A stretch of DNA of 64,000 nucleotides, taken from assembly GCA_009783305.1 (NCBI GenBank), contig WRHJ01000002.1:87097-151096 (forward strand). Direction: 5' to 3'. Origin of the DNA: Candidatus Saccharimonadota bacterium. Its GTDB lineage: Bacteria; Patescibacteriota; Saccharimonadia; Saccharimonadales; Saccharimonadaceae. The notes under the pieces were generated by a model. The model was not told the origin of the DNA. It searched no databases and worked only from the letters and a program-made list of their open reading frames with translations. Made by a program: the position numbers and the translations under genes. Shown piece after piece: positions 1 through 64,000 of this stretch (position 1 is the stretch's first letter; every line of letters begins with the position of its first letter).

Positions 1-93
1 GAAAAATTTTACCGCGTCGCCCGCAAAAACCCCAGTACTCTCTACAAATTTATCGCTGCCGTTGCCAAAATCAAACAGGCAGGCAGTTCATGA
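1..93 (+). CDS. 3' end of an upstream ORF (partial, product unknown)
   Basis: Frame 1 is open from the window edge (EKFYRVARKNPSTLYKFIAAVAKIKQAGSS*). Its TGA overlaps the ATG of the next gene (ATGA at 90-93). Confidence 0.3.
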   Translation, partial: EKFYRVARKNPSTLYKFIAAVAKIKQAGSS

Positions 94-1184
94 AAAAATT
101 CTTCATTACTCGCCGCTTCATCCTGCCTCCCACCCCTGCTGCTGACGTTCTTGTCCCTATTCTCTGCTCGTTTCTCGCCATAATTCTCGGTACTCTGTTG
201 TACCTAACTCTGCCATCCCAAACCTCCGATGTCGACTACGAAATCATCACCTACGAATATTATCCTCCAGAAGCCAATCTCGTCTCCATACTCACGCACT
301 CTAAAAAATCCGTCGCCGGGCGTATCACTCAGCACTCATCCACCTGGACCTTCAATAAAAGCTCCAAAACCCCCTATACCCTGGCCCAAATCTTTCGCGA
401 CCCCGCCATCCTCGGTGAACTTACCCCAAACCCCATCACCGCCGAAATCCTCCAAGACAGCTTTGCGATTGACCGCGCCAATCAAGAGCTAATCACCAGC
501 TTGGACGGTACCGAGCAGCGCATTAAATTCACCGACCTGCAAGGCCGTCTCAATTTCGAATTCTCCGAACCCATGTTCGGCGTCAACCCCTTTACCTATA
601 AAGACGCCGACCACGTTGACTGCACCGTCTCCAAATGTCTCGCTCTCACCTTCGACGACGGTCCCAGCGAACACACCGATCGACTCCTTGATATCTTGGC
701 CTATACTCATGCCAAAGCCACCTTTTTTGTACTCGGCCACCGCGTCAATGCCTTCGCTGGCCAAATCATCCGCGCAGCGCGCGAAGGACACGATATTGGC
801 AGCCACTCCTGGATTCATCGCAATCTCCCCCGTTTCCCGTACGCCACCATCCTCAACGACCTCACGGCCACCACTAACGCCATCCAACCCTTCTCTGGCC
901 AATTTGTCCGTTTCTTCCGCCCGCCCTACGGCAGCATCAATCGCAACGTCAATACCGCTGCTGCTGCCCTCAACCAGCAAGTTGTCCTCTGGACCGTAGA
1001 CCCATGGGATTGGCAAAATAAAGACGCCGCTTTCGTCTGCAACGACGTCATTGACCATGTCCGTCCCGGCAGCATAATTTTGCTCCACGATATCTATAGC
1101 ACAAGCGTCGACGCCGCCCAATGCATCATCAACCGCCTCTCCGAACAGTATACCTTCGTCAACCTCTCCACCCTATATAAATAG
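90..1184 (+). CDS. Membrane-anchored polysaccharide/peptidoglycan deacetylase (NodB homology domain)
   Basis: N-terminal TM segment followed by NodB motifs: LTFDDGP, HSWIH, RPPYG, LLHD. Confidence 0.85.
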   Translation: MKKFFITRRFILPPTPAADVLVPILCSFLAIILGTLLYLTLPSQTSDVDYEIITYEYYPPEANLVSILTHSKKSVAGRITQHSSTWTFNKSSKTPYTLAQIFRDPAILGELTPNPITAEILQDSFAIDRANQELITSLDGTEQRIKFTDLQGRLNFEFSEPMFGVNPFTYKDADHVDCTVSKCLALTFDDGPSEHTDRLLDILAYTHAKATFFVLGHRVNAFAGQIIRAAREGHDIGSHSWIHRNLPRFPYATILNDLTATTNAIQPFSGQFVRFFRPPYGSINRNVNTAAAALNQQVVLWTVDPWDWQNKDAAFVCNDVIDHVRPGSIILLHDIYSTSVDAAQCIINRLSEQYTFVNLSTLYK

Positions 1185-1203
1185 CAAAAACAAGATATAA
1201 GCA

Positions 1204-1232
1204 TTGACTTTTTAGCCAAAGTATGCTACAAT
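1204..1232 (+). promoter_or_regulatory. Sigma-70-like promoter
   Basis: TTGACT, 17 nt spacer, TACAAT. An SD (GAAAGGAAGGTG) and the ATG at 1300 lie downstream. Confidence 0.5.
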
Positions 1233-1299
1233 TAGCTTAGATGCCCACTCCTAGAGAGCGGGTGTACTTTTACAAAAGAGAAAGGAAGGTGATCCCTCT

Positions 1300-2508
1300 A
1301 TGACAAACAACTACTTGTCATACGGGAAACCCCGCGCAGAAATCGACATTATCGCACGCACCAACGCGATTTACCAAGATCTCATCTGCATCAGCGACAT
1401 TGACGGCGTTTATAACGCCACCAAGAGCCTGAAATTCTACGATTTGACCCTTACGGCCATAGTCGTACTTCAGCCCCTCTTCAAAGAATTCAACTTTTTG
1501 ACCGGTCGCTATGCACAACTATTCATGAACGACGGCATCCCTCGGCTCCGCGCCCTGGGCTGGAACTTCAACAAACCCTGTTCCGTTATTGCCGAAATGG
1601 GCGGTGTTTCTATTCGCCCCACCGATCGCATCTCTATACCAGAACATGATCTCGCCAAGATGATCATCGAAAAACCGGAAGACCTGATTGTCAACAGCGA
1701 CAAGTGGTGGGCAGCTACTGCCCACGCCCCCAAAATCACGCCGGCCGAACGTGCCGTCATCTACGTAGCCTATAAGCGCGTTTTGGAACGCTATGTTCAG
1801 TCTGGCAACCTGGAGCATCTCGGTATTTCCCGAGACGCCGACATTGACGCTTTGGCACCGAACATCTACGATCCCGAGTCTTTCAACTTTTTCAAAGGTA
1901 CGCTGACTACCAGTATCGTACCTCAAGAGTACAAAGACCTCGCCTTTGCCGTACACAAAATCATTGGCGCTGACGTCTCCGAAGAGATCAATCGCGACCT
2001 CGAACCCTACAATACCACTGCCGCCCGCAAATTGATTGCCGTCAACCATCTGGATTGCGTCGAAGTGCTGTTCGATAACATCGCCAAGCTGCCGACTACC
2101 CTCGACATCATTAGCAATTTTGAGGACTCAAGTTATACCGAGCTCAAAACTGTATTGACCATGGGCGACGCCTACAAGGATATCGATATGGCGCGCGCCG
2201 CCGTTCAGCTCCATAAGCAGTCGATTCATTTCCACTTTGGTCATGCCGCTGATTTCGAGAAAAACCTGCGCGAAGATGTTCGCGATGGCCTCACGGCCCC
2301 CGATTTCACAGTGTTATTCCCCGAATATGACGAATCTTGGACCTACAATCCCGGACTGACCTCTGTCAATACCACCGCCACCGCGCTGTGGTCGTTTATC
2401 AAGGTTATCCGCGAAAATGGACACGCCAGAAACTGGTTGGATCTGCTTCGCAAAATCAACAACGCCAAAGTCATCACAAAGGATGATGCCGCTATTCCTA
2501 CTCTTTGA
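1300..2508 (+). CDS. Hypothetical protein, possibly a very divergent HAD-like hydrolase
   Basis: Long ORF with promoter and SD. Weak HAD-like motifs: ISDIDGV (motif I-like) and TMGDAYKDIDM (motif IV-like). The function is not established. Confidence 0.6.
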   Translation: MTNNYLSYGKPRAEIDIIARTNAIYQDLICISDIDGVYNATKSLKFYDLTLTAIVVLQPLFKEFNFLTGRYAQLFMNDGIPRLRALGWNFNKPCSVIAEMGGVSIRPTDRISIPEHDLAKMIIEKPEDLIVNSDKWWAATAHAPKITPAERAVIYVAYKRVLERYVQSGNLEHLGISRDADIDALAPNIYDPESFNFFKGTLTTSIVPQEYKDLAFAVHKIIGADVSEEINRDLEPYNTTAARKLIAVNHLDCVEVLFDNIAKLPTTLDIISNFEDSSYTELKTVLTMGDAYKDIDMARAAVQLHKQSIHFHFGHAADFEKNLREDVRDGLTAPDFTVLFPEYDESWTYNPGLTSVNTTATALWSFIKVIRENGHARNWLDLLRKINNAKVITKDDAAIPTL

Positions 2509-2543
2509 GTACAAGGCGCCCGCAAGGGCGCTTTTAACTTGCC

Positions 2544-3758
2544 CTAAAATCCTACCGCTTTTTGGTAATCACTCCATGGCGCTATCTCCGGCAACACCAA
2601 CCCAATCTTTCGCGCCCGCTCATAGATTTTCTTCCTCTCCGCCAATACGTCATCCATTTTGTGCTTGTTCTCCAAATAATCCACCGTTCTCGCCACCGCA
2701 ATTCCAAAAGATTCCTTTGTCGGATCCGCCATTGGCGAGTTATATCTGTCCAATGTCGCGGCCTTCACCGAATCCATCACACTCTCCGACGCATTGCGCA
2801 CCGCCAGGCTGAAATTCTCCACCGGATTACCATTGCCATCCCGATACTCTGCCTTCAACATCGATATATCATTGCCGCCATCACCCATCGTAATCACCTC
2901 TTTCACATCAGGTAACGCCATATCTATCAATCGCTGGATCGTATCATGCTTCGTCCCCTTTATCACCTCCACCCAGTGAAATTTACCCGTCTTCTCACTC
3001 TGCATGTTCAACATGCACGGTATGCCTAGCCTCTGAAATTCATCATACGCCCTCTGCACTGCCTCAGGATTCGGACTCATCATCTGAATCTTATAATTTT
3101 GCCCAGGTATCGCCATCACCTCTTCCGCTGTCGCTTGTTTCGCCGACAGTCCAATTCGTCCCTCCTCATTGCGCACCGTATCTTTAATCCCCACCTCTTT
3201 CATCGCCGCCTCAGATTCTTCTGTAAAATTAGAAAAAAGATACTCTTTCCCCTCCAAATCCCGCTTATTTTGCATCCAAGTCAAACCATTTTGCTCCGCA
3301 ATTGCGAAAGCCTCATGCACCTGTTCATCCGGTATCACGCTCTCATAGATGTGCTCCCCGTCTCTGTTAAAAATCTCCGCTCCGTTGTTGATAATAATAA
3401 AAGGCAAATCCAATCGCTCCACAATCCCCCGTACCGACTCAAACCTCGCCCGCCCCGTCACTGGCACAAATGTTCCGCCTCCGTCCATAAATTCCCGCAA
3501 CCTATCTGCATTTTCCGGATCAATCCTCCCCGAATTATCCGTCAGCGTCCCATCAATATCCGTAAAAATTGCATCTCCCGCAAACACCTCTCGTTCCGTC
3601 TCCATCTCTTCATGCTCCACCGGTGACTGCGTCATTTTCTCTTTAACGTCATCAACCGCTTTCTTCGCCCGCTCCGAGTCAAACGGTGGATAATCCTCCA
3701 TCTTCAGTATTTTTCCCTTATTCTCATCTGGTGCCCCTAATCTCTCAAAATCCATCAT
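2544..3758 (-). CDS. HAD-IIB (Cof-type) phosphatase with N- and C-terminal extensions
   Basis: FTDIDGTLTD (motif I) and TMGDGGNDISML (motif IV). Start moved to the ATG at 3758, preceded by GGAGG. The track start at 3794 has no SD. Confidence 0.8.
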   Translation of the reverse strand: MMDFERLGAPDENKGKILKMEDYPPFDSERAKKAVDDVKEKMTQSPVEHEEMETEREVFAGDAIFTDIDGTLTDNSGRIDPENADRLREFMDGGGTFVPVTGRARFESVRGIVERLDLPFIIINNGAEIFNRDGEHIYESVIPDEQVHEAFAIAEQNGLTWMQNKRDLEGKEYLFSNFTEESEAAMKEVGIKDTVRNEEGRIGLSAKQATAEEVMAIPGQNYKIQMMSPNPEAVQRAYDEFQRLGIPCMLNMQSEKTGKFHWVEVIKGTKHDTIQRLIDMALPDVKEVITMGDGGNDISMLKAEYRDGNGNPVENFSLAVRNASESVMDSVKAATLDRYNSPMADPTKESFGIAVARTVDYLENKHKMDDVLAERKKIYERARKIGLVLPEIAPWSDYQKAVGF

Positions 3759-3801
3759 TTTCCTCCATCTTATAACCATTTTAACACAAAACACTTAAGC
3801 A

Positions 3802-3830
3802 TTGACATTTTACATCAAGTGTGCTATAAT
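3802..3830 (+). promoter_or_regulatory. Sigma-70 consensus promoter
   Basis: TTGACA, 17 nt spacer, TATAAT. Confidence 0.6.
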
Positions 3831-4018
3831 GGAGAAATAAGGTTATATCCTATCAACAGAGGTAGACCCTAAGCAATTTAAGATGTTTTTATGCTTTTTT
3901 GTCAACAGATAGAGAGCGCTTTCAGGGTATGATGGCAATCACCCCCATGATACCCCGTAAGCGCTCCCTATGGCCCCGATCTCGGAGAGAGAGTAGCCCT
4001 ACTATAGAGGTGATTCCT

Positions 4019-5014
4019 ATGAAGACCTATCTGCTCGGACACGATGCCCATGGTGATGCTCGACTTTTACCATCTGCCCCGTCGGATTGCGAAAGGATTA
4101 TTATAGCCGGAGATATGGTCGCCAATCGTCCGTCAATCTCGGTCGATCCAGACTCATGGTTTCAAATTGTCAAATATTATTTTGGCATGGGCAGCAAACA
4201 AGGCGCACTTGGCAATGGTTTCCTCTCGTCCGCACACGCCGAAGCCGGCATGCAGGTCGCTCTCCGCGACATCTGCGGCGACGCCCAGTACCAAAGGATA
4301 TCGAAATGGGTCAATATTGCCACTATTCGTGGACGATCCCCATCACCATATCCACGACCCAAACACAACGGTGTTTACTTCTCGTGGTTAGCCAAACAAG
4401 CCCCAAATCTTCGTAGCTGGATTCATAGTCAAGTTGCGGATAGCAACTCAGAAATGGTCGATAAGATGGTTCAACAATGGCAAAATGCTCAAATTATACT
4501 CATCAAAGGTAATGGCGAGTATGGGTCCATGCTCGGATATGCCGTAGACGATCCGCATAATTGGAATCAAGAAGTGTTGGCCGATTGCGACCCTCTTATA
4601 GAACCATTTTTGCAGTACGCCAAGTGTTATGGCTGGACCATTGTAGATGACAAGCCGCTCAAGCTTGACGATATCGACGCTACTCTCCTTGGAGAGGGTT
4701 GGTTTCGTTGGGCCAAAACCATGCTGGAAGCCGACCAGATCGACTGTATTATCGACAGTATCCCGACCGCCAGCAGGTTGATTACGCATTATCCGCCGCT
4801 GTTCGACCCAAAATGGTACAAAGATGTCAAAAATTCTCCAAATCTGCCAAATCAAATAACACAAGACTTTGGTAAAATCGTCGATCTTATTCTGGACCTA
4901 ATGGACTTTACTCAACTAACTTGTGCTCATTTGCACAACAGGCACGACGTGGAAGAATATTATCTATCCACAGATATCCGCATTATGGGCTTAGGCTCCA
5001 TCTGCAGCATCTAA
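4019..5014 (+). CDS. Hypothetical protein, degenerate calcineurin-like metallophosphoesterase pattern
   Basis: Start set at MKTYLLG (ATG 4019) behind GAGGTG. Motif-like strings: LLGHDAHGD, IIAGDMV, IKGNGE, CAHLHNRHD. Confidence 0.5.
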   Translation: MKTYLLGHDAHGDARLLPSAPSDCERIIIAGDMVANRPSISVDPDSWFQIVKYYFGMGSKQGALGNGFLSSAHAEAGMQVALRDICGDAQYQRISKWVNIATIRGRSPSPYPRPKHNGVYFSWLAKQAPNLRSWIHSQVADSNSEMVDKMVQQWQNAQIILIKGNGEYGSMLGYAVDDPHNWNQEVLADCDPLIEPFLQYAKCYGWTIVDDKPLKLDDIDATLLGEGWFRWAKTMLEADQIDCIIDSIPTASRLITHYPPLFDPKWYKDVKNSPNLPNQITQDFGKIVDLILDLMDFTQLTCAHLHNRHDVEEYYLSTDIRIMGLGSICSI

Positions 5015-5057
5015 ACATCCCGCCCCAAGTTAACTTGGGGCATTTTTCTTCCCATGC

Positions 5058-5063
5058 TAAACT
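5058..5063 (+). promoter_or_regulatory. -10-like box 6 nt upstream of the ATG (leaderless candidate)
   Basis: TAAACT, 6 nt, then ATG at 5070. No SD. Confidence 0.3.
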
Positions 5064-5069
5064 TTACAT

Positions 5070-6119
5070 ATGGAAAAAGACACTTTCGATTACGAATCAA
5101 CCTCGCCAGACAGAATCGAGCAATGCCACGCGCTGCTAGACAACTGGCTAGATCAATTCCAAGAACAATCATCAACTGAACCACTTGAACAGTCCAAATT
5201 TCTCCTCATGGAAAACCATCTCCGCGCCGTCGTTGACAATATGGAAACCCTCGCCGACATCGCCGAAGTCAGCGAAGAGGACAAGGCCATCGCTGTCTTT
5301 ATTGCCACCATGCATGACAAATCTCGTCTTACCCAAGCTCTCATCGGCGACGAAGATAGCAAGGATCAAATCAATGGTCGTCCCCATGCCGCTATGAGCG
5401 CCATCCAGGCTCTCGGCAAGGGCAAAGCACACGAAATGTTGCAAGATAAGCTTTGGGGTCTTTCAGAAGACGACGCTCGCTGGGAGACCATCATGAACGG
5501 CGTAGGGCAGGGCATTGCCTATGAATTATTCCCTGATTTAACCGAAGGCGACGAAACTTGGGGCTGCCTTTTCCACGGCATATCCTTGCATATGTATCCC
5601 AAAGACGGCGTCGAGTTGTCAGATCTAGACTATCTTACGGACCGCGAAAGATTCTTTCTCGACCTCACCGTCAACGCCGATGCCGCCGCTAACTTGTCGC
5701 ACAAGTTTACCGACCCGGATCTCACCGAGCACCTCATGATCGTCAACGGGCACACCTTAGACGAACTCATCAATTCTCAAATTTCCCCAGACGTGCTCCG
5801 GCACGCCCTCGAAAAAAATGCCCCCATCGATTACAAAATCATTACCCATGACAACCGTAATCAAAACGCTGCCGATTGGTTCGTAGCCTGGATGTTGCAC
5901 GTCCACGGTGTCACTAGCCCCGATGTCGCCGCCGCCTTGCTCGACAAGGGCAGTCTAGCCACTATGGCAGAAATCGTCGACTATACCGACGCCGACACCC
6001 GCGCCCAAATGCAACAAGTATCTGCCAAATGTATCGCCCATCTCGAAAAAGTCAAAGCTCAAAAATACCCAGAAGAGTTCCCCTCAAGCTTTAACGCCCC
6101 GCTTCCTCAATCTGCCTAA
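5070..6119 (+). CDS. Hypothetical acidic protein (possible HD-type phosphohydrolase fold)
   Basis: Long ORF with codon usage like its neighbours. Only a weak H...HD-like string (FIATMHDKSR). Confidence 0.5.
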   Translation: MEKDTFDYESTSPDRIEQCHALLDNWLDQFQEQSSTEPLEQSKFLLMENHLRAVVDNMETLADIAEVSEEDKAIAVFIATMHDKSRLTQALIGDEDSKDQINGRPHAAMSAIQALGKGKAHEMLQDKLWGLSEDDARWETIMNGVGQGIAYELFPDLTEGDETWGCLFHGISLHMYPKDGVELSDLDYLTDRERFFLDLTVNADAAANLSHKFTDPDLTEHLMIVNGHTLDELINSQISPDVLRHALEKNAPIDYKIITHDNRNQNAADWFVAWMLHVHGVTSPDVAAALLDKGSLATMAEIVDYTDADTRAQMQQVSAKCIAHLEKVKAQKYPEEFPSSFNAPLPQSA

Positions 6120-6443
6120 TTTCTTTTTCGAACAATTCTCGCACCTAAACTGCGGATGCTTATCTTTTAATCGATCATAATTACTCGTCTTTACCAACCT
6201 GTAACCCTTTGCCACTTTCCCGCAGTCTTCGCACTTCACTTCATCTCTGATTTCCCACAGCGGGATCTTGTAATCTACCTTAAAAATAAATCTATCCACC
6301 CAAAAGAAAATCAAACCGCCAATCAGATTTGCAATCACCGTTGCCCACGTCACGTTCCAGTCGTTCAGCCATAACAGCACCACCGCCAAAATCGGCGTTG
6401 ATAACTGCCATCTAAAAAGATAAAACAAATATTTCTTGACCAC
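6084..6443 (-). CDS. Small membrane protein with a C-terminal CxxC...CxxC zinc ribbon
   Basis: Two or three TM segments followed by CEDCGK...CENCSKK. The GTG start overlaps the TAG of the upstream gene by 1 nt. Confidence 0.6.
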   Translation of the reverse strand: MVKKYLFYLFRWQLSTPILAVVLLWLNDWNVTWATVIANLIGGLIFFWVDRFIFKVDYKIPLWEIRDEVKCEDCGKVAKGYRLVKTSNYDRLKDKHPQFRCENCSKKKLGRLRKRGVKA

Positions 6444-7216
6444 TAGCGGGACTTCTTCTTGCCCTTTTTCGCTCGGCTCTTCTTCACAATTACTCCAGAT
6501 TGATCTATCGCTTTCGGCGACAATTGTCGTCGCATTGCTTTGCCAAACACCATATTGCTGCGCGTATTCTCGGCTTCTTGTTTTCGCTTACGTGCTGCCG
6601 CGATAAAGAAGATGAAGAACACAACTACCCCAAACAATAATCCGCTCAACAACACTCCAAACGTCTGTACCGCATATCCCCCGATATACAAATATCCGCC
6701 ATTTGCGCCAGTATCCGGCGGTTCAGGCGGTAACGGCAACGACCTATAATCAATAAACACGGGCAGAGTCACATTTGGTCCAATGCTTTCTACGCCGTCC
6801 AGCTTCACTGCCAATTCATACAAACCTAATCCATCCGGCAAATCTACCTGCGCTACAAATTCCGCATAAGTCGGTTCAATCTTATTGTAAGACCACAATA
6901 CGTTTCCATGCTGATCTTCAATCGTCACCAGACCAACACCCTCCACGCCCACGATCATGGGCACTCGTGAGTTATAGGTTACAAACGGGTCCGCCGTCGT
7001 ACCAGAACCGGGCAACGGCTGTTCCGGCACAAACTTGGCAACACAGTCGCACTCCGTTATTGGTTGGATGGTAACTTGCTGCCACGCTGCATTAGCGTTG
7101 GCTGTGCCATTTGCTACTGCAATGCCCACCAAAATATACATTGCCACGCCCAGTGCAAACGCAATCAAAGAAACCGCAATCGCCTTTATCCAATAACGAT
7201 TAGTTGCTGTTCGCAT
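6443..7216 (-). CDS. Bitopic surface protein with a PPDTG motif + TM + basic tail (sorting-signal-like)
   Basis: N-terminal TM, then a beta-rich ectodomain. The C-terminal region reads LPPEPPDTG followed by a hydrophobic stretch and RKRKQ.... Confidence 0.65.
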   Translation of the reverse strand: MRTATNRYWIKAIAVSLIAFALGVAMYILVGIAVANGTANANAAWQQVTIQPITECDCVAKFVPEQPLPGSGTTADPFVTYNSRVPMIVGVEGVGLVTIEDQHGNVLWSYNKIEPTYAEFVAQVDLPDGLGLYELAVKLDGVESIGPNVTLPVFIDYRSLPLPPEPPDTGANGGYLYIGGYAVQTFGVLLSGLLFGVVVFFIFFIAAARKRKQEAENTRSNMVFGKAMRRQLSPKAIDQSGVIVKKSRAKKGKKKSR

Positions 7217-7218
7217 GT

Positions 7219-8193
7219 CTACTTCCCTCCAGCTCTCTTCATTTTCTTTTTCTTGCGGTCATGCACAATCGTAAAAATGACTACTGCAATACACAATAAG
7301 ATTACTATAACCAACCAAATCGGGATAATAAAAGTCCACTTCTCAATCTCATAAGTTTCGCCCAAGGCCGTCACTGTCTGCTTAGTCTTGTAAATGCCCA
7401 TACCAGCATCAATCCAGCTGTCTGACGTTTTGCGCTTAGACTCGGCAGCAACAATTCTGTCCTGGGGCTCTGCATCTTCGTATACCAAACTGCCAAAAAT
7501 GTTATAAACCTCAATTTTCACGCTAGCGTGAAAATTCAACCGCCCGCAGTTTTCAATCTCTACCGTTGTCTTCAACGGTCCTTCGAATAACCAAAACGGT
7601 ATTGATTGATTTATCACCTTAGCGCAAGCATCACCCTCGCCCCCTGTCGCCCCCGTCGCATTTGTACCAAAAATATTCACGCCAATTGAACGAATTGCCT
7701 GCACGCTGCCCTCGTCGTCGCGATATTCTTGAAAAAACATATTCATGTATTGTTCGCCAAACGGCGCATTGCTAGGCGTTTTGGTTGAAAATTTTACATA
7801 ACACTCTTCCTTCACGCGCATATGTACAAATATGGCTCCATCTTCCACTCTTGTAACTTCACAACCTGGCTCCAGTGTAATTGTGGTCCAATCCACAATC
7901 TCATTGCGCGGCGTGCCAAGCATCGTTGTCTCACTCGAAAATTCCAATGGCGCAATACCAATTTTCAAATCCGTTTCCTGGCTGCCCACGTTGCGCACTC
8001 GGAACCTCTCGCCCGTAGTCGATCCTGGCGTCAAATTGAACTCTACATAGGCCGGGCTAATCGCAATCTGAAATTCCTCTCCCTGAAGTTCAATATTGTC
8101 ATTTATAACGGCTGCAACATCTCCAACCGGCAGAACCAAAGCTCCAATTACACCCACAATACCAATTCCGGCAAGCGCTCGCACAAACTTCAT
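7219..8193 (-). CDS. CscA-like cell-surface protein (DUF916/DUF3324-shaped)
   Basis: Signal peptide, an EFNLTPGSTTGERFRVRNVGSQETDLKIGI pattern, and a C-terminal TM plus KKKK tail. Size, topology and neighbourhood match the accessory protein of WxL loci. Confidence 0.55.
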   Translation of the reverse strand: MKFVRALAGIGIVGVIGALVLPVGDVAAVINDNIELQGEEFQIAISPAYVEFNLTPGSTTGERFRVRNVGSQETDLKIGIAPLEFSSETTMLGTPRNEIVDWTTITLEPGCEVTRVEDGAIFVHMRVKEECYVKFSTKTPSNAPFGEQYMNMFFQEYRDDEGSVQAIRSIGVNIFGTNATGATGGEGDACAKVINQSIPFWLFEGPLKTTVEIENCGRLNFHASVKIEVYNIFGSLVYEDAEPQDRIVAAESKRKTSDSWIDAGMGIYKTKQTVTALGETYEIEKWTFIIPIWLVIVILLCIAVVIFTIVHDRKKKKMKRAGGK

Positions 8194-8260
8194 AAAATAT
8201 TAACCTCTCTTTTTGTTGTTACTGCCCAAATTATAATGGTTATGCCAGTAGTCGTCAACC

Positions 8261-8288
8261 AAAATAACCTCCCGAAGGAGGCCATTTT
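8261..8288 (-). terminator. Intrinsic terminator after the 8310..8927 gene
   Basis: CCTCC-cgaa-GGAGG hairpin followed by a T-run on the minus strand. Confidence 0.5.
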
Positions 8289-8309
8289 GCATAAGGCGTT
8301 TCTTAAACC

Positions 8310-8927
8310 TTAAGGGCTAACAGCCGCAGATAGCAGGTAGTAGATCGTACCATAGAACTCGTTCGCACCTAACGTACCGTCGGTAGAAGCCGAGTAGGTT
8401 GGGGTAATCACTATACCACTAGTAGCAGTACCAGTAGCAATAGTCGAGAGTGTGGTAGCCAGCGCATAGCTTCCAGCCATTGAGCCGCCAGAACCACCCG
8501 TCACCGCAAGAGCAGCGCTCCATGTGTTAGCTGTACCGGCCGTAGCAACCCCAGTGCTTCTATATTCATAGCCAGTGGAACTAGTTCCGGTCGTGAAACC
8601 AGTCGAACCAAGCGTCGTGCCAGTAGCGCCAGTCGTAGACTCAGCACCAACCGCACCAGTCACAGCCTGCCACTCAAGCTCCCAAGCCTCCGTTGATTTA
8701 ACGGTCAGAGTGCTAGCGCTCCAATCGTCATTAGTTGTCAGTGACGGAGTGAGCAAGGCATTGCCGCCAGTACCGCCAAGAATCAACTCTTCATCCGGTG
8801 TAACCGTTACCTGATGCCAAGCCGGAGCAGGATCGCCAGGATCAGCAAAGGTCGGTACCGCAAGAATTGCGAAAGAGCCAACAATCGTTGCCACACCCAA
8901 AGCGCCAGCAATTATCTTCTTTGACAT
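8310..8927 (-). CDS. Small secreted WxL-like protein (paralog A)
   Basis: Signal peptide, TEAWELEWQAVTG, Gly/Thr-rich middle, C-terminus FYGTIYYLLSAAVSP. Clear paralog of 9006..9614. Confidence 0.55.
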   Translation of the reverse strand: MSKKIIAGALGVATIVGSFAILAVPTFADPGDPAPAWHQVTVTPDEELILGGTGGNALLTPSLTTNDDWSASTLTVKSTEAWELEWQAVTGAVGAESTTGATGTTLGSTGFTTGTSSTGYEYRSTGVATAGTANTWSAALAVTGGSGGSMAGSYALATTLSTIATGTATSGIVITPTYSASTDGTLGANEFYGTIYYLLSAAVSP

Positions 8928-8970
8928 ATTTTCCTTTCTAAATTTTTATTTTTTTGTTAGTACACGTTCC

Positions 8971-8998
8971 ATTATACACGTAAAAATGCTAATGTCAA
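8971..8998 (-). promoter_or_regulatory. Promoter of WxL-like paralog A
   Basis: Minus strand: TTGACA, 16 nt spacer, TATAAT. The -10 lies within a block shared with paralog B (TTTTTACGTGTAYAATGG). Confidence 0.55.
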
Positions 8999-9005
8999 TA
9001 CTGAT

Positions 9006-9614
9006 TTACGGTGCTGCGTTGTTGGACAATACGTAATAAATTGTGCCATAGTAAGATGTCATGCCCAGCGCACCGCTCGTACTAGCCGAATAAGTTGGCG
9101 TTACTGTCGCCACTACCGTCGGACTGCCCATTGCTACAGTCGACAGGGAAGTCGTCAACGTCGGCGTGGGTGCCAGAGAGCCCCCAGATGCTGCCAGCAC
9201 TGCACCCCACTGATCACCAGCGCTAGCCGTAGTTTGCGGACCAGCATAAGTGTAGCCTCCGCCGCCAGTAAACCCGCTCGTACCCAGATTTGTACCACCA
9301 GCGCCCACGATAGACGTAGCGCCCAAATTCCCAGTCACAGCTTGCCATTGCAATTTCCAAGTCACCGTGGACTTAATACTCATAGCCGCCGATTTTGAAT
9401 CGATAGCAGAGATCGTCGGATTAAGCGTTACATTAGTATTAACAGTACCACCCAAAATTATTTCATCCTCCGCCACCAAATTCACCTCGTGATCATCATA
9501 CGCATCTGCAAAAACCGGCGCCATCCAAACCGCACCGCCAATAATCACGGCTGCACCCAAAACACTAACAGTCGCCGCCTTTGATACCCCCCCTCTTTTT
9601 CTTTCGCTAATCAT
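9006..9614 (-). CDS. Small secreted WxL-like protein (paralog B)
   Basis: Signal anchor, TVTWKLQWQAVTG, C-terminus YYGTIYYVLSNNAAP. Confidence 0.55.
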   Translation of the reverse strand: MISERKRGGVSKAATVSVLGAAVIIGGAVWMAPVFADAYDDHEVNLVAEDEIILGGTVNTNVTLNPTISAIDSKSAAMSIKSTVTWKLQWQAVTGNLGATSIVGAGGTNLGTSGFTGGGGYTYAGPQTTASAGDQWGAVLAASGGSLAPTPTLTTSLSTVAMGSPTVVATVTPTYSASTSGALGMTSYYGTIYYVLSNNAAP

Positions 9615-9632
9615 AACTGTTTTATATCAACC

Positions 9633-9661
9633 ATTGTACACGTAAAAAACATTATATCAAA
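9633..9661 (-). promoter_or_regulatory. Promoter of WxL-like paralog B
   Basis: Minus strand: TTTGAT, 17 nt spacer, TACAAT, inside the conserved block TTTTTACGTGTACAATGG. Confidence 0.45.
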
Positions 9662-9766
9662 CCCATTTGACACTACAATTCTGTTGCATTTTGGTATAGC
9701 AAAACGAAAGCGCTTTAGGTATAATAAAAACATGTAAAAAAGGACGGTATTTAAAGATATAAATCT

Positions 9767-12700
9767 ATGTTAATCCTACCACGCAACATCCCAAGCGCCA
9801 TAGACAGGCGATTTCGGCAGTCGAAGCATCCCAATTTCTTCGGTCTCGCTATTGTTGGCCTTTTGGCATTTTTTGCTACCTTGATGATTATTCTCATCTC
9901 TAGGGCTGCTGGAGGTACCATCATCCTCACCCCGCCCACCGGTCCTGCCACTGGCGGCACATCCGTCACAATGGCAGCTGACCCTAACGGTCCCCAATGG
10001 TCAAACCAAGTTCTCAATTACCCCTTTGGTGGTACGGCCAGCACCACAGGCATGGAGCAGCAATTCATAGTGCCAGTCACTGGCAACTACAAATTGGAAG
10101 CTTGGGGCGCACAAGGCTCCAACACGGCTACTGGTGGCTTAGGCGGTAAAGGTGGATATTCTACCACTACGGTCCGATTGAACGCTGGGCAAACAGTTTA
10201 CATTGCCGTCGGTGGTGCCGGTGGCGTTGATGCTGCCGGCTGGAACGGTGGTGGCGCTGTTTTTGCCGGTGGTACTGGTGGCTCTGGTGGCGGTTCGACC
10301 CACATGTCTCTTGCTACTGCAGCATACACTACTGCCAACCGCAATGGTGCCAGCAACTTAGGCAACGCCACAGTGCGTTCAGCCACCAACTTACTGCTAG
10401 TAGCTGGTGGCGGTGGCGGTTCGCAGGGTGGTGGTCCGGCGACTTGTATCGGTGGCGCTGGCGGCGGCACAACTGGCCAAGCCGGTATCAATACTGGCTG
10501 TACCGGCGGTACGTCCGGCGGTGGCGGTACTCAATCGGCTGGTGGTAGCGCTGGGAATCCTGGCGGCAACCCTGGCACACAGGGTTTTGGTGGCTTTAGT
10601 ACTCAGCAAGGTGGTTCCACCTATGGTGGCGGTGGCGGTGGCGGTTACTGGGGCGGCGGCTCCGGTCAGGGTGGTCGTGGTGGTTCTGCTGGCGGTGGCT
10701 CCGGTTATGTCCCAACTACCATCAACAGTCAAGCCGCAACCGGTAACAGTTCAATTGCTGGCAACCTTTCAATCACCGATCCGGATGGCAGCACTGTTAC
10801 TGGCCACTCCGGTAACGGCTACGCCCGCATCACTATTCTTGAAACCGGCCTCTACGTTAAGCCAACCGTTCAATTCGGCACCGTCACGATTGCTGATGCC
10901 AACGTCACCTGGTGTAATTACAACGGATCCATTTGCACCAATGGCGGCGCACCAAATACCGTTACCTTTACCACGCCTCCACGCAATGCTCTGCCTGCTG
11001 CTAACAATGTGTGGTTAACCTTTGATCCAACCACAACCGGCACATTTACCTATTGGACGCCAGCCACATCCTATACCAATCAATGCACTATTGACAGCGG
11101 CTCTACTTGGGGGACACAACGCAATATCTCCGCTGGGGTGGCTGTTACTTGCCGCATTGTTCTGAATAATGCCTTTTCTGGCACCATTAGTTTAGCCGAT
11201 AATTACTCTAGTACCATTAACCCTAGTTTGTCCGGCAGTTTCGCCAGCAGCGATACACGTTTTGATGGTACCGACACCTTTACGGTCGACTATAACGACA
11301 CTTATACCTCTGGTGGCCAGATTTTGGAATATACCTATACCTCGCCGTCATGGAGCACTCTCATTGGCTATTGGGATCCGAGCGGCAGCAACCAAGCCAA
11401 TCTGATGCGACCAGGTATCAATGCCACCCCAACACCCAACAACGGTGTTCCAGAAATTGTCTTGGCCGGCGACACTCTAGTCTTGAGCATCCTTGCCGAA
11501 TCATACAAAATCAGTAGTAGTAGTAGTAGATTCTGCGAAGGCTGTCAATCCACCTTCACCATCACTACCTACGGCGCAATCTACTCGGGTTCCGTCACCC
11601 TGAGCGAAGATCTCAGCAATAGCGACAACCCCAGCGGTACCGCCGGCACATTCGTTTCGAACAACCCAGGCACTCCGAACATTGTCACTTTCGCTGGCAA
11701 TGGTGCCGACCAAACTTTCACCTATACCCCCGAAACTACTTCCATGACGCCACACTGGACCAGAATCAATGGTACTAGCGCCGGGCCAGCCATCACCAAC
11801 AATTATATCGATATCAATGTCACCCCAGCGACCATGCGTATTATCGGGCCAACCTCTTTGCATCGTGGTGAATATGGCGACTATACCTTGATCGTATACG
11901 ATCCAACTATCAGTTCAGTAGGATTGGCAGATTGGCTCAATGGTTCCGGTAATGCTGCTGATGGCACCTTCGCCGATATATCAAGCAGCCCTAATCCTAG
12001 TGGTACTTTTAACTCCAGCACCAATACCTATAACTTTTCCAGCTGTGTCACTACCGGCACCGATGCTTGTGTTCGCACTTTTCGTTACACTGCATACAGT
12101 AGTCTCTCTGATGCCGCTTCTTATGTAAGCATTGAGGCCGAATCCGATACTCTAGAATACACCTTCCTCAACGTCGATATCATTGCCAATAAAATTACAT
12201 TTTCCTGTAGTGCCAGCAATCCCAACTGCACCATTGCTTACGTCGAAGAATCACAAGTCTATAACCTCAGACCCAACGGTGTATTCACCGGATCAATTAA
12301 TATCACATCAGAAGATGCTGGGGCTAGCTTTAGCCCCAGCAGTACCATCTCATGGTCCAATAGTTCAGCTGCCATTGGCGTTGTTTACACCCCCAGTGCT
12401 CCTGGGCGCTATATATTGTCGGCGAACGTCACTAGCAGTCCCGACCTTAATATGAACGGTAAAACTTTTGACAGCAACACCGCCGATTCGCTCAACGATT
12501 ACATTTGGGTAATCGCCGACCAAACGACCTTCTTCACTGGTGACGATACTATCCCCAATGGCGGCAGCGGTACCTATACTTTGGCTTTGAATGGTCCCTT
12601 TGTAGGCACAGTTATACTATCCGACAATGACACCGTGAACGGCATACCTCAAGGTGGATCGTTTGACAATGGCGGTATCTGCAACTTTACTTTTGCCAAC

Positions 12701-15700
12701 TACAACCCCGACTCCAACACTTCGACCTGTACTTTTGTCTACACGCCAACTATCGAACCAGAAGAGCGCACCATTACTTTAGCGCCAACTTTTCCGCCCG
12801 AGTTCGACCGTCCGATGGACATCACGCCCATAGACATTACTGTTTACGGTTTTCCGGACATCAGGTTTATCAGTCCAAGCGACGGTCCATCTATCGGTGG
12901 CAACACGGTGTGGATTACGGGTGCCGGGCTGCAAGGTGTTTCATTCATCACCCTTGGCGGGATAATTGAAAACGACGAAGTTGTCGGCGGCATACCATGT
13001 ACCAATCTCAACATCCTGTCCGATGAAATGGTTACCTGTGTGGCACCAGCTCATACTGCAGGTACAGTCAATGTGTTCGCAAACAACATTATCCCGCCGC
13101 CCGACATAGATGATACCGATCCCAACGATCCGATAGAAATACCCAGAGATCCCGTGCAATATACTTATTTCAACGTCGCAACCGACTTCATAAACGAATG
13201 CGACGAAGACGGAAACGGCAGCTGGACTACCACTCCCTACGTCGTACCTGGAACCACAGTAGATTGTCGCATAGTTCTAAACGGCCGTTGGACTGGTCCC
13301 GTGACGCTGTCAGATGATTGGCACGAAACTATAGATCCAGGACTATCCGGCATCTTTACGTCCAGCGATATTCGCTTTGACAGTGGCACCAACACATTCG
13401 ATGTTCTGTACGGAGACACTGCCGATAGTACTGGTCAAACGCTTGAATATACTTGGACATCGCCTCCGTGGGGTGATGATTCCTCTGGACTCTTTCAATA
13501 TTGGAACCCCAACCGCAGCAACGAGGATGACCTCTGGTGGCCGATGATTAGTGTCGACATCCCAATCGATGAATATTACAATATATGGCTTACTTCTACC
13601 ACGGACGACGTAGTCTTTGGCTTGCTCGCTCAAGCCTACAATATCTACCCAGACGGCAATTACTCTTACTATTGTATAGATTGTGAAGTTGACTTTATTG
13701 TGTCCACCTACGGCGCACCATATGAGGGGACCATATCAGTAACAGATATCCTAGCCGATAGCGATGATCCATATGGCACTCAAGGTGTTTTCTGGGCCGG
13801 CGGCGTGCCTGATAACCCTGGCGTCATGAACTTCTCTGGCAGCGACGGCGCAGACAACAGCTTTAGCTACATCCCTGCCACTACCGCCGAAGGTCAGGAC
13901 ACCTTTATTCGATTGCAGGGTACCAGTTCCGATCCAAATATAGCAGACGTCTTCTATGATATTTTCCCAGTCCTAAATCCCGGCATTACCATTACGCCTA
14001 GCGCAGGTTGCAGCTTCATCGCTCGCAACCAAGTCTGTACCTATACTTTGTCGGTAGAGTTTGGCGCTGGCATGAACTGGAGCGGCACCGTCAGACTCAG
14101 CGACATATTTAATATTGACGACTCACCCGGAAAAGGCGTCTTTGCCGATGTCTCTGGTATTAGCGACTTCAACCCTAGTGGTACCTTCAGCCCATCAACT
14201 AACACTTATCTTTTCACTAGCTACGGCGGTGAAACTTACGAGCGAACCTTTACCTACACCTTGCGCGACGACAGCGTAGTTGGGCCGCTCTTCCCCAGTC
14301 ATATTTTGCAACTCACGGCAGAATCCAATATTCCAAATAACCAAACGTTCACCAACTTATTCATTTATGCCGACCGCATCAACACTGACTGCTCTCTCAG
14401 CTATCCAAATTGCAAAATTGGTTATGTTGGAAAATTGCAGGGTTATTCCTTCTCGCCAAACGGCGCAATGATGGGGACTGCCAATGTCACCGCCAGCGAT
14501 GCCGGTGCTCTCGGTATGCTAACTTGGTCCACAATCTCTGCCAATACGCACATTTTGTATTACACTCCAACAACACCTGGCCGCCAAGTACTTACCACCA
14601 CCATGGAACCTGGCGCTACACCAGCATCTATGTCAAATAAGAGTTTTGCCTCAAACGATCCAGAATCGCTTAACGATTACATTTGGGTGATGGCTAACCA
14701 AATGACTATCACTGGCCCAAGTTACCTTAGGTATAATTCAGCTGGTAATTTCACGCTAACTATGAATGGGCCATTTATCGGCACCATAGATCTTGATGAC
14801 TACATAGGCGCCATGAGCGGACCCGCCGCCGGAGGCGCCATTAGTCCAACCTCTTGCACATTTGCACTAATCGACTATAACTCCACCACCAATACTACCT
14901 CATGTAATTTTACCTATACCCCATACCTCTTTGAGGACATGACCACCGTAGTTCTGGAACCGAGCATTACTAGCTACAGCGGACCTCTTGCTATCAACCC
15001 GCTTTCCGTCACTGTTTACGGTCGTCCGATTATTGACTCTGTATCTCCCGATTCCGGCCCCACCATCGGCGGCACCGGCTTTGACGTCTCTTATAATCCT
15101 AGCGGAGTTATTACATTGACTGGTACAAATCTGGCAACCGGAAGCTCCCTAAACTTCGACAGCTTATTCATGGGCAATATACCAGTCCCTCTCGGCAACA
15201 TCAACATCATTGATAATGACAATATTACTTTCATCCCGCCGCCCAACTCTGCTGGTGGCGTAGATATCGTCGTGACTGCTGGTTCTCATGTCTATCATCA
15301 TCCAGATTATTACACCTACATACCGGAAGTAGACAGCATAAGCCCCATCATCGGTCCGACCACTGGCGGCACTGGTTTTGGCGCCAGTTATAATCCCAAT
15401 GGCACCGTAACTATTACAGGTGCTGACATTACGAACTCCCCCCGCTATTCTGATGGCACAAAACAATACTATGGCCTAGGTTGGCTCGACTTCACTGATA
15501 TTCAATATATAAATACCGGCGTCAACCAGCTCGGCAATACCAAAATGACCCTTGACGCCACGCGCGACAGCGGCATGTACGCTGCCGGTGTCTTAGTTGC
15601 AGGCCAGTACTTCTCCATCTATTTGCCAGACTCCGGCTTTAGATTGCCCAGTGCGAACTACGGCAACGTCAACGTTACCGCCGGCGGCGCCATGAATTCT

Positions 15701-17014
15701 GGCGACCGCATCCTAGCCACGCTAGAAGCCGACGGCACTTCGGCCGAATTCACTGTTAGCCTAAATGGCGGTCCCGCCAACGTCAACACTCTCAACCCCA
15801 CCACGCTCCCAAACACTCCCTACAATATTTTCCTTGGCAGCGGCAACAACGGCGCTGGTCCCGCCGTCGGCATGGCTGGCAGAATCTATAGCTTTACTAT
15901 CGAAAAAGACAACCCGGCCGACAGTCGCAATTTCGTCCCAGTCTGCACTATGGATGGTATTACCGGCGGCATGTTTGACACTCTTCATAACGTCTTCTAC
16001 CCTTCAAATGCCGTCTCAGCTCCGTTCACTTGTGACAATTCCAGTATCACTCCTCCTACTGTCGTATTCGGCGGTACTGCCGCATCACCCACCAGCGTCA
16101 CCGTAATCGACCTCAATACCATCACCGTCATCCCCCCCTCCCACGCCGCCGGCCTCGTTGACGTAGATGTCATCGTCAACGGCATAACCGCTACCTTGAC
16201 CGATGCCTACACTTATCGCATGCCGCTTACTATCTTCGCGGTAGATCCGCCCTATGGTCCCATTGCCGGTGGTACTGCACTTACCATTACTGGTGATAGT
16301 TTCGTCCCATTATCCGGTAGTCCTACTTATACCGTTACGCTAGACATCGAAGGTACCTCGGCTAACTGTGCATCCGTCAACGTCGTGAACAATAATACTA
16401 TTACCTGTACCACCACAGCCTATCCAGCCGGACTTGTTTCTGTGACCGTAGACAACGATATCGAAATCTACACCATGCCTGCTGTGGCTGATCCAGCCGG
16501 CAACGGTATGCCCACCTTAGATAATCAAGGTCGTTCCACCGGTGGATTCCTTTATGTTGGTGACACCGCCATCGATCTTGCCCTATCCGCTGACTCAGTC
16601 GACCTCACGGTCACTCTATCCGTTCCCTTTGATGAGGATTATATTATCGCTGCGGTTTCTACTAACGCGGCCAATGGTTACAGACTATACATGGAGAGCA
16701 CCGGCTCTACTCTAGTTTGCTCCGCCAACGGAACAATACCCGCCATCCCCTCCACCTCCGTAAATACCATCGGCAACGGAACTTGGGGTTACCAAGTTGG
16801 TACATCAGTCAGCTCAACCGGATGGGCCGCCGCTCCAACCACCTCAACTCAGATTGATTCCAGCTCCAGTCCCACCTACACTACTCCTGGCCCGCTCGCT
16901 TCCCGCGACACCCGCATCAACTTCGCCGTTCGCAACGGCAACCCCACCCCCATCAATACTACCTGCCCAGAATACTCCCAAACTATTACCTATACTGCAG
17001 TCGCAGACCCATAA
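9767..17014 (+). CDS. Giant surface protein 1 (2,415 aa): TM anchor, IPT-nested glycine-rich domain, two ~620-aa supermodules, several IPT/TIG domains, C-terminal WxL-like domain
   Basis: Uninterrupted 7.2-kb ORF. IPT signatures: GPxxGGT...ITG, seen in SPSDGPSIGGNTVWITG, SPDSGPTIGGTGF, GPTTGGTGF and YGPIAGGTALTITG. The C-terminus parallels ORF 43276..43869. Confidence 0.85.
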   Translation: MLILPRNIPSAIDRRFRQSKHPNFFGLAIVGLLAFFATLMIILISRAAGGTIILTPPTGPATGGTSVTMAADPNGPQWSNQVLNYPFGGTASTTGMEQQFIVPVTGNYKLEAWGAQGSNTATGGLGGKGGYSTTTVRLNAGQTVYIAVGGAGGVDAAGWNGGGAVFAGGTGGSGGGSTHMSLATAAYTTANRNGASNLGNATVRSATNLLLVAGGGGGSQGGGPATCIGGAGGGTTGQAGINTGCTGGTSGGGGTQSAGGSAGNPGGNPGTQGFGGFSTQQGGSTYGGGGGGGYWGGGSGQGGRGGSAGGGSGYVPTTINSQAATGNSSIAGNLSITDPDGSTVTGHSGNGYARITILETGLYVKPTVQFGTVTIADANVTWCNYNGSICTNGGAPNTVTFTTPPRNALPAANNVWLTFDPTTTGTFTYWTPATSYTNQCTIDSGSTWGTQRNISAGVAVTCRIVLNNAFSGTISLADNYSSTINPSLSGSFASSDTRFDGTDTFTVDYNDTYTSGGQILEYTYTSPSWSTLIGYWDPSGSNQANLMRPGINATPTPNNGVPEIVLAGDTLVLSILAESYKISSSSSRFCEGCQSTFTITTYGAIYSGSVTLSEDLSNSDNPSGTAGTFVSNNPGTPNIVTFAGNGADQTFTYTPETTSMTPHWTRINGTSAGPAITNNYIDINVTPATMRIIGPTSLHRGEYGDYTLIVYDPTISSVGLADWLNGSGNAADGTFADISSSPNPSGTFNSSTNTYNFSSCVTTGTDACVRTFRYTAYSSLSDAASYVSIEAESDTLEYTFLNVDIIANKITFSCSASNPNCTIAYVEESQVYNLRPNGVFTGSINITSEDAGASFSPSSTISWSNSSAAIGVVYTPSAPGRYILSANVTSSPDLNMNGKTFDSNTADSLNDYIWVIADQTTFFTGDDTIPNGGSGTYTLALNGPFVGTVILSDNDTVNGIPQGGSFDNGGICNFTFANYNPDSNTSTCTFVYTPTIEPEERTITLAPTFPPEFDRPMDITPIDITVYGFPDIRFISPSDGPSIGGNTVWITGAGLQGVSFITLGGIIENDEVVGGIPCTNLNILSDEMVTCVAPAHTAGTVNVFANNIIPPPDIDDTDPNDPIEIPRDPVQYTYFNVATDFINECDEDGNGSWTTTPYVVPGTTVDCRIVLNGRWTGPVTLSDDWHETIDPGLSGIFTSSDIRFDSGTNTFDVLYGDTADSTGQTLEYTWTSPPWGDDSSGLFQYWNPNRSNEDDLWWPMISVDIPIDEYYNIWLTSTTDDVVFGLLAQAYNIYPDGNYSYYCIDCEVDFIVSTYGAPYEGTISVTDILADSDDPYGTQGVFWAGGVPDNPGVMNFSGSDGADNSFSYIPATTAEGQDTFIRLQGTSSDPNIADVFYDIFPVLNPGITITPSAGCSFIARNQVCTYTLSVEFGAGMNWSGTVRLSDIFNIDDSPGKGVFADVSGISDFNPSGTFSPSTNTYLFTSYGGETYERTFTYTLRDDSVVGPLFPSHILQLTAESNIPNNQTFTNLFIYADRINTDCSLSYPNCKIGYVGKLQGYSFSPNGAMMGTANVTASDAGALGMLTWSTISANTHILYYTPTTPGRQVLTTTMEPGATPASMSNKSFASNDPESLNDYIWVMANQMTITGPSYLRYNSAGNFTLTMNGPFIGTIDLDDYIGAMSGPAAGGAISPTSCTFALIDYNSTTNTTSCNFTYTPYLFEDMTTVVLEPSITSYSGPLAINPLSVTVYGRPIIDSVSPDSGPTIGGTGFDVSYNPSGVITLTGTNLATGSSLNFDSLFMGNIPVPLGNINIIDNDNITFIPPPNSAGGVDIVVTAGSHVYHHPDYYTYIPEVDSISPIIGPTTGGTGFGASYNPNGTVTITGADITNSPRYSDGTKQYYGLGWLDFTDIQYINTGVNQLGNTKMTLDATRDSGMYAAGVLVAGQYFSIYLPDSGFRLPSANYGNVNVTAGGAMNSGDRILATLEADGTSAEFTVSLNGGPANVNTLNPTTLPNTPYNIFLGSGNNGAGPAVGMAGRIYSFTIEKDNPADSRNFVPVCTMDGITGGMFDTLHNVFYPSNAVSAPFTCDNSSITPPTVVFGGTAASPTSVTVIDLNTITVIPPSHAAGLVDVDVIVNGITATLTDAYTYRMPLTIFAVDPPYGPIAGGTALTITGDSFVPLSGSPTYTVTLDIEGTSANCASVNVVNNNTITCTTTAYPAGLVSVTVDNDIEIYTMPAVADPAGNGMPTLDNQGRSTGGFLYVGDTAIDLALSADSVDLTVTLSVPFDEDYIIAAVSTNAANGYRLYMESTGSTLVCSANGTIPAIPSTSVNTIGNGTWGYQVGTSVSSTGWAAAPTTSTQIDSSSSPTYTTPGPLASRDTRINFAVRNGNPTPINTTCPEYSQTITYTAVADP
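10019..10843 (+). other. Glycine-rich domain (ALK/LTK-type Gly_rich family) of giant 1
   Basis: QQFIVPVTGNYKLEAWGAQG...GGKGGYS...VYIAVGGAGG...GGGGS..., with repeated GGxGG runs, ending GNGYARITILE. Confidence 0.6.
16541..17011 (+). other. C-terminal WxL-like domain of giant 1
   Basis: STNAANGYRLYM...GTWGYQVG...EYSQTITYTAVADP aligns by eye with STNNSNGFALTM...NTWGYNIG...SYSNTLRFTAVTN of ORF 43276..43869. Confidence 0.5.
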
Positions 17015-17115
17015 AATTAGTCAATAAAAAATAAGAATAAGCTTTACAAAATACCATACCGGTGCAATACTTATACTAACTGCGTGTGTCATAAATAATA
17101 TATATGGAGTAGCAA

Positions 17116-20100
17116 ATGCATATAAAACACAAACGGCTCTTCGCCATTAGCCCTCGGCGGCTCAAATTTCTTGGTACCTTCCTAACTTTAGCCATACTGC
17201 TGTTTATCATCATCCGAGTATTGGCTGCGTCAATCATATCCGTAACCCCAAACACTGGTCCCAGCACTGGCGGGACAAACGTTATTATTACTGGCACCGG
17301 ATTTACCGACTATACTCCATCTGTACCTATTAATTTCCCTTATACTGGATCCTGCCAACCATACACAGTACCAGCTAACGGTTCATACCAGCTAGAAACT
17401 TGGGGTGCACAAGGCGGTACCGCTGGTCCATTTGCCGGTGGCCGTGGCGGTTACTCTACTGGTATCGTAAGCCTTACTGCTGGCACTACTTTATATATTT
17501 GTGTTGGTGGACAGGGGACAACTTCTTCGCGGACTACGTCCGCACCCTGGCCAGGCGGATTTAACGGCGGCGGCGGTTCAGCCCGCAGCAATAACGGTAA
17601 CGGCAAAGCTACAGGTTCGGGCGGCGGCGGCACTGATATCCGCATCGGCGCCAATTCATTATTTGCACGCGTAATTGTAGCAGGCGGCGGCGGCGGCGCA
17701 GCCGATCAGCAATTCGGAGCTATTCCTGGCGCAGCCGGCGGCGGGCTAAGCGGCATCACCTCGCCTAACCCTGGTGTCGTTGGAAGCGATTCCCCCGGAC
17801 AAGGCGGCACACAAACAGCCGGCGGCAACAACGGCATCGCCTGTTCCGGCGGCGGATCTTTCGGCGCAGGTGGTATTCCTTGCGGTATTGGCGTGACTGA
17901 TCGTTCCGGCGGCGGCGGCGGCTGGTTCGGCGGCGGCACCGGTGTAACCGGCGGCGGCGGCTCCGGTTTCGTGTACACGCAAGCTAGCGATGTTAGCTCA
18001 GCTACCATTGGTGGCACCTATCTTCTCAACGGCAGTTATTATCTATCTAGCGCCCAAACCATCGATGGCGCCACTTCCGCACCATCCTCGACTGTTCCTG
18101 GCGGTAATCAAGCTGGTCAACTCGGCAATGGCTTCGCCCGAATTACCCGATTGCCATACGACGTCACAATTGATGGCGCCGGTTGCGATAACATTGTAAT
18201 TGTCAACGATAACCAAATCACCTGTACTGTTCCCGCGCACAGCGCGGGTCCAGCCGATGTCGTGGTCACCATTGATCAGTCTGTCAGCACTTTGACCAAT
18301 GGCTACACCTACACTGACGAATTAACCATCTCCGGCCCAGACAAAATCGTGAGCAGGAGCGGCGCAGAATACGATATTTCTCTCGAGTATCCTTATACTG
18401 GCACCGTAACATTGGATGACGGCGGACTTGGCGGTACATGGACTGGCCCCAACGTCATCAACGGCAATCAAATTCAATTCAATCATAATGCATTAATCCA
18501 CGTGATTTATGTACCGCCAACAGGTTTTGGCGGAGACATCACTCTCACTGCCAATTCCGGCGTAAGTTATGTTGAAGACGCATCAAAAGACGTCAGTCTC
18601 GCAGCCGGCTCATATCTGCTTACTTGTTTTGACGACGAAAGCAACCCGACTAGCCAGCCGTTTATCATACCTGGGACCACGCTTGATTGTGAAGTCACAC
18701 TAGATGGCCCCTACGAAGGCACCATCACGCTTGCAGACATAGTTAGCGGTACCGGCAACAGCAGACTCGGCGGCGCATTCGCCAGCTTAGACATGCGATT
18801 TGACAACGACGTATTCACTACCACTTTTGCCGACACCGACGATGAATCTGGTCAAACCCTCGCGTTCACCTACACTTCGCCCACTTGGGGGCAAATTATG
18901 GGCGAAGACGGAGGCTACACTGGCATCACCTACGATAGCCTAGATCCCGCAAACCGGCAAAACGTATTCTGGCCGACATTGACCGCAACCAGCTCGCCCG
19001 TCTTAACCAGCTCGCAAAACGCCATCCGCATCGGGCTTCTGGCGCAAGCTTACACTATTGAATCAACTGACACCCCAGCGATTGATGCACCCGGCAGCAA
19101 CGGCTGTCTGAACTGTAGGGCCCGCTTCACTATCTCCACCTACGGTGCTCCATATTTCGGCGAGATTACTGTAACCTCCGAATATATTCCTGCCGGAGAA
19201 ACTACTCCTGTCACTGGCGGCGGCCTATTTGATGATGGCCAAACATCCGTCACCTATCCATTTTTCGGCGACGGCGCTAGACGGCCATTTGCCTTTACGC
19301 CAAGTGAAATTGGAGAGTTTACAATTACTGGGGTGAGCGATCTTCCAGCCATAGCCGACGACGAAATTACCTTCGATGTACTCAACTCGCATATCTCTAT
19401 CGTCTGCGATCCAATTTATCTCACCAGAGGCCAGACCACCGACTGTACTTTGCGACTGATAGTCACCGACAGCGATGTCCCCGGTATTGAAATAGATATG
19501 CAAGACATCTTCATGTACGGTTCCATAGAAAATAACGGTAATGGCGTATTTAATGACACTTCAAATGATTCCGGCAATCCCACCAGTACCCTCAGTGGCA
19601 ACGTCTTCTCGTTCTGCGGTGGTAGCAGCAATCCCCAAACCACCGGCGAATCCTGCGATGACCCTAGCGAAACCTATATCCGTACCTTTACCTATACTTT
19701 GCCCATTGATACAGATTTCCATTTCGCAGAAGTACGTATACAGGGCAGCAGTGAAGATTACATCCCAGCCGAAACCAGTTGGCAAATACTTGGCATTATG
19801 CCAGATACTATGACAATATCCTGTACAGAAGCTTATCCAACCTGCCAGACTTCTCGCGTCGGCTTCAACCAGCTACTCAACATTGAACCAAACGGCAAGT
19901 TCGTTGGCAAAGTCCAACTCAGCGACGATGATGGCGGCGTTTTTGGCGGCAGCGGCAGCGGTGATATCATTGAGTGGGACTACAGTGGCTACAGCAAAGA
20001 TTTCGACTATGCACCCGTATCTCCTGGCATAAAGACCATTACGGCTACCGTGATTGAAGTCGACGACAGCTTGCCCATCGGCATCCAAGTTGGCGACGAA

Positions 20101-23100
20101 TACACCTTTGAAGTCACCGTATACGCCAACGAAATGACAATCTTCGGCCCAGATTTCGTAGCATTAGACGACATATGGGATTATTACCGATTCGGACTTT
20201 CTCTCAACGGACCATACGAAGGTACGGTTACCTTCTCGCTATGGCAGATTAACGGCGCAATCGAGACCCCTCTGTTGCCTGACAGCTTCCCAATGACCGG
20301 CGACAATATCATAGACAACGAAGACGGCACCTACTCTTGCGCCGTAACTCTCGCTATGTATGACGAACCGACCAATACCACCACAGCCTGTATGGCTGAT
20401 AACGGCGGCGTCGGTACCGAGTTCGAAGGCTTTAACTATTTCGAAATTCGTGCCACCTCAGGCTCTTACATCCCCGATGTCGATAAAACCGTAGGTATTA
20501 TTGCCGGAACCGTATATGATCTTAGCAGCGGTTGGCCGCCAGACATGGTCCATGCCGGATACGACGTTCTATATGATGGTACAGACGCCACCACTGATAC
20601 TATTGTCGTAACGATTGGTACGCCAGTTAATTTCGTGATGCAACCCAACGCCTTATTTGCCGGCACCTACTCTGTCGATATTAGTGGGGCAACTGGCGCC
20701 GCCAGTCCGGATACTGTTGCAGTTACTGCTAGCGAATGGCCAGCGACCAACGATCAGACCCTGCAAACCAGAAATCTCGTCTTTACTCCCACCGCCACCG
20801 GCTACATGACCCTGACCTTTGATGCTCACCGTGACGGCACCAGTGCGCCCAATGATCCCCAAGATTTTGGCACCAAGACCGTAGAGCTCCTAGTGCTAGC
20901 AAACACCGCCTCAATCACTGGTCCATCTTCGGTCACGCACGGCAGCGATGATTTATTCACTTTGATAGTTGATGGACCATTTATCGGCACATTCTACATT
21001 GACGAATCAATCACCCCCAGCCACCTCAGCCCCTCCTCCTGCACCTTTGATCTAAACGATTATGACGAGCCCAGTAACACTACTTCTTGCGTTTTCGACC
21101 TTGCATCATACTTTGATGACGAATATGCAAACTTTGTCGAAGTGTTTGCCGTCTCTGGGTCAATCAGTGCAACCAAGACTGTCGACATCATAGCCGATGG
21201 CTACTCTGTGACAAATAGTTACACAACGGACCCCACCGAAACCTACTTCAACGCCAAGATTAATAATCCCATTATCTTTACAATCACGCCAAACGCCAAA
21301 CACGAAGGCGAGTTCATCATCTCTCAGAGTCCAGTTTCTGGCACCCTCATCGGCTCACCTATAGCGTATACGTTTGACGAATTCGCTGACTTGGATCAAA
21401 GAACTCCGCTGCCTAAAACCTTTACCTACACACCAACTAAATTCGGCACGGTTGTCCTCACTATCGATACTGATCTTGGTCCGCAAGATATCACACTCAA
21501 TATCTTCGATTGGCCAGTCATCGGCGGCCCCGATACTATAGTAAAAGGCCAAACTAGCGGCGAATATACTCTTTCTGTCATGGGCGCATTTGATGGTCCA
21601 ATCGACCTAACCATCTGGGATGCGATTACCGAAACACAAATTACGACTGCGACTATCATTTCCAATACTAACGGCAGGATAGACGACACAAACAATAATT
21701 GTGACTTTGCCCCATCTGATATAGACTCCGAAACAGGCATTACTACATGTACTTTCACATTTGAATTACCCCCTTCATTTACGGGCAACTACATAGAAAT
21801 CCACTCGGATGATCCCAATGTAGCAATCAGCGGTCTGGTAGCTGACGCTCACGGTGTAGCCGTCATAGCAAATGATTTCGCCGTTACTCCAAGCTCGGTG
21901 TTAAATGCCACCATTAACCAACCTCTTACCTTTACCATCACGCCAAATGCCTTATACGACGGCACATTTACCCTCCACGCCCCAGCCGGCGGTCCATTTA
22001 GCGAGCCTTCCATCTCTTTCACGCCAGCCGATTGGCCAGATGATCAATCTGCTATGGATGGAAAAGAATTTACCTACACTCCACAACACCACGGCCAAAA
22101 CAACATTGAAGTTTGCAGCACGGACCTTGGTTGTCAGACTATCAATATCCTAGTTCTGGCCGACGACATGAGTATTACCGGCAGCTCTGCTATCCAGCTC
22201 AATAACACTTCAATGACCGGCAGCTACACCCTGACTATTCCTGGTCCCTACGAAGGCACCGTAGAATTTACCGTTACCGATAATGCCACTGGCGCACCCA
22301 TTTCGCCCCTATTATTCAGCAACGACGGCTACTGTACCTTCACCACTGACGACTTCGAAGACATAACGCCAGGTTCTACAGTGTGCTCGTTTACCGTAGA
22401 TTTTCCGGCACCACTCACACCGACCAAGTGGGTTAAAATTACCGCTACCACTGCAGACGGCGACAAAGAACTTACTACTGCCAACACTCTCACAGCTATC
22501 ACTGCAAATGATTACGCTCTATCTCCTAGTACCAGTCAAACTGTAACTGTAGGCCAATATGTCACATTTACCATTACGCCAAATGCAATCGCTACAAGTT
22601 CATTTGGAATTAGCACAAACGGTGCCTCCACCCTGAGCACTGCCGCAGTCGGTTTTGCCATGATTGACTATCCTAATACGAGTAATGCAGACGTCAGCAA
22701 AACTTTCCGAGTCACCACTACCACTCCTGGCATCGAAACCATCACCGTTACTAGTCCGCTAGGCACAAAGACTATCCAAATTACAACTTTGGCATCCGAG
22801 ATCGGTATTACTGGACCGGATAGAATCAAACAGGGCACTACCAGTAGTCCTTTCACCCTAACAATTAACGGTCCATACGACGGTACAGCTACCATCTCGA
22901 CCTACTTGCCAGTAGCAGGCGGCAGTACTAGCACGCCAGTTCCGGGCATCACAACATCCATCAGTTCCTGCACATTTGATATCGCAACACACTACAATGC
23001 AGTAACAAATACCACCAGTTGCTCCTTTACGGTATCAGTACCGCTAGCATACGCTCTGGCCAATTACGTAGGCATAACCGCATCAGCTCCAGGATTGACC

Positions 23101-24216
23101 GGCGACCCAATTGTAGCGATTACAGCTGATAGCTTTACCTTAGCACCAACCCCAACGACAACTGGCCAGGTTGGCACGCCAATTACCTTCACTATAACGC
23201 CAAATGGTTTGTTTGAAGGCACATTTAACCTAAGCGATGGCGGTGCCGGCGGAACATTTAGCCCAACCAGCATGGTATACAACTCTTCAAGTTGGCCGGC
23301 CGTAACAGATCACACCTTGCCAACTGGACGAACCTTCACCTATACGCCAGCAGTACCAGGCATCGTTACTATCACAGTCAGCGACGCAGACGCCACAGCA
23401 GCCGGAATCGGCAACCAACAGACCATCATTACGGTTATGGCAAATGGCGGCGTTTTCGCCGGCGGTACAATGATTGAACCAGGCGACAGCGACACATATA
23501 CCCTAACAGTAAACGGCCCGTATGTAGGTGACGTGAATTTGGATTTGTATCGACCAGGTGGCGGTGGCACAGATTTGACCGATGCTGGGACGTTCAGCAA
23601 TAGCGGTGTATGCTCCTTCACTCTTGCAACCTATAATTCTGTGGCTAACACTACTACCTGCACGTTCACGGTCACTTTCCCAGACGAGGGCGATTTAATG
23701 GACGCCTTTGGCGGCACCAACTGGATACGAATCAGAGCCAGTGGCGCCACCGGTGTACTCATACCGCCCCTCACGATTGGCGTAACAGCAACTAGCTTTG
23801 ATGTTGAACTAGAAACAGATCCTCCAGTGGTCGGTGAGCCAATCACCTTCAACATCACTCCAAATGGCCTATCAGAAGAAACATTTATTGTAACTGACGA
23901 AAATGGCATCGAGGTTGACCGAGTCACATTTGTGCCAGGCGACTGGCCGGCCAGTCCAGATCAAAGCCGCTATAGTCGGCCATTCCAGTTCACATCAGAT
24001 CGCGGCGGCAATAGGGAACTAACAGTCTGTAATACCGACACAGATGTTTGCGAAACAATCAGATTCACAGTTCTAGATGAAGCACCGGATCCACCCGACA
24101 CAGGCTTCTTTAGCACAGGAGAAGCATCTTTTGTGGTTGCTAGCACCAGCGGACTGCTAATCGCAGGTGTTTCAACCTTCCTATTCCTCGCCCGTCGCCG
24201 TCGTCGCCAGAAATAA
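17116..24216 (+). CDS. Giant surface protein 2 (2,366 aa): TM anchor, IPT-nested glycine-rich domain, one supermodule, about 6-7 tandem di-modules, C-terminal PPDTG + TM + RRRRRQK
   Basis: Uninterrupted 7.1-kb ORF with an SD (TGGAG). Its N-terminal ~1,100 aa are paralogous to giant 1. The C-terminus looks like a sortase sorting signal. Confidence 0.85.
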   Translation: MHIKHKRLFAISPRRLKFLGTFLTLAILLFIIIRVLAASIISVTPNTGPSTGGTNVIITGTGFTDYTPSVPINFPYTGSCQPYTVPANGSYQLETWGAQGGTAGPFAGGRGGYSTGIVSLTAGTTLYICVGGQGTTSSRTTSAPWPGGFNGGGGSARSNNGNGKATGSGGGGTDIRIGANSLFARVIVAGGGGGAADQQFGAIPGAAGGGLSGITSPNPGVVGSDSPGQGGTQTAGGNNGIACSGGGSFGAGGIPCGIGVTDRSGGGGGWFGGGTGVTGGGGSGFVYTQASDVSSATIGGTYLLNGSYYLSSAQTIDGATSAPSSTVPGGNQAGQLGNGFARITRLPYDVTIDGAGCDNIVIVNDNQITCTVPAHSAGPADVVVTIDQSVSTLTNGYTYTDELTISGPDKIVSRSGAEYDISLEYPYTGTVTLDDGGLGGTWTGPNVINGNQIQFNHNALIHVIYVPPTGFGGDITLTANSGVSYVEDASKDVSLAAGSYLLTCFDDESNPTSQPFIIPGTTLDCEVTLDGPYEGTITLADIVSGTGNSRLGGAFASLDMRFDNDVFTTTFADTDDESGQTLAFTYTSPTWGQIMGEDGGYTGITYDSLDPANRQNVFWPTLTATSSPVLTSSQNAIRIGLLAQAYTIESTDTPAIDAPGSNGCLNCRARFTISTYGAPYFGEITVTSEYIPAGETTPVTGGGLFDDGQTSVTYPFFGDGARRPFAFTPSEIGEFTITGVSDLPAIADDEITFDVLNSHISIVCDPIYLTRGQTTDCTLRLIVTDSDVPGIEIDMQDIFMYGSIENNGNGVFNDTSNDSGNPTSTLSGNVFSFCGGSSNPQTTGESCDDPSETYIRTFTYTLPIDTDFHFAEVRIQGSSEDYIPAETSWQILGIMPDTMTISCTEAYPTCQTSRVGFNQLLNIEPNGKFVGKVQLSDDDGGVFGGSGSGDIIEWDYSGYSKDFDYAPVSPGIKTITATVIEVDDSLPIGIQVGDEYTFEVTVYANEMTIFGPDFVALDDIWDYYRFGLSLNGPYEGTVTFSLWQINGAIETPLLPDSFPMTGDNIIDNEDGTYSCAVTLAMYDEPTNTTTACMADNGGVGTEFEGFNYFEIRATSGSYIPDVDKTVGIIAGTVYDLSSGWPPDMVHAGYDVLYDGTDATTDTIVVTIGTPVNFVMQPNALFAGTYSVDISGATGAASPDTVAVTASEWPATNDQTLQTRNLVFTPTATGYMTLTFDAHRDGTSAPNDPQDFGTKTVELLVLANTASITGPSSVTHGSDDLFTLIVDGPFIGTFYIDESITPSHLSPSSCTFDLNDYDEPSNTTSCVFDLASYFDDEYANFVEVFAVSGSISATKTVDIIADGYSVTNSYTTDPTETYFNAKINNPIIFTITPNAKHEGEFIISQSPVSGTLIGSPIAYTFDEFADLDQRTPLPKTFTYTPTKFGTVVLTIDTDLGPQDITLNIFDWPVIGGPDTIVKGQTSGEYTLSVMGAFDGPIDLTIWDAITETQITTATIISNTNGRIDDTNNNCDFAPSDIDSETGITTCTFTFELPPSFTGNYIEIHSDDPNVAISGLVADAHGVAVIANDFAVTPSSVLNATINQPLTFTITPNALYDGTFTLHAPAGGPFSEPSISFTPADWPDDQSAMDGKEFTYTPQHHGQNNIEVCSTDLGCQTINILVLADDMSITGSSAIQLNNTSMTGSYTLTIPGPYEGTVEFTVTDNATGAPISPLLFSNDGYCTFTTDDFEDITPGSTVCSFTVDFPAPLTPTKWVKITATTADGDKELTTANTLTAITANDYALSPSTSQTVTVGQYVTFTITPNAIATSSFGISTNGASTLSTAAVGFAMIDYPNTSNADVSKTFRVTTTTPGIETITVTSPLGTKTIQITTLASEIGITGPDRIKQGTTSSPFTLTINGPYDGTATISTYLPVAGGSTSTPVPGITTSISSCTFDIATHYNAVTNTTSCSFTVSVPLAYALANYVGITASAPGLTGDPIVAITADSFTLAPTPTTTGQVGTPITFTITPNGLFEGTFNLSDGGAGGTFSPTSMVYNSSSWPAVTDHTLPTGRTFTYTPAVPGIVTITVSDADATAAGIGNQQTIITVMANGGVFAGGTMIEPGDSDTYTLTVNGPYVGDVNLDLYRPGGGGTDLTDAGTFSNSGVCSFTLATYNSVANTTTCTFTVTFPDEGDLMDAFGGTNWIRIRASGATGVLIPPLTIGVTATSFDVELETDPPVVGEPITFNITPNGLSEETFIVTDENGIEVDRVTFVPGDWPASPDQSRYSRPFQFTSDRGGNRELTVCNTDTDVCETIRFTVLDEAPDPPDTGFFSTGEASFVVASTSGLLIAGVSTFLFLARRRRRQK
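17329..18153 (+). other. Glycine-rich domain (ALK/LTK-type Gly_rich family) of giant 2
   Basis: YTVPANGSYQLETWGAQGG...GGRGGYS...LYICVGGQG...GGGGTDIRIG...VIVAGGGGGA...GNGFARITRL. Confidence 0.6.
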
Positions 24217-24220
24217 ACAT

Positions 24221-24250
24221 AAAAAAATGAGCCATTTGGCTCATTTTTTT
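24221..24250. terminator. Bidirectional intrinsic terminator
   Basis: A-run, then ATGAGCCA-tt-TGGCTCAT hairpin, then T-run. It sits between giant 2 and tRNA-Asn. Confidence 0.7.
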
Positions 24251-24251
24251 A

Positions 24252-24326
24252 TGGCTCCCCGGACTGGACTCGAACCAGTAACCTCGAAGTTAACAGCTTC
24301 TTGCTCCACCATTGAGCTACCGGGGA
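24252..24326 (-). tRNA. tRNA-Asn (GTT)
   Basis: The reverse complement folds as a cloverleaf. Acceptor TCCCCGG/CCGGGGA, anticodon loop CTGTTAA, T-loop TTCGAGT, encoded CCA. Confidence 0.9.
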
Positions 24327-24343
24327 TTACACCGCCTATCTTA

Positions 24344-25024
24344 CTATTTTACTGACGATTCGTCAATTACCGCTACAATCGCAAATCTATCTCGTTTATC
24401 CCCCTGGCTATGTGAAAAATAATGTTCATGCGTCGTCGTATCCACATCCGACATCTGGGTATTCATCTCGTCTACCCCGGCTCGCATCAACTGTTCTATT
24501 ACGGCCTCCTGCAAACTAATCCCGCCCAGATCATATATCGGGTAATTGCCCTTTCCAGCTGACGGACTTAACCAAGCCAACACATCCTCTGGTTTTGTCC
24601 CCGCCGCTTCCATCATATATTGTACTGCCTTATACGCCCCATCCTGTAGTACCGTATGCCGTCCGCAATGCACCACCATTATAGCTGCGTTGCGTTTATC
24701 GTATAACACCATGCCCAAACAGTCCGCCAAAGGTAAAAATAGCCCTACGCCTTTCCGTGTCGTCAATAGCCCATCGCACCGCTTCACTTTCCCACCCAGC
24801 CACAGTCCATTTTCTTCATCTGCTTCCATAAATTGACAAAAATCATCTGTATCAAAACTAACCCGCACAAAATATGTTGATTTATTATTCAGCCCCATCG
24901 CCCCCAAAAATCGCTGCCGGCTAAGCTCAGTCTGAACCATATCATCGGGGTCAATCACCTTCATATTACCATCTGTCTTATCGCTCAGCCCCACCCTAAT
25001 TCCGTCCATCGCCAATATTTTCAT
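24344..25024 (-). CDS. pgeF: YfiH/PgeF family protein (purine nucleoside phosphorylase / peptidoglycan editing factor, DUF152)
   Basis: LADCLGMVLYD...VVHCGRH motif pattern and ~226 aa size. Confidence 0.75.
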   Translation of the reverse strand: MKILAMDGIRVGLSDKTDGNMKVIDPDDMVQTELSRQRFLGAMGLNNKSTYFVRVSFDTDDFCQFMEADEENGLWLGGKVKRCDGLLTTRKGVGLFLPLADCLGMVLYDKRNAAIMVVHCGRHTVLQDGAYKAVQYMMEAAGTKPEDVLAWLSPSAGKGNYPIYDLGGISLQEAVIEQLMRAGVDEMNTQMSDVDTTTHEHYFSHSQGDKRDRFAIVAVIDESSVK

Positions 25025-25064
25025 CCTCTTATGTTACAATATATACACTAACGGAGGAAATTTT

Positions 25065-26888
25065 ATGTGTGGAATTGTAGGATACATCGGGGATAAACGC
25101 CAAGCTCAGGATGTGCTGCTCAGCGGTCTCAAACGCCTAGAATATCGTGGTTATGACTCATCCGGCATCGTAACGCTTGATGATAGCCATCAGCCTCATC
25201 TCGCCCGGGCCGTCGGCAAAATTTCTGCTCTCGAAGATGTATTAGCCGCCAAGCCGCAAGCCGGACACGTCGGCATCGGTCACACTCGCTGGGCCACCCA
25301 CGGCGGCGTCACCGAGAAAAACGCCCACCCGCATCGCGCAGGCGATATCTTCTTGGTCCATAACGGCATCATCGAAAACTACAAAGAGCTCAAGGCCAAA
25401 CTCAAAGATCACGAATTCACTTCTGACACTGACACCGAAGTCTTAGCTGCCCTCATCGACAGCCATTACACAAAGGGAACCAGCCTTAAAGACGCTGTCG
25501 CTGAAGCTCTCAAACAGGTTCGCGGCACTTACGGCATTGGCGTACTATCTTCCCGTGAACCCGATACCATCGTCGTAGCTCGGCTTGGTTCACCACTCAT
25601 CATCGGTCTAGGCAAAACTGAAACCATTATCGCGTCCGACGCCTCCGCTTTGCTTGGCTATACTCGCGAAGCTATTTACCTCAACGACGGCGAAATTGCT
25701 GTTTGTACGGCCGACAATGTTGACGTTTACAACCTCAATCTCAAACCGCAGAGTCATTCTCCGGAACAAATCGAAGGCGACCTTGAGCAAATCCAAAAGC
25801 ACGGCTACCCCCACTTCCTACTTAAAGAAATCATGGAGCAGTCCCAGACTCTCAACAATACGCTAAGCGGCCGTATCAACCTCAAAAACGGCACCATGCA
25901 TCTTGGCGGTCCCAACCTCACTAACAAAGAGATGCAAGATATTCGCCATATCGTCATCGTCGGTTGCGGCACTGCCTATTACGCCGGCCTGCTCGCCTCT
26001 TATTATCTCGAACAACTCATCCCGAATCTTACCGTCGAAGTCGTCATTGCCTCTGAATATCGTTATCGTTCCTTCCACATCCCCAAACACTCTGTTGCCC
26101 TCATCGTCTCCCAATCTGGCGAAACTGCCGATACCCTAGCCTGTCTGCGTGAGATCAAAAAGCGCGGCATCAAGACTCTTGGCATCATTAACGTCGTTGG
26201 CTCTACTATTGCTCGTGAAGTCGATGGCGGGACCTACGTCCACGCCGGTCCCGAAATCTCTGTTGCCTCTACCAAAGCCTTTACCGCCCAAGTAGTGGCC
26301 ATGTTGCTCTTTGGCGGCATGATCGCCGGATATCAAGGAGGTAATCCCCAACTAATCGCCGAACTAGTCAAAGAACTCGACATCTTACCTAAAGAAATTG
26401 AAACTACCCTTGAAACCCACGCCGAAGCCATCAAACAACTTGCCGAAAAATACGCCAAGTACGATGACGCTCTCTATCTTGGCCGCGATACTGCCTATCC
26501 CATCTCCCTTGAAGGTGCTCTCAAGCTCAAGGAGATTTCCTACATCCATGCCGAAGGCTATGCTAGTGGCGAGCTAAAACATGGTCCCATCGCTCTCGTT
26601 GACGACACCACTTTTGAAGTTTTCAACATCATTGACAATTGGCTCTTCGACAAGTCCATCGGCGGCCTCGCCGAAGTCCGCGCCCGTGGCGGCAAAGCTC
26701 TCGTCCTCACCGACAGTAAAAAAGACATCGAGTGCGACGACATTGTCCGCATCGACACCAAAATCAAGCATCTCGTACCGTTGCTCCTCAACACTCTCCA
26801 ACAACTCTTTGCTTATCACGTTGCTGTCGCTCGCGGTAATGACGTTGACCAACCGCGCAATCTAGCCAAAAGCGTCACTGTTGAGTAA
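25065..26888 (+). CDS. glmS: Glutamine--fructose-6-phosphate aminotransferase
   Basis: MCGIVGY N-terminal nucleophile, two SIS domains, C-terminal ...KSVTVE, 607 aa. Confidence 0.97.
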   Translation: MCGIVGYIGDKRQAQDVLLSGLKRLEYRGYDSSGIVTLDDSHQPHLARAVGKISALEDVLAAKPQAGHVGIGHTRWATHGGVTEKNAHPHRAGDIFLVHNGIIENYKELKAKLKDHEFTSDTDTEVLAALIDSHYTKGTSLKDAVAEALKQVRGTYGIGVLSSREPDTIVVARLGSPLIIGLGKTETIIASDASALLGYTREAIYLNDGEIAVCTADNVDVYNLNLKPQSHSPEQIEGDLEQIQKHGYPHFLLKEIMEQSQTLNNTLSGRINLKNGTMHLGGPNLTNKEMQDIRHIVIVGCGTAYYAGLLASYYLEQLIPNLTVEVVIASEYRYRSFHIPKHSVALIVSQSGETADTLACLREIKKRGIKTLGIINVVGSTIAREVDGGTYVHAGPEISVASTKAFTAQVVAMLLFGGMIAGYQGGNPQLIAELVKELDILPKEIETTLETHAEAIKQLAEKYAKYDDALYLGRDTAYPISLEGALKLKEISYIHAEGYASGELKHGPIALVDDTTFEVFNIIDNWLFDKSIGGLAEVRARGGKALVLTDSKKDIECDDIVRIDTKIKHLVPLLLNTLQQLFAYHVAVARGNDVDQPRNLAKSVTVE

Positions 26889-26897
26889 TATTAAAGC

Positions 26898-27257
26898 ATG
26901 AAGAAACTTCGCATCATCTCATTTATTATCACTATCAGCCTGGCTATGATAATTGTCGCCGGTGTTATTATCCAGATCTTTTCCGCCCGCCCGCTGCTCG
27001 ATATCACCTACGAGGTTATTGCCTTTATCTTCTCCGGTATTTGTGTTATCGTCGCCCTCCTCTCCCAAATTTCGGCCTATCGCGAACGCAAAGAATACTC
27101 CAGAATCATCCACGAACTCAACGAGGTTATTGCCGACACCGAAGAAGAAAAAGCTATCAATGAAGCCGCCAGCAAAAAGCTTGACGAACTTATTGCCCTC
27201 GATCACCGCATTTATGGCCGCATCACTGGCAAAACTAAACGAAAGGCTAAAAAATGA
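26898..27257 (+). CDS. Small membrane protein (2 TM + charged helix)
   Basis: ORF with hydrophobic N-terminal half. ATGA overlap with the downstream gene. Confidence 0.5.
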   Translation: MKKLRIISFIITISLAMIIVAGVIIQIFSARPLLDITYEVIAFIFSGICVIVALLSQISAYRERKEYSRIIHELNEVIADTEEEKAINEAASKKLDELIALDHRIYGRITGKTKRKAKK

Positions 27258-28432
27258 ACGATTTCCCTTATCTCAAAAAAGATGATGTTTATCTCGATGC
27301 CGCTTGCCAATCCCTCCGCCCTCAACCCGTTATTGACGCTCTCAATAGCTACTACACTGGCCATAATTCTTGCGGCGAACGCGTCAAGTACAAATGGGGA
27401 CGCATCACCGACGAAAAAGTCGAAGCTACTCGCGAAAAAGTCCTTAAATTTTTAAAACTCAAATCTAAAGATTACTTCGTCAGCTTCACTCTCAACACCA
27501 CTTACGGCATCAATCTTATCCTCGACCAGATCCGTCTCAGTTTTGTCAAAAAGGTCATGACTTCTGATATCGAACACAACTCGCCATTTCTTTCCACCAT
27601 CGCCTTTGCCCGCAAACATACCGCAGGCAACGTGCACATGGGCAGGGAAGTCATTGTCCGCAATCCCGACGGTTCTATCCCCATCGAGAAATACGACTTC
27701 ACCCGCGCCCTTGTGGTCGTCAACTGTGCCAGCAATGTCGACGGCCGCCAGCTGACCAACCTCTCGGCACTTGAAAAAGCCATCCACAAGGCCGGCGGTA
27801 TCCTCGTCATCGACGCCGCTCAAGCCATGGCCCACTCATCCGAAATTCTGCACAAAACCGACGCTGACGCTATCTGTTTTTCCGCCCACAAAATGTACGC
27901 GCCTTCCCTCGGCGTTATGGTCGTAAAAAAATCCATGCTCGAAAAAATCGACACCACCTTTATTGGCGGCGGCATGGTCGACGACGTCGATCTCGACACT
28001 TATCAGCTTTCCGCCAATTCCCCGCAACATATCTACACCAAATTCGAGTCCGGCCTCCAAGCCTGGGGCGAAATCGTCGCTTTCGGCGCCGCCATTGATT
28101 GGCTAGAACATCTGCCCAAATCTGCCCATCAAAACCTAATGAAATATTCCCAGCAATTATTCGATTTTCTATCGCAGAGCCCCAAAGTTCATCTCGTCAA
28201 TACTACCCCCAACCCCACCATGTCCTTTTACATCGAGGGCGTTGATTCTCACTTGCTCGGCGCCGCCCTCGCTGACGAAGGCATCATGGCCCGTACCGGT
28301 TATTTCTGTGTTCACTATTATCTAGACCATATCATGCATTACCCGCCTCTTATCCGCTTCGCTCTTGGCTACCACACTCGCCCCTCCGACATCGAAAAAA
28401 CCATAGCTGTTCTGAAAAAACTTTTGGCCTAA
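27254..28432 (+). CDS. Aminotransferase class V-fold PLP enzyme (cysteine desulfurase-like)
   Basis: VYLDAAC...ID(A)AQ...SAHKMY (PLP lysine context), ~390 aa. Confidence 0.75.
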   Translation: MNDFPYLKKDDVYLDAACQSLRPQPVIDALNSYYTGHNSCGERVKYKWGRITDEKVEATREKVLKFLKLKSKDYFVSFTLNTTYGINLILDQIRLSFVKKVMTSDIEHNSPFLSTIAFARKHTAGNVHMGREVIVRNPDGSIPIEKYDFTRALVVVNCASNVDGRQLTNLSALEKAIHKAGGILVIDAAQAMAHSSEILHKTDADAICFSAHKMYAPSLGVMVVKKSMLEKIDTTFIGGGMVDDVDLDTYQLSANSPQHIYTKFESGLQAWGEIVAFGAAIDWLEHLPKSAHQNLMKYSQQLFDFLSQSPKVHLVNTTPNPTMSFYIEGVDSHLLGAALADEGIMARTGYFCVHYYLDHIMHYPPLIRFALGYHTRPSDIEKTIAVLKKLLA

Positions 28433-28460
28433 AAAAGCCGAGCCTCAGCCCGGCTTTTTT
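28431..28460. terminator. Bidirectional intrinsic terminator
   Basis: AAAAAAGCCGAGCCTCAGCCCGGCTTTTTT. Confidence 0.7.
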
Positions 28461-28468
28461 ATGTCAAG

Positions 28469-28891
28469 CTATTTCTTGATAATCTTTATCCCGCCCAAAA
28501 TCGGTACTGGTTTCTCCTTGCCGCTCGCTGCATTAACAATGCCGATAATTGCGATCACTCCAATGCCAATACCGACTAGACTCACTAGCAGATTGACAAT
28601 CCCAATTATACCTAGACCGCCGCCCAGCATATTGCCTAGGCAAGACCAAGCATCTGGGCAGGCAATTGCCCAAACAATAGCATTGACGATCCAGCTCAAA
28701 AGACAGAAAGCTACCCATACTAAGAGCAGATTCATACCCTGAACAGCGTGGAAACGCACATATTTATTCTTTTTCTCCGAAAAATACGGGATTAAGGCCA
28801 AAATAGCAAAATAAGATAGAATCGCCATACCCTTTCCAGATTCAATCTCGCTTTGCTTAGTTTTATTACTTTTTTCGTCCGTTTTTTCCAT
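28469..28891 (-). CDS. DUF4870-like small membrane protein
   Basis: ILSYFAILALIPYFSEKKNKYVRFHAVQGMNLLL pattern plus Gly-rich TM segments. Confidence 0.55.
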   Translation of the reverse strand: MEKTDEKSNKTKQSEIESGKGMAILSYFAILALIPYFSEKKNKYVRFHAVQGMNLLLVWVAFCLLSWIVNAIVWAIACPDAWSCLGNMLGGGLGIIGIVNLLVSLVGIGIGVIAIIGIVNAASGKEKPVPILGGIKIIKK

Positions 28892-28966
28892 TTATACCTC
28901 CTTTTTCTTCCTCAATTCTATCACAATTCTGCTTAAGCAAGCTAAATAGGACCTTCGACAATGTGC

Positions 28967-28972
28967 TATGAT
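28967..28972 (+). promoter_or_regulatory. -10-like box 6 nt upstream of the ATG (leaderless candidate)
   Basis: TATGAT, 6 nt, then ATG at 28979. No SD. Confidence 0.35.
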
Positions 28973-28978
28973 TAAACC

Positions 28979-30076
28979 ATGGTTTGTATTGCGGCATTTA
29001 TTATTCTCTGTATTTTATCTGTTTTTGTTGCTATCCTTTCAATTTTCCGTCGCGACCTCGGTAAAAAATACTGGCAAACCTTCAAAAAAGCTTGGGGCTG
29101 CGTTGCCAAAAAAGTCACCCTCCAAAAATGCGAAACTCACTTCAAAGAGGACATCAAAAACTCCATCCTCAAAAAAGTTATTATCAAAAAACCCAAACTA
29201 GTTAAACCCATTTCCATCGGCATCGAAATTACCGCCGTTCTCATCGTCGCTATCACCGTCTGGTCCCTCGTCACCGCCGTCAAATCCGGTCTTGCCCTCT
29301 GGACTTTAGGCACCTGTGACGTCGTCCGCCCATCTGCTTGCGTCATTGGTGCCGAAATTTGCAGCATCGACCAAGAAGAACCTAAAAATCCCATCGAGGC
29401 CGTCGGCCGCTGGTTCGCCGACTGGGGCGAAATCTTCTCTGCCATCCCCGACAAATTCCGCTCTTGGGATGTCGAAAACTTCCCGCTGCATGGCTTTTTC
29501 ATTGGCGATATTAGCGAAGACAGCGTTACGACAGCCATCGATATCCTTGACCCCGGCTGCGTCGTCTGCCTCCAATCTTTCAAAAACCAGCTTAGTAGCA
29601 GCTTCTTCAATGACCACAAAACCCTCATCGTGCCTTTTGCCATCGAGAACCCCGACGGGTCCTATAAGTTCAAAAATTCCGGCCTCATTGTTCGCTATCT
29701 CTTAGCTATTTCCGACTATGGCGTTTTGCCGCCCGCACATGATGTCCCGCTAGGCCTCTTCCCCTCTGCAACATTGTCTGTAGAAATCATCAAAAGAATA
29801 TTTACTACCTACAATGACGACCACATCATCTACCAAACCGTCTTCAACGAACTGCTCGACGAAGCCGCAGCCGAGGCATTATTGCAAGTTTGGTTGTCTG
29901 AATTTGGCTACTCAGATTATCAAATTTCAGAAATTACCAATCTTGCCCACTCCGAAGCCATCACCGATCAAATGACCGAAAATTCCCAAATCATCCAAAA
30001 CGATATTCGCGCTCGCGGCATCCCCACCATGATTTTCGACGGTCGTCGTCACACCGGCCTTTTCAAGGCCGAATAA
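28979..30076 (+). CDS. Membrane-anchored thioredoxin-fold DsbA-like oxidoreductase
   Basis: N-terminal TM segments with Cys pairs, PGCVVC (CxxC), and a C-terminal GIPTMIFDGRRHTG typical of the DsbA/thioredoxin fold. Confidence 0.6.
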   Translation: MVCIAAFIILCILSVFVAILSIFRRDLGKKYWQTFKKAWGCVAKKVTLQKCETHFKEDIKNSILKKVIIKKPKLVKPISIGIEITAVLIVAITVWSLVTAVKSGLALWTLGTCDVVRPSACVIGAEICSIDQEEPKNPIEAVGRWFADWGEIFSAIPDKFRSWDVENFPLHGFFIGDISEDSVTTAIDILDPGCVVCLQSFKNQLSSSFFNDHKTLIVPFAIENPDGSYKFKNSGLIVRYLLAISDYGVLPPAHDVPLGLFPSATLSVEIIKRIFTTYNDDHIIYQTVFNELLDEAAAEALLQVWLSEFGYSDYQISEITNLAHSEAITDQMTENSQIIQNDIRARGIPTMIFDGRRHTGLFKAE

Positions 30077-30079
30077 TGC

Positions 30080-30085
30080 TACAAT
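30080..30085 (+). promoter_or_regulatory. -10-like box 8 nt upstream of the ATG (leaderless candidate)
   Basis: TACAAT, 8 nt, then ATG at 30094. Confidence 0.35.
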
Positions 30086-30093
30086 AAGCAGTA

Positions 30094-30732
30094 ATGGAAG
30101 ACAACATTGCTATTATCAAAAATTGGCTCGGCAGCGGCAGCATCAATATTTTTGGCTTGCCCCTATCTGGCAAAGACACTGTTGGCATCAAGCTGGCCGA
30201 AGCTCTTGGCGGCAAATACTTATCTTCCGGCGTCATCCTGCGCGCCGCAGAACCAACCAACCAAGCCGTCCGCGACAATCTTGCCATCGGCCTCTGGGCT
30301 CCAACCGATCAATTCTATGATCTAGTCTTGCCTTATTTTGATCGAGAAGACCTCAACGGCCTACCCCTTACGCTTGGCGCCATTGGCCGCTGGAGCGGGG
30401 AAGAACAAACTATTATAAATTACGCCAAGTCAGCCGGACACGAAATCAAAGCCGCAATTCTCCTCAATATCTCTGAAGCTGATATCCACGCCCGTTGGGA
30501 ACAACTGCACATCTTGCAGGATCGCGGTACCCGCACTGACGACAAAGACGTCAAAGCCCTCAACAACCGCGTCAATGAATTCAAGACCAAAACCATGCCT
30601 GTCATCCAAACTTACCGTGATCTCGGTATCCTTATCCCCGTCAATGCCGATCAAAGCAGAGAGGCTGTTTACACTGAAGTCGTCCAAAAACTCGCCGATT
30701 TCGCCCTCAACACCCCCGTCGAGCAATCTTAA
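30094..30732 (+). CDS. Adenylate kinase-like nucleoside monophosphate kinase with a divergent P-loop
   Basis: GLPLSGKDT (compare GAPGAGKGT), YLSSGVILRAA (compare ISTGDMLRAA), LGAIGRW (compare LDGFPRT). Confidence 0.6.
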   Translation: MEDNIAIIKNWLGSGSINIFGLPLSGKDTVGIKLAEALGGKYLSSGVILRAAEPTNQAVRDNLAIGLWAPTDQFYDLVLPYFDREDLNGLPLTLGAIGRWSGEEQTIINYAKSAGHEIKAAILLNISEADIHARWEQLHILQDRGTRTDDKDVKALNNRVNEFKTKTMPVIQTYRDLGILIPVNADQSREAVYTEVVQKLADFALNTPVEQS

Positions 30733-31694
30733 TCTCGCTTCAACATCACCGTAAACGCTTCGGCTGGAATATCTACCTTCCCGAAACGTTTCATCCTTGC
30801 CTTGCCTTTTTTCTGCTTTGCCAATAATTTCTTCTTACGCGACACATCGCCGCCATACAAATAACCTGTCACATCCTTACGATATGCCCCAATCGTTTCA
30901 CGCGCAATAAATCGCGCCCCGATTGCCGCTTGTAATGCCACCTCAAAATTTTGCCGGGGAATTACTTCTTTTAATTTTTTCGTCACCACGCGTCCCAGCG
31001 CCTCCGCCTCAGAACGGTGCGCCATCACCGACAACGCATCTACTCGTTCTCCAGCCACATAAAAATCTACCCGCACCAAATCCTCCGCCCGATAATCCTG
31101 TAGCTCATAATTAAACGAACCGTAACCAGACGTCGAAGACTTTAATTGATCATAAAAATCCGTCAACAAATTCGCCATCGGCGCCTCAAAATCAATAATT
31201 GCCCGATCATCCATGTAGGACAGACTTTTTTGCCGTCCACGTTTCATAATAATCAAATCCAATACTGCGCCCACATAACTTTTCGGCACAATAATCTCGC
31301 CCTTTACCCACGGTTCGCGAATTTCTTCCACCTTCGTAATATCCGGCAAATCCGAAGCCGACTTGATGTCCAATTCTTCACCTGAACTCAACTTCACATG
31401 ATAATCCGTCGACGGATTTGTCACCACCAAATCTAGATCAAACTCCCGTTCCAACCGCTCGCGAATAATATCTAGATGCAGCAGTCCCAAAAACCCAATC
31501 CTAAGGCCAAAACCCAATACTGGCGAATTCTCCGGCTCAAACCGCAGTGCCGAATCACTCAACGCCAATCGTTCCACCGCCTCTTTCAAATCCGCATACT
31601 GGTCGTTACTCACCGGGAAAAATCCCGCATACACAAACGGCCTCACGTTCTTATACCCCGGCAACGGCTCAACGATTACGCGCGGCTCACTCAT
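30729..31694 (-). CDS. lepA: Elongation factor 4 (LepA), C-terminal fragment (domains III, V, CTD)
   Basis: PLPGYKNVRPFVYAGFFPV...LGFLGLLHLDI...YDQLKSSTSGYGSF...KKLLAKQKKGKARMK. This matches LepA from about residue 280 onward. Confidence 0.85.
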   Translation of the reverse strand: MSEPRVIVEPLPGYKNVRPFVYAGFFPVSNDQYADLKEAVERLALSDSALRFEPENSPVLGFGLRIGFLGLLHLDIIRERLEREFDLDLVVTNPSTDYHVKLSSGEELDIKSASDLPDITKVEEIREPWVKGEIIVPKSYVGAVLDLIIMKRGRQKSLSYMDDRAIIDFEAPMANLLTDFYDQLKSSTSGYGSFNYELQDYRAEDLVRVDFYVAGERVDALSVMAHRSEAEALGRVVTKKLKEVIPRQNFEVALQAAIGARFIARETIGAYRKDVTGYLYGGDVSRKKKLLAKQKKGKARMKRFGKVDIPAEAFTVMLKRD

Positions 31695-31899
31695 TTTTCT
31701 CCTCTTCTGCTTTCTTCTCCTTCTCCATATCCGCCTTTGCCTTCGCCACCAATTCTTGCATCTCTGCTTCCACCACTTCCGGCGGCCTATTCAATTCATC
31801 TGATTTTTTCTTCATCCTATTTCTCACTATGCCCACCACCAGAAAAGCTCCCACTATGATTGCTACCCCCGTTAGCATTGCCGGCATCAACCCATCCAT
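31687..31899 (-). CDS. 70-aa membrane-anchored charged-helix peptide inserted between the lepA halves
   Basis: One TM (LTGVAIIVGAFLVVGIV) plus a Lys/Glu-rich helix. The start overlaps the upstream stop (TAATG). The stop overlaps the downstream start (ATGAGTGA). Confidence 0.5.
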   Translation of the reverse strand: MDGLMPAMLTGVAIIVGAFLVVGIVRNRMKKKSDELNRPPEVVEAEMQELVAKAKADMEKEKKAEEEKNE

Positions 31900-32735
31900 T
31901 ATTTTGCCTCCTTGAGATACTTCGCTAGCGTTACCGTGTCTCCCACCTTTGCCTCCCTTGTAGTTTTTAAGTTTGTCACAATATATCCAATTTCCCCCGT
32001 CAACAGCTCCGGCTTGGCCACCATTTGCGGCGATAATTTTCCCACCTCCAGCGCAATGCCATTGGCGCTCGCCGCCATCATCCGAATAGTTTCATTTTTC
32101 CGCAAACTCCCATCCACCACCCGCACATACAATACTACTCCGCGATAATCGTCGAAATACGAATCAAAAATTAACGCCCGCAGCGGCCCATCCGCCACCC
32201 CGCTAGGTTCTGGCACCCGCTCCACCACTGCATCCAATACTCCCTCCACCCCCTCGCCGGTCTTGGCCGAAACCTTCAAGATATCCTCAGCCTTGCAGCC
32301 CAATAAATTCACAATCTCCGAGCTCACTTTTTCCACGTTCGCCGCCGGCAGATCAATCTTATTGATCACCGGTACAATCACCAAATTCGCTTCTACTGCC
32401 AAGTACACATTGGCCAAAGTCTGCGCCTGAATCCCCTGGCTAGCGTCCACCACCAACACCGCCCCCTCGCAAGCCGCCAAACTCCGCGATACCTCATAGC
32501 TAAAGTCCACATGCCCCGGCGTATCAATCAAATTCAATTCATAACCCTTATAATTCATCTGCACCGGAGTCAATTTGATTGTGATACCCTTTTCGCGCTC
32601 CAATTCCATCGAATCCAGTAGTTGCGACTTCATCTCACGCTTATCCACCGTTCCGGTTATTTCCATCAATCGGTCCGCCAAAGTCGACTTGCCATGGTCA
32701 ATATGCGCAATAATACAAAAATTCCGTATATTCAT
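31899..32735 (-). CDS. lepA: Elongation factor 4 (LepA), N-terminal fragment (GTPase domain + domain II)
   Basis: [31 protein letters not shown]. It ends after GDTVTLAK, at the domain II/III linker. Confidence 0.9.
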
Positions 32736-32762
32736 TAAGCAATATTATAACATCTTTTCATG

Positions 32763-32791
32763 AAAAACCCGCCTATATAGGCGGGTTTATT
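32763..32791. terminator. Bidirectional intrinsic terminator
   Basis: AAAAACCCGCC-tatata-GGCGGGTTTATT. Confidence 0.7.
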
Positions 32792-32820
32792 CAGTTATTC
32801 TTGTGTCTCAGCTTATCTGC

Positions 32821-33111
32821 CTAAAGATATCTTCGGAAAAGCTCCAAAATTTCATCCAGGAGTTCAAGCTCCGTAATATCCGGGTTGTCGTTCACGAAAT
32901 CCTCAATGTCCCGCAGAGCACCCTCCAGGTAAGGGTAATTGATCATATGGTACCCGAGCATTTCGACAATGTAATCAACATCATTGCCGACGTCAAAAAC
33001 TTCTTCTACGAGAAGCCGGATATCGATATCAAGAGCTGGGATAAAACTAGATAAAGCTTCGAAGCGTCTGTGGATTTCGTGAGAAGTGTCCATAGAATTA
33101 GCTTCTTGCAT
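32821..33111 (-). CDS. Small acidic hypothetical protein (96 aa)
   Basis: Strong SD (AAGGAGGTG) upstream of the ATG at 33111 and a terminator downstream. Preferred over the antisense ORF 32803..33054. Confidence 0.6.
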   Translation of the reverse strand: MQEANSMDTSHEIHRRFEALSSFIPALDIDIRLLVEEVFDVGNDVDYIVEMLGYHMINYPYLEGALRDIEDFVNDNPDITELELLDEILELFRRYL

Positions 33112-33231
33112 GGTTTTCGCACCTCCTTCTTCACAAGATTTTAAAACAACTATAGAAACTGCCGCCTGTTACCGGCAGGAAAAGCCCTATCCCTTCATTA
33201 TATCACACATAGCAGAAAAAGTCAAGATATC

Positions 33232-34035
33232 TTACTGAATCAGCACGACGATCAATACCAAACTCGCCAATACCACCCGATACCAACCAAAAGTCTGTAG
33301 CGCTCTCCGCTTTTGCAGATACCTCAATAAGAACCGCAGCGCCACCATGCCCGCCGCAAATGCCACCAAATTCGACAGTAGCAGCATCCAAAAATTATCC
33401 ATAAAATAAACCCGATCTGAGCTAGAAATAAACGTCTTCAGCACCACTCCGCACATCAGCGGGATACTTGCCAAAAACGAATATTCTGCCGCCGATTTTG
33501 AATTTAACCCCATCATCCGACCAGTCAAAATCGTCGAGCCGCTCCGCGACACTCCAGGTATCAAGGCCAAAACCTGCGCCAAACCAATAGTCAATGCTCG
33601 CGGCTTGGTCAACTGATTCTCATCCTTCAATTTGCTGATTCTCGGCAATTTATCCACCAATATCATCAAAATCCCCATCACCCCCATCGCCACTCCCACA
33701 GTAATCAAATGGCCGAAGAACGGTGTTTCCTCAATAAATTTTGATGCCAGCAACCCAATCGCCCCTGCCGGTATCGAAGTAATCAAAATATTTACCGCCA
33801 GCCGGTAGTTTTTTCGTTTAAACACATCCTCCAAGATCCGCACAATGCGTTTCCGGAAAAAGATAATCAGCGCCAATAAAGTTCCGATATTGATAAATTC
33901 CAAAAACAAATGAAAATTATCACCGTTCGCTCCAATCAAATTCTGCATAATACTCAAATGCCCCGAGCTGCTCACCGGTATAAACTCAGTCAGCCCTTGC
34001 GTCAGTCCCAACAAAATTGATTCAAAAGGATTCAT
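33232..34035 (-). CDS. uppP: Undecaprenyl-diphosphate phosphatase
   Basis: GLTEFIPVSSSGHL and PGVSRSGSTI motifs, polytopic, 267 aa. Confidence 0.93.
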   Translation of the reverse strand: MNPFESILLGLTQGLTEFIPVSSSGHLSIMQNLIGANGDNFHLFLEFINIGTLLALIIFFRKRIVRILEDVFKRKNYRLAVNILITSIPAGAIGLLASKFIEETPFFGHLITVGVAMGVMGILMILVDKLPRISKLKDENQLTKPRALTIGLAQVLALIPGVSRSGSTILTGRMMGLNSKSAAEYSFLASIPLMCGVVLKTFISSSDRVYFMDNFWMLLLSNLVAFAAGMVALRFLLRYLQKRRALQTFGWYRVVLASLVLIVVLIQ

Positions 34036-34073
34036 CTATTCAGTTTAACATACCCAACCACCCCTCGCGATGT

Positions 34074-34079
34074 TACAAT
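34074..34079 (+). promoter_or_regulatory. -10-like box 6 nt upstream of the ATG (leaderless candidate)
   Basis: TACAAT, 6 nt, then ATG at 34086. Confidence 0.35.
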
Positions 34080-34085
34080 ATTCCC

Positions 34086-34940
34086 ATGAAGGAAGGTTTA
34101 GAGCGCAATCAAGAATCTCCCGTTCTCACCTCTTGGGACAATCTTGATGAACCCGCCCTCCCATCTTACGAAGACCTCCGCGACCAAGAACGCGAATCCG
34201 CCACCGAACAACTCAAAGTACTAAGCAAAGAGTATCACGCTATCGAAGTCGATTTTGCCGAAAAATACCCAGAGGCCCAGCAAAAATTTGCCGATGATCC
34301 CGAGAAACAAGCCAATTACGACAAGTTCTTTATTGAAAAATATGAGAGTAAAATTTCCTGGAATCGCCGCGATGCTGCCGCCAATGCCCGCCTCAGCAAC
34401 CTTATTATCTCTCCCTATACCCTGGCGCAATATGACAACACGGCAATCGGCAGTTATGACAACCGCCAAAAATCTGTCGAAGTCCAAAGCGGAATCCTCT
34501 TTACCGAACGCATGCATGCCTTAGAAGATGCCATTGAACAATCTGGCGGCAACGCAGAGCACTCTCGGCTCTTACGCCAAACTTGGCCTCGCGTCGAAAA
34601 GCATATTGAATATCAGCACAAGAGCAATGAAGAAGTCGGCGCTGACCCAGATTATTACGATCGTATGCGCACTGACGCTCATAATTCCATGATTGAACAG
34701 CTCAATGACATCAATGACTTGGCCAGGCAATACGGCACACGCCCGTTCACTTGTCGCAATTTCATTACCAGTCGCCACCACAATCGCAAAGCAGATGTCG
34801 GCGGCAGATTAGGTGAGATTATGCAAACCGACCGCGTCATGGTCCAGCAATATTTTGACATTGCCTACGCCGCCGCCGCCGCAAAATTAGCTAGCGACCT
34901 CGAGAACCGGAAGGACATTAAAGAAAGACTATTTCGTTGA
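34086..34940 (+). CDS. Hypothetical protein
   Basis: ORF with start set at MKEGLERN (ATG 34086). No recognisable motifs. Confidence 0.55.
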   Translation: MKEGLERNQESPVLTSWDNLDEPALPSYEDLRDQERESATEQLKVLSKEYHAIEVDFAEKYPEAQQKFADDPEKQANYDKFFIEKYESKISWNRRDAAANARLSNLIISPYTLAQYDNTAIGSYDNRQKSVEVQSGILFTERMHALEDAIEQSGGNAEHSRLLRQTWPRVEKHIEYQHKSNEEVGADPDYYDRMRTDAHNSMIEQLNDINDLARQYGTRPFTCRNFITSRHHNRKADVGGRLGEIMQTDRVMVQQYFDIAYAAAAAKLASDLENRKDIKERLFR

Positions 34941-34965
34941 CATTTTCATCAATCTGTGATATAAT
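34937..34965 (+). promoter_or_regulatory. Sigma-70 consensus promoter
   Basis: TTGACA, 17 nt spacer, TATAAT, followed by the SD GAAAGGAG. Confidence 0.65.
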
Positions 34966-35007
34966 GTACTTATATCTTTCATCTAGAGAAAGGAGTGTCC
35001 TCATGTT

Positions 35008-35274
35008 ATGGACTCCAGTAACAAGAAAGAGATACGCAGCTTCATTAAAGGGTTGAGCCAAGATAATTTCGAGCAGCTTTTCGGCGCTATGCGTAACGAA
35101 GAGTGGGGGCAAATTCTCATCGGTCATCTCAAGCCGAGATACATAAACCGCATCCGCACCGACTTGCAAAGTCTGAAATTTATCCCCCGCCAACTTATCA
35201 TGTCTGACGCTTCCATCGTTCACTTTGTTGCCATCGCGACCCATCGGTTCCAGCACAAAACGGTCAGACCTTAG
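35008..35274 (+). CDS. Hypothetical 88-aa protein
   Basis: Consensus promoter and SD upstream, intrinsic terminator downstream. An alternative ATG at 35003 opens only a 17-codon ORF. Confidence 0.5.
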   Translation: MDSSNKKEIRSFIKGLSQDNFEQLFGAMRNEEWGQILIGHLKPRYINRIRTDLQSLKFIPRQLIMSDASIVHFVAIATHRFQHKTVRP

Positions 35275-35280
35275 CACCAT

Positions 35281-35307
35281 AGGCCGCCTATCACAGGCGG
35301 CCTTTTC
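35281..35307 (+). terminator. Intrinsic terminator
   Basis: AGGCCGCC-tatcaca-GGCGGCCT followed by TTTT. Confidence 0.7.
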
Positions 35308-35325
35308 CATTGTCTCGTTATCTTG

Positions 35326-35331
35326 TATAAT
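35326..35331 (+). promoter_or_regulatory. Extended -10 box 7 nt upstream of the hrcA ATG (leaderless candidate)
   Basis: TGTATAAT, 7 nt, then ATG at 35339. Confidence 0.4.
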
Positions 35332-35338
35332 ACTCTGT

Positions 35339-36055
35339 ATGACCGATCGTCAGCGCGAAATCCTTTTCGCCATCATCGAAGAATATGCTGAAATGGCTGC
35401 CCCAGTCGGCAGCGTGACTTTGGCCAAACTTTTTGATGTCAGCTCCGCCACCGTTCGCTCCGAAATGGCCAAATTGGAAGATCTCGGCCTTATTACTCAA
35501 CCTCACACTTCTGCCGGCCGCGTCCCCACCGACGCCGGCTATCGTCTTTACGTCAACTCCCTCCAAGACAACATCGACCAAGAAATTGACGCCGTCGACA
35601 GCATCAAAGACCGCTCTACCAAAGCCCTTGAAGTCCGCATTAGCAGTCAAACCCGCGCTGACCGCGCCATCCGCAGCGCTGTCGACAGTTTAGTTGAACT
35701 CACCGGCAATCTCGGCCTCGCCACCATTGGCGATCAGCTTTATCTCGCCGGCCTCAGCAACCTTTTTGCCCAACCCGAATTTCTCGAGCGCGACCACGTT
35801 CGCGCCGTTGCTAAACTCCTCGACAACCTCGAACCTTGGCTCCGTGAAGCCGCTCCTGGCGACCCGCTCAATGTTTTCATCGGCAGGGAAAACCCCGTCG
35901 GCGCTACTTCCGGCGTCTCACTCATCATCAGCAAGTTCCGCTCACCCTTTTCTGATCAAAGCTACATCGGCGTGCTCGGTCCTACCCGCCAATCTTACAT
36001 GCGCGTCATGTCGCTCGTCCGCCGCGCCGGCTATATGCTAGAGGATTCGCTGTGA
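35339..36055 (+). CDS. hrcA: Heat-inducible transcription repressor HrcA (short form, 238 aa)
   Basis: N-terminal wHTH: RQREILFAIIEEYAEMAAPVGS...ATVRSEMAKLEDLGLITQPHTSAGRVPT. Its stop overlaps the grpE start (GTGA). Confidence 0.8.
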   Translation: MTDRQREILFAIIEEYAEMAAPVGSVTLAKLFDVSSATVRSEMAKLEDLGLITQPHTSAGRVPTDAGYRLYVNSLQDNIDQEIDAVDSIKDRSTKALEVRISSQTRADRAIRSAVDSLVELTGNLGLATIGDQLYLAGLSNLFAQPEFLERDHVRAVAKLLDNLEPWLREAAPGDPLNVFIGRENPVGATSGVSLIISKFRSPFSDQSYIGVLGPTRQSYMRVMSLVRRAGYMLEDSL

Positions 36056-36471
36056 CCAAACCAAAAGATACCGTAGTTGCCGAACTCACCGCTGATTTGC
36101 AGCGCACTCGCGCCGATTTTGAAAACTTTCGCAAGCAAGCCGACCTCCAAAAACAGCAATACGGTGCCCTCGTCAAAATCTCCACCGTATCCAAACTCCT
36201 CCCATTATTAGACGACATCGAACGTGCCATCAGTGTCCATCCTGACATCTTGGAACCCATCACAAAAAATCTCGACAAGACTTTAGGCGAACTGCAACTG
36301 TCCAAAATTCCTTCCGAACCCGACACGCCTTTTAACCCCGACCTCCACGAAGCTGTTGCCGTCGAAGGCGACGGTGACACCGAAACAATTTCCGAAACTC
36401 TCCGCCCTGGCTATAGTTACGCTGGCGAAACTCTCCGCCCTGCCATGGTTAAAGTCCAAAAATCCAATTAA
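36052..36471 (+). CDS. grpE: Nucleotide exchange factor GrpE (short form, 139 aa)
   Basis: DFENFRKQ and FNPDLHEAV signature strings. Confidence 0.8.
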   Translation: MTKPKDTVVAELTADLQRTRADFENFRKQADLQKQQYGALVKISTVSKLLPLLDDIERAISVHPDILEPITKNLDKTLGELQLSKIPSEPDTPFNPDLHEAVAVEGDGDTETISETLRPGYSYAGETLRPAMVKVQKSN

Positions 36472-36486
36472 TTAAGGAGGTCACAC

Positions 36487-37251
36487 ATGAAAAACCTAGT
36501 TTTTCCTGAGGGGAACAATGAATTTATCAAAACTGCTGCCGAGCAGCTCAAAAGCATCTGCAACCCCATCCTGCTCGACGGCGATTTAAATGCTGCCGTT
36601 CAAATGGTCAAAGACGGCGAAGCCGACGTCATTGTCGCCGGCATCGACCACTCTACTCGCGACGTTATCCTCGCTGTTCGCGACGGCATCGGCGTTGCCG
36701 AAGGTCAAAAAACCTTCGCCAGTCTTTTCGTTTGCGATTTTCCCGACGGCCAACGCTTCATCCTTTCCGATGGCGGCGTCTGCAAAAACCCCACCGAGCA
36801 GCAGCTTGCCGATATCATCATTTTGAATCATTTTGCTGCCCAAAAAATCCTCGACACTACTCCCAAAATCGCCATGTTATCTTTCTCGACTTTCGGCTCC
36901 GGCGGCAAAGACCCGTCCATCGACAAAGTCGCTGAAGCTATGACCATCGCCCGCGAAAAACATCCAGAAATTTTAGTCGATGGCGAAATGCAACTCGACG
37001 CTGCCGTCAACCCACGCATCGCCGCCAAAAAATCTGGTGATTCTAAAGTTGCTGGAGAAGCGAACGTTCTCATCACTCCCGACCTCAATTCCGGCAACAT
37101 CCTCTACAAATCTTTCGAACAATTCGCCCACGCCACCGTCGCCGGCCCCATCCTGCTCGGCTTCGCCAAACCCGCCTCCGACCTCTCCCGCGGTTCCACC
37201 GTCGAAGATATCGTTCTCACCGCCAAATGCGTCCTCGCCCTCGCTGATTAA
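36487..37251 (+). CDS. pta: Phosphate acetyltransferase (PTA_PTB domain only)
   Basis: SD AAGGAGG. Strings DGGV, LITPDLNSGNILYK, SRGSTVEDIV. Sits in the xfp/ackA neighbourhood. Confidence 0.8.
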   Translation: MKNLVFPEGNNEFIKTAAEQLKSICNPILLDGDLNAAVQMVKDGEADVIVAGIDHSTRDVILAVRDGIGVAEGQKTFASLFVCDFPDGQRFILSDGGVCKNPTEQQLADIIILNHFAAQKILDTTPKIAMLSFSTFGSGGKDPSIDKVAEAMTIAREKHPEILVDGEMQLDAAVNPRIAAKKSGDSKVAGEANVLITPDLNSGNILYKSFEQFAHATVAGPILLGFAKPASDLSRGSTVEDIVLTAKCVLALAD

Positions 37252-37257
37252 GCATGT

Positions 37258-37263
37258 TAGAAT
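37258..37263 (+). promoter_or_regulatory. -10-like box 6 nt upstream of the ATG (leaderless candidate)
   Basis: TAGAAT, 6 nt, then ATG at 37270. Confidence 0.3.
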
Positions 37264-37269
37264 AAGCTT

Positions 37270-38223
37270 ATGCACGGGTTGGGCATTGATGTTAATCAAA
37301 TCAAAAAACGCATCCGTTTTTGTAACTATCTTTCCGTTGCCCAAATTTATCTCAAAGACAATTTCCTACTCACCCGCCCACTGACAGAATCCGACATCAA
37401 ACCTAGATTGCTCGGCCATTGGGGCACTTGTCATGGCATCAACGTCGCCTACGCCAACCTCAAATCTTGGCACAAAGCCGCCCCCATCAAGCCCAACTTC
37501 CAATTCATCCTCGGTCCCGGACATGGCTTTCCCGCCCTCCAAGCCAACTTGCTCTACGACGACGAACTGGCCGAATATTACCCCGATGCCACCCACAATC
37601 TCCACGGCATCGAATATATTTGTAAAGAATTTTCCTGGCCCTACGGTTTTCCCAGTCATGCCTATCCCGGCACTCCCGGCGTCATCACCGAGGGCGGCGA
37701 GCTCGGCTATGCTCTTGCCGCAGCTTATGGCGCCAGCTTAAATAAACCAGACAATTTCATTGCTGTTCTCATCGGCGACGGCGAACTCGAAACCGCCACC
37801 GCCCTCGCTAGCCTCAACCTTCACAAGCTCATCAATTCGCCCTCCCACGCTCAAATCCTCCCCATCCTCCACCTCAACGGTTACAAAATCTCTGGCCCCA
37901 CCATCTATGGCCGTACCTCCGAGCGCGAATTGCTCAACCTCTTTCGTGGCTTTGGTTACGATCCGGTCATCATCAACGGCGACGACACTGAAGAATTCCA
38001 AATCGCCCTCCAGCAACTCAAACCCAACACCTTCCTTATCATGAAAACCGCCAAAGGCGAAACTGGCCCCAAAGAACTGGATGGTGAAAAAATCGCCGAC
38101 AATTATCTTTCCCACCAAGTCCCGCTGCCAGATGTCAGAACCGACGCTCATCAACTTCTCATGCTCGAAAATTGGTTAAAAAGCTACAACTTCAAGGAGC
38201 TCTATGATGAATTTACCAGATAG
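37270..38223 (+). CDS. xfp: Phosphoketolase, N-terminal (TPP PP-domain) fragment
   Basis: NYLSVAQIYLKDNFLL...KPRLLGHWGTCHG...GELGYAL...GDGELETA. It ends at ...LKSYNFKELYDEFTR*. Confidence 0.85.
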   Translation: MHGLGIDVNQIKKRIRFCNYLSVAQIYLKDNFLLTRPLTESDIKPRLLGHWGTCHGINVAYANLKSWHKAAPIKPNFQFILGPGHGFPALQANLLYDDELAEYYPDATHNLHGIEYICKEFSWPYGFPSHAYPGTPGVITEGGELGYALAAAYGASLNKPDNFIAVLIGDGELETATALASLNLHKLINSPSHAQILPILHLNGYKISGPTIYGRTSERELLNLFRGFGYDPVIINGDDTEEFQIALQQLKPNTFLIMKTAKGETGPKELDGEKIADNYLSHQVPLPDVRTDAHQLLMLENWLKSYNFKELYDEFTR

Positions 38224-39379
38224 AGTTGACCAGCCCGGTGCCGAAAAATATTCTTCCGCTCGCATGTTCGGCGCGCTCCTCCGCGACGAAATGGCCCAAA
38301 ACCCCAACTTTTTCTTTTTCTCACCCGACGAAACCTCTTCCAATAAACTAGATGAGATTTTCGAAGCTTCCGATCGCGCCTGGGCCGAATCTACTAAACC
38401 TTGGGACAAATACCTCCAACGCGATGGCCGTGTTATCGAGCTGCTTTCTGAAAACACTCTTTTCGCCACTCTCGCCGGCCACATCTTTAGCGGTGGCCAA
38501 GGCGCCATGACCAGTTACGAAGGCTTCTTCCCGATTATCAGCAGCCAACTCGATCAACATCTCAAATTCCTCCAACAAAGCAAAGAACTCAAGTGGCGTC
38601 CCAAATATTCTGCCACTAATCTTCTCTCCACTTCCACTTGTTGGCGCCAAGATCATAACGGCTTCACCCATCAAAACCCCACCCTTATCTCATCTCTTCT
38701 CGCCAAACCATCCAATCTCGTCAATTGTCTTTTCCCAGTCGATGACGTTGCCTCCGCCGCCGCTTGGGAATTCATGACCCAAACCAAAGATGTTGTAAAT
38801 CTTACAACATTTAACAAAACCAACGAACCTCGCTGGATCGATATCAATCACGCCCGTTTCCAACTTACCAACGGCGGCTGTTCTGTCTTCCAATTCGCGT
38901 CCGATCCTGAACCTGACATCATCCTCGTCTCAGCCGGCGACATCGTCACCAAAGAGCTGCTCTACGCCCGTGAAATTATCAAGCAAGAACTCCCCGACCT
39001 TCAAACTCGCGTTATCAACATCGCCGCCCTCAGCTACCAAGCCATCGGCACCACTCAACACAAACTCAAACAACAAGATTTTGACGATTACTTCACCACC
39101 GACAAACCCATCATCGCCAACTTCCATGGCTACCCCGAAACCCTTCGCAGCATCCTCGCTCACTACGCCGACGCCAAGCGCCTCGACGTTCACGGCTTCG
39201 AAGAGCAGGGCAGCACCACTACTCCTCTCGACATGCTCACCCGCAACCGCGCCTCCAGGTTCGACCTCGCCATAGCCGTCTTCAATCAAACCAACCACCC
39301 TGAACTTGTCGAAAAGTATCAACAGCAAATCAACGAAAACACCGAATATATCAAGATCTACGGCACCGACAAGTATTGA
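38204..39379 (+). CDS. xfp: Phosphoketolase, middle + C-terminal fragment
   Basis: FFFFSPDETSSNKLDEIFE...WRQDHNGFTHQNP...RVINIAAL. The ATG is preceded by AAGGAG and overlaps the upstream ORF by 20 nt in the +1 frame. Confidence 0.85.
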   Translation: MMNLPDRVDQPGAEKYSSARMFGALLRDEMAQNPNFFFFSPDETSSNKLDEIFEASDRAWAESTKPWDKYLQRDGRVIELLSENTLFATLAGHIFSGGQGAMTSYEGFFPIISSQLDQHLKFLQQSKELKWRPKYSATNLLSTSTCWRQDHNGFTHQNPTLISSLLAKPSNLVNCLFPVDDVASAAAWEFMTQTKDVVNLTTFNKTNEPRWIDINHARFQLTNGGCSVFQFASDPEPDIILVSAGDIVTKELLYAREIIKQELPDLQTRVINIAALSYQAIGTTQHKLKQQDFDDYFTTDKPIIANFHGYPETLRSILAHYADAKRLDVHGFEEQGSTTTPLDMLTRNRASRFDLAIAVFNQTNHPELVEKYQQQINENTEYIKIYGTDKY

Positions 39380-40084
39380 TTACATCTCCGCGTTCGTATG
39401 CACTGCAGTCACATCATCCAAGTCATCGATCGCATCCAAAATTTTTTCCACTTTCGCTAAATTATCCCCCTCTACTGGCACCATGTTATTTGGCACATAT
39501 TGTAGCTCGGCAGACGAAATCTCAAACCCGCCTGCCAACAAAGCCGAACGCACCTTCGCCAAATCCCCGCCAGCCGTATAAATTGTTGTTCCATCATCCT
39601 CTTCAACCACATCTTCCGCCCCACCATCCAGCGCCGCCATCATAATCTCATCTCCCTTAGCCGAGGTGAAAATCACGCCCTTACGCGCAAATTGGAACAT
39701 CACCGATCCTGGATCCGCCATCCGCCCGCCATTTTTCTCCAAAGTATGCCGCACCTCCGGCAAAGTTCGATTTTTATTATCCGTCGCAATTTCGACAATA
39801 ATCCCAACGCCTCCCGGGCCATACGCTTCATAAGTTTCCTCAATCAAATCCGCCGCTGACTTATCCGCCGCTCGCGCCACCGCGCGATCCACATTCGCCT
39901 TAGGCATATTCGCCTGTCGTGCTTTTTCCAAAATCATAGCCAGCGCCGCATTAGTCTCCGGGTCAGTCCCAGCTCTCGCCGCAATGGCGATCTGGTTACC
40001 AATTTTTGTGAATATTGCGCCGCGCTTTGCGTCGACAACGGCCTTATGGCGCTTGGTCGTTGCCCATTTGCTATGTCCGCTCAT
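39380..40084 (-). CDS. yebC: YebC/PmpR family DNA-binding regulator
   Basis: MSGHSKWATTKRHKAVVDAKRG N-terminus, 234 aa. Confidence 0.93.
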   Translation of the reverse strand: MSGHSKWATTKRHKAVVDAKRGAIFTKIGNQIAIAARAGTDPETNAALAMILEKARQANMPKANVDRAVARAADKSAADLIEETYEAYGPGGVGIIVEIATDNKNRTLPEVRHTLEKNGGRMADPGSVMFQFARKGVIFTSAKGDEIMMAALDGGAEDVVEEDDGTTIYTAGGDLAKVRSALLAGGFEISSAELQYVPNNMVPVEGDNLAKVEKILDAIDDLDDVTAVHTNAEM

Positions 40085-40120
40085 ACCTATAAAATCCTTA
40101 TTTCCTCCATTATATCATGA

Positions 40121-40126
40121 TATAAT
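40121..40126 (+). promoter_or_regulatory. -10 box 8 nt upstream of the ackA ATG (leaderless candidate)
   Basis: TATAAT, 8 nt, then ATG at 40135. A TTATTT lies 17 nt upstream. Confidence 0.4.
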
Positions 40127-40134
40127 ATCTCCAT

Positions 40135-41316
40135 ATGAGCAAATTAATATTAATTACCAACCCCGGCAGTGCGTCCCGTAAGTACGCCCTTTTTAACAAC
40201 GAAAACTTTTTGGCTTCCTTCCATTTCGAATATGAAAATGGCAGCGTCGTCTGTAATATCAAAGACATCGATGACGGCAGTAAAGCCATCAAGCCCGACT
40301 TTACTGACCTCGCCGATACTGTCTCTCACATCGGTGAAATCCTAGAGCAAGAAGGTTACATCAATGATCAGCACAAACTTTCTGCTATTGTCGCCCGCCT
40401 CGTCGCCCCTACTGACTATTTTGCGCAGCATCACATCGTCGATGACGAATTTATGAAGCACCTCGAAATTGCCAAAGACCGCGCCCCCCTCCACACGCCT
40501 GTCATCGCCGCCGAAATTACTCATTTCCGCCAAAGTTTCCCCGACCTCCCCATCATCGCCATTTCCGATTCTGCTTTCCATGCCAATAAGCCTGAACTCA
40601 TGAAATATTACCCCTTCGATACCGATCTAGCCGACAAAACCGGCATCAAACGCTACGGTTATCACGGTCTGTCCGTCGGCTCCATCGTTCATACCATGAA
40701 ATCCGAAGACATCCTGCCCGAAAAGCTCATCGTCGCTCATCTCGGCTCCGGTTCATCCATCTCTGCCGTTTTCAACGGTATCGCTATGGATACTTCCATG
40801 GGCTACTCGCCTCTCGAAGGTCTCATGATGTCTACTCGTTCTGGCTCTATCGACGTCGACGCCGCCATTGCCCTCAAACACGAACTCGACCTCGACGACG
40901 AAGGCCTCGAAAAATATCTCAACAAACAAGCCGGCTTGCTTGGTGTTTCTGGTTTCAGCGACGACCTGCGCGAAATTATCAAAAAGCGCGATGAGGGCGA
41001 CGAAAAAGCTGCCTTTGCCCACGCCCTTTTTGTCTATCGCATCCAAAATCTTATCGGTCAGATGGCTGCCTCACTCGGCGGCGTTGATGCCCTCGTCTTT
41101 ACCGCTACCATCGGCGAACGTTCTGGTGAAATCCGCCATTACGTTTCTCAAAAACTTGACTATCTCGGCTTCCGCCTCGACGAAGCCAAAAACAAAAAAC
41201 CCGTATTCCATGGCAACTACGCCAACATTGCCGCCAAGGAATCTAAACCCATCTACGTCATCCGCACCGACGAAGTCGCCGAAATGATTCGCCTCGCCAT
41301 CAAATTTATGGCATAA
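40135..41316 (+). CDS. ackA: Acetate kinase
   Basis: LITNPGSASRKYALF, RYGYHGLS, HLGSGSS, and a GERS-like motif (IGERSGEIR). Confidence 0.93.
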   Translation: MSKLILITNPGSASRKYALFNNENFLASFHFEYENGSVVCNIKDIDDGSKAIKPDFTDLADTVSHIGEILEQEGYINDQHKLSAIVARLVAPTDYFAQHHIVDDEFMKHLEIAKDRAPLHTPVIAAEITHFRQSFPDLPIIAISDSAFHANKPELMKYYPFDTDLADKTGIKRYGYHGLSVGSIVHTMKSEDILPEKLIVAHLGSGSSISAVFNGIAMDTSMGYSPLEGLMMSTRSGSIDVDAAIALKHELDLDDEGLEKYLNKQAGLLGVSGFSDDLREIIKKRDEGDEKAAFAHALFVYRIQNLIGQMAASLGGVDALVFTATIGERSGEIRHYVSQKLDYLGFRLDEAKNKKPVFHGNYANIAAKESKPIYVIRTDEVAEMIRLAIKFMA

Positions 41317-41330
41317 CAAGAACACGAGAG

Positions 41331-41353
41331 AAAAGAGAGCTCGCTCTCTTTTC
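41331..41353. terminator. Hairpin/terminator after ackA
   Basis: AAAAGAGAGC-TC-GCTCTCTTTT palindrome. Confidence 0.45.
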
Positions 41354-41383
41354 CGAGAGTTCGCAGTTAGCGTCATTTTATGA

Positions 41384-41389
41384 TATAGT
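41384..41389 (+). promoter_or_regulatory. -10-like box 9 nt upstream of the aspS ATG (leaderless candidate)
   Basis: TATAGT, 9 nt, then ATG at 41399. Confidence 0.3.
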
Positions 41390-41398
41390 TTAAACACT

Positions 41399-43141
41399 AT
41401 GAGAACACTAGTCAAAGACCTAAAAAACCATCAAACTGTAACCGTCTCTGGCTGGATCAATTCGCGCCGCGATCACGGTGGACTGATTTTCATCGATCTG
41501 CGCGATCACACCGGCCTCATCCAGTTGGTCATCAATCCCGATGCCAATGAGGCTTTCAATCTTGCCGAAACCCTGCGCGACGAATTTGTTATCACTGCTA
41601 CTGGTAATGTCCGCGAGCGTGCACCTGAACTCAAAAATCCTAATATTGCTACCGGCGACATCGAAGTCGTCGTCGACACTTTGGAATTGCTCAACAAGTC
41701 CGAACCTCTGCCCGTTTCTACCCACGACGAAGGCACTCTTGCCGGCGAAGAGCTCCGTCTCAAATATCGTTACCTCGACCTGCGCCGTCCCCACATGCAA
41801 GACATCCTCAAGCGCCGCGCCGCTTACTACAAGTTCATGCGCGACTACATGGAAGAACACGATTTTATCGAAGTCACCACACCTATCCTCGCCAACAGCT
41901 CACCCGAAGGTGCCCGCGACTTCCTAATCCCTTCCCGGGTCCACCCTGGCAAGTTTTACGCTCTGCCTCAAGCTCCTCAGCAGTTCAAACAGCTGCTCAT
42001 GGTCAGTGGTCTGCCGCGCTATTACCAAATCGCCACCTGTTTCCGCGACGAAGATCCCCGCGCTGACCGCCTTTACGGTGACTTTTATCAGCTCGACCTT
42101 GAAATGTCCTTTATTGACGACGGTGAAACTGTCCGCTCCACTATGGAGCCTCTCATCAAGAGTCTCGTTACCGAATTTGGCGGCAAAAAACTGCTCAACC
42201 AAGAAGTCCCGCGCATCCCTTACCGCGAAGCCATGGAACGCTTCGGCATCGATAAGCCAGATTTGCGTTATGGCATGGAATTAATCGACCTCACTGAAGA
42301 CCTCAAAAACACCGACTTCTCAGTCTTCAACAAATCAGATTGCATCAAGGCCATTTGTGTCAAAGGCGGCGCCAAACTTTCGCGCTCGCAAATTGACGAA
42401 TTTACCGAGCAAGCCAAACGCCTCGGTGCTGGCGGTCTGGCTTACCTAACTTACGCCAATGACGAAGTCAAATCTCCCATTGCTAAATTCTTAAAGCCTG
42501 CCGAATTAGGCGCAATTGCCCAGAAGACCAACGCCCAAAAAGACGACGCCGTCTTCTTCGGCGCCGGCGACAGGGAATTGGTCAACAAAGTTCTCGGCCA
42601 ACTCCGCATTGCTTTTGCCGATCATTTCAACCTCAAAAATCCCGACGAAGTCGCCCTTTGTTGGATTGTCGACTTCCCGTTTTACGAGTGGGATGATGGT
42701 GCCAATAAACTTGATTTTGGCCACAACCCCTTCAGCATGCCCAAAGGCGGTCTGGAAGTCCTAGAAAACACCGAGAACAAACTAGATATCATCGCCGACC
42801 AGTACGACATGGTCATGAATGGTTACGAAGTCTGCTCCGGCGCCGTTCGCAACCACAACCCAGAAATTCTGTATAAAGTATTTGGCATTTTGGGCTACGA
42901 CAAAAAATATGTTGAAACCAAATTCACCGGCATGTTAAACGCCTTCAAATTTGGTGCTCCGCCCCACGCTGGCTGCGCTTTCGGCATCGACCGTATTTTC
43001 ATGGTCTTAAACGACACCACCAACATTCGCGATATTGTCGCCTTCCCCAAAAACGGCTCCGGCATCGATCTCATGATGGATTCCCCCTCTACTGTTGACC
43101 CTAAGCAGATTAACGAGCTTAGTCTCAAACTAAATTTTTAG
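41399..43141 (+). CDS. aspS: Aspartyl-tRNA synthetase
   Basis: OB-fold N-terminus (GWINSRRDHGGLIFIDLRD), class II motifs (FRDEDPRADR, GAPPHAGCAFGIDR), 580 aa. Confidence 0.96.
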   Translation: MRTLVKDLKNHQTVTVSGWINSRRDHGGLIFIDLRDHTGLIQLVINPDANEAFNLAETLRDEFVITATGNVRERAPELKNPNIATGDIEVVVDTLELLNKSEPLPVSTHDEGTLAGEELRLKYRYLDLRRPHMQDILKRRAAYYKFMRDYMEEHDFIEVTTPILANSSPEGARDFLIPSRVHPGKFYALPQAPQQFKQLLMVSGLPRYYQIATCFRDEDPRADRLYGDFYQLDLEMSFIDDGETVRSTMEPLIKSLVTEFGGKKLLNQEVPRIPYREAMERFGIDKPDLRYGMELIDLTEDLKNTDFSVFNKSDCIKAICVKGGAKLSRSQIDEFTEQAKRLGAGGLAYLTYANDEVKSPIAKFLKPAELGAIAQKTNAQKDDAVFFGAGDRELVNKVLGQLRIAFADHFNLKNPDEVALCWIVDFPFYEWDDGANKLDFGHNPFSMPKGGLEVLENTENKLDIIADQYDMVMNGYEVCSGAVRNHNPEILYKVFGILGYDKKYVETKFTGMLNAFKFGAPPHAGCAFGIDRIFMVLNDTTNIRDIVAFPKNGSGIDLMMDSPSTVDPKQINELSLKLNF

Positions 43142-43275
43142 GAACGTAACGACTCCAGAGAAAATCCTGCCTGAAACAGATTTCCCCTGCGACTAAGTTG
43201 GTTCCTAAAAATTTAGTTGAGACAAGCATAGCGTATGTGCTAAAATAGAATTGTAGCGAGAAGGAGTTATTAACT

Positions 43276-43869
43276 GTGAGTTTAGCCATCAAAAATCGCC
43301 ACCAGCCCGTCAATATTTTTCAGGCTACTTTTATTTTCTTCGCTTCTTTCTCGTTCTCCTTTGTTGTTGGCTCGCTCTCCTTCATCCCTCAAGAATCATC
43401 TGCTGAGGGCTATACCGGCATCGATCTCACGCCAGCTCTTGCCATGACCATCAATCTGGCTGATTTCAGCCTGCCTGCTACTGAGACTTTCAGCATCAAT
43501 GAATTTATCGAGATTGCCGACAATATCGACATCGAAATCAGCACAAATAATTCAAATGGCTTTGCCCTTACCATGTCCATCAGCAATTCTACCACTGGCC
43601 TAACCCATGCCAATGGCTTTACCACCATACCCAGCACTTCCAATTCATCAGCGGCCGATCTAGACATCAATACCTGGGGCTATAACATTGGTAGCGATGC
43701 CACTACCTTCCGCCGCATCCCCGGTCTCGGCAGCCAAACTATTCTCACCAGCACCAGTACTCCTACAGAATCTTCCACCACAACTGTCACTGTTGGCGCC
43801 AAAGCCGACACTACCTTCCCTTCCGGCAGTTATTCCAACACGCTTAGATTTACCGCCGTCACAAATTAA
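43276..43869 (+). CDS. Secreted WxL-like protein (197 aa), homologous to the C-terminus of giant 1
   Basis: GTG start behind GAAGGAG, signal peptide. STNNSNGFALTM...NTWGYNIG...SGSYSNTLRFTAVTN. Confidence 0.5.
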   Translation: MSLAIKNRHQPVNIFQATFIFFASFSFSFVVGSLSFIPQESSAEGYTGIDLTPALAMTINLADFSLPATETFSINEFIEIADNIDIEISTNNSNGFALTMSISNSTTGLTHANGFTTIPSTSNSSAADLDINTWGYNIGSDATTFRRIPGLGSQTILTSTSTPTESSTTTVTVGAKADTTFPSGSYSNTLRFTAVTN

Positions 43870-43878
43870 CCTTTTTGG

Positions 43879-43884
43879 TATAAT
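43879..43884 (+). promoter_or_regulatory. -10 box 6 nt upstream of the ATG (leaderless candidate)
   Basis: TATAAT, 6 nt, then ATG at 43891. Confidence 0.35.
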
Positions 43885-43890
43885 TGCATT

Positions 43891-44394
43891 ATGAAGAAAT
43901 TTCTAGCCTTTATTGTTTGCCTAGCCGCTTGCCTAATCATCGCCCCATCCGCCCATGCCGCTCAAATTTCCGAAGATCAAGCCGGCATCATCTCCATGAC
44001 TTGCGGCAGCATCCAACTCCAACTTAAAAATCTACAAAAAGCTGACTCGCGCATCCGCGTTTATCTCGGTTCCAAATATGAATTCGTCCTTACCAATCTC
44101 ATGACCAACCTCAATCTCCGCCTGGTCAAAAATAATCTCGCCAGCTCACCCCTATCTGCCTCTCAAACCACCTTCAACAGCGAACGCGAATTCTTCAAAA
44201 CTACCTTCACGGACTACGCCAAATCCCTCGACACCCTCATTGCCACTGATTGCAAATCAAACCCTTACAACTTCTATGATCATCTCGAAATCACTCGCAG
44301 TAAACGTGAAATTGTCCGCCAAAGCTACCTCCGCCTCAAAGACGTACTGGCCGATCACCGCGCCGTTGTCGTAAATTTTAGGGACAGTCTATGA
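43891..44394 (+). CDS. Secreted hypothetical protein (167 aa)
   Basis: Signal peptide ...APSAHA-AQ. Two Cys. ATGA overlap with the next gene. Confidence 0.55.
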   Translation: MKKFLAFIVCLAACLIIAPSAHAAQISEDQAGIISMTCGSIQLQLKNLQKADSRIRVYLGSKYEFVLTNLMTNLNLRLVKNNLASSPLSASQTTFNSEREFFKTTFTDYAKSLDTLIATDCKSNPYNFYDHLEITRSKREIVRQSYLRLKDVLADHRAVVVNFRDSL

Positions 44395-44753
44395 ACGACG
44401 AACCTATCGATAATAACGGCGGTCGCCGCCTTGCCACGCTCGGCATTGTCTCCATTTTGATTGCTTTTATCACCTCAGGCATCAGCTTATTCCTCTACAC
44501 CTCCTCTGGCGATATCTATCTTGATCGCTCTCGACCCGGCTTTATTTTTGATGACGAATCACCTAAGGACACCGAAGAGGCCAAACAAACCGCCATTTTC
44601 CCGCCCGACGGCCCTATCACCAAAGAAGCCATCAGCGACTATCTCAAGAAACTCGACGCCCTCGTCAAAGATATTTCTTCCGACCCCACTGCCTTCTCCT
44701 CTGACGCTCTATCCGATGAAGCTCTCAATATCGACGGTTCCGTCGACGACTAA
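44391..44753 (+). CDS. Membrane-anchored hypothetical protein (120 aa)
   Basis: One TM (LGIVSILIAFITSGISLFLY) and an acidic ectodomain. Confidence 0.55.
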   Translation: MNDEPIDNNGGRRLATLGIVSILIAFITSGISLFLYTSSGDIYLDRSRPGFIFDDESPKDTEEAKQTAIFPPDGPITKEAISDYLKKLDALVKDISSDPTAFSSDALSDEALNIDGSVDD

Positions 44754-44761
44754 TTCCGTGC

Positions 44762-44767
44762 TACAAT
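44762..44767 (+). promoter_or_regulatory. -10-like box 6 nt upstream of the ATG (leaderless candidate)
   Basis: TACAAT, 6 nt, then ATG at 44774. Confidence 0.35.
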
Positions 44768-44773
44768 ATCTCC

Positions 44774-45514
44774 ATGAATAAAGTCACTCTAGTCATCATT
44801 GGTATTATTGTTTTATGTTTTGGCGGCCTCGTCACTTGGTCTATTATCAGCTCGCGAGTAGATCCCACCGATTTCGATGCCTACGACTCGGCCTCTGTTA
44901 TCGCCCCCTCCGCTAGCAATGGCAATATTGGCGATCACGTTCGCGGCAAAACTGATTCTCCAGTCATCTTTGTTGAATATGCCGACTTCCAGTGTCCCGG
45001 CTGCGCCACCGCCAACCCCAGTATTGATGTCATCTTCGAGGAATACAGCGATCGCGTTGCCTTTGTCTTCCGCCATTTCCCCATCAATGGCCATCAAAAT
45101 GCCCGTGCCGCCGCTTCATCTGCTATCGCCGCCGGGCTGCAGGACCACTTTTTCGAAATGGTAGACATACTCTATTCCAATCAAGCCGTCTGGACTTATT
45201 CTAGCGGTGCTGAACGTACAGATGTTTTTATTAGTTTCTTCAAACAGATTTATCCAGATGGTGATGTCGACCAGTTCAAATCCGACATGGGCAGTTCCGA
45301 AGTTGCCAAAAAAATCAGTTTTGATTATGATCTAGGCGTCAAAAAGGATAAAGTTACTGGCACTCCTGCCTTCTTCGTCAACGGCAAATATATTGACATG
45401 TCCGGTGCAAGTGCCGCCGCCGAATTTCAAAATACTATCCGTGAAAGACTTGATGCTCAACTTGCCAAATTCAATCTTCCCACCGGCCCCGCTGTCGTAG
45501 ACGAAGAAGAATAA
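44774..45514 (+). CDS. DsbA-family thiol:disulfide oxidoreductase, membrane anchored
   Basis: N-terminal TM, FQCPGCA (CxxC), GTPAFFVNG. Confidence 0.8.
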   Translation: MNKVTLVIIGIIVLCFGGLVTWSIISSRVDPTDFDAYDSASVIAPSASNGNIGDHVRGKTDSPVIFVEYADFQCPGCATANPSIDVIFEEYSDRVAFVFRHFPINGHQNARAAASSAIAAGLQDHFFEMVDILYSNQAVWTYSSGAERTDVFISFFKQIYPDGDVDQFKSDMGSSEVAKKISFDYDLGVKKDKVTGTPAFFVNGKYIDMSGASAAAEFQNTIRERLDAQLAKFNLPTGPAVVDEEE

Positions 45515-45545
45515 AAAATAACCCCCGACGGGGGTTATTCTTACA
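45512..45545. terminator. Bidirectional intrinsic terminator
   Basis: AAAAAATAACCCCC-gac-GGGGGTTATT. The T-run is best on the minus strand. Confidence 0.6.
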
Positions 45546-45612
45546 TTTCAATGTATTCATTCCATTGAAGTGTGTCCACTCGCAGCGTCCCCTTGCGGTT
45601 TCGCTTTTTCAT
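45541..45612 (-). CDS. Candidate 23-aa micro-ORF (MKKRNRKGTLRVDTLQWNEYIEM)
   Basis: Strong SD (AAGGAGAACATCC-ATG), own promoter and terminator. It is below the ORF-track size cutoff. Confidence 0.3.
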   Translation of the reverse strand: MKKRNRKGTLRVDTLQWNEYIEM

Positions 45613-45699
45613 GGATGTTCTCCTTCTTGTTAAATCTTGTCGCCCTAACGACCTGACCCACCTCGCGTGCAATTGGGAAATTTTGAGGCGACAATAGCG

Positions 45700-45728
45700 A
45701 GTATATCAAACCCAACTAGGCCATGCAA
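45700..45728 (-). promoter_or_regulatory. Promoter for the leader + micro-ORF transcript
   Basis: Minus strand: TTGCAT, 17 nt spacer, TATACT, immediately downstream of the ruvA stop. Confidence 0.4.
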
Positions 45729-45745
45729 GCATAAAAGGTATCTAA

Positions 45746-46318
45746 TTAACTCTTTAGCGCCTTGCGCACGCGCTCTGCCGTCGATAATTTCGGGTCCACA
45801 TCAGCCAACGCTCGTGTCGCATCACCCAGCGTATAACCTAAAGCCATCAATGCTTCCATTGCCTCATCACTCTCATTAGCCTCAGCTTTTGCCTCGGTTC
45901 TACGTCCGTAATAAGTTGGCAATCCCACTTTATCCTTCAAATCCACAATCGCCCGATCCGCCGATTTCTTCCCCACACCACTTGCCCTCTTGATAAAATC
46001 CGCATCCGCATTGGCAATCGCATTACGTACCTCTTCTGGCTCCGCCAAAGACAAAATCGCCATCGCTCCCCGCGGCCCAATCCCTTGCACAGATATTAGT
46101 AGTTCAAACAACTTCTTCCCACTTAGTGATGAAAATCCAAACAATTCCTCCGCTTGCTCTCTCACATGATGATGCGTATAGACCTTTGCTTCATCCGACA
46201 AGGAAAATCTGTCCCAATCCAGCCGTGTCACCATTACCTCATAACCCACACCCGAAACATCAATAATCACTGACGAACCAAATTTTTCTACTACCTGACC
46301 TCTGATCTGCGCTATCAT
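45746..46318 (-). CDS. ruvA: Holliday junction DNA helicase subunit RuvA
   Basis: MIAQIRGQVVEK...GVGYEV..., HhH motifs (VQGIGPRGA, ASGVGKKSA). Confidence 0.93.
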   Translation of the reverse strand: MIAQIRGQVVEKFGSSVIIDVSGVGYEVMVTRLDWDRFSLSDEAKVYTHHHVREQAEELFGFSSLSGKKLFELLISVQGIGPRGAMAILSLAEPEEVRNAIANADADFIKRASGVGKKSADRAIVDLKDKVGLPTYYGRRTEAKAEANESDEAMEALMALGYTLGDATRALADVDPKLSTAERVRKALKS

Positions 46319-46343
46319 GTCTTTAGTCTAGCACGCTAAGGTG

Positions 46344-46820
46344 TTATCTTCTAGTCATCAGAGAGTGCGTAATTGCCGCCGCCAACGCATCCGCCGCATC
46401 ATCCGGCTTTGGCACTTGTTTCAGTCGCAAATGCAGTTTCACCATTTCCTGAATCTGTTTCTTCTCCGCTCGCCCATAACCCGTCAAAGTTTGCTTAATC
46501 TGCAGCGGCGTATATTCGTAAATTGGTAAGTTTTTTTGTCGCGCCACCAACATTGCCACGCCCCGCGCCTGCGCCACCGTTATGCCCGTCGTAATATTCG
46601 TATTGAAAAACAGCTTTTCAATTGACACCTCATCCGGCTTTTCCTCAATAATAATTTCCAGCAGGGAATTGTAAATATCCAACAGCCTGTCCGGTAGCGG
46701 CGTATGCGGCGGTGTCGAAATCGTTCCCGCTGTTACCAAATTTGCCATATTTTTCTTATCGATCTCAATCACCCCAAACCCACAGATGCCTGTACCCGGA
46801 TCAATCCCTAATATCCTCAT
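46344..46820 (-). CDS. ruvC: Holliday junction resolvase RuvC
   Basis: MRILGIDPGTGICGFGVIE... and ...DAADALAAAITH. Confidence 0.93.
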   Translation of the reverse strand: MRILGIDPGTGICGFGVIEIDKKNMANLVTAGTISTPPHTPLPDRLLDIYNSLLEIIIEEKPDEVSIEKLFFNTNITTGITVAQARGVAMLVARQKNLPIYEYTPLQIKQTLTGYGRAEKKQIQEMVKLHLRLKQVPKPDDAADALAAAITHSLMTRR

Positions 46821-48361
46821 GGCTTCATTTTAGCGTGTTTCCGTAATCTTTGCCCGCAAAATCGCCCAATCTCATGCCTAAACTGCAAAACTACATACAA
46901 AATCCCGCCTACCACCACTACCGCCAGCGTCCCATAAGCTACAAACGTCGAAGTATCCGTATAAGTAGTCGGCTCCACACCATACTCTGCACCATTATTT
47001 TCCCGAATTTGCCGACACCGATTCGTCTCCGGGTTCCTCTCGTAACCATCTTTGCAAGGCGTCAAAGCCGCCGTTGCCGTCGCAATTTTCTTGCACCTAT
47101 TGGTCTCTGGATTTCGAAAATACCCCTCTGCGCACGGCGCCAAAATACCTGCCACCGTCTCATAAGATTTACACCGATTCGTCTCTGGATTTCTAAATTT
47201 ACCTGCCGGACAATCCGGCAACGGCTCGTCTTCAAAGAAATTGATGCAGTTTCCCGTTAGCGGATTTATCACCTTACCCGCTGGACAACTTTTGAATTCT
47301 TGATAAACATTTTCCTCCCCTGGCGTTACCGCATAGGTCTGCCGCCAAATTTCTCCACCATCAGCCGCAATGCCAAACCAAGCATATGACACCGATTTCT
47401 TCTGCCCGCCATAATAAGTCAGGCTCGCTACCTCCGTGCCATCGCTATCAATCAGCAAAACCTCATTTGACGCTGTCGGATTCTTCGTCAATTTCAGTTC
47501 AGCATTTTGGTAAGCCAAATATTCGCCCGGCTGTAATTCACCGACCATCGCATAGGTCTGATTCTTGTACTTAATCCTACAATCGCCTACAGATATGATC
47601 TCGTCTGTCGGATTAAACAGCTCCACAAATTGCTCTCCGTAATCCACCTCAAAATAAGTGAAAATTTCCGAGAATATTAAGCCCTTGCAGCTTGCCAAAT
47701 CCGTCGGCAACTCCTCTGCCGGTTCCTCTTCAGGCACATCATACACCAACGCCCCAAAATTTATCTCCGGATAATACGCTCGAAATTCAAACGCCCTACC
47801 ATTGCCGCAATCATCCGCCAATCCATCCACTATACACCGCGCCAACGTCAAATTCCCCGCTTGGCTGGTAGAAAACTGGCCATATTTTTCACTGCATCCC
47901 GCACTTCCCCAACATACTTCATCCACTATCTCGCCATCGTACAAAAGACTCACCGTCCCGGTTGTTGCCGCCAAGTTAAATCTATATCTATAATCCTCCT
48001 CCGCCTCCGCAAATTGCGGCGACCCGTTATACCCCACCGCCAAAAATTCGGCGTTCAAAACCACCCCCGCCGACCAACTATGCACTGAGCTGTTCCCGCC
48101 GCTATTCGTATAAACTAAACTATATCCCTCCAACCTCAACGGTTCCCCCGCCACATTAAACAATTCCACAAAATCATAATTTTGCTGCGAACCATCCACT
48201 CCCGTATAGCCTGCATTTACCGCCAAAATCATCAGTTTCGGCGAAAGATCAAGCGCAGGTCCAACCTCCGGCACCTCTGTTATCGCCCCCACTGGCACCG
48301 CCATCCCGACACACATAATTACAGTTGCTAAATATTTGATTGATCTACAAATTTTTTTCAT
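46817..48361 (-). CDS. Secreted lamin-tail-domain (LTD) protein with four Cys-repeats and a C-terminal TM
   Basis: Two LTD-like signatures (YDFVELFNVAGEPLRLEGYSL, EQFVELFNPTDEIISVGDC). Four copies of C-x2-G-x-x-x-N-P-x-T-x-x-C. Start set at MKK (48361). ATGA overlap with ruvC. Confidence 0.7.
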   Translation of the reverse strand: MKKICRSIKYLATVIMCVGMAVPVGAITEVPEVGPALDLSPKLMILAVNAGYTGVDGSQQNYDFVELFNVAGEPLRLEGYSLVYTNSGGNSSVHSWSAGVVLNAEFLAVGYNGSPQFAEAEEDYRYRFNLAATTGTVSLLYDGEIVDEVCWGSAGCSEKYGQFSTSQAGNLTLARCIVDGLADDCGNGRAFEFRAYYPEINFGALVYDVPEEEPAEELPTDLASCKGLIFSEIFTYFEVDYGEQFVELFNPTDEIISVGDCRIKYKNQTYAMVGELQPGEYLAYQNAELKLTKNPTASNEVLLIDSDGTEVASLTYYGGQKKSVSYAWFGIAADGGEIWRQTYAVTPGEENVYQEFKSCPAGKVINPLTGNCINFFEDEPLPDCPAGKFRNPETNRCKSYETVAGILAPCAEGYFRNPETNRCKKIATATAALTPCKDGYERNPETNRCRQIRENNGAEYGVEPTTYTDTSTFVAYGTLAVVVVGGILYVVLQFRHEIGRFCGQRLRKHAKMKP

Positions 48362-48408
48362 GCCCCCAGCATAAAAAACCGACCAATACTTAAAAAGCAT
48401 CAGCGTGT

Positions 48409-48414
48409 TACAAT
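48409..48414 (+). promoter_or_regulatory. -10-like box 6 nt upstream of the ATG (leaderless candidate)
   Basis: TACAAT, 6 nt, then ATG at 48421. Confidence 0.35.
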
Positions 48415-48420
48415 ATAGAC

Positions 48421-49119
48421 ATGAGCGAGTTCATAAGTATCGCCATTATCGTCTTGGCTGCTATCGTGCATGCCTCGCTTCAGCTTGGGCTTGGCTGCCT
48501 CCTCTTGCTTTATCACGAATCCGCCGGCAAACACATCCAAAGCAAAACCCGCAATCTCGTCGGCAGCTTCATTTCCGGCGTCGGCACCATCGCCTTTCTG
48601 CTTCTTGCCACCGCTTGCTTCGTCATCTCCAACACTTTCGACGGCGCCCTTTCCATCCAGATCCTTACTGCCGCCATCGGCATCCTCATCGCCTTAGCTA
48701 TCGTCATGTGGTTCTTCTACTACCGGCGTGGCTCTTCTACCGAACTTTGGTTGCCGCAAATTGTCGCCAAATTCATCAACAATCGCGCCAAAGTCACCAA
48801 CAGCAACACCGAAGCTTTTTCGCTTGGCGTCACGACCGGTTTTGCCGAAATGCCCTTCATCATCATCTTGCTGCTAGTCGCCGGCAACAGCGTGCTCGAA
48901 CTTGATCCCATGTATCAGCCACTCATGGTGGCTTTTTACACAATTATCGCCATCATCCCGCTCGTCGTCTTCAACATTATCATCCGCACAGGGCACAACG
49001 TCGTTGAAATCCAAAAATGGCGCGTGCGCAACAAACTTTTCCTTCGCATTATTTCCGGTCTCGGTTTTCTCGCGCTCGGTCTCTTCATTTTCGCCTTTAA
49101 AATTCTCGACCTGTCATGA
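48421..49119 (+). CDS. Polytopic membrane protein (about 6 TM), function unknown
   Basis: Hydrophobic ORF. ATGA overlap with the next ORF. Confidence 0.6.
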   Translation: MSEFISIAIIVLAAIVHASLQLGLGCLLLLYHESAGKHIQSKTRNLVGSFISGVGTIAFLLLATACFVISNTFDGALSIQILTAAIGILIALAIVMWFFYYRRGSSTELWLPQIVAKFINNRAKVTNSNTEAFSLGVTTGFAEMPFIIILLLVAGNSVLELDPMYQPLMVAFYTIIAIIPLVVFNIIIRTGHNVVEIQKWRVRNKLFLRIISGLGFLALGLFIFAFKILDLS

Positions 49120-49364
49120 AAAAAACCAAAGCATATTCTAGCGCCGCCCTCAAACAGCAAATTCTCACCGACGCCAAATCCCTAAAAATTGCCGAACATT
49201 GGGCCGAAACTATGGCCGACAAAACTGTCAAGTACGTTGACGACTGGATCAAGGACCGCGGCACCGTTACTGAAGCCGACATCAACCGCGTCGTGCACAA
49301 CCAGCTCAAGGAGCTCAACGCCGATCTCGCTTATATTTATAAAAATCGTGGTAAGATATTATAA
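49116..49364 (+). CDS. Small hypothetical protein (82 aa; weak ATP-cone-like pattern)
   Basis: Coupled to flanking genes. ...VTEADINRVVHNQLKELNADLAYIYKN resembles the end of an ATP-cone. Weak evidence. Confidence 0.4.
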   Translation: MKKTKAYSSAALKQQILTDAKSLKIAEHWAETMADKTVKYVDDWIKDRGTVTEADINRVVHNQLKELNADLAYIYKNRGKIL

Positions 49365-50729
49365 ATGGCCAGAGCAAAAAACGATTTCGACCTCATTGTC
49401 ATAGGTAGTGGTGCTGCCGGTGGTGCCAGCGCCTTAATGGCTGCTGGAGCAGGGAAAAAAGTTGCCCTGATTGAAGCCCACAAATGGGGCGGATCCAGCC
49501 TCAACTATACCGGCGTTCCAATGGACGCGCTGTTTCACGCCACACATCTCTTAACTGAAGCTGCCGAAGGAGTTAAATTCGGCATCAGCAGCAGCAATCT
49601 GCGCTACAATTATCCCACCATCAATAACTGGAAAAATGTCGCCATGCGCCGCGCTGGCGCCGGCAGTAAAAAGGCTTTCGAAGATGCCGGCATCACCTGC
49701 GTAAAAGGCCGCGCCCATTTTCTTGGCTCCTACCAGGTTGGCGTTAACGACGTCCGCTTGACTGCTCGTAAAATTCTCATTGCCACTGGCGCCCAACCCC
49801 TCGATACTGGCATCAAAGGCCTGCATGACGTCAACTTTATGACGCCCGATTCCATCCTCGACCTCATCCGCCCGCCCCGTACTATTTTCGTGGTTGGCGC
49901 TGGTTCCACTGGCTGTGAAGTTGCCCAATATTTCGCCGAACTTGGCACCAAAGTTCTGGTTGCCGAAGTTGCCGGCCGGCTCTTGCCCAAAGAAGACGAA
50001 GAAGTCGGACAAGTCATGGACAATTGTTTCAACAAACTTGGCATCAAAGTCCTCACTCAATCTCGCGTCGTCGCCCTCGAAAAAGATTCCGTCAGTAAAA
50101 AAGTCATCTTCATGCGCGGCGGCCAAGAAAAGTCCGTCCGCATCGACGAAGTTATTTTATGTACCGGCAGTACTCCAGCTACCGATCTCGGCCTTGAAAA
50201 TGCCGGCATCAAATACGGCGCCAAGGGCATCAAAGTCAACAAAAACCTCCAAACCTCCATGAAGCACATTTTCGCTGCTGGCGATTGTATTGGCGGTGAT
50301 AGTTCTACGGAAAAAGCCGTCTTAGAAGCCGCAGTCGCCGTTTCTAACCTCGTCCATCGCCCCAAAGCTGTCGTCGAGTATGCCGGACTTAGCCGTATCA
50401 CTCGCACTTATCCTGAAGTTGCTTCCGTTGGTGCCACTGAAGATGACTGTATCCGCCGCGACCGCAAAATCCGCAAAGTCGTCGTCCCGCTTTCCACTGT
50501 GGAAGCCAGCAACACCTCAGATTTCCGAGATGGTTTCGTCAAAATCATCACCGACCGCAACCGCAAAATTATCGGCGCCTCTATTGTCGCTCCTCGCGCC
50601 GGCATTTTAATTCAAGAAATCGCCATGGCCATCCGCCTCGGCCTCTATGCCTCTGACATCGCCGACACTCCCCACATCGCCAGTGATTGGGGCGAACTCA
50701 TCCGCATCGCCGCCCGCCGCCTGTCTTAG
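49365..50729 (+). CDS. Class I pyridine nucleotide-disulfide oxidoreductase homolog (Lpd-like) lacking the redox-active Cys pair
   Basis: FDLIVIGSGAAGG (FAD) and FVVGAGSTGCEVAQ (NAD). The CxxxxC site reads GGSSLNYTGVP. Confidence 0.8.
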   Translation: MARAKNDFDLIVIGSGAAGGASALMAAGAGKKVALIEAHKWGGSSLNYTGVPMDALFHATHLLTEAAEGVKFGISSSNLRYNYPTINNWKNVAMRRAGAGSKKAFEDAGITCVKGRAHFLGSYQVGVNDVRLTARKILIATGAQPLDTGIKGLHDVNFMTPDSILDLIRPPRTIFVVGAGSTGCEVAQYFAELGTKVLVAEVAGRLLPKEDEEVGQVMDNCFNKLGIKVLTQSRVVALEKDSVSKKVIFMRGGQEKSVRIDEVILCTGSTPATDLGLENAGIKYGAKGIKVNKNLQTSMKHIFAAGDCIGGDSSTEKAVLEAAVAVSNLVHRPKAVVEYAGLSRITRTYPEVASVGATEDDCIRRDRKIRKVVVPLSTVEASNTSDFRDGFVKIITDRNRKIIGASIVAPRAGILIQEIAMAIRLGLYASDIADTPHIASDWGELIRIAARRLS

Positions 50730-50812
50730 GCTTGATAATTCAACGAAGCGAGCGAAAAGCTTGCTTTTCCGAGCGAGGCAGAATTATCTGCTGTCAGCCA
50801 AAGGCTGACAGC

Positions 50813-50841
50813 TTGACAAAAACTCAAAACTCAGATACAAT
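50813..50841 (+). promoter_or_regulatory. Promoter of the initiator tRNA
   Basis: TTGACA, 17 nt spacer, TACAAT. The tRNA 5' end is 11 nt downstream. Confidence 0.65.
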
Positions 50842-50852
50842 ACTACCCACGC

Positions 50853-50929
50853 CGCGGGGTAGAGCAGCCTGGTAGCTCGTTTGGCTCATAACCAAAAGGT
50901 CGTTGGTTCAAATCCAACCCCCGCAACCA
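50853..50929 (+). tRNA. tRNA-Met (CAT), initiator type
   Basis: Cloverleaf with anticodon loop CTCATAA, C1:A72 mismatch (CGCGGGG / CCCCGCA), T-loop TTCAAAT, encoded CCA. Confidence 0.9.
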
Positions 50930-50946
50930 CGATTTTTTAAGCGCAG

Positions 50947-51366
50947 TTATTGCGCCTTTTTTATCTGTCTTAAGTGATCCAACGCCCTTTTTATAGCTTC
51001 CGGATCTTCCGGATCTATTTTGTAGTAACCATCCTCCGCCCCATGTTGAGTTAGCACCATTTTCTCAGATTGATACAGCGTGTCATCAAACCAGACAAAT
51101 GGACGGGAAAAATCTATTGCATCTGTCTTCAATACTCCCCAATCGGTCTCCTTAAAAGTAGCTTCAATTTTATCAACCAGCTCACTCTGGTATATCCTAC
51201 TCAGTGACTCGCCAGTATGATTTTCCCCGCCTTTGCAATGAGTCGTCAACCAATACGTTGTATCTGGAAAATGTACCAGCAAATACTCCAAAAACTCTAT
51301 ACAATCTTCCAGCGGACTATATGTCCCCAGTATCACGCCATCAATATCTAGGTAAATATCCATCAC
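50947..51366 (-). CDS. Small HAD-like hydrolase-fold protein
   Basis: N-terminal YLDIDGVILG (HAD motif I-like) and ...FVWFDD. Confidence 0.5.
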   Translation of the reverse strand: MMDIYLDIDGVILGTYSPLEDCIEFLEYLLVHFPDTTYWLTTHCKGGENHTGESLSRIYQSELVDKIEATFKETDWGVLKTDAIDFSRPFVWFDDTLYQSEKMVLTQHGAEDGYYKIDPEDPEAIKRALDHLRQIKKAQ

Positions 51367-51367
51367 T

Positions 51368-51802
51368 TCAACTCCTCGGAAATAAAAAACTCATCCAAGA
51401 TTCAAAATTCGACTTTTCCTCCGTCACGATCATCTGGGTTTGATTATACTTTTCCTTCGCCGCCTTCGAATTCTCCGGCAGCACCACCATCGTCTCGCCT
51501 TCTAACATCTTGCCTTGCTTTTCACGCGCCATCAACTCTTGGTATTCTTCCGTTCGGTAATATTCTCGTTCCAACTCCATGTTGGCTATTTCCAATTTCA
51601 ATTTGGCTAAATGCAACTGCCGCGCCTCCAGTTTTTTCTCTAGTTCCCAATTGCGCGACATCGTGCTCACCGACGCCCATACCCAACTCGCACAAAATAT
51701 CAACGCCGCCACCAACACCACGTTATTCAGAGTCAAATAATCCTTCTTCACTCGATACGCCAACTGTCGACCCTTATTTTTCAATCTGTCCATGGTTATC
51801 AT
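51368..51802 (-). CDS. FtsB/DivIC-like septation protein (TM + coiled coil)
   Basis: A single TM followed by a heptad-rich helix (LEKKLEARQLHLAKLKLEIANMELE). Confidence 0.5.
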   Translation of the reverse strand: MITMDRLKNKGRQLAYRVKKDYLTLNNVVLVAALIFCASWVWASVSTMSRNWELEKKLEARQLHLAKLKLEIANMELEREYYRTEEYQELMAREKQGKMLEGETMVVLPENSKAAKEKYNQTQMIVTEEKSNFESWMSFLFPRS

Positions 51803-51849
51803 TATAGCGCAAAGCTGTTATAATTAGCCGGTATAACAGCATGTTATTC

Positions 51850-51925
51850 GGGGGCGTAGCTCAGTGGTTAGAGCAGTCGGCTCATAACCGATTGGTCCCT
51901 GGTTCAAGTCCAGGCGCCCCCACCA
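51850..51925 (+). tRNA. tRNA-Met (CAT), elongator type (or tRNA-Ile2 if lysidine-modified)
   Basis: Acceptor GGGGGCG/CGCCCCC fully paired, anticodon loop CTCATAA, T-loop TTCAAGT, encoded CCA. Confidence 0.9.
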
Positions 51926-51944
51926 TAAAATTTTAGGAGGTCAA

Positions 51945-53825
51945 GTGCCACAACCAAATCATCCCAAACAACCCGAAAAAAAGAATCGTGTCGGCAGCGC
52001 CATGCGCATGGCTGCTTTTTGGATTTTAATTGTTATTCTCGGCCTCACCGCTTTAGCCAGTTTTTCCACCCCTGCCGCTGATGCCGCCGAAGAAAAAGAT
52101 CTCACTGAGATTCTCGCTTTTGCCCGGGACGAAAAACTTGAAGAAATTATCGTTCGCGGCAACGAGCTAATCGTCACGCCCCGCGAAGGCACCGACTTGC
52201 CCCGCATGATTTCCATGAAAGACCCCTCCAGTTCGCTCAATGAACAAGGATTTGCCAGTATCATCGAAGACGGCCAAGTCCGCATCCGTATCGAAGAGCC
52301 CAGCAGCATTTGGGATAACGTTTTTGACATTGCACTCATCTTAGTACCGACTATTCTCATTATCGGTTTCTTTGTCTACATGATGCGCCAAGCCCAGTCC
52401 ATGAACAACCAGTCGATGGGCTTCGGCAAGTCCAAAGCCCGCCTCTACGGCAATGATAAGAAAAAAATCACTTTCAAAGATGTTGCCGGCAACGAAGCCG
52501 CCAAACAAGATCTCACCGAAATTGTTGATTTCCTCAAAAAACCCAAGAAGTACGAAGCGCTTGGTGCTAAAATCCCGCGCGGCGTGCTGCTCGCTGGTGA
52601 TCCCGGTACCGGCAAGACCCTCATGGCTCGCGCCGTGGCCGGCGAAGCTGGCGTCCCGTTCTTTAGCATCTCCGGTTCTGAATTTGCCGAAATGTTCGTC
52701 GGTGTTGGTGCCTCTCGCGTCCGAGACCTCTTCAATAAAGCCAAGAAAAACTCACCATCTATCATCTTCATCGATGAAATCGACGCCGTCGCCCACAAAC
52801 GCGATGCACGCGGCGGGTCGGGCAGGGAAGACGAACAGACTCTCAATCAGATACTGGTCGAAATGGATGGTTTCGACAACGAAACCGGCGTTATCGTCAT
52901 GGCTGCTACCAACCGCGTTGACATGCTCGATAAAGCTCTGTTGCGTCCCGGCCGCTTCGATCGCCACGTCAATGTTGTTTTGCCTGAACGCAAAGACCGC
53001 CTCGAAATTCTTCAGCTCCACTTCAAAGGCAAGCCCGTCGACGAAAATGTCGACCTCAAAGCTCTCGCCGCCAAAACTGCCGGCAGTTCCGGCGCCGACC
53101 TGGCCAATATCGCCAACGAAGCCGCCATTACCGCCGCCCGCGAAGGCCACAAAACCATTAGCAACGCTGATCTGACCGAAGCTTTCGAACGCGTCGCCAT
53201 TGGCCCCGAGCGCAAAAGTAAAGTCATGACCGATGAAGAACGCAAAATCACCGCCTATCACGAAGCCGGTCACGCCGTCGTCGGCCACGTTTTGCCTGAT
53301 TCTGATCCCGTTCACAAAGTCACCATCATCCCTCGCGGTCACACCGGCGGCGTCACCTGGTTCCTCCCCGAAGAGGACCGCAGTTACAAAAATATCTATG
53401 AACTCAAAGATGTCCTCGCTCGTGCTATGGGCGGCCGCATGGCCGAAAAAATCATCTTTGGCGACGACGGCATTACCACCGGCGCCAGCTCTGACCTCAA
53501 GCATGTCAGCCAACTAGCTCGCGAAATGGTTACCGAGGAAGGCATGGGCGGCCGAACCCGCAACCAAGTCTTTAACACCTCCGAGGTCAATTTCTTTGGC
53601 GACCGTGCCAAAGCCTATTCTGAAAAGACTTCCGAGGTTATCGATACCGAAATCGAAACCTTGACCCGCGAATCCACCAAACGCGCCGAACTGGTCCTCA
53701 AGGTCAACCAAAAATACCTTGACGAGCTCGCCGCCGCCTTGCTCGAAAAAGAAACTCTAGAAGAAAAAGAAGTCCGCGATATCCTCAAAGGCACTACCCT
53801 CCCACCCACCGCGAAATTACATTAA
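51945..53825 (+). CDS. ftsH: ATP-dependent zinc metalloprotease FtsH
   Basis: GTG start behind AGGAGG. Two [24 protein letters not shown]. Confidence 0.97.
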
Positions 53826-53861
53826 CGTTTACTTTTTGACATTTTCTGATATAATTGTGTT

Positions 53862-53998
53862 GCTGAAGCGGCGTTAGATCGCCGCCGCCATATAAACGGC
53901 GTGAAAGCTCATGGGTGATCTCCGGAGCCATGAGATGGTAGCATGGTTGGTGCAAGTCCAACCCAGCAAAAAAGACGGTCAGAAATGACCGTCTTTAA
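53862..53998 (+). ncRNA. Candidate ~135-nt structured RNA of unknown family
   Basis: A -10 TATAAT (53850-53855) lies upstream. Closing helix UUGCUG/CAGCAA. Three internal hairpins: GCGGCG/CGCCGC, CUCAUGG/CCAUGAG, GGUUGG/CCAACC. An intrinsic terminator follows. Confidence 0.3.
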
Positions 53999-54002
53999 TT
54001 TT
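53968..54002. terminator. Bidirectional intrinsic terminator
   Basis: AAAAAA-GACGGTCA-gaaa-TGACCGTC-TTTAATTTT. Confidence 0.7.
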
Positions 54003-54015
54003 GGACAGGTTATAG

Positions 54016-54599
54016 TTATGTCCTGTGGTCAGGAGGTGGCACATGGCGATCCTTATGTCCTTTTGGCAAACTCTCATTTGTCCAATGGAAATTTCGGTCT
54101 CCGCGTTCATCGGCATCCCAAGAAACCCTGTAGCCATCGGCATATTTCATAGTCAAATGATAAGGGCCAACATATTTCCTATCCCAGAAGGTCTTGGCAG
54201 GGATTTCCATTGGCGAGTGATTACTACGGAATCTACCATAAAGCGTCGCTCTTTCTTCTCGCTGGCGTTCGAACCCTTCCTTACAGTTTTTGCAATACTT
54301 AGGCGGATGCGACCAGTCGGAATTAACCCGAATCGTGTTGCTGCAAGTCGCCGATGCGCAAGGCACGTCGCTCCATTTCGCTCGCTCTTGTAAGCGTCCC
54401 AGTCGTTCTGCTGACGCTCAAAAGCTCTGTTCATTTCTAAGCGGGCTGCCTGGACTTTATCCCAACTTGCGTCCATTTCCGCCCTCAGTTCGCTGCGCAA
54501 ATCCCCCAATGGCTTCATCCGGTCATATGCAGCTTGCTTGTCGGCAAAAGCCTGGTCCGATCTTTCCTTCAGACGATCAATTTCTGGATTGCGTGGCAT
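54016..54599 (-). pseudogene. Frameshifted gene: coiled-coil N-terminus + zinc-ribbon/unknown C-terminus
   Basis: ORF 54599->54153 is protein-like only for about 75 aa. ORF 54366->54016 (-1 frame) carries CSNTIRVNSDWSHPPKYCKNCKE and a normal-looking domain. The two frames overlap between 54366 and 54417. Confidence 0.45.
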
Positions 54600-54744
54600 A
54601 ATTACACACTCCCTTTTCAAAGAACAAATTTACCTCCGGAGTCACCCAAGAGCGTATTAACCGCAGAATAGCATAAATTTGTTATTATAGCAAGAATATT
54701 GACGCGCATGAAAAAGGGCGTTGCAATGGCAACGCCCTTAGTTG

Positions 54745-55428
54745 TTAGTCACGGACAACTTCCACATTCTTTCCGTCATATTTGATACTGTAGTTACCAG
54801 CAGCATCAACCTCAATGATAGCCCTTTCAACCCCATGAGGTCGTCCGAATCCTCTCATTGGGTCTTCAATCGACTGATCAGCCAGTCTGGGTATGGCATA
54901 CAATACGAAATCCATCAGATAATCATACATGTACACATTAACCCCAGTAAAATAGATTCTTTTCGCCTGGCTGTCATTTATTCGGGTATCAGTCGCGTTG
55001 AACATCGTCGCGACAAGAGCAACATAGTCATTATGGTTTGCAGAAATACGATATCCCGAACCCAACATAATGCTTCTTGCCCAGGTTGTCTTGCCGCCGG
55101 CACTTCCACTACAGGACAAACGAATTACCGGATCTCCTAAATCGGGTTCAGTAACTTGGAACTTATCGATACCGTGCGCCGCACAGTATCCAATCATGTC
55201 AAATTCTGAATCGCTTATCCAGTAGTTTTCAGGGTCAATGCCTGGATTAACTGAAGGAGTCGACGTTGGATCGCTCACTGGATCGTTAGATTCTGTCGGC
55301 TTTTCAGGCTCTGACGGGCTCATCGTCCCACTGGTATTTCCACTCGTTATATCCGGATTACTCTTTGAGCACCCAGCTAAGGTGGCTACCAGCAACGCAG
55401 CTAACATCAATAAGACTAACTTTTTCAT
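54745..55428 (-). CDS. Lipoprotein, function unknown
   Basis: MKKLVLLMLAALLVATLAGC lipobox, then a Ser/Thr/Pro linker. Start set at 55428 behind GAGAGGGGAG. Confidence 0.7.
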   Translation of the reverse strand: MKKLVLLMLAALLVATLAGCSKSNPDITSGNTSGTMSPSEPEKPTESNDPVSDPTSTPSVNPGIDPENYWISDSEFDMIGYCAAHGIDKFQVTEPDLGDPVIRLSCSGSAGGKTTWARSIMLGSGYRISANHNDYVALVATMFNATDTRINDSQAKRIYFTGVNVYMYDYLMDFVLYAIPRLADQSIEDPMRGFGRPHGVERAIIEVDAAGNYSIKYDGKNVEVVRD

Positions 55429-55502
55429 TTTAAGGTACTCCCCTCTCTTAGATTTGTTGAAGTAGCCACCAAGGCACTTCCATACCCTCATTATAGCATA
55501 CC

Positions 55503-55531
55503 TTGCAGAAAAAGTCAATATCCAATATAAT
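55503..55531 (+). promoter_or_regulatory. Promoter of the three-gene island operon (near-leaderless)
   Basis: TTGCAG, 17 nt spacer, TATAAT. The ATG at 55542 lies 10 nt after the -10, with no SD. Confidence 0.55.
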
Positions 55532-55541
55532 AATAAGCGGA

Positions 55542-58500
55542 ATGGCAGAGTATGAAACCGACGGCAGTAGCGCCCTAGCTCCCAATGATCCCTATAATGA
55601 GATGGATCGTTCGGATATTCGCCCTAATCTTGGGATTATTGAAGGTGGCGGCAAAGGTGATGGCAAACCCAGAGGCAACTTAAGAGCACTCGCTCAAAAT
55701 GGATTATCAGACGCCGAACGATCAGCCGCAAATCCCATATCCACCATCGCCGGCGGAGCCGATAAAGCACAATCTGCCGAACAAAACCAATCTCTCAGTC
55801 CACGTTTTACCGGTAAGGGCTTGCCAGGTCAAAAGGACAACAAAAAAGATGGTAAGAAAAAAGGCTTTTTCAAAGGCAAGGGGCCGCTTATTGCCATTAT
55901 GACTCTATTAATCGGCGGCGGCGGCATCATGGCCGGAACCCAATCTCTTATGCCCTTTAGTTTAATCGCCCAATTTCAAGAAACTTTTGATTCCATCAAA
56001 ACCGTCTCCGAACTGCGTTCGAATGTATTCTTCGAGCATCAATTGAATCCAGATCTAGTCAAAGATCCAATTCGCGCCACCATGTTTGGCAAACTCAAGT
56101 TCAAAATCACTCACCGGCAGGAAACTAAACTTTTCAAACAGGGCATAGAGGTTGAAAGGAATTTTAGATACGTTGACGGAAATGGCAATAACAAATCCAT
56201 CACAGCGCTGACATTTGATGACGGTTCAGGTCTCCCCCCAATGATTATTGTCCCAGACGCCAAGATGCAAGTCGATGTTGATAATTTCATCCTGAGCGGC
56301 GGATTAACAGATGTTGATGGTTCTGTCATTATGCCGCCAGTCCATTCATTCAATGGAGCATTCGACGAAATACCCGATTTCCGCAATGGTTACATCAAAG
56401 GATCACGCACTTGGCGCGGAGCTGTCGGAGCCTGGTTTGGTAGAATGACAGTCAGATTCTTGCAAAGTAACCGATTAACACGTGATAGGTTTAAAAATTT
56501 TCAAGCTCGTGTGATGGCTGAAGAAGCCGGTAATACTAGGAGTGCCGCCATAGCCTTGATGCGTGACGATGTTAATAATCAATCCGAAGGAGTTGGCGTT
56601 CGCAATACTGACGCCGGCGAACAAACTACTACTGTAGAAAACAGTGATGGAACCACTTCTACTGAAGTAACTCCTGTGGCCGCAGCAGTACCTCCAGATG
56701 CTGGTCCCACCGGCTTCAAAGCCAAGCTAGACGCCGCTATTTACAAAGGCAATAAGGCGCAAATCGAAGCTTATCTCACCGATTTTGGCAACGGCATGGC
56801 TAAACAAGTCAGCGGCGCCGCCAACGCCGTAGTTAATGTTGCCTGTACAGTGTTTAATTTTATCGGTGCAGTAAATCTTATGTTAGTTGCACACGAAGCG
56901 CTCCAAATTATGCAGCTGATCACAGGATACTTTGAGGCCATCCAGAAAGTCCAAGCCGGTGACGGGGCCGATTCGCCGCTCAATGATTTGTCCAATGGTC
57001 TAACTACACCGGCAAATTCCACCTATGAAACCGACGATGGCGGCAGCGTTACGCTCACTGGATCTGCCATGGCCAGCAGCGGCATTACTTCTATTTATGG
57101 CAATAAACCAGTCAACAAACATGACCCAAGCGTCGACAGTTTTAATATTGGCACTAGACTGCAAACCATATTAGGTTTGCTTGGCACCAGCGTTACTAGC
57201 TTCTTGGGATGCGCCATCGCCAAGGCTGCCGCTAGCCTGGTTGATCTTGTGCTAGATGTTGTAGAAATTGTTACCTGCGTAGGAACATTTGGCATTGGCT
57301 GCGTAGTCTCAGCTATAAAAATGGCTATGACCTCCGTCGCTAGCAGTATTGCCATTTCTACTGCCATTTCCATAGCCGTGCCAATTCTCGCCCAGGTACT
57401 CTTCAAAGCCTTCTCCCGCGACATCATATCTACCTTAGCCGGAGAAGATCTAGGCAACGCCATTACCTCCGGGGCCAATATGTATATGGGGACAAATCAT
57501 AGAATGGGCGGAGGTGCACCAACCAATCAGGATGGACTATTGCAATTTATTGCCGCCCAACAACAGGTAATTGCCAATGAAGCGCGTTATCAGCGCGAAA
57601 CCAAAAGCCCCTTTGATGTTTCATCCAAATATACATTTATGGGTAGCCTAGTTACTTCCATCATGTCATTTACCACTCAGGCCACATCCTTCACGGGCAT
57701 AATGGCTGGGATCGGCAATATTGTTGGCAGTTCTATCTCCACAATTTTGCCAAGCGCTTCTGCTCTCCATGCCGTTAAAATGGTTACTTCTTTTGGCGAT
57801 TGCCCCGATCTCGAATCCATCGGTGCCGTCGGCGACGCATTTTGCAACCCATATATCGTTTCCGATATTAGTACTATAACGGGACTCGATTGGGACCCGG
57901 GCAGAGTAGTCGATAAAGTTGACGACCTCAACGGCTTGGTCAAAGTTGAAGGTGAAGTTCCGCAAGTCGCAAAAGGTTCCAACTTAGCAAAATATATTAT
58001 ATTTTGCGGTCAACGCGGCTCGCCATTCGGTGTTGCTGACCAAAATATCGCCAACGACATCTCATCAGACTCATGGACCACAGTAAGTACCGACGTCGCC
58101 CTTGTCAATACTTCAGCCAACACCACAATTGGTGCCATCCCAGTCTTAGGAGATTTTCTCGACATCGCTAGACAGTATGATCAAATTTCTAATTACGGAT
58201 GGGTATCCGGCGAATCCTGCGTGCAAGGAGGTACCACAAATCCAATTGCTGTCGCATCACCTAGCTGGGACGAAACTAGAAATTACCAACGCTTCGTCGA
58301 AGATCAAGTTTTATCTGAAACTATTGGTCTTGTTGAGAAATCCGCTGTCACGGCCTTCCTCGATGATTACTATGCGGAACACCCCCTAGACCAATCATAC
58401 GAAGGCATCCTAGCCCGCAAAACTGGCTTGACCAAAGAGACAGTCATCGCAACTTTCGAACAATTAGAATATTTCAACTTCATAGCTAACTATGATCCAA

Positions 58501-58652
58501 CCGAGCTTTATCCAATGCCAAACTATCTAGCTCATTACGTCTTTAGTCTAGCCGACCAATTACCAGCTATCATTATTGCCGATCATTACACCAATCCTAT
58601 ACCGTATTTCGTCATATACGCTGACACACGTACAAGGAGTTATGCTGTATGA
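55542..58652 (+). CDS. Large polytopic membrane protein (~1,036 aa), VirB6/ConG-like by architecture
   Basis: Disordered Gly/Lys-rich N-terminus, at least 5 TM segments spread along the protein, and large soluble loops. ATGA overlap with the hydrolase gene. Confidence 0.7.
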   Translation: MAEYETDGSSALAPNDPYNEMDRSDIRPNLGIIEGGGKGDGKPRGNLRALAQNGLSDAERSAANPISTIAGGADKAQSAEQNQSLSPRFTGKGLPGQKDNKKDGKKKGFFKGKGPLIAIMTLLIGGGGIMAGTQSLMPFSLIAQFQETFDSIKTVSELRSNVFFEHQLNPDLVKDPIRATMFGKLKFKITHRQETKLFKQGIEVERNFRYVDGNGNNKSITALTFDDGSGLPPMIIVPDAKMQVDVDNFILSGGLTDVDGSVIMPPVHSFNGAFDEIPDFRNGYIKGSRTWRGAVGAWFGRMTVRFLQSNRLTRDRFKNFQARVMAEEAGNTRSAAIALMRDDVNNQSEGVGVRNTDAGEQTTTVENSDGTTSTEVTPVAAAVPPDAGPTGFKAKLDAAIYKGNKAQIEAYLTDFGNGMAKQVSGAANAVVNVACTVFNFIGAVNLMLVAHEALQIMQLITGYFEAIQKVQAGDGADSPLNDLSNGLTTPANSTYETDDGGSVTLTGSAMASSGITSIYGNKPVNKHDPSVDSFNIGTRLQTILGLLGTSVTSFLGCAIAKAAASLVDLVLDVVEIVTCVGTFGIGCVVSAIKMAMTSVASSIAISTAISIAVPILAQVLFKAFSRDIISTLAGEDLGNAITSGANMYMGTNHRMGGGAPTNQDGLLQFIAAQQQVIANEARYQRETKSPFDVSSKYTFMGSLVTSIMSFTTQATSFTGIMAGIGNIVGSSISTILPSASALHAVKMVTSFGDCPDLESIGAVGDAFCNPYIVSDISTITGLDWDPGRVVDKVDDLNGLVKVEGEVPQVAKGSNLAKYIIFCGQRGSPFGVADQNIANDISSDSWTTVSTDVALVNTSANTTIGAIPVLGDFLDIARQYDQISNYGWVSGESCVQGGTTNPIAVASPSWDETRNYQRFVEDQVLSETIGLVEKSAVTAFLDDYYAEHPLDQSYEGILARKTGLTKETVIATFEQLEYFNFIANYDPTELYPMPNYLAHYVFSLADQLPAIIIADHYTNPIPYFVIYADTRTRSYAV

Positions 58653-60712
58653 TAAAGCATTCCAAATTTGATCGTTTTCTAAGAGGATTCTGTATTGTCG
58701 CAGCCGCCGCCATCATGGCCGGCCCTGCAGCAGCACTTACAGAATCGCAACTCGATATGTTTGCTGAAAACAACATCATGTTCTATGATCCAAGTCAAAG
58801 CAATACTTTTTGCGGTGCAGCTTCTTCCGATTGCAATATTATGGGCGACACAAAAGACGAGAAACTCTGGTCTGGTCTTCGCCACGTCGGGTTCACTCCG
58901 GAACAAACCGCCGCCATCATGGGCAACATGGCTCACGAAGGAGGCAGCCCCACCATACAAGAAGGCGTTTACAATTCTGCTCGCGACAGTAACTGCTTAA
59001 CTCAAGAAGGCCAACCCTATACAATCTGGACAGATAGCACCAATGGTCTCCATCATGGCGCCTGCATGCAAGCCATTTATAGTTATTACAGTGCAGGTAA
59101 AGGAGTTGCCGGTATTGGACTCGGATTTGTCCAATGGACATCTCATAATCGACGTTTAGGATATCTAGAAGAAATACGCAAACTAAATCTTCTCAAATAT
59201 TTTGAAGATGATGCCTATAAAACCTACGGACGCTACAACGACGAACAACTCCATGAAAAAATTATGCAAGAAACTGGCTCAGACTCAGATTACTGGGCGC
59301 TTTGGTGTGCCGCAATACATTTTGTGCGCACCGAAATGGACGGCGATTACTCGGAATTTTATACCAAAACAACCGTTGCAGAACTGGCTGGTTGGGTTTC
59401 CGCTCGTTACGAAGTATGCGGTTCATGCTCTCCCGGAGATTCCGGCTACAACAGCCGTATTGTTTCCGCTGAACAATATTTTGCCGACTACAAAGCCGGT
59501 AAATTCGACGCTATCGAATCCGGCGAAGCCAAGCCCGTCACATCAATTGGCAAAGAAGACGGATCCAACGTTACTATCATTGGCGACTCTATAACTAACG
59601 GTTATTATACGCGAAACGCCATCACTAAACTTTTACCCAAAGCCGACATCCACGCCCAAGATTCCAAATCCTTTGCCAACGGCTCTGACGCTAACCCATC
59701 AGGAGTTACCATTGCGCAAGAATTACAAAATACCAACACGCTTCGCAATATTGTTATCTTTGCTCTCGGGACTAACGATAAAGGCGGTATAGCAGACGGC
59801 GTGATCCAGAACCTCGTTGACAGTATCATAGGGCCAAGCCATATTATTTACTTCCTTACCAACTATGATGCCCAAAATCCCAGTATTTACGATAATAATA
59901 ATGCCCAATTTACTTCCGCCGCTGCTACGTACGGCAACGTCAGACTTATAGACTGGCGCACTATAGTTGAACAGGCGAAAGCTAGTAACCCAGAGACCAC
60001 TTATATTCTAGATGAGCAACCCTTATATTCGGTACACCCCACAATAGCCGGTAGCGAACTGTTCGCTCAAGCCATCTATGATAGTATAACCGGTGTAGGT
60101 AGACCATCTAATTGTGACAATATTAACAATCCCAACATGGCTATTTCTTACCTTCAGCAATTTATTGTCGATACCAACCGTCTTTATAATCGTAATTACG
60201 CCATACCTCGTACTGCAGCAATTGGGATGAATACTAATACGCCAGGGAGTGACGAGGAGGTTGTTGCGGATGCTATCATACAGCAACAATGGATCGATAG
60301 AGGACTCATCACGGCCTCAGACGAGCTAGGTGGCTGTTGGCGTGCCACCTTCTGCGGCCAATGTACTGCCCTTTCTGGCTGGTTTGTCACAATGATGACT
60401 GGCTATCTTTATGGCTCCGGCAACGGCGCCGAAGTCGTCGCCAACATGCTAATTGCAAATGCTGGACTACTAACAGCTTCCAATACCCCAGTTCCATTTA
60501 GCGTCTTCTCCGAAGATGGCAGTTCTGCTGCTGGCCATACTGGTATAGTCCTCGGTGTACTCAGCGACGGCACATATCTCACCATGGAAAATAATCAGGG
60601 CAACCATGACCTAAAAATTAAAAAGCGGGACAATTTCGCCGAAAAAAATGCCACATTCCTTAATCTGTCTTCAAAGCTAAAACTTGATCATCTAGGAACC
60701 ACCTATGAATAA
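58649..60712 (+). CDS. Secreted three-domain cell-wall hydrolase: lysozyme-like + SGNH/GDSL esterase + CHAP/NlpC-P60-like peptidase
   Basis: Signal anchor. GFTPEQTAAIMGNMAHEGG...GLGFVQWTSHNR (phage-tail-lysozyme-type). VTIIGDSITNGY...FALGTND...SVHPT (SGNH). CGQCTALSGWF...GHTGIVLGV...MENN (Cys-His). Confidence 0.8.
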   Translation: MIKHSKFDRFLRGFCIVAAAAIMAGPAAALTESQLDMFAENNIMFYDPSQSNTFCGAASSDCNIMGDTKDEKLWSGLRHVGFTPEQTAAIMGNMAHEGGSPTIQEGVYNSARDSNCLTQEGQPYTIWTDSTNGLHHGACMQAIYSYYSAGKGVAGIGLGFVQWTSHNRRLGYLEEIRKLNLLKYFEDDAYKTYGRYNDEQLHEKIMQETGSDSDYWALWCAAIHFVRTEMDGDYSEFYTKTTVAELAGWVSARYEVCGSCSPGDSGYNSRIVSAEQYFADYKAGKFDAIESGEAKPVTSIGKEDGSNVTIIGDSITNGYYTRNAITKLLPKADIHAQDSKSFANGSDANPSGVTIAQELQNTNTLRNIVIFALGTNDKGGIADGVIQNLVDSIIGPSHIIYFLTNYDAQNPSIYDNNNAQFTSAAATYGNVRLIDWRTIVEQAKASNPETTYILDEQPLYSVHPTIAGSELFAQAIYDSITGVGRPSNCDNINNPNMAISYLQQFIVDTNRLYNRNYAIPRTAAIGMNTNTPGSDEEVVADAIIQQQWIDRGLITASDELGGCWRATFCGQCTALSGWFVTMMTGYLYGSGNGAEVVANMLIANAGLLTASNTPVPFSVFSEDGSSAAGHTGIVLGVLSDGTYLTMENNQGNHDLKIKKRDNFAEKNATFLNLSSKLKLDHLGTTYE

Positions 60713-61469
60713 CGACAATCAATTCAAAATAAGAAAAAGGGCCCTAATCATTGTTGCCATTATCTTCTTGGCCGTCTGCGCCTTTGCTATCTGGTATTAC
60801 CTATTTACTATGCACAACAACATGATAGTTATCACAAACATTGATTCTTGCGCCGAACGACTCCCGGCCTCTCAACGAGACACTGTGTTCCGGCAGCTCT
60901 ACCCGTTTATACGAGAACAAAACAGTGTCAATGGCATAGATTCTCAGCCCACATATCATGCAGTTATTCGTGACAACACTTGCAGAACTAAAGATTACGA
61001 GCGCGATGGCTTGAGAAGCTCCAATGCCAGATTCATCCTAGATATCGAAGAACTTAATCAATCATATCGCGTTAGTTTCAATTGGATTAAAACTGGAGAT
61101 CCACAATCACCCGAAATTGATCTTGGCTCTACTAACGTCAACTGTCTTTTGGAAGAATATTTGATCTACGGCGACTTCAATTGCGATCAGAACCCCCTTA
61201 TTCAAGCATCCAATAGCGGCAGGGAACCTATTTTGTCACTCATCCCGTATTTTGGAGATGGCTTCTCGCTATCCCCAACATTATCTGCCACCAGTAAAAG
61301 CGGATACAGCATTATCCTTACTTTTGACCCGCCACAAATCATTTACCTCGAAGGACCCCTCGAGCCATTTCTCGAAAGCCGCAGGACTATGATGAGGCAA
61401 TTCCTCCAAGATAATGACATTAACATTGACGAGTATGGTATTATTGAAAACTTCAGAATAACTCGCTGA
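60705..61469 (+). CDS. Membrane-anchored hypothetical protein (254 aa)
   Basis: N-terminal TM (ALIIVAIIFLAVCAFAIWYYLF). 8-nt overlap with the hydrolase gene. Confidence 0.6.
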   Translation: MNNDNQFKIRKRALIIVAIIFLAVCAFAIWYYLFTMHNNMIVITNIDSCAERLPASQRDTVFRQLYPFIREQNSVNGIDSQPTYHAVIRDNTCRTKDYERDGLRSSNARFILDIEELNQSYRVSFNWIKTGDPQSPEIDLGSTNVNCLLEEYLIYGDFNCDQNPLIQASNSGREPILSLIPYFGDGFSLSPTLSATSKSGYSIILTFDPPQIIYLEGPLEPFLESRRTMMRQFLQDNDINIDEYGIIENFRITR

Positions 61470-61481
61470 TATTTTTGATGA

Positions 61482-61487
61482 TACAAT
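61482..61487 (+). promoter_or_regulatory. -10-like box 7 nt upstream of the murJ ATG (leaderless candidate)
   Basis: TACAAT, 7 nt, then ATG at 61495. Confidence 0.35.
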
Positions 61488-61494
61488 AAAAAGT

Positions 61495-63129
61495 ATGAAG
61501 CGTCCCAGATTTCACTTTAAATCCGTCGTGGCCCTGGCTAATGCCAAACTGCCCATCAAGTCTGCCGCTATTTTGCTCGCCAGCTCAACGCTCATCTCCG
61601 CGCTCCTCGGCATCTTCCGCGACCGCTGGCTCAACTCGCTTTATCTCGACACTTATCCTGCTGGCATTGATGCTTACACTGCCGCCTTCACCATCCCCGA
61701 CTTCATGTTTTTCATCCTCGTTTCCGGTGCTCTTGCCGTCACCTTCATACCCGTCTTCAACCAACGTCTCGCTACTGGCAACAAAAAATCAGCTTGGGAG
61801 CTTAGTTCCAGCATCCTGAACGTCATGGCGCTTTTCTGCCTAGTTGGCAGCATCCTCATCATGATTTTTGCCGATCCTCTCATCCGCTTCATTGTTGCTC
61901 CCGGTCTCGACGAAGCTCCCATGGCTCTTGCCATCAACATGATGCGCGTCATCGCCATCAACCCGTTCCTCTTTTCTATTGCCACTGTTCTCGCATCCAT
62001 CCAGCAGGCCGTCGGTCGTTTTGTTTTCTTCGCCCTTGCCCCCGCCCTCTACAACGTCGGCATCCTCATCGGTATTCTAGTTTTCACTGGCGGTATCAAC
62101 ATTTTTGGCCTGCAAATTTTTGAAGGCGGCATCATGGGCGTCGCCCTCGGCGTTGTACTCGGCGCCGTCTTCCAAGTCATTACTTCGCTAATTGGATTAT
62201 TCGGCCTCGGATTCGACTACGAATTCAAAATTTATTGGAAAAACCTGGGTTTCCGCGCCGTCTTAAAATTACTTCCCGCACGTTCCCTTGATCAAGGCAT
62301 CGATTACGTCAACAGTATCGTCAACACCAACCTCGCTTCGCGCATGGCCTCCGGCGCCGTTCGCTCCTATCAGCAGGGCTTAAGTTTGCACTCTATGCCA
62401 GTTAACCTCGTTGGCGTCGCCATCTCCACCGCCTTCTTTCCCAAACTTACCGAAGAAGTCGGGCAGGGCAAAGAAGAGGATTTCCGTCAAACTTTCCGCA
62501 CGGCCCTTCGCACCATCGTTTGGATGGCCATGCCTATTGCCGTCATCACGTTTTTCGCGCGCGGCTATATCGTCAACTTTATCAAAAATGGTGGCGACCC
62601 ACTAATTGCTGCTGTCCTCGGCGCCCTCGTTGTCTCCATTTTCTGCCGCTCTGTCTTTCATCTAGCCACGCGTGGTTTTTACGCCCATCAAAATACCAAG
62701 ATTCCTCTCATCATTTCCATCATCGCCATCGGACTCAATATTGGATTTGCCGTCTTCTTCACTATTTCCGGTTTCGGTCCCGAAGGTCTGGCCTATGCCC
62801 AATCCATCGGCGCCGCCATTGAAGTCACCATTTTACTCATCGTACAGCACATCCAAATGCGCGGTAAGTTGCTAAATCGCGAATTTTGGCGAAGCTTTTC
62901 CAAAACTATCTTCGCCTCTGGCATCGCCGGCGCCATCGCTTATTCCATGACCAAATTCTTCCCCCTTCTCGCCACTGACAATAGCTTCTTCGATACCTTC
63001 CCGAAATTCATGCTCATCGTTTGCACCAGCATCCTCTCCTATCTCATCGCTGGCTATTTCCTCGGCCTCGACGAAGTCAAAGTTGTTACCAGTAAACTCA
63101 AAAAAATCATCTTTCGCAACGTAGCTTAA
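61495..63129 (+). CDS. murJ: Lipid II flippase MurJ (MviN family)
   Basis: 14-TM MOP-type protein. N-terminus LISALLGIFRDRWLNSLY...IDAYTAAFTIPDFMF. Confidence 0.88.
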   Translation: MKRPRFHFKSVVALANAKLPIKSAAILLASSTLISALLGIFRDRWLNSLYLDTYPAGIDAYTAAFTIPDFMFFILVSGALAVTFIPVFNQRLATGNKKSAWELSSSILNVMALFCLVGSILIMIFADPLIRFIVAPGLDEAPMALAINMMRVIAINPFLFSIATVLASIQQAVGRFVFFALAPALYNVGILIGILVFTGGINIFGLQIFEGGIMGVALGVVLGAVFQVITSLIGLFGLGFDYEFKIYWKNLGFRAVLKLLPARSLDQGIDYVNSIVNTNLASRMASGAVRSYQQGLSLHSMPVNLVGVAISTAFFPKLTEEVGQGKEEDFRQTFRTALRTIVWMAMPIAVITFFARGYIVNFIKNGGDPLIAAVLGALVVSIFCRSVFHLATRGFYAHQNTKIPLIISIIAIGLNIGFAVFFTISGFGPEGLAYAQSIGAAIEVTILLIVQHIQMRGKLLNREFWRSFSKTIFASGIAGAIAYSMTKFFPLLATDNSFFDTFPKFMLIVCTSILSYLIAGYFLGLDEVKVVTSKLKKIIFRNVA

Positions 63130-63137
63130 GATGCAAA

Positions 63138-63455
63138 TTATCTTTTTTGTATTGTATCAATAATCCACCTGAAGAAATCACCCAAACCACCCGGGATCTG
63201 TATGAATAAAGTCATCAAACCTATCAGCAGCGCCACTACGATTGTGCCACCCAGCAGCGATCCCAACCCAAAAAACACACCACGCACAAAATTTACCCGA
63301 TAAATCCGCCCGCGATATTTATAAAAATCATAAAAAATCTCGCGGAGCAATGCTTCCTCGGCCCTCAAATCTTTATTTTCGAGATTTTGAACTCTTCGCT
63401 TTCTTACGCCCGCCACCAGTTGCCTTTCTAAATTCTTTCTCGGCCTTTGCAGCAA
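63138..63455 (-). CDS. Small membrane protein, function unknown
   Basis: C-terminal Gly-rich TM pair (FVRGVFFGLGSLLGGTIVVALLIGLMTLF). The 5' end overlaps the YtxH-like ORF by 83 nt, so the true start may be internal (TTG near 63368). Confidence 0.45.
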   Translation of the reverse strand: MLQRPRKNLERQLVAGVRKRRVQNLENKDLRAEEALLREIFYDFYKYRGRIYRVNFVRGVFFGLGSLLGGTIVVALLIGLMTLFIQIPGGLGDFFRWIIDTIQKR

Positions 63456-63636
63456 ATTTCTTTCCCTCGGATTTTGTTTTTCGTGCTACTTTCTTACTCC
63501 CCCGCGCAATATCGGCTCGCGTCTGCTTGCCTGATTTTGGCGCCGTCAAAACACCAGCGATCGCCCCAGCCGCTGCCCCTAAAGCCGCACCCAAGAAAAA
63601 CCCTCCTGCGCCGCTTTTTTTCTTTTTTCTTGCCAT
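63373..63636 (-). CDS. YtxH-like small stress/membrane-associated protein
   Basis: GGFFLGAALGAAAGAIAGVLTAPKSGKQTRADI pattern. Confidence 0.6.
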   Translation of the reverse strand: MARKKKKSGAGGFFLGAALGAAAGAIAGVLTAPKSGKQTRADIARGSKKVARKTKSEGKKFAAKAEKEFRKATGGGRKKAKSSKSRK

Positions 63637-63656
63637 TTTATTCCACCCTTTCTAAG

Positions 63657-63914
63657 TTACTGTGGCTTCTTGCCATCTTTAGACTTAGTATATTTATTCA
63701 CAAACGTTTTGACAAGACCCCCCACGCTAGTCATATCCTTTACGTTGCCCACGATATCATCCGCCTTATCTGCGATATCCTGTCCTTTGATTACGATTTT
63801 TTTCACTTCCTTCGTAATACCAATCAATTTCGCTACTAATACTATTGCTAAAATCAAAAATATCAAAAGCGCCGTTGATAGAAATATTACCAAAATCCAC
63901 TCCGCCGTGTTCAT
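63657..63914 (-). CDS. DUF948-like membrane-anchored protein
   Basis: N-terminal TM, then ...LIGITKEVKKIVIKGQDIADKADDIVGNVKDMT. Adjacent to the YtxH-like gene, as in Firmicutes. Confidence 0.5.
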   Translation of the reverse strand: MNTAEWILVIFLSTALLIFLILAIVLVAKLIGITKEVKKIVIKGQDIADKADDIVGNVKDMTSVGGLVKTFVNKYTKSKDGKKPQ

Positions 63915-64000
63915 ATCTAAATACCTCCCATTTTCATAAATTCTGTGTACGCCGCAAAGTAATTTGCTGGATCACCGGTTGTTAGCCATCGACCTTTGCT

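Follow-up and report, generated by a model that had tools for sequence, protein, structure and literature searches.

The WxL (Csc) clusters known from Lactobacillales, Listeria and Bacillus combine CscA (WxLIP, consisting of DUF916 and DUF3324), CscB (small WxL), CscC (large WxL) and CscD (LPXTG) proteins. WxLIPs are defined as proteins of 320-380 aa composed of a PGBD, an HBD and a TMH, and in published AF2 models a hairpin strand from the WxLIP completes the WxL sandwich. More than 91% of known WxL proteins occur in Firmicutes. In the 64-kb window examined here (the whole stretch of Saccharibacterial DNA that was analysed, 64,000 nucleotides) we found a locus in which each of these four roles has a counterpart. 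The reading that we favour, with a probability of about 0.6, is that the locus encodes a diverged WxL-cluster-like surface module that would be assembled by strand complementation and display giant adhesins. The module is organised as the clusters of Bacilli are and is probably related to them very distantly, if only via its WxLIP-like component.

As in WxL clusters, the genes are tightly clustered, the cluster is conserved, and it encodes a membrane-anchored two-Ig protein of ~320-360 aa, small secreted proteins (one to three) formed by a beta-sandwich domain alone, a large multidomain adhesin that ends in the same domain type and has no covalent anchor, and an xPxTG-anchored protein. Unlike WxL clusters, it has no detectable Pfam WxL, DUF916 or DUF3324 members and is found in Saccharibacteria. 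In the proposed WxL-like motifs, Tyr stands at the Trp position of the distal motif (in the giant protein, at both Trp positions); the D-x-R-G context is absent, and no Pro-rich linker follows the N-terminal strand. The large member has ~2,400 aa rather than 500-1,000, and the anchored protein, which includes an ectodomain and a long tail, is 220-260 aa long rather than ~100 aa. The anchor gene follows the WxLIP-like gene here, whereas in WxL clusters it precedes the small genes.

Gene layout and candidate promoters

The minus strand carries five ORFs, for proteins of 119, 257, 324, 205 and 202 aa, and the plus strand two giant ORFs.

6084..6443, minus: 119-aa protein whose N-terminal part has two TM segments and whose C-terminal part is a double CxxC zinc ribbon (CEDCGK 6216-6233, CENCSK 6126-6143)
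6443..7216, minus: 257-aa anchor protein, proposed CscD-like role, with a long N-terminal hydrophobic segment, a ~120-aa ectodomain and a long basic tail (strand motif AAWQQVTIQP 7061-7090, PPDTG 6707-6721, TM segment 6593-6676)
7219..8193, minus: 324-aa protein in which two beta-sandwich domains of the Ig-like type lie between a signal peptide and a C-terminal TM helix (7264-7326) with a basic tail; motif EFQIAISPAYVEFNLTPG at 8023-8076
8230..8258, minus: promoter-like site upstream of the 324-aa gene, 11/12 consensus positions (consensus scan only)
8310..8927, minus: 205-aa secreted paralog with a Sec signal peptide (PAWHQVTVTP 8796-8825, N-terminal strand; WELEWQAVTG 8655-8684; NTWSAALAV 8502-8528; FYGTIYYLLS 8328-8357, C-terminal strand)
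8971..8998, minus: sigma-70 promoter with a perfect match to the consensus (TTGACA-N16-TATAAT), upstream of the 205-aa gene
9006..9614, minus: 202-aa secreted paralog (DDHEVNLVAE 9468-9497, WKLQWQAVTG 9330-9359, YYGTIYYVLS 9024-9053)
9633..9660, minus: promoter-like site upstream of the 202-aa gene, 10/12 (consensus scan)
9767..17014, plus: giant 1, 2,415 aa, with an N-terminal TM segment or signal anchor, TIG domains and two ~700-aa super-modules
~10079-10840, plus: ALK/LTK-type glycine-rich domain of giant 1 (Pfam ALK_LTK_GRD, 4e-21)
16565-17011, plus: C-terminal domain of giant 1, ~150 aa, carrying NGYRLYMEST, GTWGYQVG and EYSQTITYTAVADP
17116..24216, plus: giant 2, 2,366 aa, with an N-terminal anchor, a TIG domain and repeated modules
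~17377-18150, plus: glycine-rich domain of giant 2 (Pfam ALK_LTK_GRD, 6e-38)
24091-24105, plus: PPDTG of the sortase-type signal of giant 2, followed at 24133-24213 by a hydrophobic stretch and RRRRRQK
24218..24253, no strand assigned: terminator-like palindromic hairpin with a 16-bp stem, flanked by A/T runs and immediately following the stop codon of giant 2
24252-24326, minus: tRNA-Asn, whose end overlaps the hairpin and which marks the locus boundary

Every ORF lies where the first-pass annotation had placed it on either strand, and the strings it quoted (TEAWELEWQAVTG, TVTWKLQWQAVTG, FYGTIYYLLSAAVSP, YYGTIYYVLSNNAAP, GTWGYQVG and EYSQTITYTAVADP) are all present. The organism belongs to Candidatus Saccharibacteria, which bears out the CPR cell that it had supposed. 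The hairpin and the tRNA-Asn confirm the terminator and tRNA that it had described after the giants, and the tight coupling that it reported at 7216/7219 and 6443 corresponds to a 2-nt gap between the 324- and 257-aa genes and a 1-nt overlap between the 257- and 119-aa genes. The minus-strand genes form a run that is a putative operon, as it was called; promoter-like sites precede three of the five (those for the 202-, 205- and 324-aa proteins). The site before the 202-aa gene sits in the divergent intergenic region that this gene shares with giant 1. The perfect TTGACA-N16-TATAAT is the sole match in the window and did not occur in 100 shuffles; high-level production of the 205-aa protein is probable.

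Profile searches with the 119-aa protein yielded zinc-finger matches below threshold only. Its gene is 82-89% identical in four other loci (L025, L033, L034 and L035) and absent from L001, L003, L005, L006, L007 and L018. It is an accessory gene kept in near relatives only, outside the core module.

The WxLIP-like protein and the beta-sandwich domains

Modelled with AF2 (pLDDT 82.7), the 324-aa protein has two beta-sandwiches between its signal peptide and its TM helix, and its length and architecture fit the WxLIP definition. Its best PDB matches were EfmWxLIP1 of E. faecium, alone (9i1y) or bound to a long WxL protein (9i25_C; Foldseek, E 1.7e-10, 278 aligned columns), followed by the PapD-like chaperones of the usher pathway CsuC, FimC, CfaA, YadV and SfaE (E ~1e-7). 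Two-Ig-domain folds are common, with hundreds of matches at E<1e-3, and the lead of WxLIP over generic two-Ig proteins was only ~30-fold, at TM 0.35-0.42. Alignment of the ectodomain family with six authentic WxLIP proteins gave a modest hhalign P of 7.9e-4, with 117 aligned columns in the DUF916 part (reversed control, P 0.37), this and the other hhalign P-values being single comparisons, and set the family's QIAISPxYxEFDLxPG opposite the WxLIP signature NQIDKxxxYFDLK. A Pfam search with this protein returned no match. The protein had been called DUF916/DUF3324-shaped; this holds for its structural match to EfmWxLIP1 and its weak profile match to the DUF916 part, but not for membership, as neither Pfam nor NCBIfam gave a hit to these models even at E<=1.

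The two small proteins are 46% identical, bearing out their proposed paralogy, and a two-paralog arrangement also occurs in L007/L022 and L036. The family of the 205-aa protein is represented by only 24 cluster representatives among 1.84 billion proteins. Its AF2 model (pLDDT 81.8) is all-beta with the first 47 residues unstructured, including the conserved mature N-terminus (W37, V40, V42). The best PDB matches of this model were weak (Foldseek, E 0.005-1, TM 0.3-0.35) and were donor-strand-exchange fibre and pilin subunits: the TLP-1a/b pond fibrils, which ranked best (E 5e-3, TM 0.34, rmsd 12 A), the PapG and FimH pilin domains, CfaB, Csu and Caf1.

Giants 1 and 2 are paralogs, as had been proposed (~30% identity over >600 aa, E 2e-47), and both contain TIG domains (Pfam TIG, 7e-22 in giant 1 and 1e-8 in giant 2). 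The two sorting-signal-like tails described earlier belong to the 257-aa protein and giant 2, in each of which PPDTG occurs together with a TM segment and a basic tail; the Gram_pos_anchor match of giant 2 (E 0.021) falls short of the Pfam curated cut-off. The sequence of giant 1 contains no sorting signal. Its C-terminal domain is conserved in P0042, L003, L018, L025 and L032, and it aligned collinearly with the small-paralog family over 119 columns (hhalign P 0.0027; reversed control, 0.52), a weak relationship that parallels that of large to small WxL proteins.

The first-pass annotation had assigned WxL domains to the small paralogs and the C-terminus of giant 1. As strict family membership this assignment fails. 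No protein of the locus matched the Pfam or NCBIfam WxL, DUF916 or DUF3324 models even at E<=1, and profile-profile comparison of the small family or the giant-1 domain with authentic WxL domains was not significant (P 0.04-0.13, against 3.7e-13 for the positive control of authentic small versus large WxL), the alignment covering essentially the last strand alone. The solved WxL domain 9i25_A, which is present in the PDB sequence copy, was not among the best 50 Foldseek matches listed for the small-paralog model. Judged by these comparisons, the module is too diverged for membership of the three Pfam families. The proposed CscA/CscB/CscC/CscD composition is sound as a one-to-one mapping of roles but not as strict family membership. 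The earlier proposal was to be given up if the WxL and the DUF916/DUF3324 similarity both failed or if the synteny did, and it is only the WxL similarity that fails; because of the role mapping, the EfmWxLIP1 match and the synteny, the layout and the WxLIP-like partner stand.

A conserved gene set and a shared N-terminal strand

The order of small paralog(s), 324-aa protein and ~250-aa protein is repeated in L001, L003, L005, L006, L007 and L018 and, wherever the contig was long enough, in 17 metagenome loci. Overall this three-gene order is kept strictly in >20 metagenome loci, down to ~25-35% identity, so that the gene set is strongly co-conserved, and the ~250-aa anchor gene follows the 324-aa homologue in every locus of sufficient reach. 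L016 has a small gene and a 324-like gene without an anchor gene. A giant-1-type protein often adjoins the module, in four orientations (L003, L005/L028, L018, L025, L032, L036).

The mature N-terminus of the anchor protein bears a motif, AAWQQVTIQP, that matches PAWHQVTVTP of the 205-aa protein. This sharing was observed in all seven loci tested, and <=1.3% of shuffles attained the observed score. In the divergent locus L018 the two motifs co-vary (QDTEVRVTVT and EDTEVKVTVD). The strand motif common to the anchor and the small paralogs is a new finding. The authentic WxL clusters retrieved for comparison are ordered large WxL, LPXTG, small WxL, WxLIP. In them, too, an anchored protein can have the N-terminal strand of the small protein: the LPXTG and small WxL proteins shared it in two of five clusters. 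CscD-type LPXTG proteins are much shorter than the 257-aa protein, whose long cytoplasmic tail is atypical for sortase substrates. A sortase gene adjoins the module in L018; none was found in the searched parts of the 64-kb window.

Proposed assembly of the module and alternative explanations

Chaperone-usher pili (Fim, Pap, Csu, CFA/I, Caf1) resemble the module weakly (TM 0.3-0.5), in the PapD-like two-domain model of the 324-aa protein, the pilin-like model of the small paralog, the amphipathic N-terminal strand on subunits and a tip-adhesin logic, with a large protein ending in a pilin-like domain. Unlike these pili, the module has neither usher nor outer membrane, its chaperone-like protein is membrane-anchored, and it has an xPxTG/TM anchor protein instead. 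Among usher-independent donor-strand-exchange fibres we compared TLP-1a/b pond fibrils (9ikj/9ikk), TasA, and archaeal threads and bundling pili. TLP-1a/b-type fibres also have ~200-aa secreted subunits that carry a signal peptide and whose N-terminal strand is left disordered by monomer predictions. TLP-1a/b and the small paralog are not similar in sequence. Such fibres do without a WxLIP-like partner, and polymerisation of the small paralogs is putative.

A polymer of this kind in place of a 1:1 complex would make our preferred reading more specific; it is possible though rather unlikely. The small proteins would polymerise head to tail via their N-terminal strands in an usher-less fibre, with giant 1 placed at the tip by the acceptor domain at its C-terminus, the 257-aa protein terminating and anchoring the fibre with the same donor strand, and the 324-aa protein acting as a membrane-tethered PapD-like chaperone. 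Consistent with this, the best matches of the small-paralog model are all donor-strand-exchange subunits, the 324-aa model matches usher-pathway chaperones, the conserved N-terminus is unstructured in the monomer, the anchor carries a co-varying copy of it, and a perfect promoter, expected for a major subunit, precedes the 205-aa gene. The matches of the small paralog are weak, however, an usher or other assembly platform is absent, L016-type loci lack the anchor gene, and no such fibre has been reported on Saccharibacteria, where the filaments described are type IV pili. It is unlikely that the small paralogs and the giant-1 C-terminus are true, divergent WxL domains that bind peptidoglycan non-covalently, with Tyr for the distal Trp: beyond the negative profile and structural comparisons, the first motif lacks the conserved D-x-R-G context, and the motif spacing in giant 1 is 104 residues versus ~68 in large WxL proteins. 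That explanation would account for the common motif order (W/Y-x-L, G-x-W, terminal Y-x-x-T-[IL]-x-[YW]-x-[LV]), which a permissive hhalign sets opposite the authentic motifs, for a domain that is C-terminal in giant 1 and stand-alone in the small proteins, for the WxLIP-like partner, and for a small-protein spacing of 115 residues, near the ~106 reported for small WxL. Usher-pathway pilins, too, typically have a terminal G-x-Y-x-x-x-V-x-Y-x-L strand, which is therefore not WxL-specific. The commonness of two-Ig folds and the weakness of every sequence-level link to the WxL and WxLIP families would suit independent, co-located surface proteins (a generic membrane protein with Ig domains, secreted coat proteins of high abundance and large adhesins) whose likeness to a WxL cluster is coincidental. 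We consider this highly improbable given the strict three-gene order, the co-varying motif common to two otherwise unrelated proteins, and the presence beside the module of a giant-1 domain related to the small proteins.

In the diverged WxL-cluster-like module that we favour, the 324-aa WxLIP-like protein would be held in the membrane by its C-terminal helix and present its two Ig-like domains, while the 205- and 202-aa proteins would serve as secreted beta-sandwich subunits. The 257-aa protein, with the strand of the small proteins at its N-terminus, would be retained in the membrane or wall via its xPxTG, TM segment and basic tail, and giant 2 would be displayed separately through its sortase-type signal. 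Giant 1 would be a long adhesin with glycine-rich and TIG domains, without a covalent anchor, and its last domain would be a beta-sandwich of the type that forms the small proteins. Gene content, predicted folds, synteny and the common N-terminal motif are what the analysis shows; physical contacts, strand complementation and adhesion are inferred. We propose that these beta-sandwiches are completed by a strand given in trans, either from the WxLIP-like protein, as in the AF2 models of WxLIP-WxL complexes, or from the strands with which the small and anchor proteins begin, or from both, and that this complementation would tie giant 1 to the cell surface. Held there, giant 1 could bind a host cell or another surface.

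Organization and conservation of the locus

The ORF map placed five minus-strand genes opposite two very large plus-strand genes, in exact agreement with the ORF positions claimed in the first-pass annotation, and all of the peptide strings quoted there were found in the encoded proteins.

Features of the locus
6084-6443, minus strand: ORF for the 119-aa protein
6443-7216, minus strand: ORF for the 257-aa anchor protein
7219-8193, minus strand: ORF for the 324-aa protein
8310-8927, minus strand: ORF for the 205-aa small paralog
9006-9614, minus strand: ORF for the 202-aa small paralog
from 9767, plus strand: ORF for giant 1 (2,415 aa), divergent from the minus-strand genes
after giant 1, to 24216, plus strand: ORF for giant 2 (2,366 aa)
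24218-24253: palindromic hairpin with T runs, 3' of giant 2
24252-24326: tRNA-Asn

The tight coupling proposed for the minus-strand genes was confirmed by a 2-nt gap at the 324/257 junction and a 1-nt overlap at the 257/119 junction. We also located the terminator and tRNA-Asn at which the giants had been said to end (hairpin, 24218-24253; tRNA, 24252-24326). Because three of the five genes on the minus strand, those for the 202-, 205- and 324-aa proteins, each have a promoter-like site ahead of them, we use operon as a candidate label only. A perfect TTGACA-N16-TATAAT lies on the minus strand at 8971-8998, 43 nt 5' of the 205-aa gene; it is the sole such site in the 64-kb window and none occurred in 100 shuffles. 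This perfect consensus suggests that the 205-aa paralog may be very highly expressed.

Housekeeping genes flank the locus and encode a deacetylase, an HAD hydrolase, GlmS and an aminotransferase. The small components of the locus are all unannotated, and an identical protein in the database is entered as hypothetical, under 'Candidatus Saccharibacteria bacterium'. Elsewhere in the window, lepA is apparently present as two minus-strand ORFs, 30729-31694 and 31899-32735, that encode the GTPase part and the C-terminal part and lie about 200 nt apart; a frameshift, a pseudogene or an assembly error could account for the split. A phosphoketolase gene is likewise present as two overlapping plus-strand ORFs, one for the XFP N-terminal domain (37270-38223) and one for the central and C-terminal domains (38204-39379), and here a frameshift or sequencing error is likely.

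We assessed synteny by looking up contigs, scanning metagenomes and running tblastn locally. One or two small paralogs, a homologue of the 324-aa protein and a protein of about 250 aa occur in constant order wherever the contig reaches far enough. This three-gene order is kept in the related loci L001, L003, L005-L007, L018 and most of L021-L037, which bears out the expected co-conservation of the gene set, and L016 and L019 retain the pair of a small gene and a 330-aa gene at about 25-30% identity. A giant with a C-terminal domain of the giant-1 type adjoins the module in four orientations, including divergent as in the window (L005/L028 and L036), upstream on the same strand (L003, and L025 with 71% identity over 2,098 aa) and convergent (L018 and L032). 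In L018 a sortase gene is directly upstream of the small gene; no sortase gene was found in the window by local tblastn of its whole length or by Pfam in the 20 neighbouring ORFs. A scan of GTDB species representatives with the 324-aa family returned no relative, so the family seems narrow.

Several of these loci have further genes. The gene for the 119-aa two-transmembrane zinc-ribbon protein (6084-6443) is present in near relatives only (L025 and L033-L035), with 82-89% identity across loci and 54-65% for its neighbours. It is missing from more distant loci, and we rejected it as a core component on that basis. L003 has two small genes with a CdiA_C toxin domain (PF18451) at 9113-9496 and 10700-11080, on either side of the small paralog, and beside them lies a giant that exceeds 4,600 aa and has TIG and Flg_new domains; through these CdiA_C genes the adhesin module may be connected with contact-dependent toxins. 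L032 carries, immediately upstream of the module, a second and divergent copy (22% identity) of the gene for the 324-aa WxLIP-like protein, at 656-1444 on the minus strand.

Relationship of the encoded proteins to WxL and WxLIP families

A WxL cluster is defined as at least one WxLIP and at least two WxL proteins within four genes, often with an LPXTG protein. The WxL domain binds peptidoglycan non-covalently and has two Trp-x-Leu motifs, a proximal ..D.RG...GW.L.V.. and a distal Y...LTW.L...P, and WxLIP proteins consist of DUF916 (PF06030), DUF3324 (PF11797) and a transmembrane helix in 320-380 aa. A search with a DUF916 motif retrieved 291 plasmid records, and we took real clusters from six, among them L009-L013 from Listeria, Bacillus and Enterococcus plasmid records. 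In these authentic clusters the gene order is large WxL, LPXTG, small WxL(s) and DUF916/DUF3324.

The first-pass annotation had assigned WxL domains to the small paralogs, which are 46% identical to each other, and to the C-terminus of giant 1. Pfam, motif context and profile comparison all failed to uphold this. No Pfam or NCBIfam match to WxL, DUF916 or DUF3324 was obtained at E<=1 for any of the seven locus proteins. Pfam WxL (PF13731) had no match at E<=1 in both small paralogs, the giants and 15 further family members, and NCBIfam likewise gave no WxL match. In the small paralogs the proximal W-E/K-L is present without the D-x-R-G context and Tyr replaces the distal Trp (TIYYLLS); giant 1 has Tyr at both Trp positions (GYRLYM and ITYTAV). 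The order of motifs, from W/Y-x-L through G-x-W to a terminal Y..T.x.Y.L, resembles WxL. Such a terminal-strand pattern is also common in usher-type pilins and is thus not specific to WxL. The placement of the domain is as in WxL proteins, in that it is C-terminal, with the small form composed of a signal peptide plus the domain and the large form carrying it after other domains.

Profile comparison of the small family with four giant-1-type C-terminal domains gave an hhalign P of 0.0027 over 119 collinear columns (0.52 for the reversed control), lending weak support to kinship of the giant C-terminal domain with the small proteins. Comparison of either with 15 authentic WxL domains from plasmid records was non-significant (P 0.037-0.13), and in default mode only the last 12-21 columns aligned (16 for the small family). 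As a positive control, authentic small and large WxL domains matched each other with P 3.7e-13 over 136 columns. These sequence comparisons do not support placing the small proteins or the giant C-terminal domain in the WxL family. Searching with a small paralog gave 22 homologues in 5.8 billion clusters, and an exhaustive profile search with its family gave 24 representatives in 1.84 billion proteins. None of these 24 has a Pfam WxL domain, so there is no sequence bridge from the small family to WxL. For the giant-1 C-terminus, a homologue search yielded one fragment only.

The AF2 model of the 205-aa paralog (pLDDT 81.8) is all-beta, with no secondary structure in residues 1-47. Its best PDB match, a weak one, was the environmental donor-strand-exchange fibril TLP-1a/b (E 5e-3, TM 0.34), followed by usher-pathway pilin domains. 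The solved WxL domain, 9i25_A, which is in the PDB sequence copy, was not among the best 50 of 233 Foldseek matches (E<=10); it represents the long type, the only one solved, and a structural difference between the small and the large WxL domain has been reported. In PDB sequence searches an authentic large-WxL C-terminus matched 9i25_A, neither an authentic E. faecalis small WxL nor an approximate WxL sequence had a match, and the profiles of the small and 324-aa families found nothing relevant.

The 324-aa protein, for which we found 19 homologues, had been described as shaped like DUF916/DUF3324. That description holds for fold and architecture and, weakly, for profile; neither HMM matched the protein at E<=1. 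Its AF2 model (pLDDT 82.7) has two beta-sandwiches and a long C-terminal helix and reproduces the WxLIP architecture: a signal helix covers residues 2-19, the beta domains run from about 43 to 178 and from about 191 to 289, and the C-terminal helix covers 292-322. In Foldseek the first three PDB matches were all EfmWxLIP1, namely 9i25_C ('bound to long WxL') and, for the protein alone, 9i1y_A and 9i1y_B, with E 1.7e-10 to 3.8e-9 and probability 1.0 over about 278 columns, but with TM of 0.33-0.42, a value that is probably lowered in part by the interdomain angle. RbmA, the PapD-like domains of CEP192 and the chaperones CsuC, FimC, CfaA and YadV came next, and the lead of EfmWxLIP1 over generic two-Ig proteins was about 30-fold. 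Profiles of the 324-aa and authentic WxLIP ectodomains aligned with an hhalign P of 7.9e-4 over 117 columns of the DUF916 part (0.37 for the reversed control); within this match QIAISPxYxEFDLxPG lies opposite the similar, non-identical WxLIP signature NQIDKxxxYFDLK. Against PDB sequences the 324-aa profile did not reach EfmWxLIP1, which an authentic E. faecium WxLIP reached at 1e-38. In the profile comparison with authentic clusters the link to WxLIP thus has weak but consistent support.

The paralogy claimed for the two giants was confirmed by several stretches, each of about 600 aa, that are about 30% identical (E 2e-47). Both have TIG domains as well as an N-terminal ALK/LTK-type glycine-rich domain (Pfam 4e-21 in giant 1 and 6e-38 in giant 2). 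At its C-terminus giant 2 has PPDTG followed by a hydrophobic stretch and RRRRRQK, and it matches Gram_pos_anchor at E 0.021, below the curated cut-off.

A shared N-terminal strand in anchor and small proteins

The 257-aa anchor protein has PPDTG, a transmembrane segment and a basic tail. After its hydrophobic leader it opens, in every locus, with the same motif as the mature small paralogs.

Opening motifs of anchor proteins and small paralogs
Window: anchor AAWQQVTIQP; small paralog PAWHQVTVTP
L003: anchor AWHQVTV; small paralog AWHQVTV
L034: anchor AAWHQVTVRP; small paralog TAWHQVTVTP
L018 (divergent): anchor QDTEVRVTVT; small paralog EDTEVKVTVD

In L018 the motif is altered jointly in both proteins. 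The best ungapped 10-mer score between anchor and small paralog was reached by no more than 1.3% of shuffles in all seven of seven loci. The shared segment is near-invariant in the small family (W37, V40 and V42), although the monomer model shows no structure there.

We examined the same feature in the authentic clusters L009-L013. Their small LPXTG (CscD-type) proteins have an amphipathic N-terminal strand that resembles that of the small WxL from the same cluster. The likeness was significant in two of the five, L012 (GITFYDEETT in the LPXTG protein, GTITYEEDTT in the small WxL) and L013 (EYDSNGVTAF and NYDTNGVITF, respectively), and the other three share a loose [ST]xGx[IV]xF pattern only. 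This hints that the LPXTG protein may plug into a WxL domain. We met with no earlier description of this shared strand in authentic clusters.

Conserved Cys pairs (ECxxGG...CN and CDC) are found in the more distant small paralogs and in anchor proteins, and in L001 and L006 a gene for a membrane-anchored thioredoxin-like (PedC-like) protein directly follows the anchor gene. Together these suggest that disulfides may form outside the cytoplasm.

A candidate adhesin-display complex in Saccharibacteria

The best-supported reading is that this locus is the Saccharibacterial counterpart of the WxL/Csc surface complex. The roles and clustering of a WxL cluster are reproduced and conserved, and the WxL and WxLIP family membership of the formal definition is lacking by sequence; we class the locus as a WxL/Csc-type variant, highly diverged and outside the Pfam families. 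It differs from known clusters in host and in size: more than 91% of known WxL proteins are from Firmicutes and the large ones have 500-1,000 aa, whereas the giants here are about 2,400 aa long and Saccharibacterial. In such a complex a membrane-anchored WxLIP-like 324-aa protein would act with abundant small beta-sandwich subunits, giant 1 would be an adhesin without an anchor that ends in the same kind of domain as the small subunits, the xPxTG/TM-anchored protein would present the small subunits' N-terminal strand, and giant 2 would be displayed via a sortase-type signal. We infer these contacts, the surface location and the adhesive function from the encoded proteins.

A chaperone-usher pilus does not fit, since neither the locus nor related loci contain an usher-like gene and the chaperone-like 324-aa protein is TM-anchored. 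A sortase-assembled (LPXTG) pilus was rejected because the small paralogs end ...YYLLSAAVSP and ...YYVLSNNAAP, without a sorting signal; PPDTG plus a TM segment is restricted to the 257-aa protein and giant 2. Type IV pilins were rejected because the signal peptides are ordinary Sec ones that lack a class III motif, and a TasA/SipW system was rejected because TasA is absent from the structural matches and the locus has no signal peptidase gene.

For the WxL/Csc-type complex, strand complementation is likely to be the assembly principle. It is predicted for WxLIP-WxL, where AlphaFold2 has one WxLIP hairpin strand completing the WxL sandwich, and it agrees with the structural neighbours of the modelled proteins, which are pilin-like and chaperone-like. 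The small subunits may form either a polymer (fibre) or a 1:1 tether, and their beta-sandwich may or may not be a true WxL homologue. A bolder proposal, which we regard as possible and rather less than even in likelihood, is a previously undescribed, usher-free strand-exchange assembly in a monoderm CPR bacterium. Here the donor strands of small subunits and anchor would be threaded into the next open beta-sandwich, the chain would end at the C-terminal domain of the 2,400-aa adhesin, and the WxLIP-like protein would serve as a membrane-tethered chaperone. Because some authentic LPXTG proteins share an N-terminal strand with small WxL proteins, strand exchange could also explain how the WxL/Csc complexes of Firmicutes assemble and become attached to the wall.

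Saccharibacteria live attached to host bacteria, and beyond type IV pili and a few adhesins little is known of the molecules responsible for this attachment. This locus is a conserved, concrete candidate apparatus for the display of giant adhesins in these bacteria. Our literature searches for papers linking WxL clusters to Saccharibacteria found none. The counterpart reading would extend the WxL/WxLIP-type complex, so far essentially from Firmicutes, to a CPR phylum, and this form of it escapes standard models. The shared N-terminal strand, seen here and in some authentic WxL clusters, suggests a testable rule of assembly by strand donation for both systems and, if strand exchange does occur, the long-enigmatic WxL/Csc complexes of Firmicutes may assemble likewise.

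Follow-up and report, generated by a model that had tools for sequence, protein, structure and literature searches.

A lepA gene split at its domain II/III linker, with a small membrane-protein gene in the gap, in a termite-gut Saccharibacteria genome

The minus strand of the window analysed here, a 64,000-nt stretch of a seven-contig metagenome draft from termite-gut Saccharibacteria (G000), carries three intact ORFs in the order lepA_N, ORF2 and lepA_C. The lepA_N gene (31899..32735; 278 aa, TAA stop) encodes the G domain and domain II of EF4; it aligns with residues 3-279 of the E. coli protein (3cb4) and ends in a clade-typical tail. ORF2 (31687..31899, TGA stop) encodes a small membrane protein of 70 aa. 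The lepA_C gene (30729..31694; 321 aa) encodes domains III and V and the LepA C-terminal domain, with a head, MSEPRVIVEP, that precedes LPGYK. Pfam assigns GTP_EFTU (2.7e-59) and GTP_EFTU_D2 (1.3e-10) to the N piece, EFG_C (1.4e-19) and LepA_C (1.2e-42) to the C piece, and the EFG_III match is weak (0.0036). The lepA model TIGR01393 is matched at positions 2-278 by the N piece and at positions 281-594 by the C piece, and the combined score of the two reaches 846.8 bits for a cut-off of 533.9. The G1, G3 and G4 motifs of EF4 are intact, NKID being readable in the N piece. The two pieces share one reading frame, in which about ten stops are found across the gap, so that no single EF4 polypeptide of about 600 aa is encoded. 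The ORFs and both sets of matches bear out the initial annotation, which had placed a split of lepA at the domain II/III linker.

The junctions between these genes are overlaps, just as that annotation had described for three intact and coupled ORFs. The stop of lepA_N and the start of ORF2 are merged in TAATG (31901-31897), while the stop of ORF2 and the start of lepA_C are merged in ATGAGTGA (31694-31687). A Shine-Dalgarno AAGGAGG (31907..31913, minus strand) lies within the last lepA_N codons, 7 nt before the ATG of ORF2, and a Shine-Dalgarno-like GAGGAG (31699..31704, minus strand) lies within the last ORF2 codons, 4 nt before the ATG of lepA_C. The lepA_N gene has no Shine-Dalgarno; a TATAAT -10-like box is found 8 nt before its ATG (32744..32749, minus strand) and would be the promoter of the operon. 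Further upstream, a terminator-like hairpin, CCCGCC-TATATA-GGCGGG followed by TTTTT (32763..32785, minus strand), ends an upstream ORF of 96 aa; it was read directly and is absent from the list of a simple scan. A consensus scan found no promoter or terminator inside the lepA gap. According to a DNA alignment with eight one-piece relatives and to the linker census, the N tail, ORF2 and the C head form a 255-nt stretch (31665..31919, minus strand) that stands in place of an 18-nt one-piece linker, a net gain of 237 nt.

The one TM helix and charged helix initially proposed for ORF2 are both recognisable: a hydrophobic helix (about residues 4-25) is followed by RNRMKKK and then by a conserved charged helix, KPPEVVEAEMQELVAKAKADME. 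Seven homologues were retrieved by an exhaustive HMMER search, and the alignment of the eight sequences shows 12 invariant columns and 45-64% identity. ORF2 has the features of this family, namely the N-terminal hydrophobic helix, the basic patch and the motif KPPEV.E.E...L...AKA. The dN/dS of the family is 0.18-0.43, which corresponds to purifying selection, and a ribosome-binding block, AAGGAGGTGGAATA-ATG-GATGG, accompanies the homologues in four other contexts. Judging from the homologues, the conserved motif, the dN/dS and the conserved ribosome-binding site, ORF2 is a real gene. Neither ORF2 nor its seven homologues match any Pfam family over the cut-off, and a homing endonuclease (GIY-YIG, HNH or LAGLIDADG) was rejected on this ground as the identity of the intervening ORF. 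Other searches were less productive: a word-index protein search returned ORF2 itself only, the ORF2 profile gave no match in a pattern scan of GTDB contigs, and a profile search through 200 genomes of the family gave one true match, in G300. A single-sequence search among 60 relatives returned weak RNase Y-type matches, which were discarded as a likeness of composition to a TM plus coiled-coil N-terminus; the rny gene of G000 itself does not match the insert in DNA or in protein.

Members of the family are also found away from lepA. In L043, the homologue lies at the gatA|gatB site, between gatA and the gene of a 139-aa membrane protein, and in G300 it lies upstream of the homologue of that 139-aa gene; in G000, gatA, a 140-aa gene and gatB follow one another without ORF2. 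Free-standing homologues have their own -10 box, in a TATAAT-N7-8-ATG layout that is also found ahead of the lepA_C genes of genus g120.

The closest split loci are those of the termite-gut clade formed by G000, L041, L046/L047 and L051 on the lepA tree (support 99/97). In L046 and L047, the N-gene is followed by eight genes, including an ORF2 homologue, and then by the C-gene, and synteny on the flanks is conserved. In L051, an ORF2 homologue comes after the N-gene, with at least 8 more genes behind it, and in L041 the N-gene is followed by at least 8 coupled genes. Conservation of ORF2 among split relatives, on which the initial annotation had staked its reading, was found in the gaps of all three other lineages of the immediate clade (4/4 split loci when G000 is counted). 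The place of ORF2 within the gap varies, since it directly follows the N-gene in G000 and L051, is preceded by def in L046 and has a PNPOx-like gene on either side in L041. Among the split loci examined, G000 has the smallest gap, and its arrangement probably differs little from the ancestral one in its clade. When G000 was searched for the cargo genes of its sister lineages, nothing was recovered beyond distant paralogues of def and PNPOx and the 140-aa gene, and there is no sign that G000 had relocated them. The presence of ORF2 in all four loci fits poorly with a status of pure cargo.

The identical break point is found in six other Saccharibacteria genomes, L063, L064, L065 and L136-L138 (genus g120), and in that genus the break is present in 4/4 genomes sampled, 3 of which were read. 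The gaps of these six genomes measure 1.4-11.4 kb and are filled with unrelated genes, and no ORF2 was found in them. Because the same break thus comes with unrelated gap genes and without the 70-aa ORF, sequence comparison indicates that the lepA split predates ORF2, and the idea that ORF2 caused the split had to be given up. Split genomes share a tail, "..LKKY..", and a head, "M..(I/V)xV(E/Q)PLPGYK", at the break. Indeed, a Tyr directly follows L(K/A)(K/R) in 10/10 split lineages and (I/V)xV(E/Q)PLPGYK is present in every readable C head of these ten, while the linker census detected these features in 0/103 one-piece linkers. In particular, L064 and L065 have heads homologous to the MSEPRVIVEP of G000, namely MTESRIIVEP and MGRVIVEP, respectively. 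On the lepA tree, a single clade of split alleles is rejected (AU p = 7.7e-7). The tail and head motifs shared by the split lineages speak for common descent, contrary to this tree, and the histories considered for the split alleles are an old fission with re-fusions, of which L120 and L081 are candidate scars, repeated fission and transfer.

We consider it likely that lepA has undergone a heritable fission at the domain II/III linker, kept up by selection, and that the locus is one coupled three-gene operon in which an older split holds ORF2 as cargo. Transcription would probably be driven by the TATAAT box 8 nt ahead of the first ATG and yield a leaderless or near-leaderless transcript. Ribosomes ending lepA_N at the TAA of TAATG may then reinitiate on ORF2 with the help of AAGGAGG 7 nt upstream, and those ending ORF2 at the TGA of ATGAGTGA may in turn reinitiate on lepA_C through GAGGAG. 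The two EF4 pieces are assumed to associate non-covalently and to act as EF4 on the ribosome. The interval between the two pieces would be a slot for incoming genes, whose content, 1 to at least 9 unrelated genes, differs from one lineage to the next. In G000, this slot would hold a single cargo gene, for a single-pass membrane protein whose small family also occurs outside lepA; we infer that ORF2 is a mobile gene lodged in an older split.

The locus is known here from assemblies, and the draft origin of the genome would be a reason to suspect that the insert comes from faulty assembly or binning, from a chimeric join or from foreign DNA. The split is not an assembly artefact, because two further public assemblies have the identical locus, one from ENA (MEGAHIT; 100% identity over 6.2 kb) and one from Logan (100% identity over 4.0 kb), and because the break is common to three diverged metagenome lineages besides G000, with homologous arrangements. 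A search of G000 for a source of the insert found no second copy at the DNA or protein level, and the probability that the insert arose artefactually is negligible. It could also be imagined that an insertion recently broke a dispensable gene whose pieces have not yet decayed. One-piece lepA is present in 36/36 sampled species of the same GTDB genus, and E. coli lepA is non-essential according to PMC4324249. The dN/dS is 0.09-0.13 for full-length N-gene pairs of split lineages and 0.07 for the C-gene (dS of 0.8-1.2 in both cases), that is 2-3 times the 0.02-0.05 of one-piece relatives, for which few pairs are available; some relaxation or change of function in split EF4 is therefore possible. 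Such low values among split lineages at dS of about 1 nevertheless indicate that both halves are under purifying selection and not decaying, in line with the initial argument against simple decay from the intactness of the three ORFs. Moreover, four lineages at this divergence keep their available halves open, C-gene start codons and Shine-Dalgarno sites are retained in every lineage, and the G motifs are undamaged, all of which makes recent pseudogenisation very improbable.

A single chain could in theory still be produced by recoding, either through a bypass of the 204-nt gap or through two compensating frameshifts that let ribosomes read across ORF2. The bypass of T4 gene 60 spans 50 nt. 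The lepA locus resembles that case in having the same frame on both sides, a stop after the take-off codon and matching AAA codons for take-off (AAA-TAA, 31904-31899) and landing (AAA-ATG, 31697-31692), a match that likely arose by chance in A-rich sequence. It differs in having a gap of four times that length, in which a conserved protein is encoded behind a ribosome-binding site of its own; there is also no signal of a take-off hairpin, as the fold z-score is 0.67 and no Rfam match better than E = 5 was found in the insert. In addition, the frame of the two genes is the same in only 1/3 of the much longer gaps checked (L063-L065), and a membrane helix between domains II and III of EF4 would be implausible. 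We thus regard recoding as scarcely credible. A group I or group II intron or a structured RNA insert was ruled out by the same Rfam and folding results. A split intein or trans-splicing was also rejected, as neither piece matches a Hint or intein family in Pfam and the tail and head are of 6 and 10 residues.

E. coli LepA has been reported to partition between membrane and ribosome, and ORF2 could accordingly be a dedicated partner whose membrane and charged cytoplasmic helices tether or join the EF4 halves at the membrane, with the coupled operon setting their stoichiometry. The constant presence of ORF2 in the gaps of the termite-gut clade, its position directly behind the N-gene in G000 and L051, the purifying selection acting on it and the fact that the sole copy of the family in G000 sits at lepA would all suit such a partner. 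The same family is nevertheless found outside lepA, at gatA|gatB, by the 139-aa gene and free-standing with a -10 box; it is missing from six split genomes, its place inside the gap differs between L046 and L041, and no Pfam domain or motif ties it to EF4. The dedication of ORF2 to lepA put forward in the initial annotation is not borne out by these contexts, and we find such a partner unlikely; a membrane-anchoring role of ORF2 for EF4 is pure speculation.

The reading of the locus as a maintained fission can be compared with known systems. Relative to one-piece EF4/LepA (TIGR01393; 3CB4 of E. coli and 2YWE of Aquifex), the domains, their order and the G motifs are the same, and split EF4 is 78-84% identical to one-piece Saccharibacteria EF4. 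It differs in being made of two polypeptides cut after the equivalent of E. coli residue ~279, with the tail YLKEAK and the head MSEPRVIVEP replacing the 6-residue linker and another gene lying between the pieces. In phage Aeh1, mobE, a free-standing gene for a homing endonuclease, interrupts nrdA ('genes in pieces'). There too, another gene divides a conserved one into two co-oriented ORFs that would still be functional, with reassembly presumed, but ORF2 has no endonuclease domain, the content of the lepA gap is variable, and the split is an old one in a cellular genome. Natural gene fissions include the split genes of Nanoarchaeum equitans and cyanobacterial rpoC1/rpoC2. With these, split lepA shares a cut at a domain boundary in an information-processing protein and a very small genome; unlike them, its halves are adjacent and translationally coupled, and its break would serve as an insertion slot. 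Searches of the literature found no published description of a split EF4.

Few bacterial proteins are as conserved as EF4, whose role is still under debate. If selection maintains an EF4 that is naturally in two pieces, the GTPase/domain II block and the III/V/CTD block can do without a covalent connection, and what each of them does on the ribosome could be studied in a ready-made system. EF4 probably matters to CPR bacteria, because lepA is among the very few ribosome-associated GTPases that they retain (PMC12641178). In annotation, split lepA loci can readily be mistaken for pseudogenes, or lepA can be recorded as absent.

Both the variable gap content and the reuse of resident start signals by new genes are relevant to operon growth in highly compact genomes. 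We hold only tentatively, and as rather improbable, that the lepA break is a gene-capture slot with an insertion logic of its own or, alternatively, that ORF2 cooperates with the two-piece EF4 at the membrane. With gene capture, incoming genes would land exactly at the junctions, seize the resident translation start and leave a short copy of it behind; this would be operon growth by start-codon capture, and ORF2 would be a mini-gene moving with its ribosome-binding site. In L046, the cargo gene that follows ORF2 starts with MSEPR, the ancestral head of lepA_C, and the last cargo gene starts with MIEPL and has 18 nt there in common with the start of lepA_C.

In the window, EF4 is genuinely encoded by two maintained genes, which are separated by a single cargo gene. 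Three genes follow one another on the minus strand, and each of them is an intact ORF: lepA_N (32735..31899, 278 aa), ORF2 (31899..31687, 70 aa) and lepA_C (31694..30729, 321 aa). lepA_N and ORF2 overlap stop-to-start in TAATG, and ORF2 and lepA_C do so in ATGAGTGA. By Pfam, the N piece has the GTPase domain and domain II, the C piece has EFG_C and LepA_C, and ORF2 has no assignment. The TIGR01393 lepA model is covered at positions 2-278 by the N piece and at 281-594 by the C piece, so that almost nothing of lepA is missing; in E. coli EF4 (3cb4), residues 3-279 are the aligned counterpart of the N piece. The ORF and Pfam analyses therefore confirm the anatomy proposed in the initial annotation, including the overlaps and the split at the domain II/III linker. 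Where one-piece relatives have an 18-nt linker, the window has 255 nt (31919..31665).

The start signals differ along the locus. AAGGAGG is found 7 nt upstream of the ORF2 ATG, and GAGGAG 4 nt upstream of that of lepA_C. No Shine-Dalgarno site precedes lepA_N, and a TATAAT box (32744-32749) lies 8 nt upstream of its ATG, directly past the preceding gene's terminator hairpin. The lack of such a site and the position of the box suggest that the transcript of the lepA_N operon is leaderless. TATAAT boxes 7-8 nt before Shine-Dalgarno-less ATG starts are also present in loci of relatives, upstream of ORF2 homologues (L049, L052, L053) or of lepA_C (L136-L138), a recurrence that agrees with leaderless mRNAs being common in these Saccharibacteria. 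At the other end, the lepA_C stop shares 4 nt (30729-30732) with the end of a convergent adenylate-kinase-like gene (30094..30732, plus strand), which leaves no space for a terminator between the two.

The genome of the window, G000, is that of a Candidatus Saccharibacteria (TM7) and is 98% complete (788 kb in seven contigs), and this lepA is its only copy. Five public contigs encode exactly the same 70-aa ORF2 protein. Two of them, from an ENA MEGAHIT assembly and a Logan assembly, were compared with the window and match it at 100% identity over 6.2 and 4.0 kb. In a tree of concatenated N and C genes, the window and the split lineages L041, L046/L047 and L051 form one clade with 99/97 support. 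Among the split lineages of this clade, dN/dS is 0.09-0.13 for lepA_N (full-length pairs) and 0.07 for lepA_C, at dS of 0.8-1.2, against about 0.02-0.05 in one-piece relatives, where few pairs are usable. These values indicate strong, perhaps slightly relaxed, purifying selection on both halves since the split, and the earlier argument against simple decay is borne out by them.

The samples closest to the window are termite-gut metagenomes, and the sister lineages carry much fuller gaps. In L041, BacA is followed by lepA_N (..SLKRYFEEGGK*), def, PNPOx, the ORF2 homologue, PNPOx, His_Phos and three more genes, all start/stop-coupled to the contig end. In L046 and L047, lepA_N (..KKYFEEVR*) is followed by a methyltransferase gene, His_Phos, def, the ORF2 homologue, a 158-aa gene, an HD gene, a 377-aa gene, HD_3 and lepA_C (MIEPLPGYK start), past which adenylate-kinase-like and DsbA-like neighbours are found as in the window. 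In L051, the ORF2 homologue comes directly after lepA_N (..AKYFKEVR*), with at least eight further genes behind it. The window contributes a termite-gut clade of split lepA and the smallest gap among the loci examined (one gene, fully coupled). Many cargo genes of the termite-gut gaps (L041, L046, L051, L065) encode nucleotide 'house-cleaning' or small-molecule enzymes (NUDIX, Ham1/ITPase-like, YfbR-like HD, His_Phos, PNPOx-like, a second peptide deformylase), several of these names coming from sequence reading and not from domain scans; a 377-415-aa membrane-anchored protein is also among the cargo.

One-piece lepA is found in 36/36 sampled species of the window's GTDB genus, in 24 other families of the order and, with few exceptions, in 146 genomes sampled from the order. 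A scan of GTDB contigs with the C gene revealed three further genomes in which lepA has this break point, with gaps of 1.6 kb (L063, three genes), 1.5 kb (L064, two methyltransferase-like genes) and 3.7 kb (L065, a termite-gut MAG; five genes, including def, HD and PNPOx). In a class-level sample, all four genomes of the Saccharibacteria genus g120 have a split lepA, with gaps of 1.4, 7.8 and 11.4 kb in the three whose loci were read. No ORF2 homologue occurs in the gaps of L063, L064, L065 or these three g120 genomes. The new ends of the two genes are nevertheless shared: Tyr directly follows ..L(K/A)(K/R) in the lepA_N tail of 10/10 split lineages, and the lepA_C head is M..(I/V)xV(E/Q)PLPGYK in all seven readable lineages, the contigs of L041 and L051 ending upstream of the C gene. 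These features are absent from all 103 one-piece genes considered, 101 of which have a fixed 6-residue linker, xPAxxx. Since the window head (MSEPRVIVEP) is clearly homologous to that of the distant L064 (MTESRIIVEP), and since the motifs occur in split genes without ORF2, tail and head are older than the arrival of ORF2. On this sequence evidence we conclude that lepA was not cut by ORF2, and that the split both predates ORF2 and reaches further among lineages.

Split alleles are not monophyletic on the lepA tree (five changes; AU p = 7.7e-7), and their history may be one of old fission with several re-fusions, of repeated fission or of split-allele transfer. Two one-piece genes have unusual linkers, that of L120, sister to the split L065, being GDTVT-KEVTMRAAAE-PLPGYK with an internal Met, and that of L081 being 19 residues longer than usual; both may record the re-fusion of a lepA that was once split. 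The GTDB records L063 ('Acidobacteriota bacterium') and L056 ('Lachnospiraceae bacterium') carry clearly Saccharibacteria-type lepA loci, and their titles probably reflect mislabelling or bin contamination.

An exhaustive protein search gave seven ORF2 homologues of 46-71% identity. The eight sequences of the family have a hydrophobic helix, a basic patch and the motif KPPEV.E.E...L...AKA in common, and 12 alignment columns are invariant; dN/dS is 0.18-0.43, and ORF2 is a real gene. It matches no Pfam family, its resemblance to other single-pass proteins staying below threshold, and the positive-inside rule would place its charged C-terminal helix in the cytoplasm. The gene moves together with its ribosome-binding block, AAGGAGGTGGAATA-ATG-GATGG, AAGGAGGTGGAATA included, and in operons this block provides the last codons (..KEVE*) of the upstream gene, be it lepA_N, def, PNPOx or gatA. 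In L043, the homologue separates gatA from a 139-aa membrane-protein gene that precedes gatB; in genome G300, it lies upstream of a homologue of that 139-aa gene; and in L049, L052 and L053, it is free-standing behind its TATAAT box (7-8 nt before the ATG). G000 has gatA, a 140-aa gene and gatB without ORF2, its sole family copy being the one inside lepA. The 139/140-aa gene sits between gatA and gatB of the gatCAB operon in G000 (C2:151888-155092, just outside the window), in L043 (2604-6126) and partly in G300. Among 200 sampled genomes of the taxonomic family, an ORF2 homologue was confirmed in one (G300), with a further weak match in G434 (E = 1.2e-4). The window contributes evidence for a small ORF as mobile cargo.

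The way in which cargo enters the gap is suggested by a few cases. In L046, the 158-aa gene that follows the ORF2 homologue starts with MSEPR (2371-2385), the ancestral lepA_C head, and has the same upstream bases; the last cargo gene, HD_3, starts with MIEPL (4650-4667), its 18 nt gtaATGattgaaccgttg being identical to the following lepA_C start (5306-5323). Judging from these copies, cargo appears to enter when the resident lepA_C start is captured or duplicated: incoming genes would land at the junction, seize the start and leave a copy behind. By the same pattern, the window order N-ORF2-C looks near the ancestral state of its clade and would not be a deletion product; no close copies of the sister lineages' cargo genes exist in G000.

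Other readings of the insert were weighed. An intron or structured RNA was rejected, as there is no Rfam match and the fold energy is ordinary, and so was an intein, with no Hint domain and a tail and head of only 6-10 residues. It is very unlikely that ribosomes bypass the gap to make a single EF4 chain: lepA_N and lepA_C do share one reading frame, with AAA ahead of the stop as well as of the restart, but the 204 nt to be skipped encode a conserved protein, gaps elsewhere run to kilobases, and the halves are in frame in only one of three lineages checked. That ORF2 is a dedicated membrane partner of EF4 seems improbable to us. Its presence in 4/4 split loci of the immediate clade, window included, speaks for it, and to this extent the expected conservation of the 70-aa ORF among relatives sharing the split holds; six other split genomes lack ORF2. 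The causal and functional role ascribed to the peptide in the initial annotation is not supported, given that ORF2 is younger than the split and found outside lepA.

A full-text literature search returned no description of a split lepA, and a survey of ribosome-biogenesis factors in CPR bacteria from 2025, which treats lepA as retained, mentions none. The analysis further contributes a second fission site. In some Saccharibacteria, lepA is cut near residue 180, where the G domain meets domain II, into genes of 183 and 408 aa. At the junction, ..IPAPKEI* overlaps TAATG, followed by MKPLKALIFDSYY.. or MKPLKALIFDSYYDDYRG... The pieces are directly adjacent in some genomes; in others one or two genes intervene, for example His_Phos or a gene of 329 aa. 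This arrangement is found at L068:8165-9942, L140:864-4318 (G232) and L126:5222-7682, as well as in L139 (G256), L135, L066, L069, L072 and L073.

Follow-up and report, generated by a model that had tools for sequence, protein, structure and literature searches.

We identified a four-gene module between ftsH and murJ in a 64,000-nucleotide stretch of DNA (the window) from a Candidatus Saccharibacteria MAG. It comprises genes for a 1,036-aa polytopic protein, a 687-aa secreted hydrolase and a 254-aa membrane-anchored protein (the trio), and a divergent lipoprotein gene. With a probability of about 0.7, the module is the cell-wall and envelope sub-module of a chromosomal, relaxase-less, Gram-positive-type (MPF-FATA-like) Saccharibacteria type IV secretion system (T4SS). 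The T4SS genes would be scattered in this gut/rumen lineage, and the sub-module would lie between ftsH and murJ instead of 3' of virB4.

Gene organization of the module

The features are listed in Table 1. The large gene and the hydrolase gene overlapped by 4 nt (ATGA, 58649-58652), with AAGGAG 9 nt upstream, and the hydrolase gene and the third gene overlapped by 8 nt (ATGAATAA, 60705-60712). From these junctions, the hydrolase gene is predicted to be translationally coupled to the large gene via ATGA, and the third gene to be coupled via the 8-nt overlap. The ORFs and overlaps confirmed the gene set and the coupled junctions given in a preliminary description of this DNA.

Table 1. Features of the module and its neighbours
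Feature	Position	Strand	Length	Remark
ftsH	51945-53825			left neighbour of module
GC-rich hairpin	54714..54739			11-bp stem; terminator scan
Lipoprotein gene	54745-55428	-	227 aa	
Promoter-like element TTGACT-17-(TG)TATAAT	55518->55490	-		for lipoprotein gene; consensus scan
Promoter-like element TTGCAG-17-TATAAT	55503-55531	+		for operon; sequence read
Large polytopic membrane protein gene	55542-58652	+	1,036 aa	
Hydrolase gene	58649-60712	+	687 aa	
Phage_lysozyme2 domain	residues ~71-279			hydrolase
SGNH/GDSL-like esterase domain	residues ~311-470			hydrolase
CHAP cysteine peptidase domain	residues ~570-649			hydrolase
Third gene	60705-61469	+	254 aa	bitopic membrane protein
murJ	61495-63129			right neighbour of module

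The promoter claimed earlier for the operon was present as a motif, but its -35 hexamer matched at only three of six positions and the site scored below the threshold of the consensus scan. Because the ATG lies only 10 nt after the -10 hexamer, the operon mRNA would have almost no leader. Of the promoter-like sites in the region, the minus-strand element was the strongest, and it would serve the divergent lipoprotein gene; the two elements overlap within 55490..55531. Both are treated as consensus matches only, since the scan found 18 sites against 14.1 ± 3.8 in shuffles. The terminator scan gave 10 sites against 7.9 ± 2.9 in shuffles. Its longest stem (AAGGGCGTTGCAATGGCAACGCCCTT), directly downstream of the lipoprotein gene, is likely the terminator at the left edge of the module.

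The large protein and VirB6

The 1,036-aa protein was 100% identical to NCBI FWF89_02070 (MCL1839766.1). A hydropathy scan found five hydrophobic segments (residues 114-132, 431-449, 542-560, 574-592 and 603-621). The predicted topology is a Lys/Gly-rich N-terminal tail, TM1, an ectodomain of ~290 aa, a four-helix TM bundle and a C-terminal region of ~410 aa, the last carrying conserved cysteines. On the virB4-adjacent proteins of two T4SS clusters, L066 and L074, the family profile reached only to about residue 833 (window numbering). Residues 834-1036 replace the VanY or M23 peptidase domain of the relatives, and the absence of this C-terminal peptidase domain weighs against a T4SS role.

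The large protein had been claimed to be VirB6/ConG. No TrbL/VirB6 match was found for it in Pfam or NCBIfam, or in Pfam for 31 relatives, and Foldseek, a PDB profile search and tblastn against plasmids found nothing. Against the TrbL_3 family, hhalign gave a probability of 2.9%, and BLASTP against TrbL_3/VirB6-like proteins gave E = 0.77. A genuine, separate TrbL_3 protein is encoded in the same MAG. The VirB6/ConG identity was therefore not supported. As its family is separate from TrbL_3, the large protein would be an additional component and not the VirB6 equivalent.

The hydrolase, the 254-aa protein and the lipoprotein

Pfam detected Phage_lysozyme2 (39.5 bits, cut-off 28.2) and CHAP (34.1 bits, cut-off 26) in the hydrolase, together with a sub-threshold GDSL/SGNH match (25.6 bits, cut-off 32.9). 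The hydropathy scan indicated an N-terminal signal or anchor. This architecture was common to the orthologues in three other species (L029, L034 and L053); the weak SGNH match was seen in all four proteins, and the C-terminal peptidase was either CHAP or NlpC/P60. E97, a GDS motif with S314, a GTN motif, C569/C572 and H630 were conserved in the four orthologues, and the SGNH His aligned with Arg in L053.

Hydropathy placed a single TM helix near the N-terminus of the 254-aa protein (13-31), and alignment showed a conserved Cys pair (C147 and C160) in its predicted extracytoplasmic domain. The protein matched no Pfam family, and its single-sequence AF2 model was unusable (pLDDT 40). The lipoprotein starts with the signal peptide MKKLVLLMLAALLVATLAGC and has the lipobox LAGC, a Ser/Thr/Pro-rich linker and a domain of ~150 aa. 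This domain gave no family match, and NCBIfam matches were only at the signal-peptide level. As in the window, a lipoprotein gene on the opposite strand adjoined the large gene in 15 of 59 related loci; these lipoproteins fell into two or more groups between which no homology was detected.

Collinearity with virB4-linked genes

All three plus-strand proteins were homologous, with the order kept, to three genes 3' of virB4 in canonical Saccharibacteria T4SS clusters. The L074 cluster, which adjoins recF-dnaN-dnaA, runs PrgI, TraC-like, VirB4, a 967-aa homologue with VanY, a Phage_lysozyme2 hydrolase and a 256-aa protein; the trio matched its counterparts there at 2e-27 (phmmer, large protein), 8e-16 and 1e-18. 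The L066 cluster runs TrbL_3-like, PrgI, a 277-aa gene, VirB4, a 963-aa homologue with M23, a PEGA-like gene and a lysozyme/peptidase; the large protein (BLASTP, 3e-14) and the hydrolase (7e-12) had homologues there. Homologues of the 254-aa protein were encoded 3' of the hydrolase gene in L074 and also in L029 (1e-99) and L004 (2e-14). This collinearity and homology bore out the earlier claim of an origin in Gram-positive-type conjugation machinery.

Both clusters show the layout of SEML1_0010 to SEML1_0004 of Southlakia epibionticum. In a Tn-seq study of epibiotic growth, SEML1_0004 to 0008 were scored 'ES' (essential) at T1 and T2 (PMC10633639).

No VirB4-type ATPase, coupling protein, relaxase or integrase was called over ~84 kb (the window plus ~10 kb on each side), so the lack of ATPase, relaxase and integrase noted before held locally. 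That the sub-module stands alone was true for the locus but not for the genome. A TrbL_3 protein (P0258, MCL1839989.1, 'type IV secretion system protein', Pfam PF19590) is encoded on another contig of the same MAG. It shares its accession series with FWF89_02070 and comes from the same samples, and the tetranucleotide correlation of its contig with the window was 0.937, against at most 0.86 for loci of other genomes. A large gene lay beside or near a TrbL_3 gene in nine distinct loci (L004, L008, L020, L030, L041, L045, L046, L065 and L066).

In most related loci, the large gene was solitary among housekeeping or surface-protein genes. It lay so in 24 class A loci, with metG/MIP on one side and pheST-ftsEX on the other, and likewise in classes C and D. 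Some genomes held two or three paralogues of the family. Both observations weigh against a T4SS role, as does the fact that no VirB4, PrgI or pilin gene was seen in the covered part of this genome. Not every member of the family need work with a T4SS, and the window copy could be a paralogue of a virB4-linked copy elsewhere.

Base composition, synteny and alternative explanations

The module was the lowest-GC 7.6-kb stretch within the window, with 46.1% GC against 49.5% in the remaining window, 53% in ftsH and 51% in murJ. Lines of 60 nt with GC of 45% or less made up 46% of it and 28% elsewhere (Mann-Whitney p = 4e-7), and the GC3 of the four module genes was 0.43-0.47, against 0.546 ± 0.064 for the other genes. 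The GC and codon shift reported before is real, but it is small and not '30-45% against 50-60%'. GC and GC3 below the flanks, and T4SS-type genes with no ATPase, relaxase or integrase nearby, would fit a decayed integrative conjugative element (ICE) remnant or a recently acquired genomic island, as had been proposed, but we consider such an origin highly improbable. The order ftsH, (lipoprotein gene), large gene, hydrolase gene, third gene, murJ and, further on, gatB and gatA was kept in L029, L034 and L053. Identity to the window proteins in these species was 80-82% for FtsH and 78-79% for MurJ, and only 20-61% for the trio. The conserved synteny and the divergence of the trio together indicate an old module that has passed on vertically and evolves fast, and not a recent acquisition. 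The GC3 dip recurred in the L053 orthologues, a sign of codon usage particular to these genes and not of a foreign source. Besides the missing integrase, no tRNA gene or att-like direct repeat was found flanking the module, and the large protein had no tblastn match among 72,556 plasmids. Against decay, the ORFs are intact and the same-position Southlakia genes are essential. The module is not decayed: the same module protein is encoded on seven contigs from several assemblies, the catalytic motifs are invariant in four orthologues, and the family profile of the large protein matches 1,820 representative clusters at E<=1e-3.

Two other functions were weighed. A T4SS-descended module might now act independently of the T4SS and remodel the epibiont's own peptidoglycan in growth, budding or division. 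The locus amid envelope and division genes, with its ftsH/murJ position, fits this, as do the detachment of the large gene from virB4 in most loci and the paralogues of its family; in the 24 loci, ftsE-ftsX and a CHAP coiled-coil gene follow three genes downstream of the solitary large gene, after pheS and pheT. We nevertheless regard this role as unlikely, given that the virB4 operons of L066 and L074 contain homologues of the trio in collinear order, matching the Southlakia layout, and that the large gene repeatedly adjoins TrbL_3. The flanking core genes also evolve far more slowly than the module, whose pace is unusual for a core growth role and more typical of interface proteins. This fast evolution, shared by the trio and by a lipoprotein whose family differs between lineages, would suit a host-directed lytic weapon without a T4SS. 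A Sec-exported hydrolase would attack the actinobacterial host wall for nutrients, with the lipoprotein as self-protection factor. The hydrolase has a predicted signal peptide and three putative wall-active domains, including a possible O-acetyl esterase, and its middle region resembles part of a Corynebacterium plasmid hydrolase; no significant plasmid match covers its lysozyme or CHAP parts. Such a weapon is quite unlikely: a hydrolase coupled to a 1,036-aa membrane protein and a bitopic protein looks like part of a membrane-bound complex and not like a free toxin, and homologues lie inside T4SS operons.

Discussion

Among the closest known systems is that of Southlakia epibionticum ML1 (SEML1_0007-0006-0005/0004, Wang et al. 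2023, PMC10633639), which is of the same class: like the window, it encodes, in this order, a membrane protein of ~1,000-1,100 aa, a multi-domain Phage_lysozyme2 hydrolase and small exported or anchored proteins, the homology being shown via the equivalent L074 and L066 clusters and not the ML1 sequences themselves. The ML1 genes lie directly 3' of virB4 and beside dnaA, whereas those of the window are flanked by ftsH and murJ, and the surrounding ~84 kb contain no T4SS gene. SEML1_0007 carries an M15B/DD-peptidase-like domain at its C-terminus, to which the C-terminal ~200 aa of the window protein are unrelated. SEML1_0006 combines two lysozyme-like domains with a Cys protease, and the window hydrolase has lysozyme, SGNH and CHAP domains. 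The third gene is of the PEGA type in ML1 and of the '256-aa type' in the window, as in L074.

The gene order is ConE-ConG-CwlT-YddI-YddJ in ICEBs1 and Orf16-15-14-13 in Tn916. The canonical Saccharibacteria clusters resemble these elements in having, one after another, VirB4, a large polytopic protein, a bifunctional glycosidase/peptidase, a small membrane protein and a lipoprotein nearby, and in the need for a wall hydrolase to cross a monoderm wall. They differ in that the large protein has no detectable sequence, profile or fold homology to VirB6/TrbL families, and the hydrolase families are others (Phage_lysozyme2, CHAP and SGNH in the window; muramidase and NlpC/P60 in CwlT). The window module also has no relaxase, coupling protein or integrase, and is chromosomal and vertically inherited. 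A glycosidase and a CHAP peptidase with an N-terminal anchor are combined in the T4SS-operon-encoded TraG (pIP501), PrgK (pCF10) and TrsG (pGO1) (PMC12102498). The window hydrolase is predicted to share this plan, but its glycosidase is of the phage tail lysozyme type, not SLT, and an extra SGNH-like domain lies between glycosidase and CHAP.

The TrbL_3/VirB6-like Saccharibacteria proteins (PF19590, some also PF04610), such as SEML1_0011 and 0013, TM7x_00055 and 00060, and P0258, resemble the large protein as polytopic envelope proteins of ~1,000-1,200 aa of the same T4SS, and their genes often adjoin the large gene. Both kinds fit the description of an 'extended VirB6', with five or more TM helices and large hydrophilic domains (PMC12857230). 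As in Rickettsia, the T4SS would not be used for conjugation and its genes would be dispersed over several chromosomal loci. Some genomes carry duplicates of the large-protein family, which parallels the duplication of VirB6 in Rickettsiales. The Rickettsia system is a diderm MPF-T system of unrelated proteins, and the comparison concerns genome organisation only.

For the T4SS sub-module, we propose the following mechanism. The large protein would insert N-terminus-in, with its two large domains facing the wall, as the membrane scaffold of the apparatus. The co-translated hydrolase would be exported and open the peptidoglycan locally with its lysozyme-type glycosidase and CHAP peptidase, while the SGNH esterase probably strips O-acetyl groups. 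The T4SS channel and pilus could then pass through the wall of the epibiont itself and possibly extend to that of the actinobacterial host. The lipoprotein and the bitopic 254-aa protein would act as accessory partners in the envelope. Together with PrgI/VirB3 and the VirB6-like TrbL_3 channel protein encoded elsewhere, the ATPase VirB4 would make up and drive the translocon, with which we infer that the module products physically associate.

The earlier suggestion of a repurposed device of an epibiont agrees with proposals for relaxase-less Saccharibacteria T4SSs (PMC10633639, PMC12102498). Our results support a known T4SS in an altered arrangement, in which an intact, fast-evolving piece is separated from the secretion ATPase gene.

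Gene organization and base composition

The module between ftsH and murJ consists of a trio of genes, encoding a large polytopic protein, a cell-wall hydrolase and a small protein, and a divergent lipoprotein gene. The ORF map of the preliminary description and its coupled junctions, an ATGA overlap and an 8-nt overlap, were both seen in the sequence. The TTGCAG-17-TATAAT promoter that it proposed was also located, but the −35 hexamer is weak. The ATG of the large gene lies only 10 nt beyond the −10 hexamer of this site, implying a near-leaderless transcript. A consensus scan found a better site on the opposite strand, TTGACT-17-TATAAT with 11/12 consensus matches, which points at the lipoprotein gene. 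Of the two small overlapping ORFs between ftsH and the lipoprotein gene, the longer one is coiled-coil-like, and searches of Pfam and of the related loci gave no homologue for it. This segment has an ordinary GC content (0.50) and appears to be a lineage-specific insert.

Positions of the module, its flanks and other features in the window
Feature	Position	Strand	Remark
Tandem giant gene, 2,415 aa	9767–17014	+	Pfam TIG, ALK_LTK_GRD (glycine-rich)
Tandem giant gene, 2,366 aa	17116–24216	+	Pfam TIG, ALK_LTK_GRD (glycine-rich)
lepA	~30729–32735	−	called as three pieces (321, 70, 255 aa)
Phosphoketolase gene	37270–39379	+	two ORFs, XFP_N then XFP + XFP_C
tRNA-Met gene	50853–50929		upstream of ftsH
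tRNA-Met gene	51850–51925		upstream of ftsH
ftsH	51945–53825		upstream flank of module
Two small overlapping ORFs	54016–54620	−	64 and 148 aa as called
Lipoprotein gene	54745–55428	−	divergent from trio
TTGCAG-17-TATAAT	55503–55531	+	putative promoter of the large gene
Large protein gene, 1,036 aa	55542–58652	+	ORF map
Hydrolase gene, 687 aa	58649–60712	+	ORF map
Small protein gene, 254 aa	60705–61469	+	ORF map
murJ	61495–63129		downstream flank of module

The two tRNA-Met genes flank a DivIC-like gene pair. Beyond the downstream end of the window (L076, 1–3033) are an HTH + SocA_Panacea gene and a type I restriction HsdR gene. The tandem giant genes probably encode surface adhesins, and several small unannotated genes lie upstream of them on the opposite strand. 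The split lepA and phosphoketolase genes may represent frameshifts, pseudogenes or assembly errors; the split calls recur in independent assemblies.

The region had been described as a lower-GC island. The drop is real, with 46.1% GC against 49.5% in the rest of the window, but the contrast is only modest. It is the lowest-GC 7.6-kb stretch within the window, and 46% of its 60-nt lines have at most 45% GC, compared with 28% elsewhere (p = 4e-7). The GC3 of the four module genes is 0.43–0.47, and that of the other genes is 0.546 ± 0.064. Among related loci, L053 shows the same GC3 dip and L029 a weak one, L034 has none and L004 the reverse. Such variation is more in keeping with gene-specific codon usage than with a foreign origin.

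Conserved synteny of the module

The context of the large gene was compared in 59 loci from GTDB species representatives. Three of them (L029, L034 and L053) share the whole neighbourhood, in the order ftsH, (lipoprotein), large gene, hydrolase, third gene and murJ, with an NTP-transferase gene, gatB and gatA further on. FtsH and MurJ of these species are 80–82% and 78–79% identical to those of the window, whereas the large protein, the hydrolase and the third protein share only 39–42%, 31–61% and 20–53% identity, respectively. The synteny is kept despite the low identity of the trio, indicating that the arrangement is old and that the module evolves much faster than its neighbours.

Divergence within the module is discordant. 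Compared with L029, the window shows 61% identity in the hydrolase and 53% in the small protein, but only 42% in the large protein; the window's hydrolase is only 31–32% identical to those of L034 and L053. Module swapping by recombination or unequal rates may account for this. In two of the four ftsH–murJ loci, the window's counted, the third gene encodes a PEGA-domain protein of ~305 aa (L034, 15079–15993; L053, 11696–12613). These proteins resemble SEML1_0005 of Southlakia epibionticum ML1. They share no homology with the 254-aa protein, which means that different families occupy the third position in different loci.

The conserved context in L029, L034 and L053 argues against the earlier suggestion that the region is an island or a decayed ICE remnant. 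No integrase was called within ~84 kb around the trio, a search for att-like flanking repeats gave short chance repeats only, and no tRNA gene adjoins the module, the nearest ones being upstream of ftsH. An origin of the low GC in recent horizontal transfer was rejected because of the old synteny, the recurrence of the dip in L053 and its reversal in L004.

The trio is collinear with genes downstream of virB4

A word-index search with the large protein gave 69 homologues, all of ~1,000 aa. The most distant match, P0069, carries a VanY domain. On its contig (L074) the order is PrgI, TraC-like, VirB4, P0069, a Phage_lysozyme2 hydrolase and a 256-aa protein, adjoining recF-dnaN-dnaA. In L065 and L066 the order is a TrbL_3-like gene, PrgI, a 277-aa gene, VirB4, an M23-bearing homologue of the large protein, a PEGA-like gene, a lysozyme/peptidase and a 170-aa protein. 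The large protein matched its positional counterparts at 2e-27 (L074) and 3e-14 (L066), and the hydrolase matched its own at 8e-16 and 7e-12, respectively. The small protein matched its counterpart in L074 at 1e-18. Thus the trio shows homology and collinearity with the genes that follow virB4 in canonical T4SS clusters, and the T4SS origin proposed for it in the preliminary description is supported.

The genes SEML1_0010 to SEML1_0004 of S. epibionticum ML1 are organized as in L074 and L066. SEML1_0007 (1,113 aa) has a C-terminus resembling a DD-peptidase, SEML1_0006 carries two lysozyme domains followed by a Cys-protease domain, and SEML1_0005 and SEML1_0004 are a PEGA protein and another small protein, respectively. 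A Tn-seq screen scored each of these four genes as essential at T1 and T2 (PMC10633639). The same genes are presented in PMC12102498 as peptidase and lysozyme homologues directly downstream of virB4, in a relaxase-less T4SS related to monoderm conjugation machinery. The positional matches to L074 and L066, and the layout that these share with ML1, indicate that the trio corresponds gene for gene to the part of the T4SS distal to VirB4.

As noted earlier, the trio stands apart from the energizing and transfer genes: no T4SS ATPase, coupling protein or relaxase was called from 10 kb before to 10 kb after the window (~84 kb). A lack of relaxase and coupling protein is also a feature of the chromosomal MPF-FATA-like T4SS of Patescibacteria (Wang 2023; Quinonero-Coronel 2025).

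No detected sequence homology of the large protein to VirB6

FWF89_02070, from a Candidatus Saccharibacteria MAG, is 100% identical to the large protein. Five hydrophobic segments were recognized in the large protein, along with two extensive hydrophilic regions, and a Lys-rich tail precedes the first segment. This topology is that of the 'extended VirB6' class (at least five TM helices, with or without large hydrophilic domains; PMC12857230), a likeness of topology alone and not of homology. The preliminary description had likened the protein to VirB6/ConG, which was not supported. The protein belongs to no Pfam or NCBIfam family, and neither database gave a match to the TrbL/VirB6 models (PF04610, PF19590 and the NCBIfam equivalents). 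In a Pfam scan of 32 family members none matched TrbL/VirB6, and only sub-threshold noise such as DUF4112 was seen. The family aligned with an 18-sequence TrbL_3 alignment at 2.9% probability (hhalign), and BLASTP of the large protein against the TrbL_3 protein of L004 gave E = 0.77. True VirB6-like proteins (PF19590, some also PF04610) coexist with the family and neighbour the large gene in nine distinct loci. The likeness to ConG is positional and topological only.

Structure comparison was limited by model quality. The AF2 model, built from a 32-sequence alignment, had a pLDDT of 61 and a pTM of 0.63, with the TM region below 50. With this low-confidence model, Foldseek returned only non-significant, transporter-like matches in the PDB (best E = 0.3, TM-score < 0.1). 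A profile search of PDB sequences found nothing, and 72,556 plasmids searched by tblastn contained no match to the large protein.

The full profile search placed 1,820 representative clusters in the family. On the L074 and L066 proteins, the family profile reaches only to about residue 833 in the window's numbering; residues 834–1036 of the window's protein stand in place of the VanY (L074) or M23 (L066) domain. This suggests that the family retains a conserved core rather than the peptidase: the membrane core is kept, and the peptidase domain has been lost in the window's protein. The essential part of the large virB4-adjacent 'peptidase' is probably not the peptidase.

The hydrolase and the small protein

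The hydrolase has an N-terminal hydrophobic signal followed by Phage_lysozyme2, GDSL/SGNH and CHAP domains. The Phage_lysozyme2 and CHAP matches were above the Pfam cut-offs and the GDSL/SGNH match was sub-threshold; a weak SGNH match was found in all four orthologues, the window's included. Most catalytic-type motifs (GN..HE, VTIIGDSIT, FALGT, the Cys motif and the His of HTGIV) are invariant across the four; the SGNH His is not, as it aligns with an Arg in L053. Judged from its sequence, the enzyme would combine a glycosidase and a peptidase in one exported protein, as in VirB1-like proteins (cf. CwlT, TraG and PrgK). Its homologues are linked to T4SS genes in L066, L074 and ML1; the window's copy is unlinked, although a TrbL_3 gene is present elsewhere in the MAG. 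A phmmer search against the PDB gave noise only.

The SGNH-like middle of the hydrolase (residues 303–488) had a single plasmid match, L067, on Corynebacterium striatum plasmid NZ_CP069515.1 (26% identity, E = 7e-5). The plasmid hydrolase has 715 aa, and the matching region falls between its M23 domain and its NlpC/P60 domain. Its gene directly follows a VirB4-like ATPase gene; the plasmid is of the MOBF type and comes from an actinobacterium, a member of the phylum in which Saccharibacteria have their hosts.

The 254-aa protein has a single N-terminal TM helix and a conserved Cys pair. Its single-sequence structure model (pLDDT 40) was too low for use.

A second T4SS sub-module, probably in the same MAG

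The genomes of L029 and L053 carry a TrbL_3 gene on the same contig as the trio. It belongs to a second conserved sub-module, in which four genes without a clear family match precede TrbL_3; folD and murB come next, on the opposite strand. In L071 (5331–13717), L068 and L069, the four proteins have ~203–233, 376–491, 417–421 (weak CLIPPER match) and 270–307 aa. The gene directly before TrbL_3 occupies the same position as the NTF2-like (VirB8-like?) SEML1_0012.

The same sub-module, with the TrbL_3 protein P0258, was found on a 60-kb contig from the window's samples (JGI 3300002505, SRR5248970). The tetranucleotide correlation between this contig and the window was 0.937, within the same-genome range (0.89–0.96); other genomes gave at most 0.86. 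P0258 is MCL1839989.1, 'type IV secretion system protein', 223 accessions after MCL1839766.1 (FWF89_02070). From the shared accession series, we infer that the two proteins come from one MAG. The sub-module that had seemed to stand alone is thus not isolated at the genome level, and the lineage's T4SS genes are dispersed over at least two loci. A virB4 gene was found neither in the ~84 kb around the trio nor within 10 kb of the VirB6-like gene.

Other contexts of the large gene

The large gene of the window is not adjacent to virB4, whereas its distant homologues in L065, L066 and L074 are. It is solitary in 24 loci, between metG/MIP and pheST-ftsEX-CHAP, and is found elsewhere among lectin, cutinase-VWA, P-type ATPase or nrdD genes. 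Several genomes have two to three copies or tandem pairs. Tandem pairs or two to three dispersed paralogues were seen in L009, L014, L059 and the genomes CAVFJY (L027, L044, L047) and JBJFFO (L045, L046). The window and 15 related loci (L020, L025, L029, L033–L036, L042, L044–L047, L051, L053 and L055) have a lipoprotein gene directly next to the large gene, on the opposite strand. The lipoproteins of these loci have a mature length of ~200–270 aa and a Ser/Thr/Pro/Glu-rich linker. The position of their genes flips, being either upstream of the large gene or between the large and hydrolase genes. They form one group of 10, one of three and three singletons, and hhalign between groups detected no mutual homology.

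Discussion

The best-supported reading of the trio and the lipoprotein is an envelope sub-module of a T4SS, based on homology and architecture. The preliminary description's idea of a repurposed epibiont device is supported along with the T4SS origin. An alternative that we keep alive is that some or all of the detached large-gene copies function independently of a T4SS; the 24 solitary loci, the varied neighbours and the multiple copies per genome speak for it. On the side of the T4SS reading are the gene-for-gene collinearity with the virB4-linked clusters and the TrbL_3 sub-module in the same MAG, and the T4SS is reported to be maintained across Saccharibacteria.

As an envelope sub-module of a T4SS, the trio would assemble with VirB4 and TrbL_3. 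The large protein has a Lys-rich N-terminus, suggestive of an N-in orientation; its five TM segments would then leave both large domains outside the membrane. This placement agrees with the extracytoplasmic peptidase domains of its relatives and with the conserved cysteines. By cleaving glycans and peptides, and perhaps by removing O-acetyl groups, the coupled hydrolase would open the wall of the cell itself or that of the host. The bitopic 254-aa protein and the lipoprotein may be accessory partners.

A bolder proposal, which we regard as unlikely, is that the SEML1_0007-like family, with at least 1,820 clusters at 50% identity, is an unrecognized non-VirB6 core membrane component of the Patescibacteria T4SS, with a swappable wall-active C-terminal module, and a determinant of host contact or host range. 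The conserved part of the family is a membrane and ectodomain core, not the peptidase, and its C-terminal module is VanY, M23 or the new domain of the window's protein. If the proposal is true, paralogue expansion, rapid divergence and uncoupling from virB4 would mark the family as a host-contact or host-range determinant, and the fast-evolving lipoprotein on the opposite strand would be a cognate partner or protector of the large protein.

Among T4SSs, that of Saccharibacteria is the first for which an essential role in the survival of the carrier bacterium has been reported (PMC12857230). The arrangement and domain make-up seen here are a variant of this system, which was described in 2023–2025. 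In a whole clade of gut and rumen Saccharibacteria, the wall-breaching and VirB6-like sub-modules lie apart from each other. The survey in PMC12102498 looks only within 20 genes of virB4; surveys limited to this vicinity will miss detached components and may undercount. The divergence of the trio and lipoprotein, set against their ~80%-identical neighbours, picks them out as candidates for specificity at the host interface.
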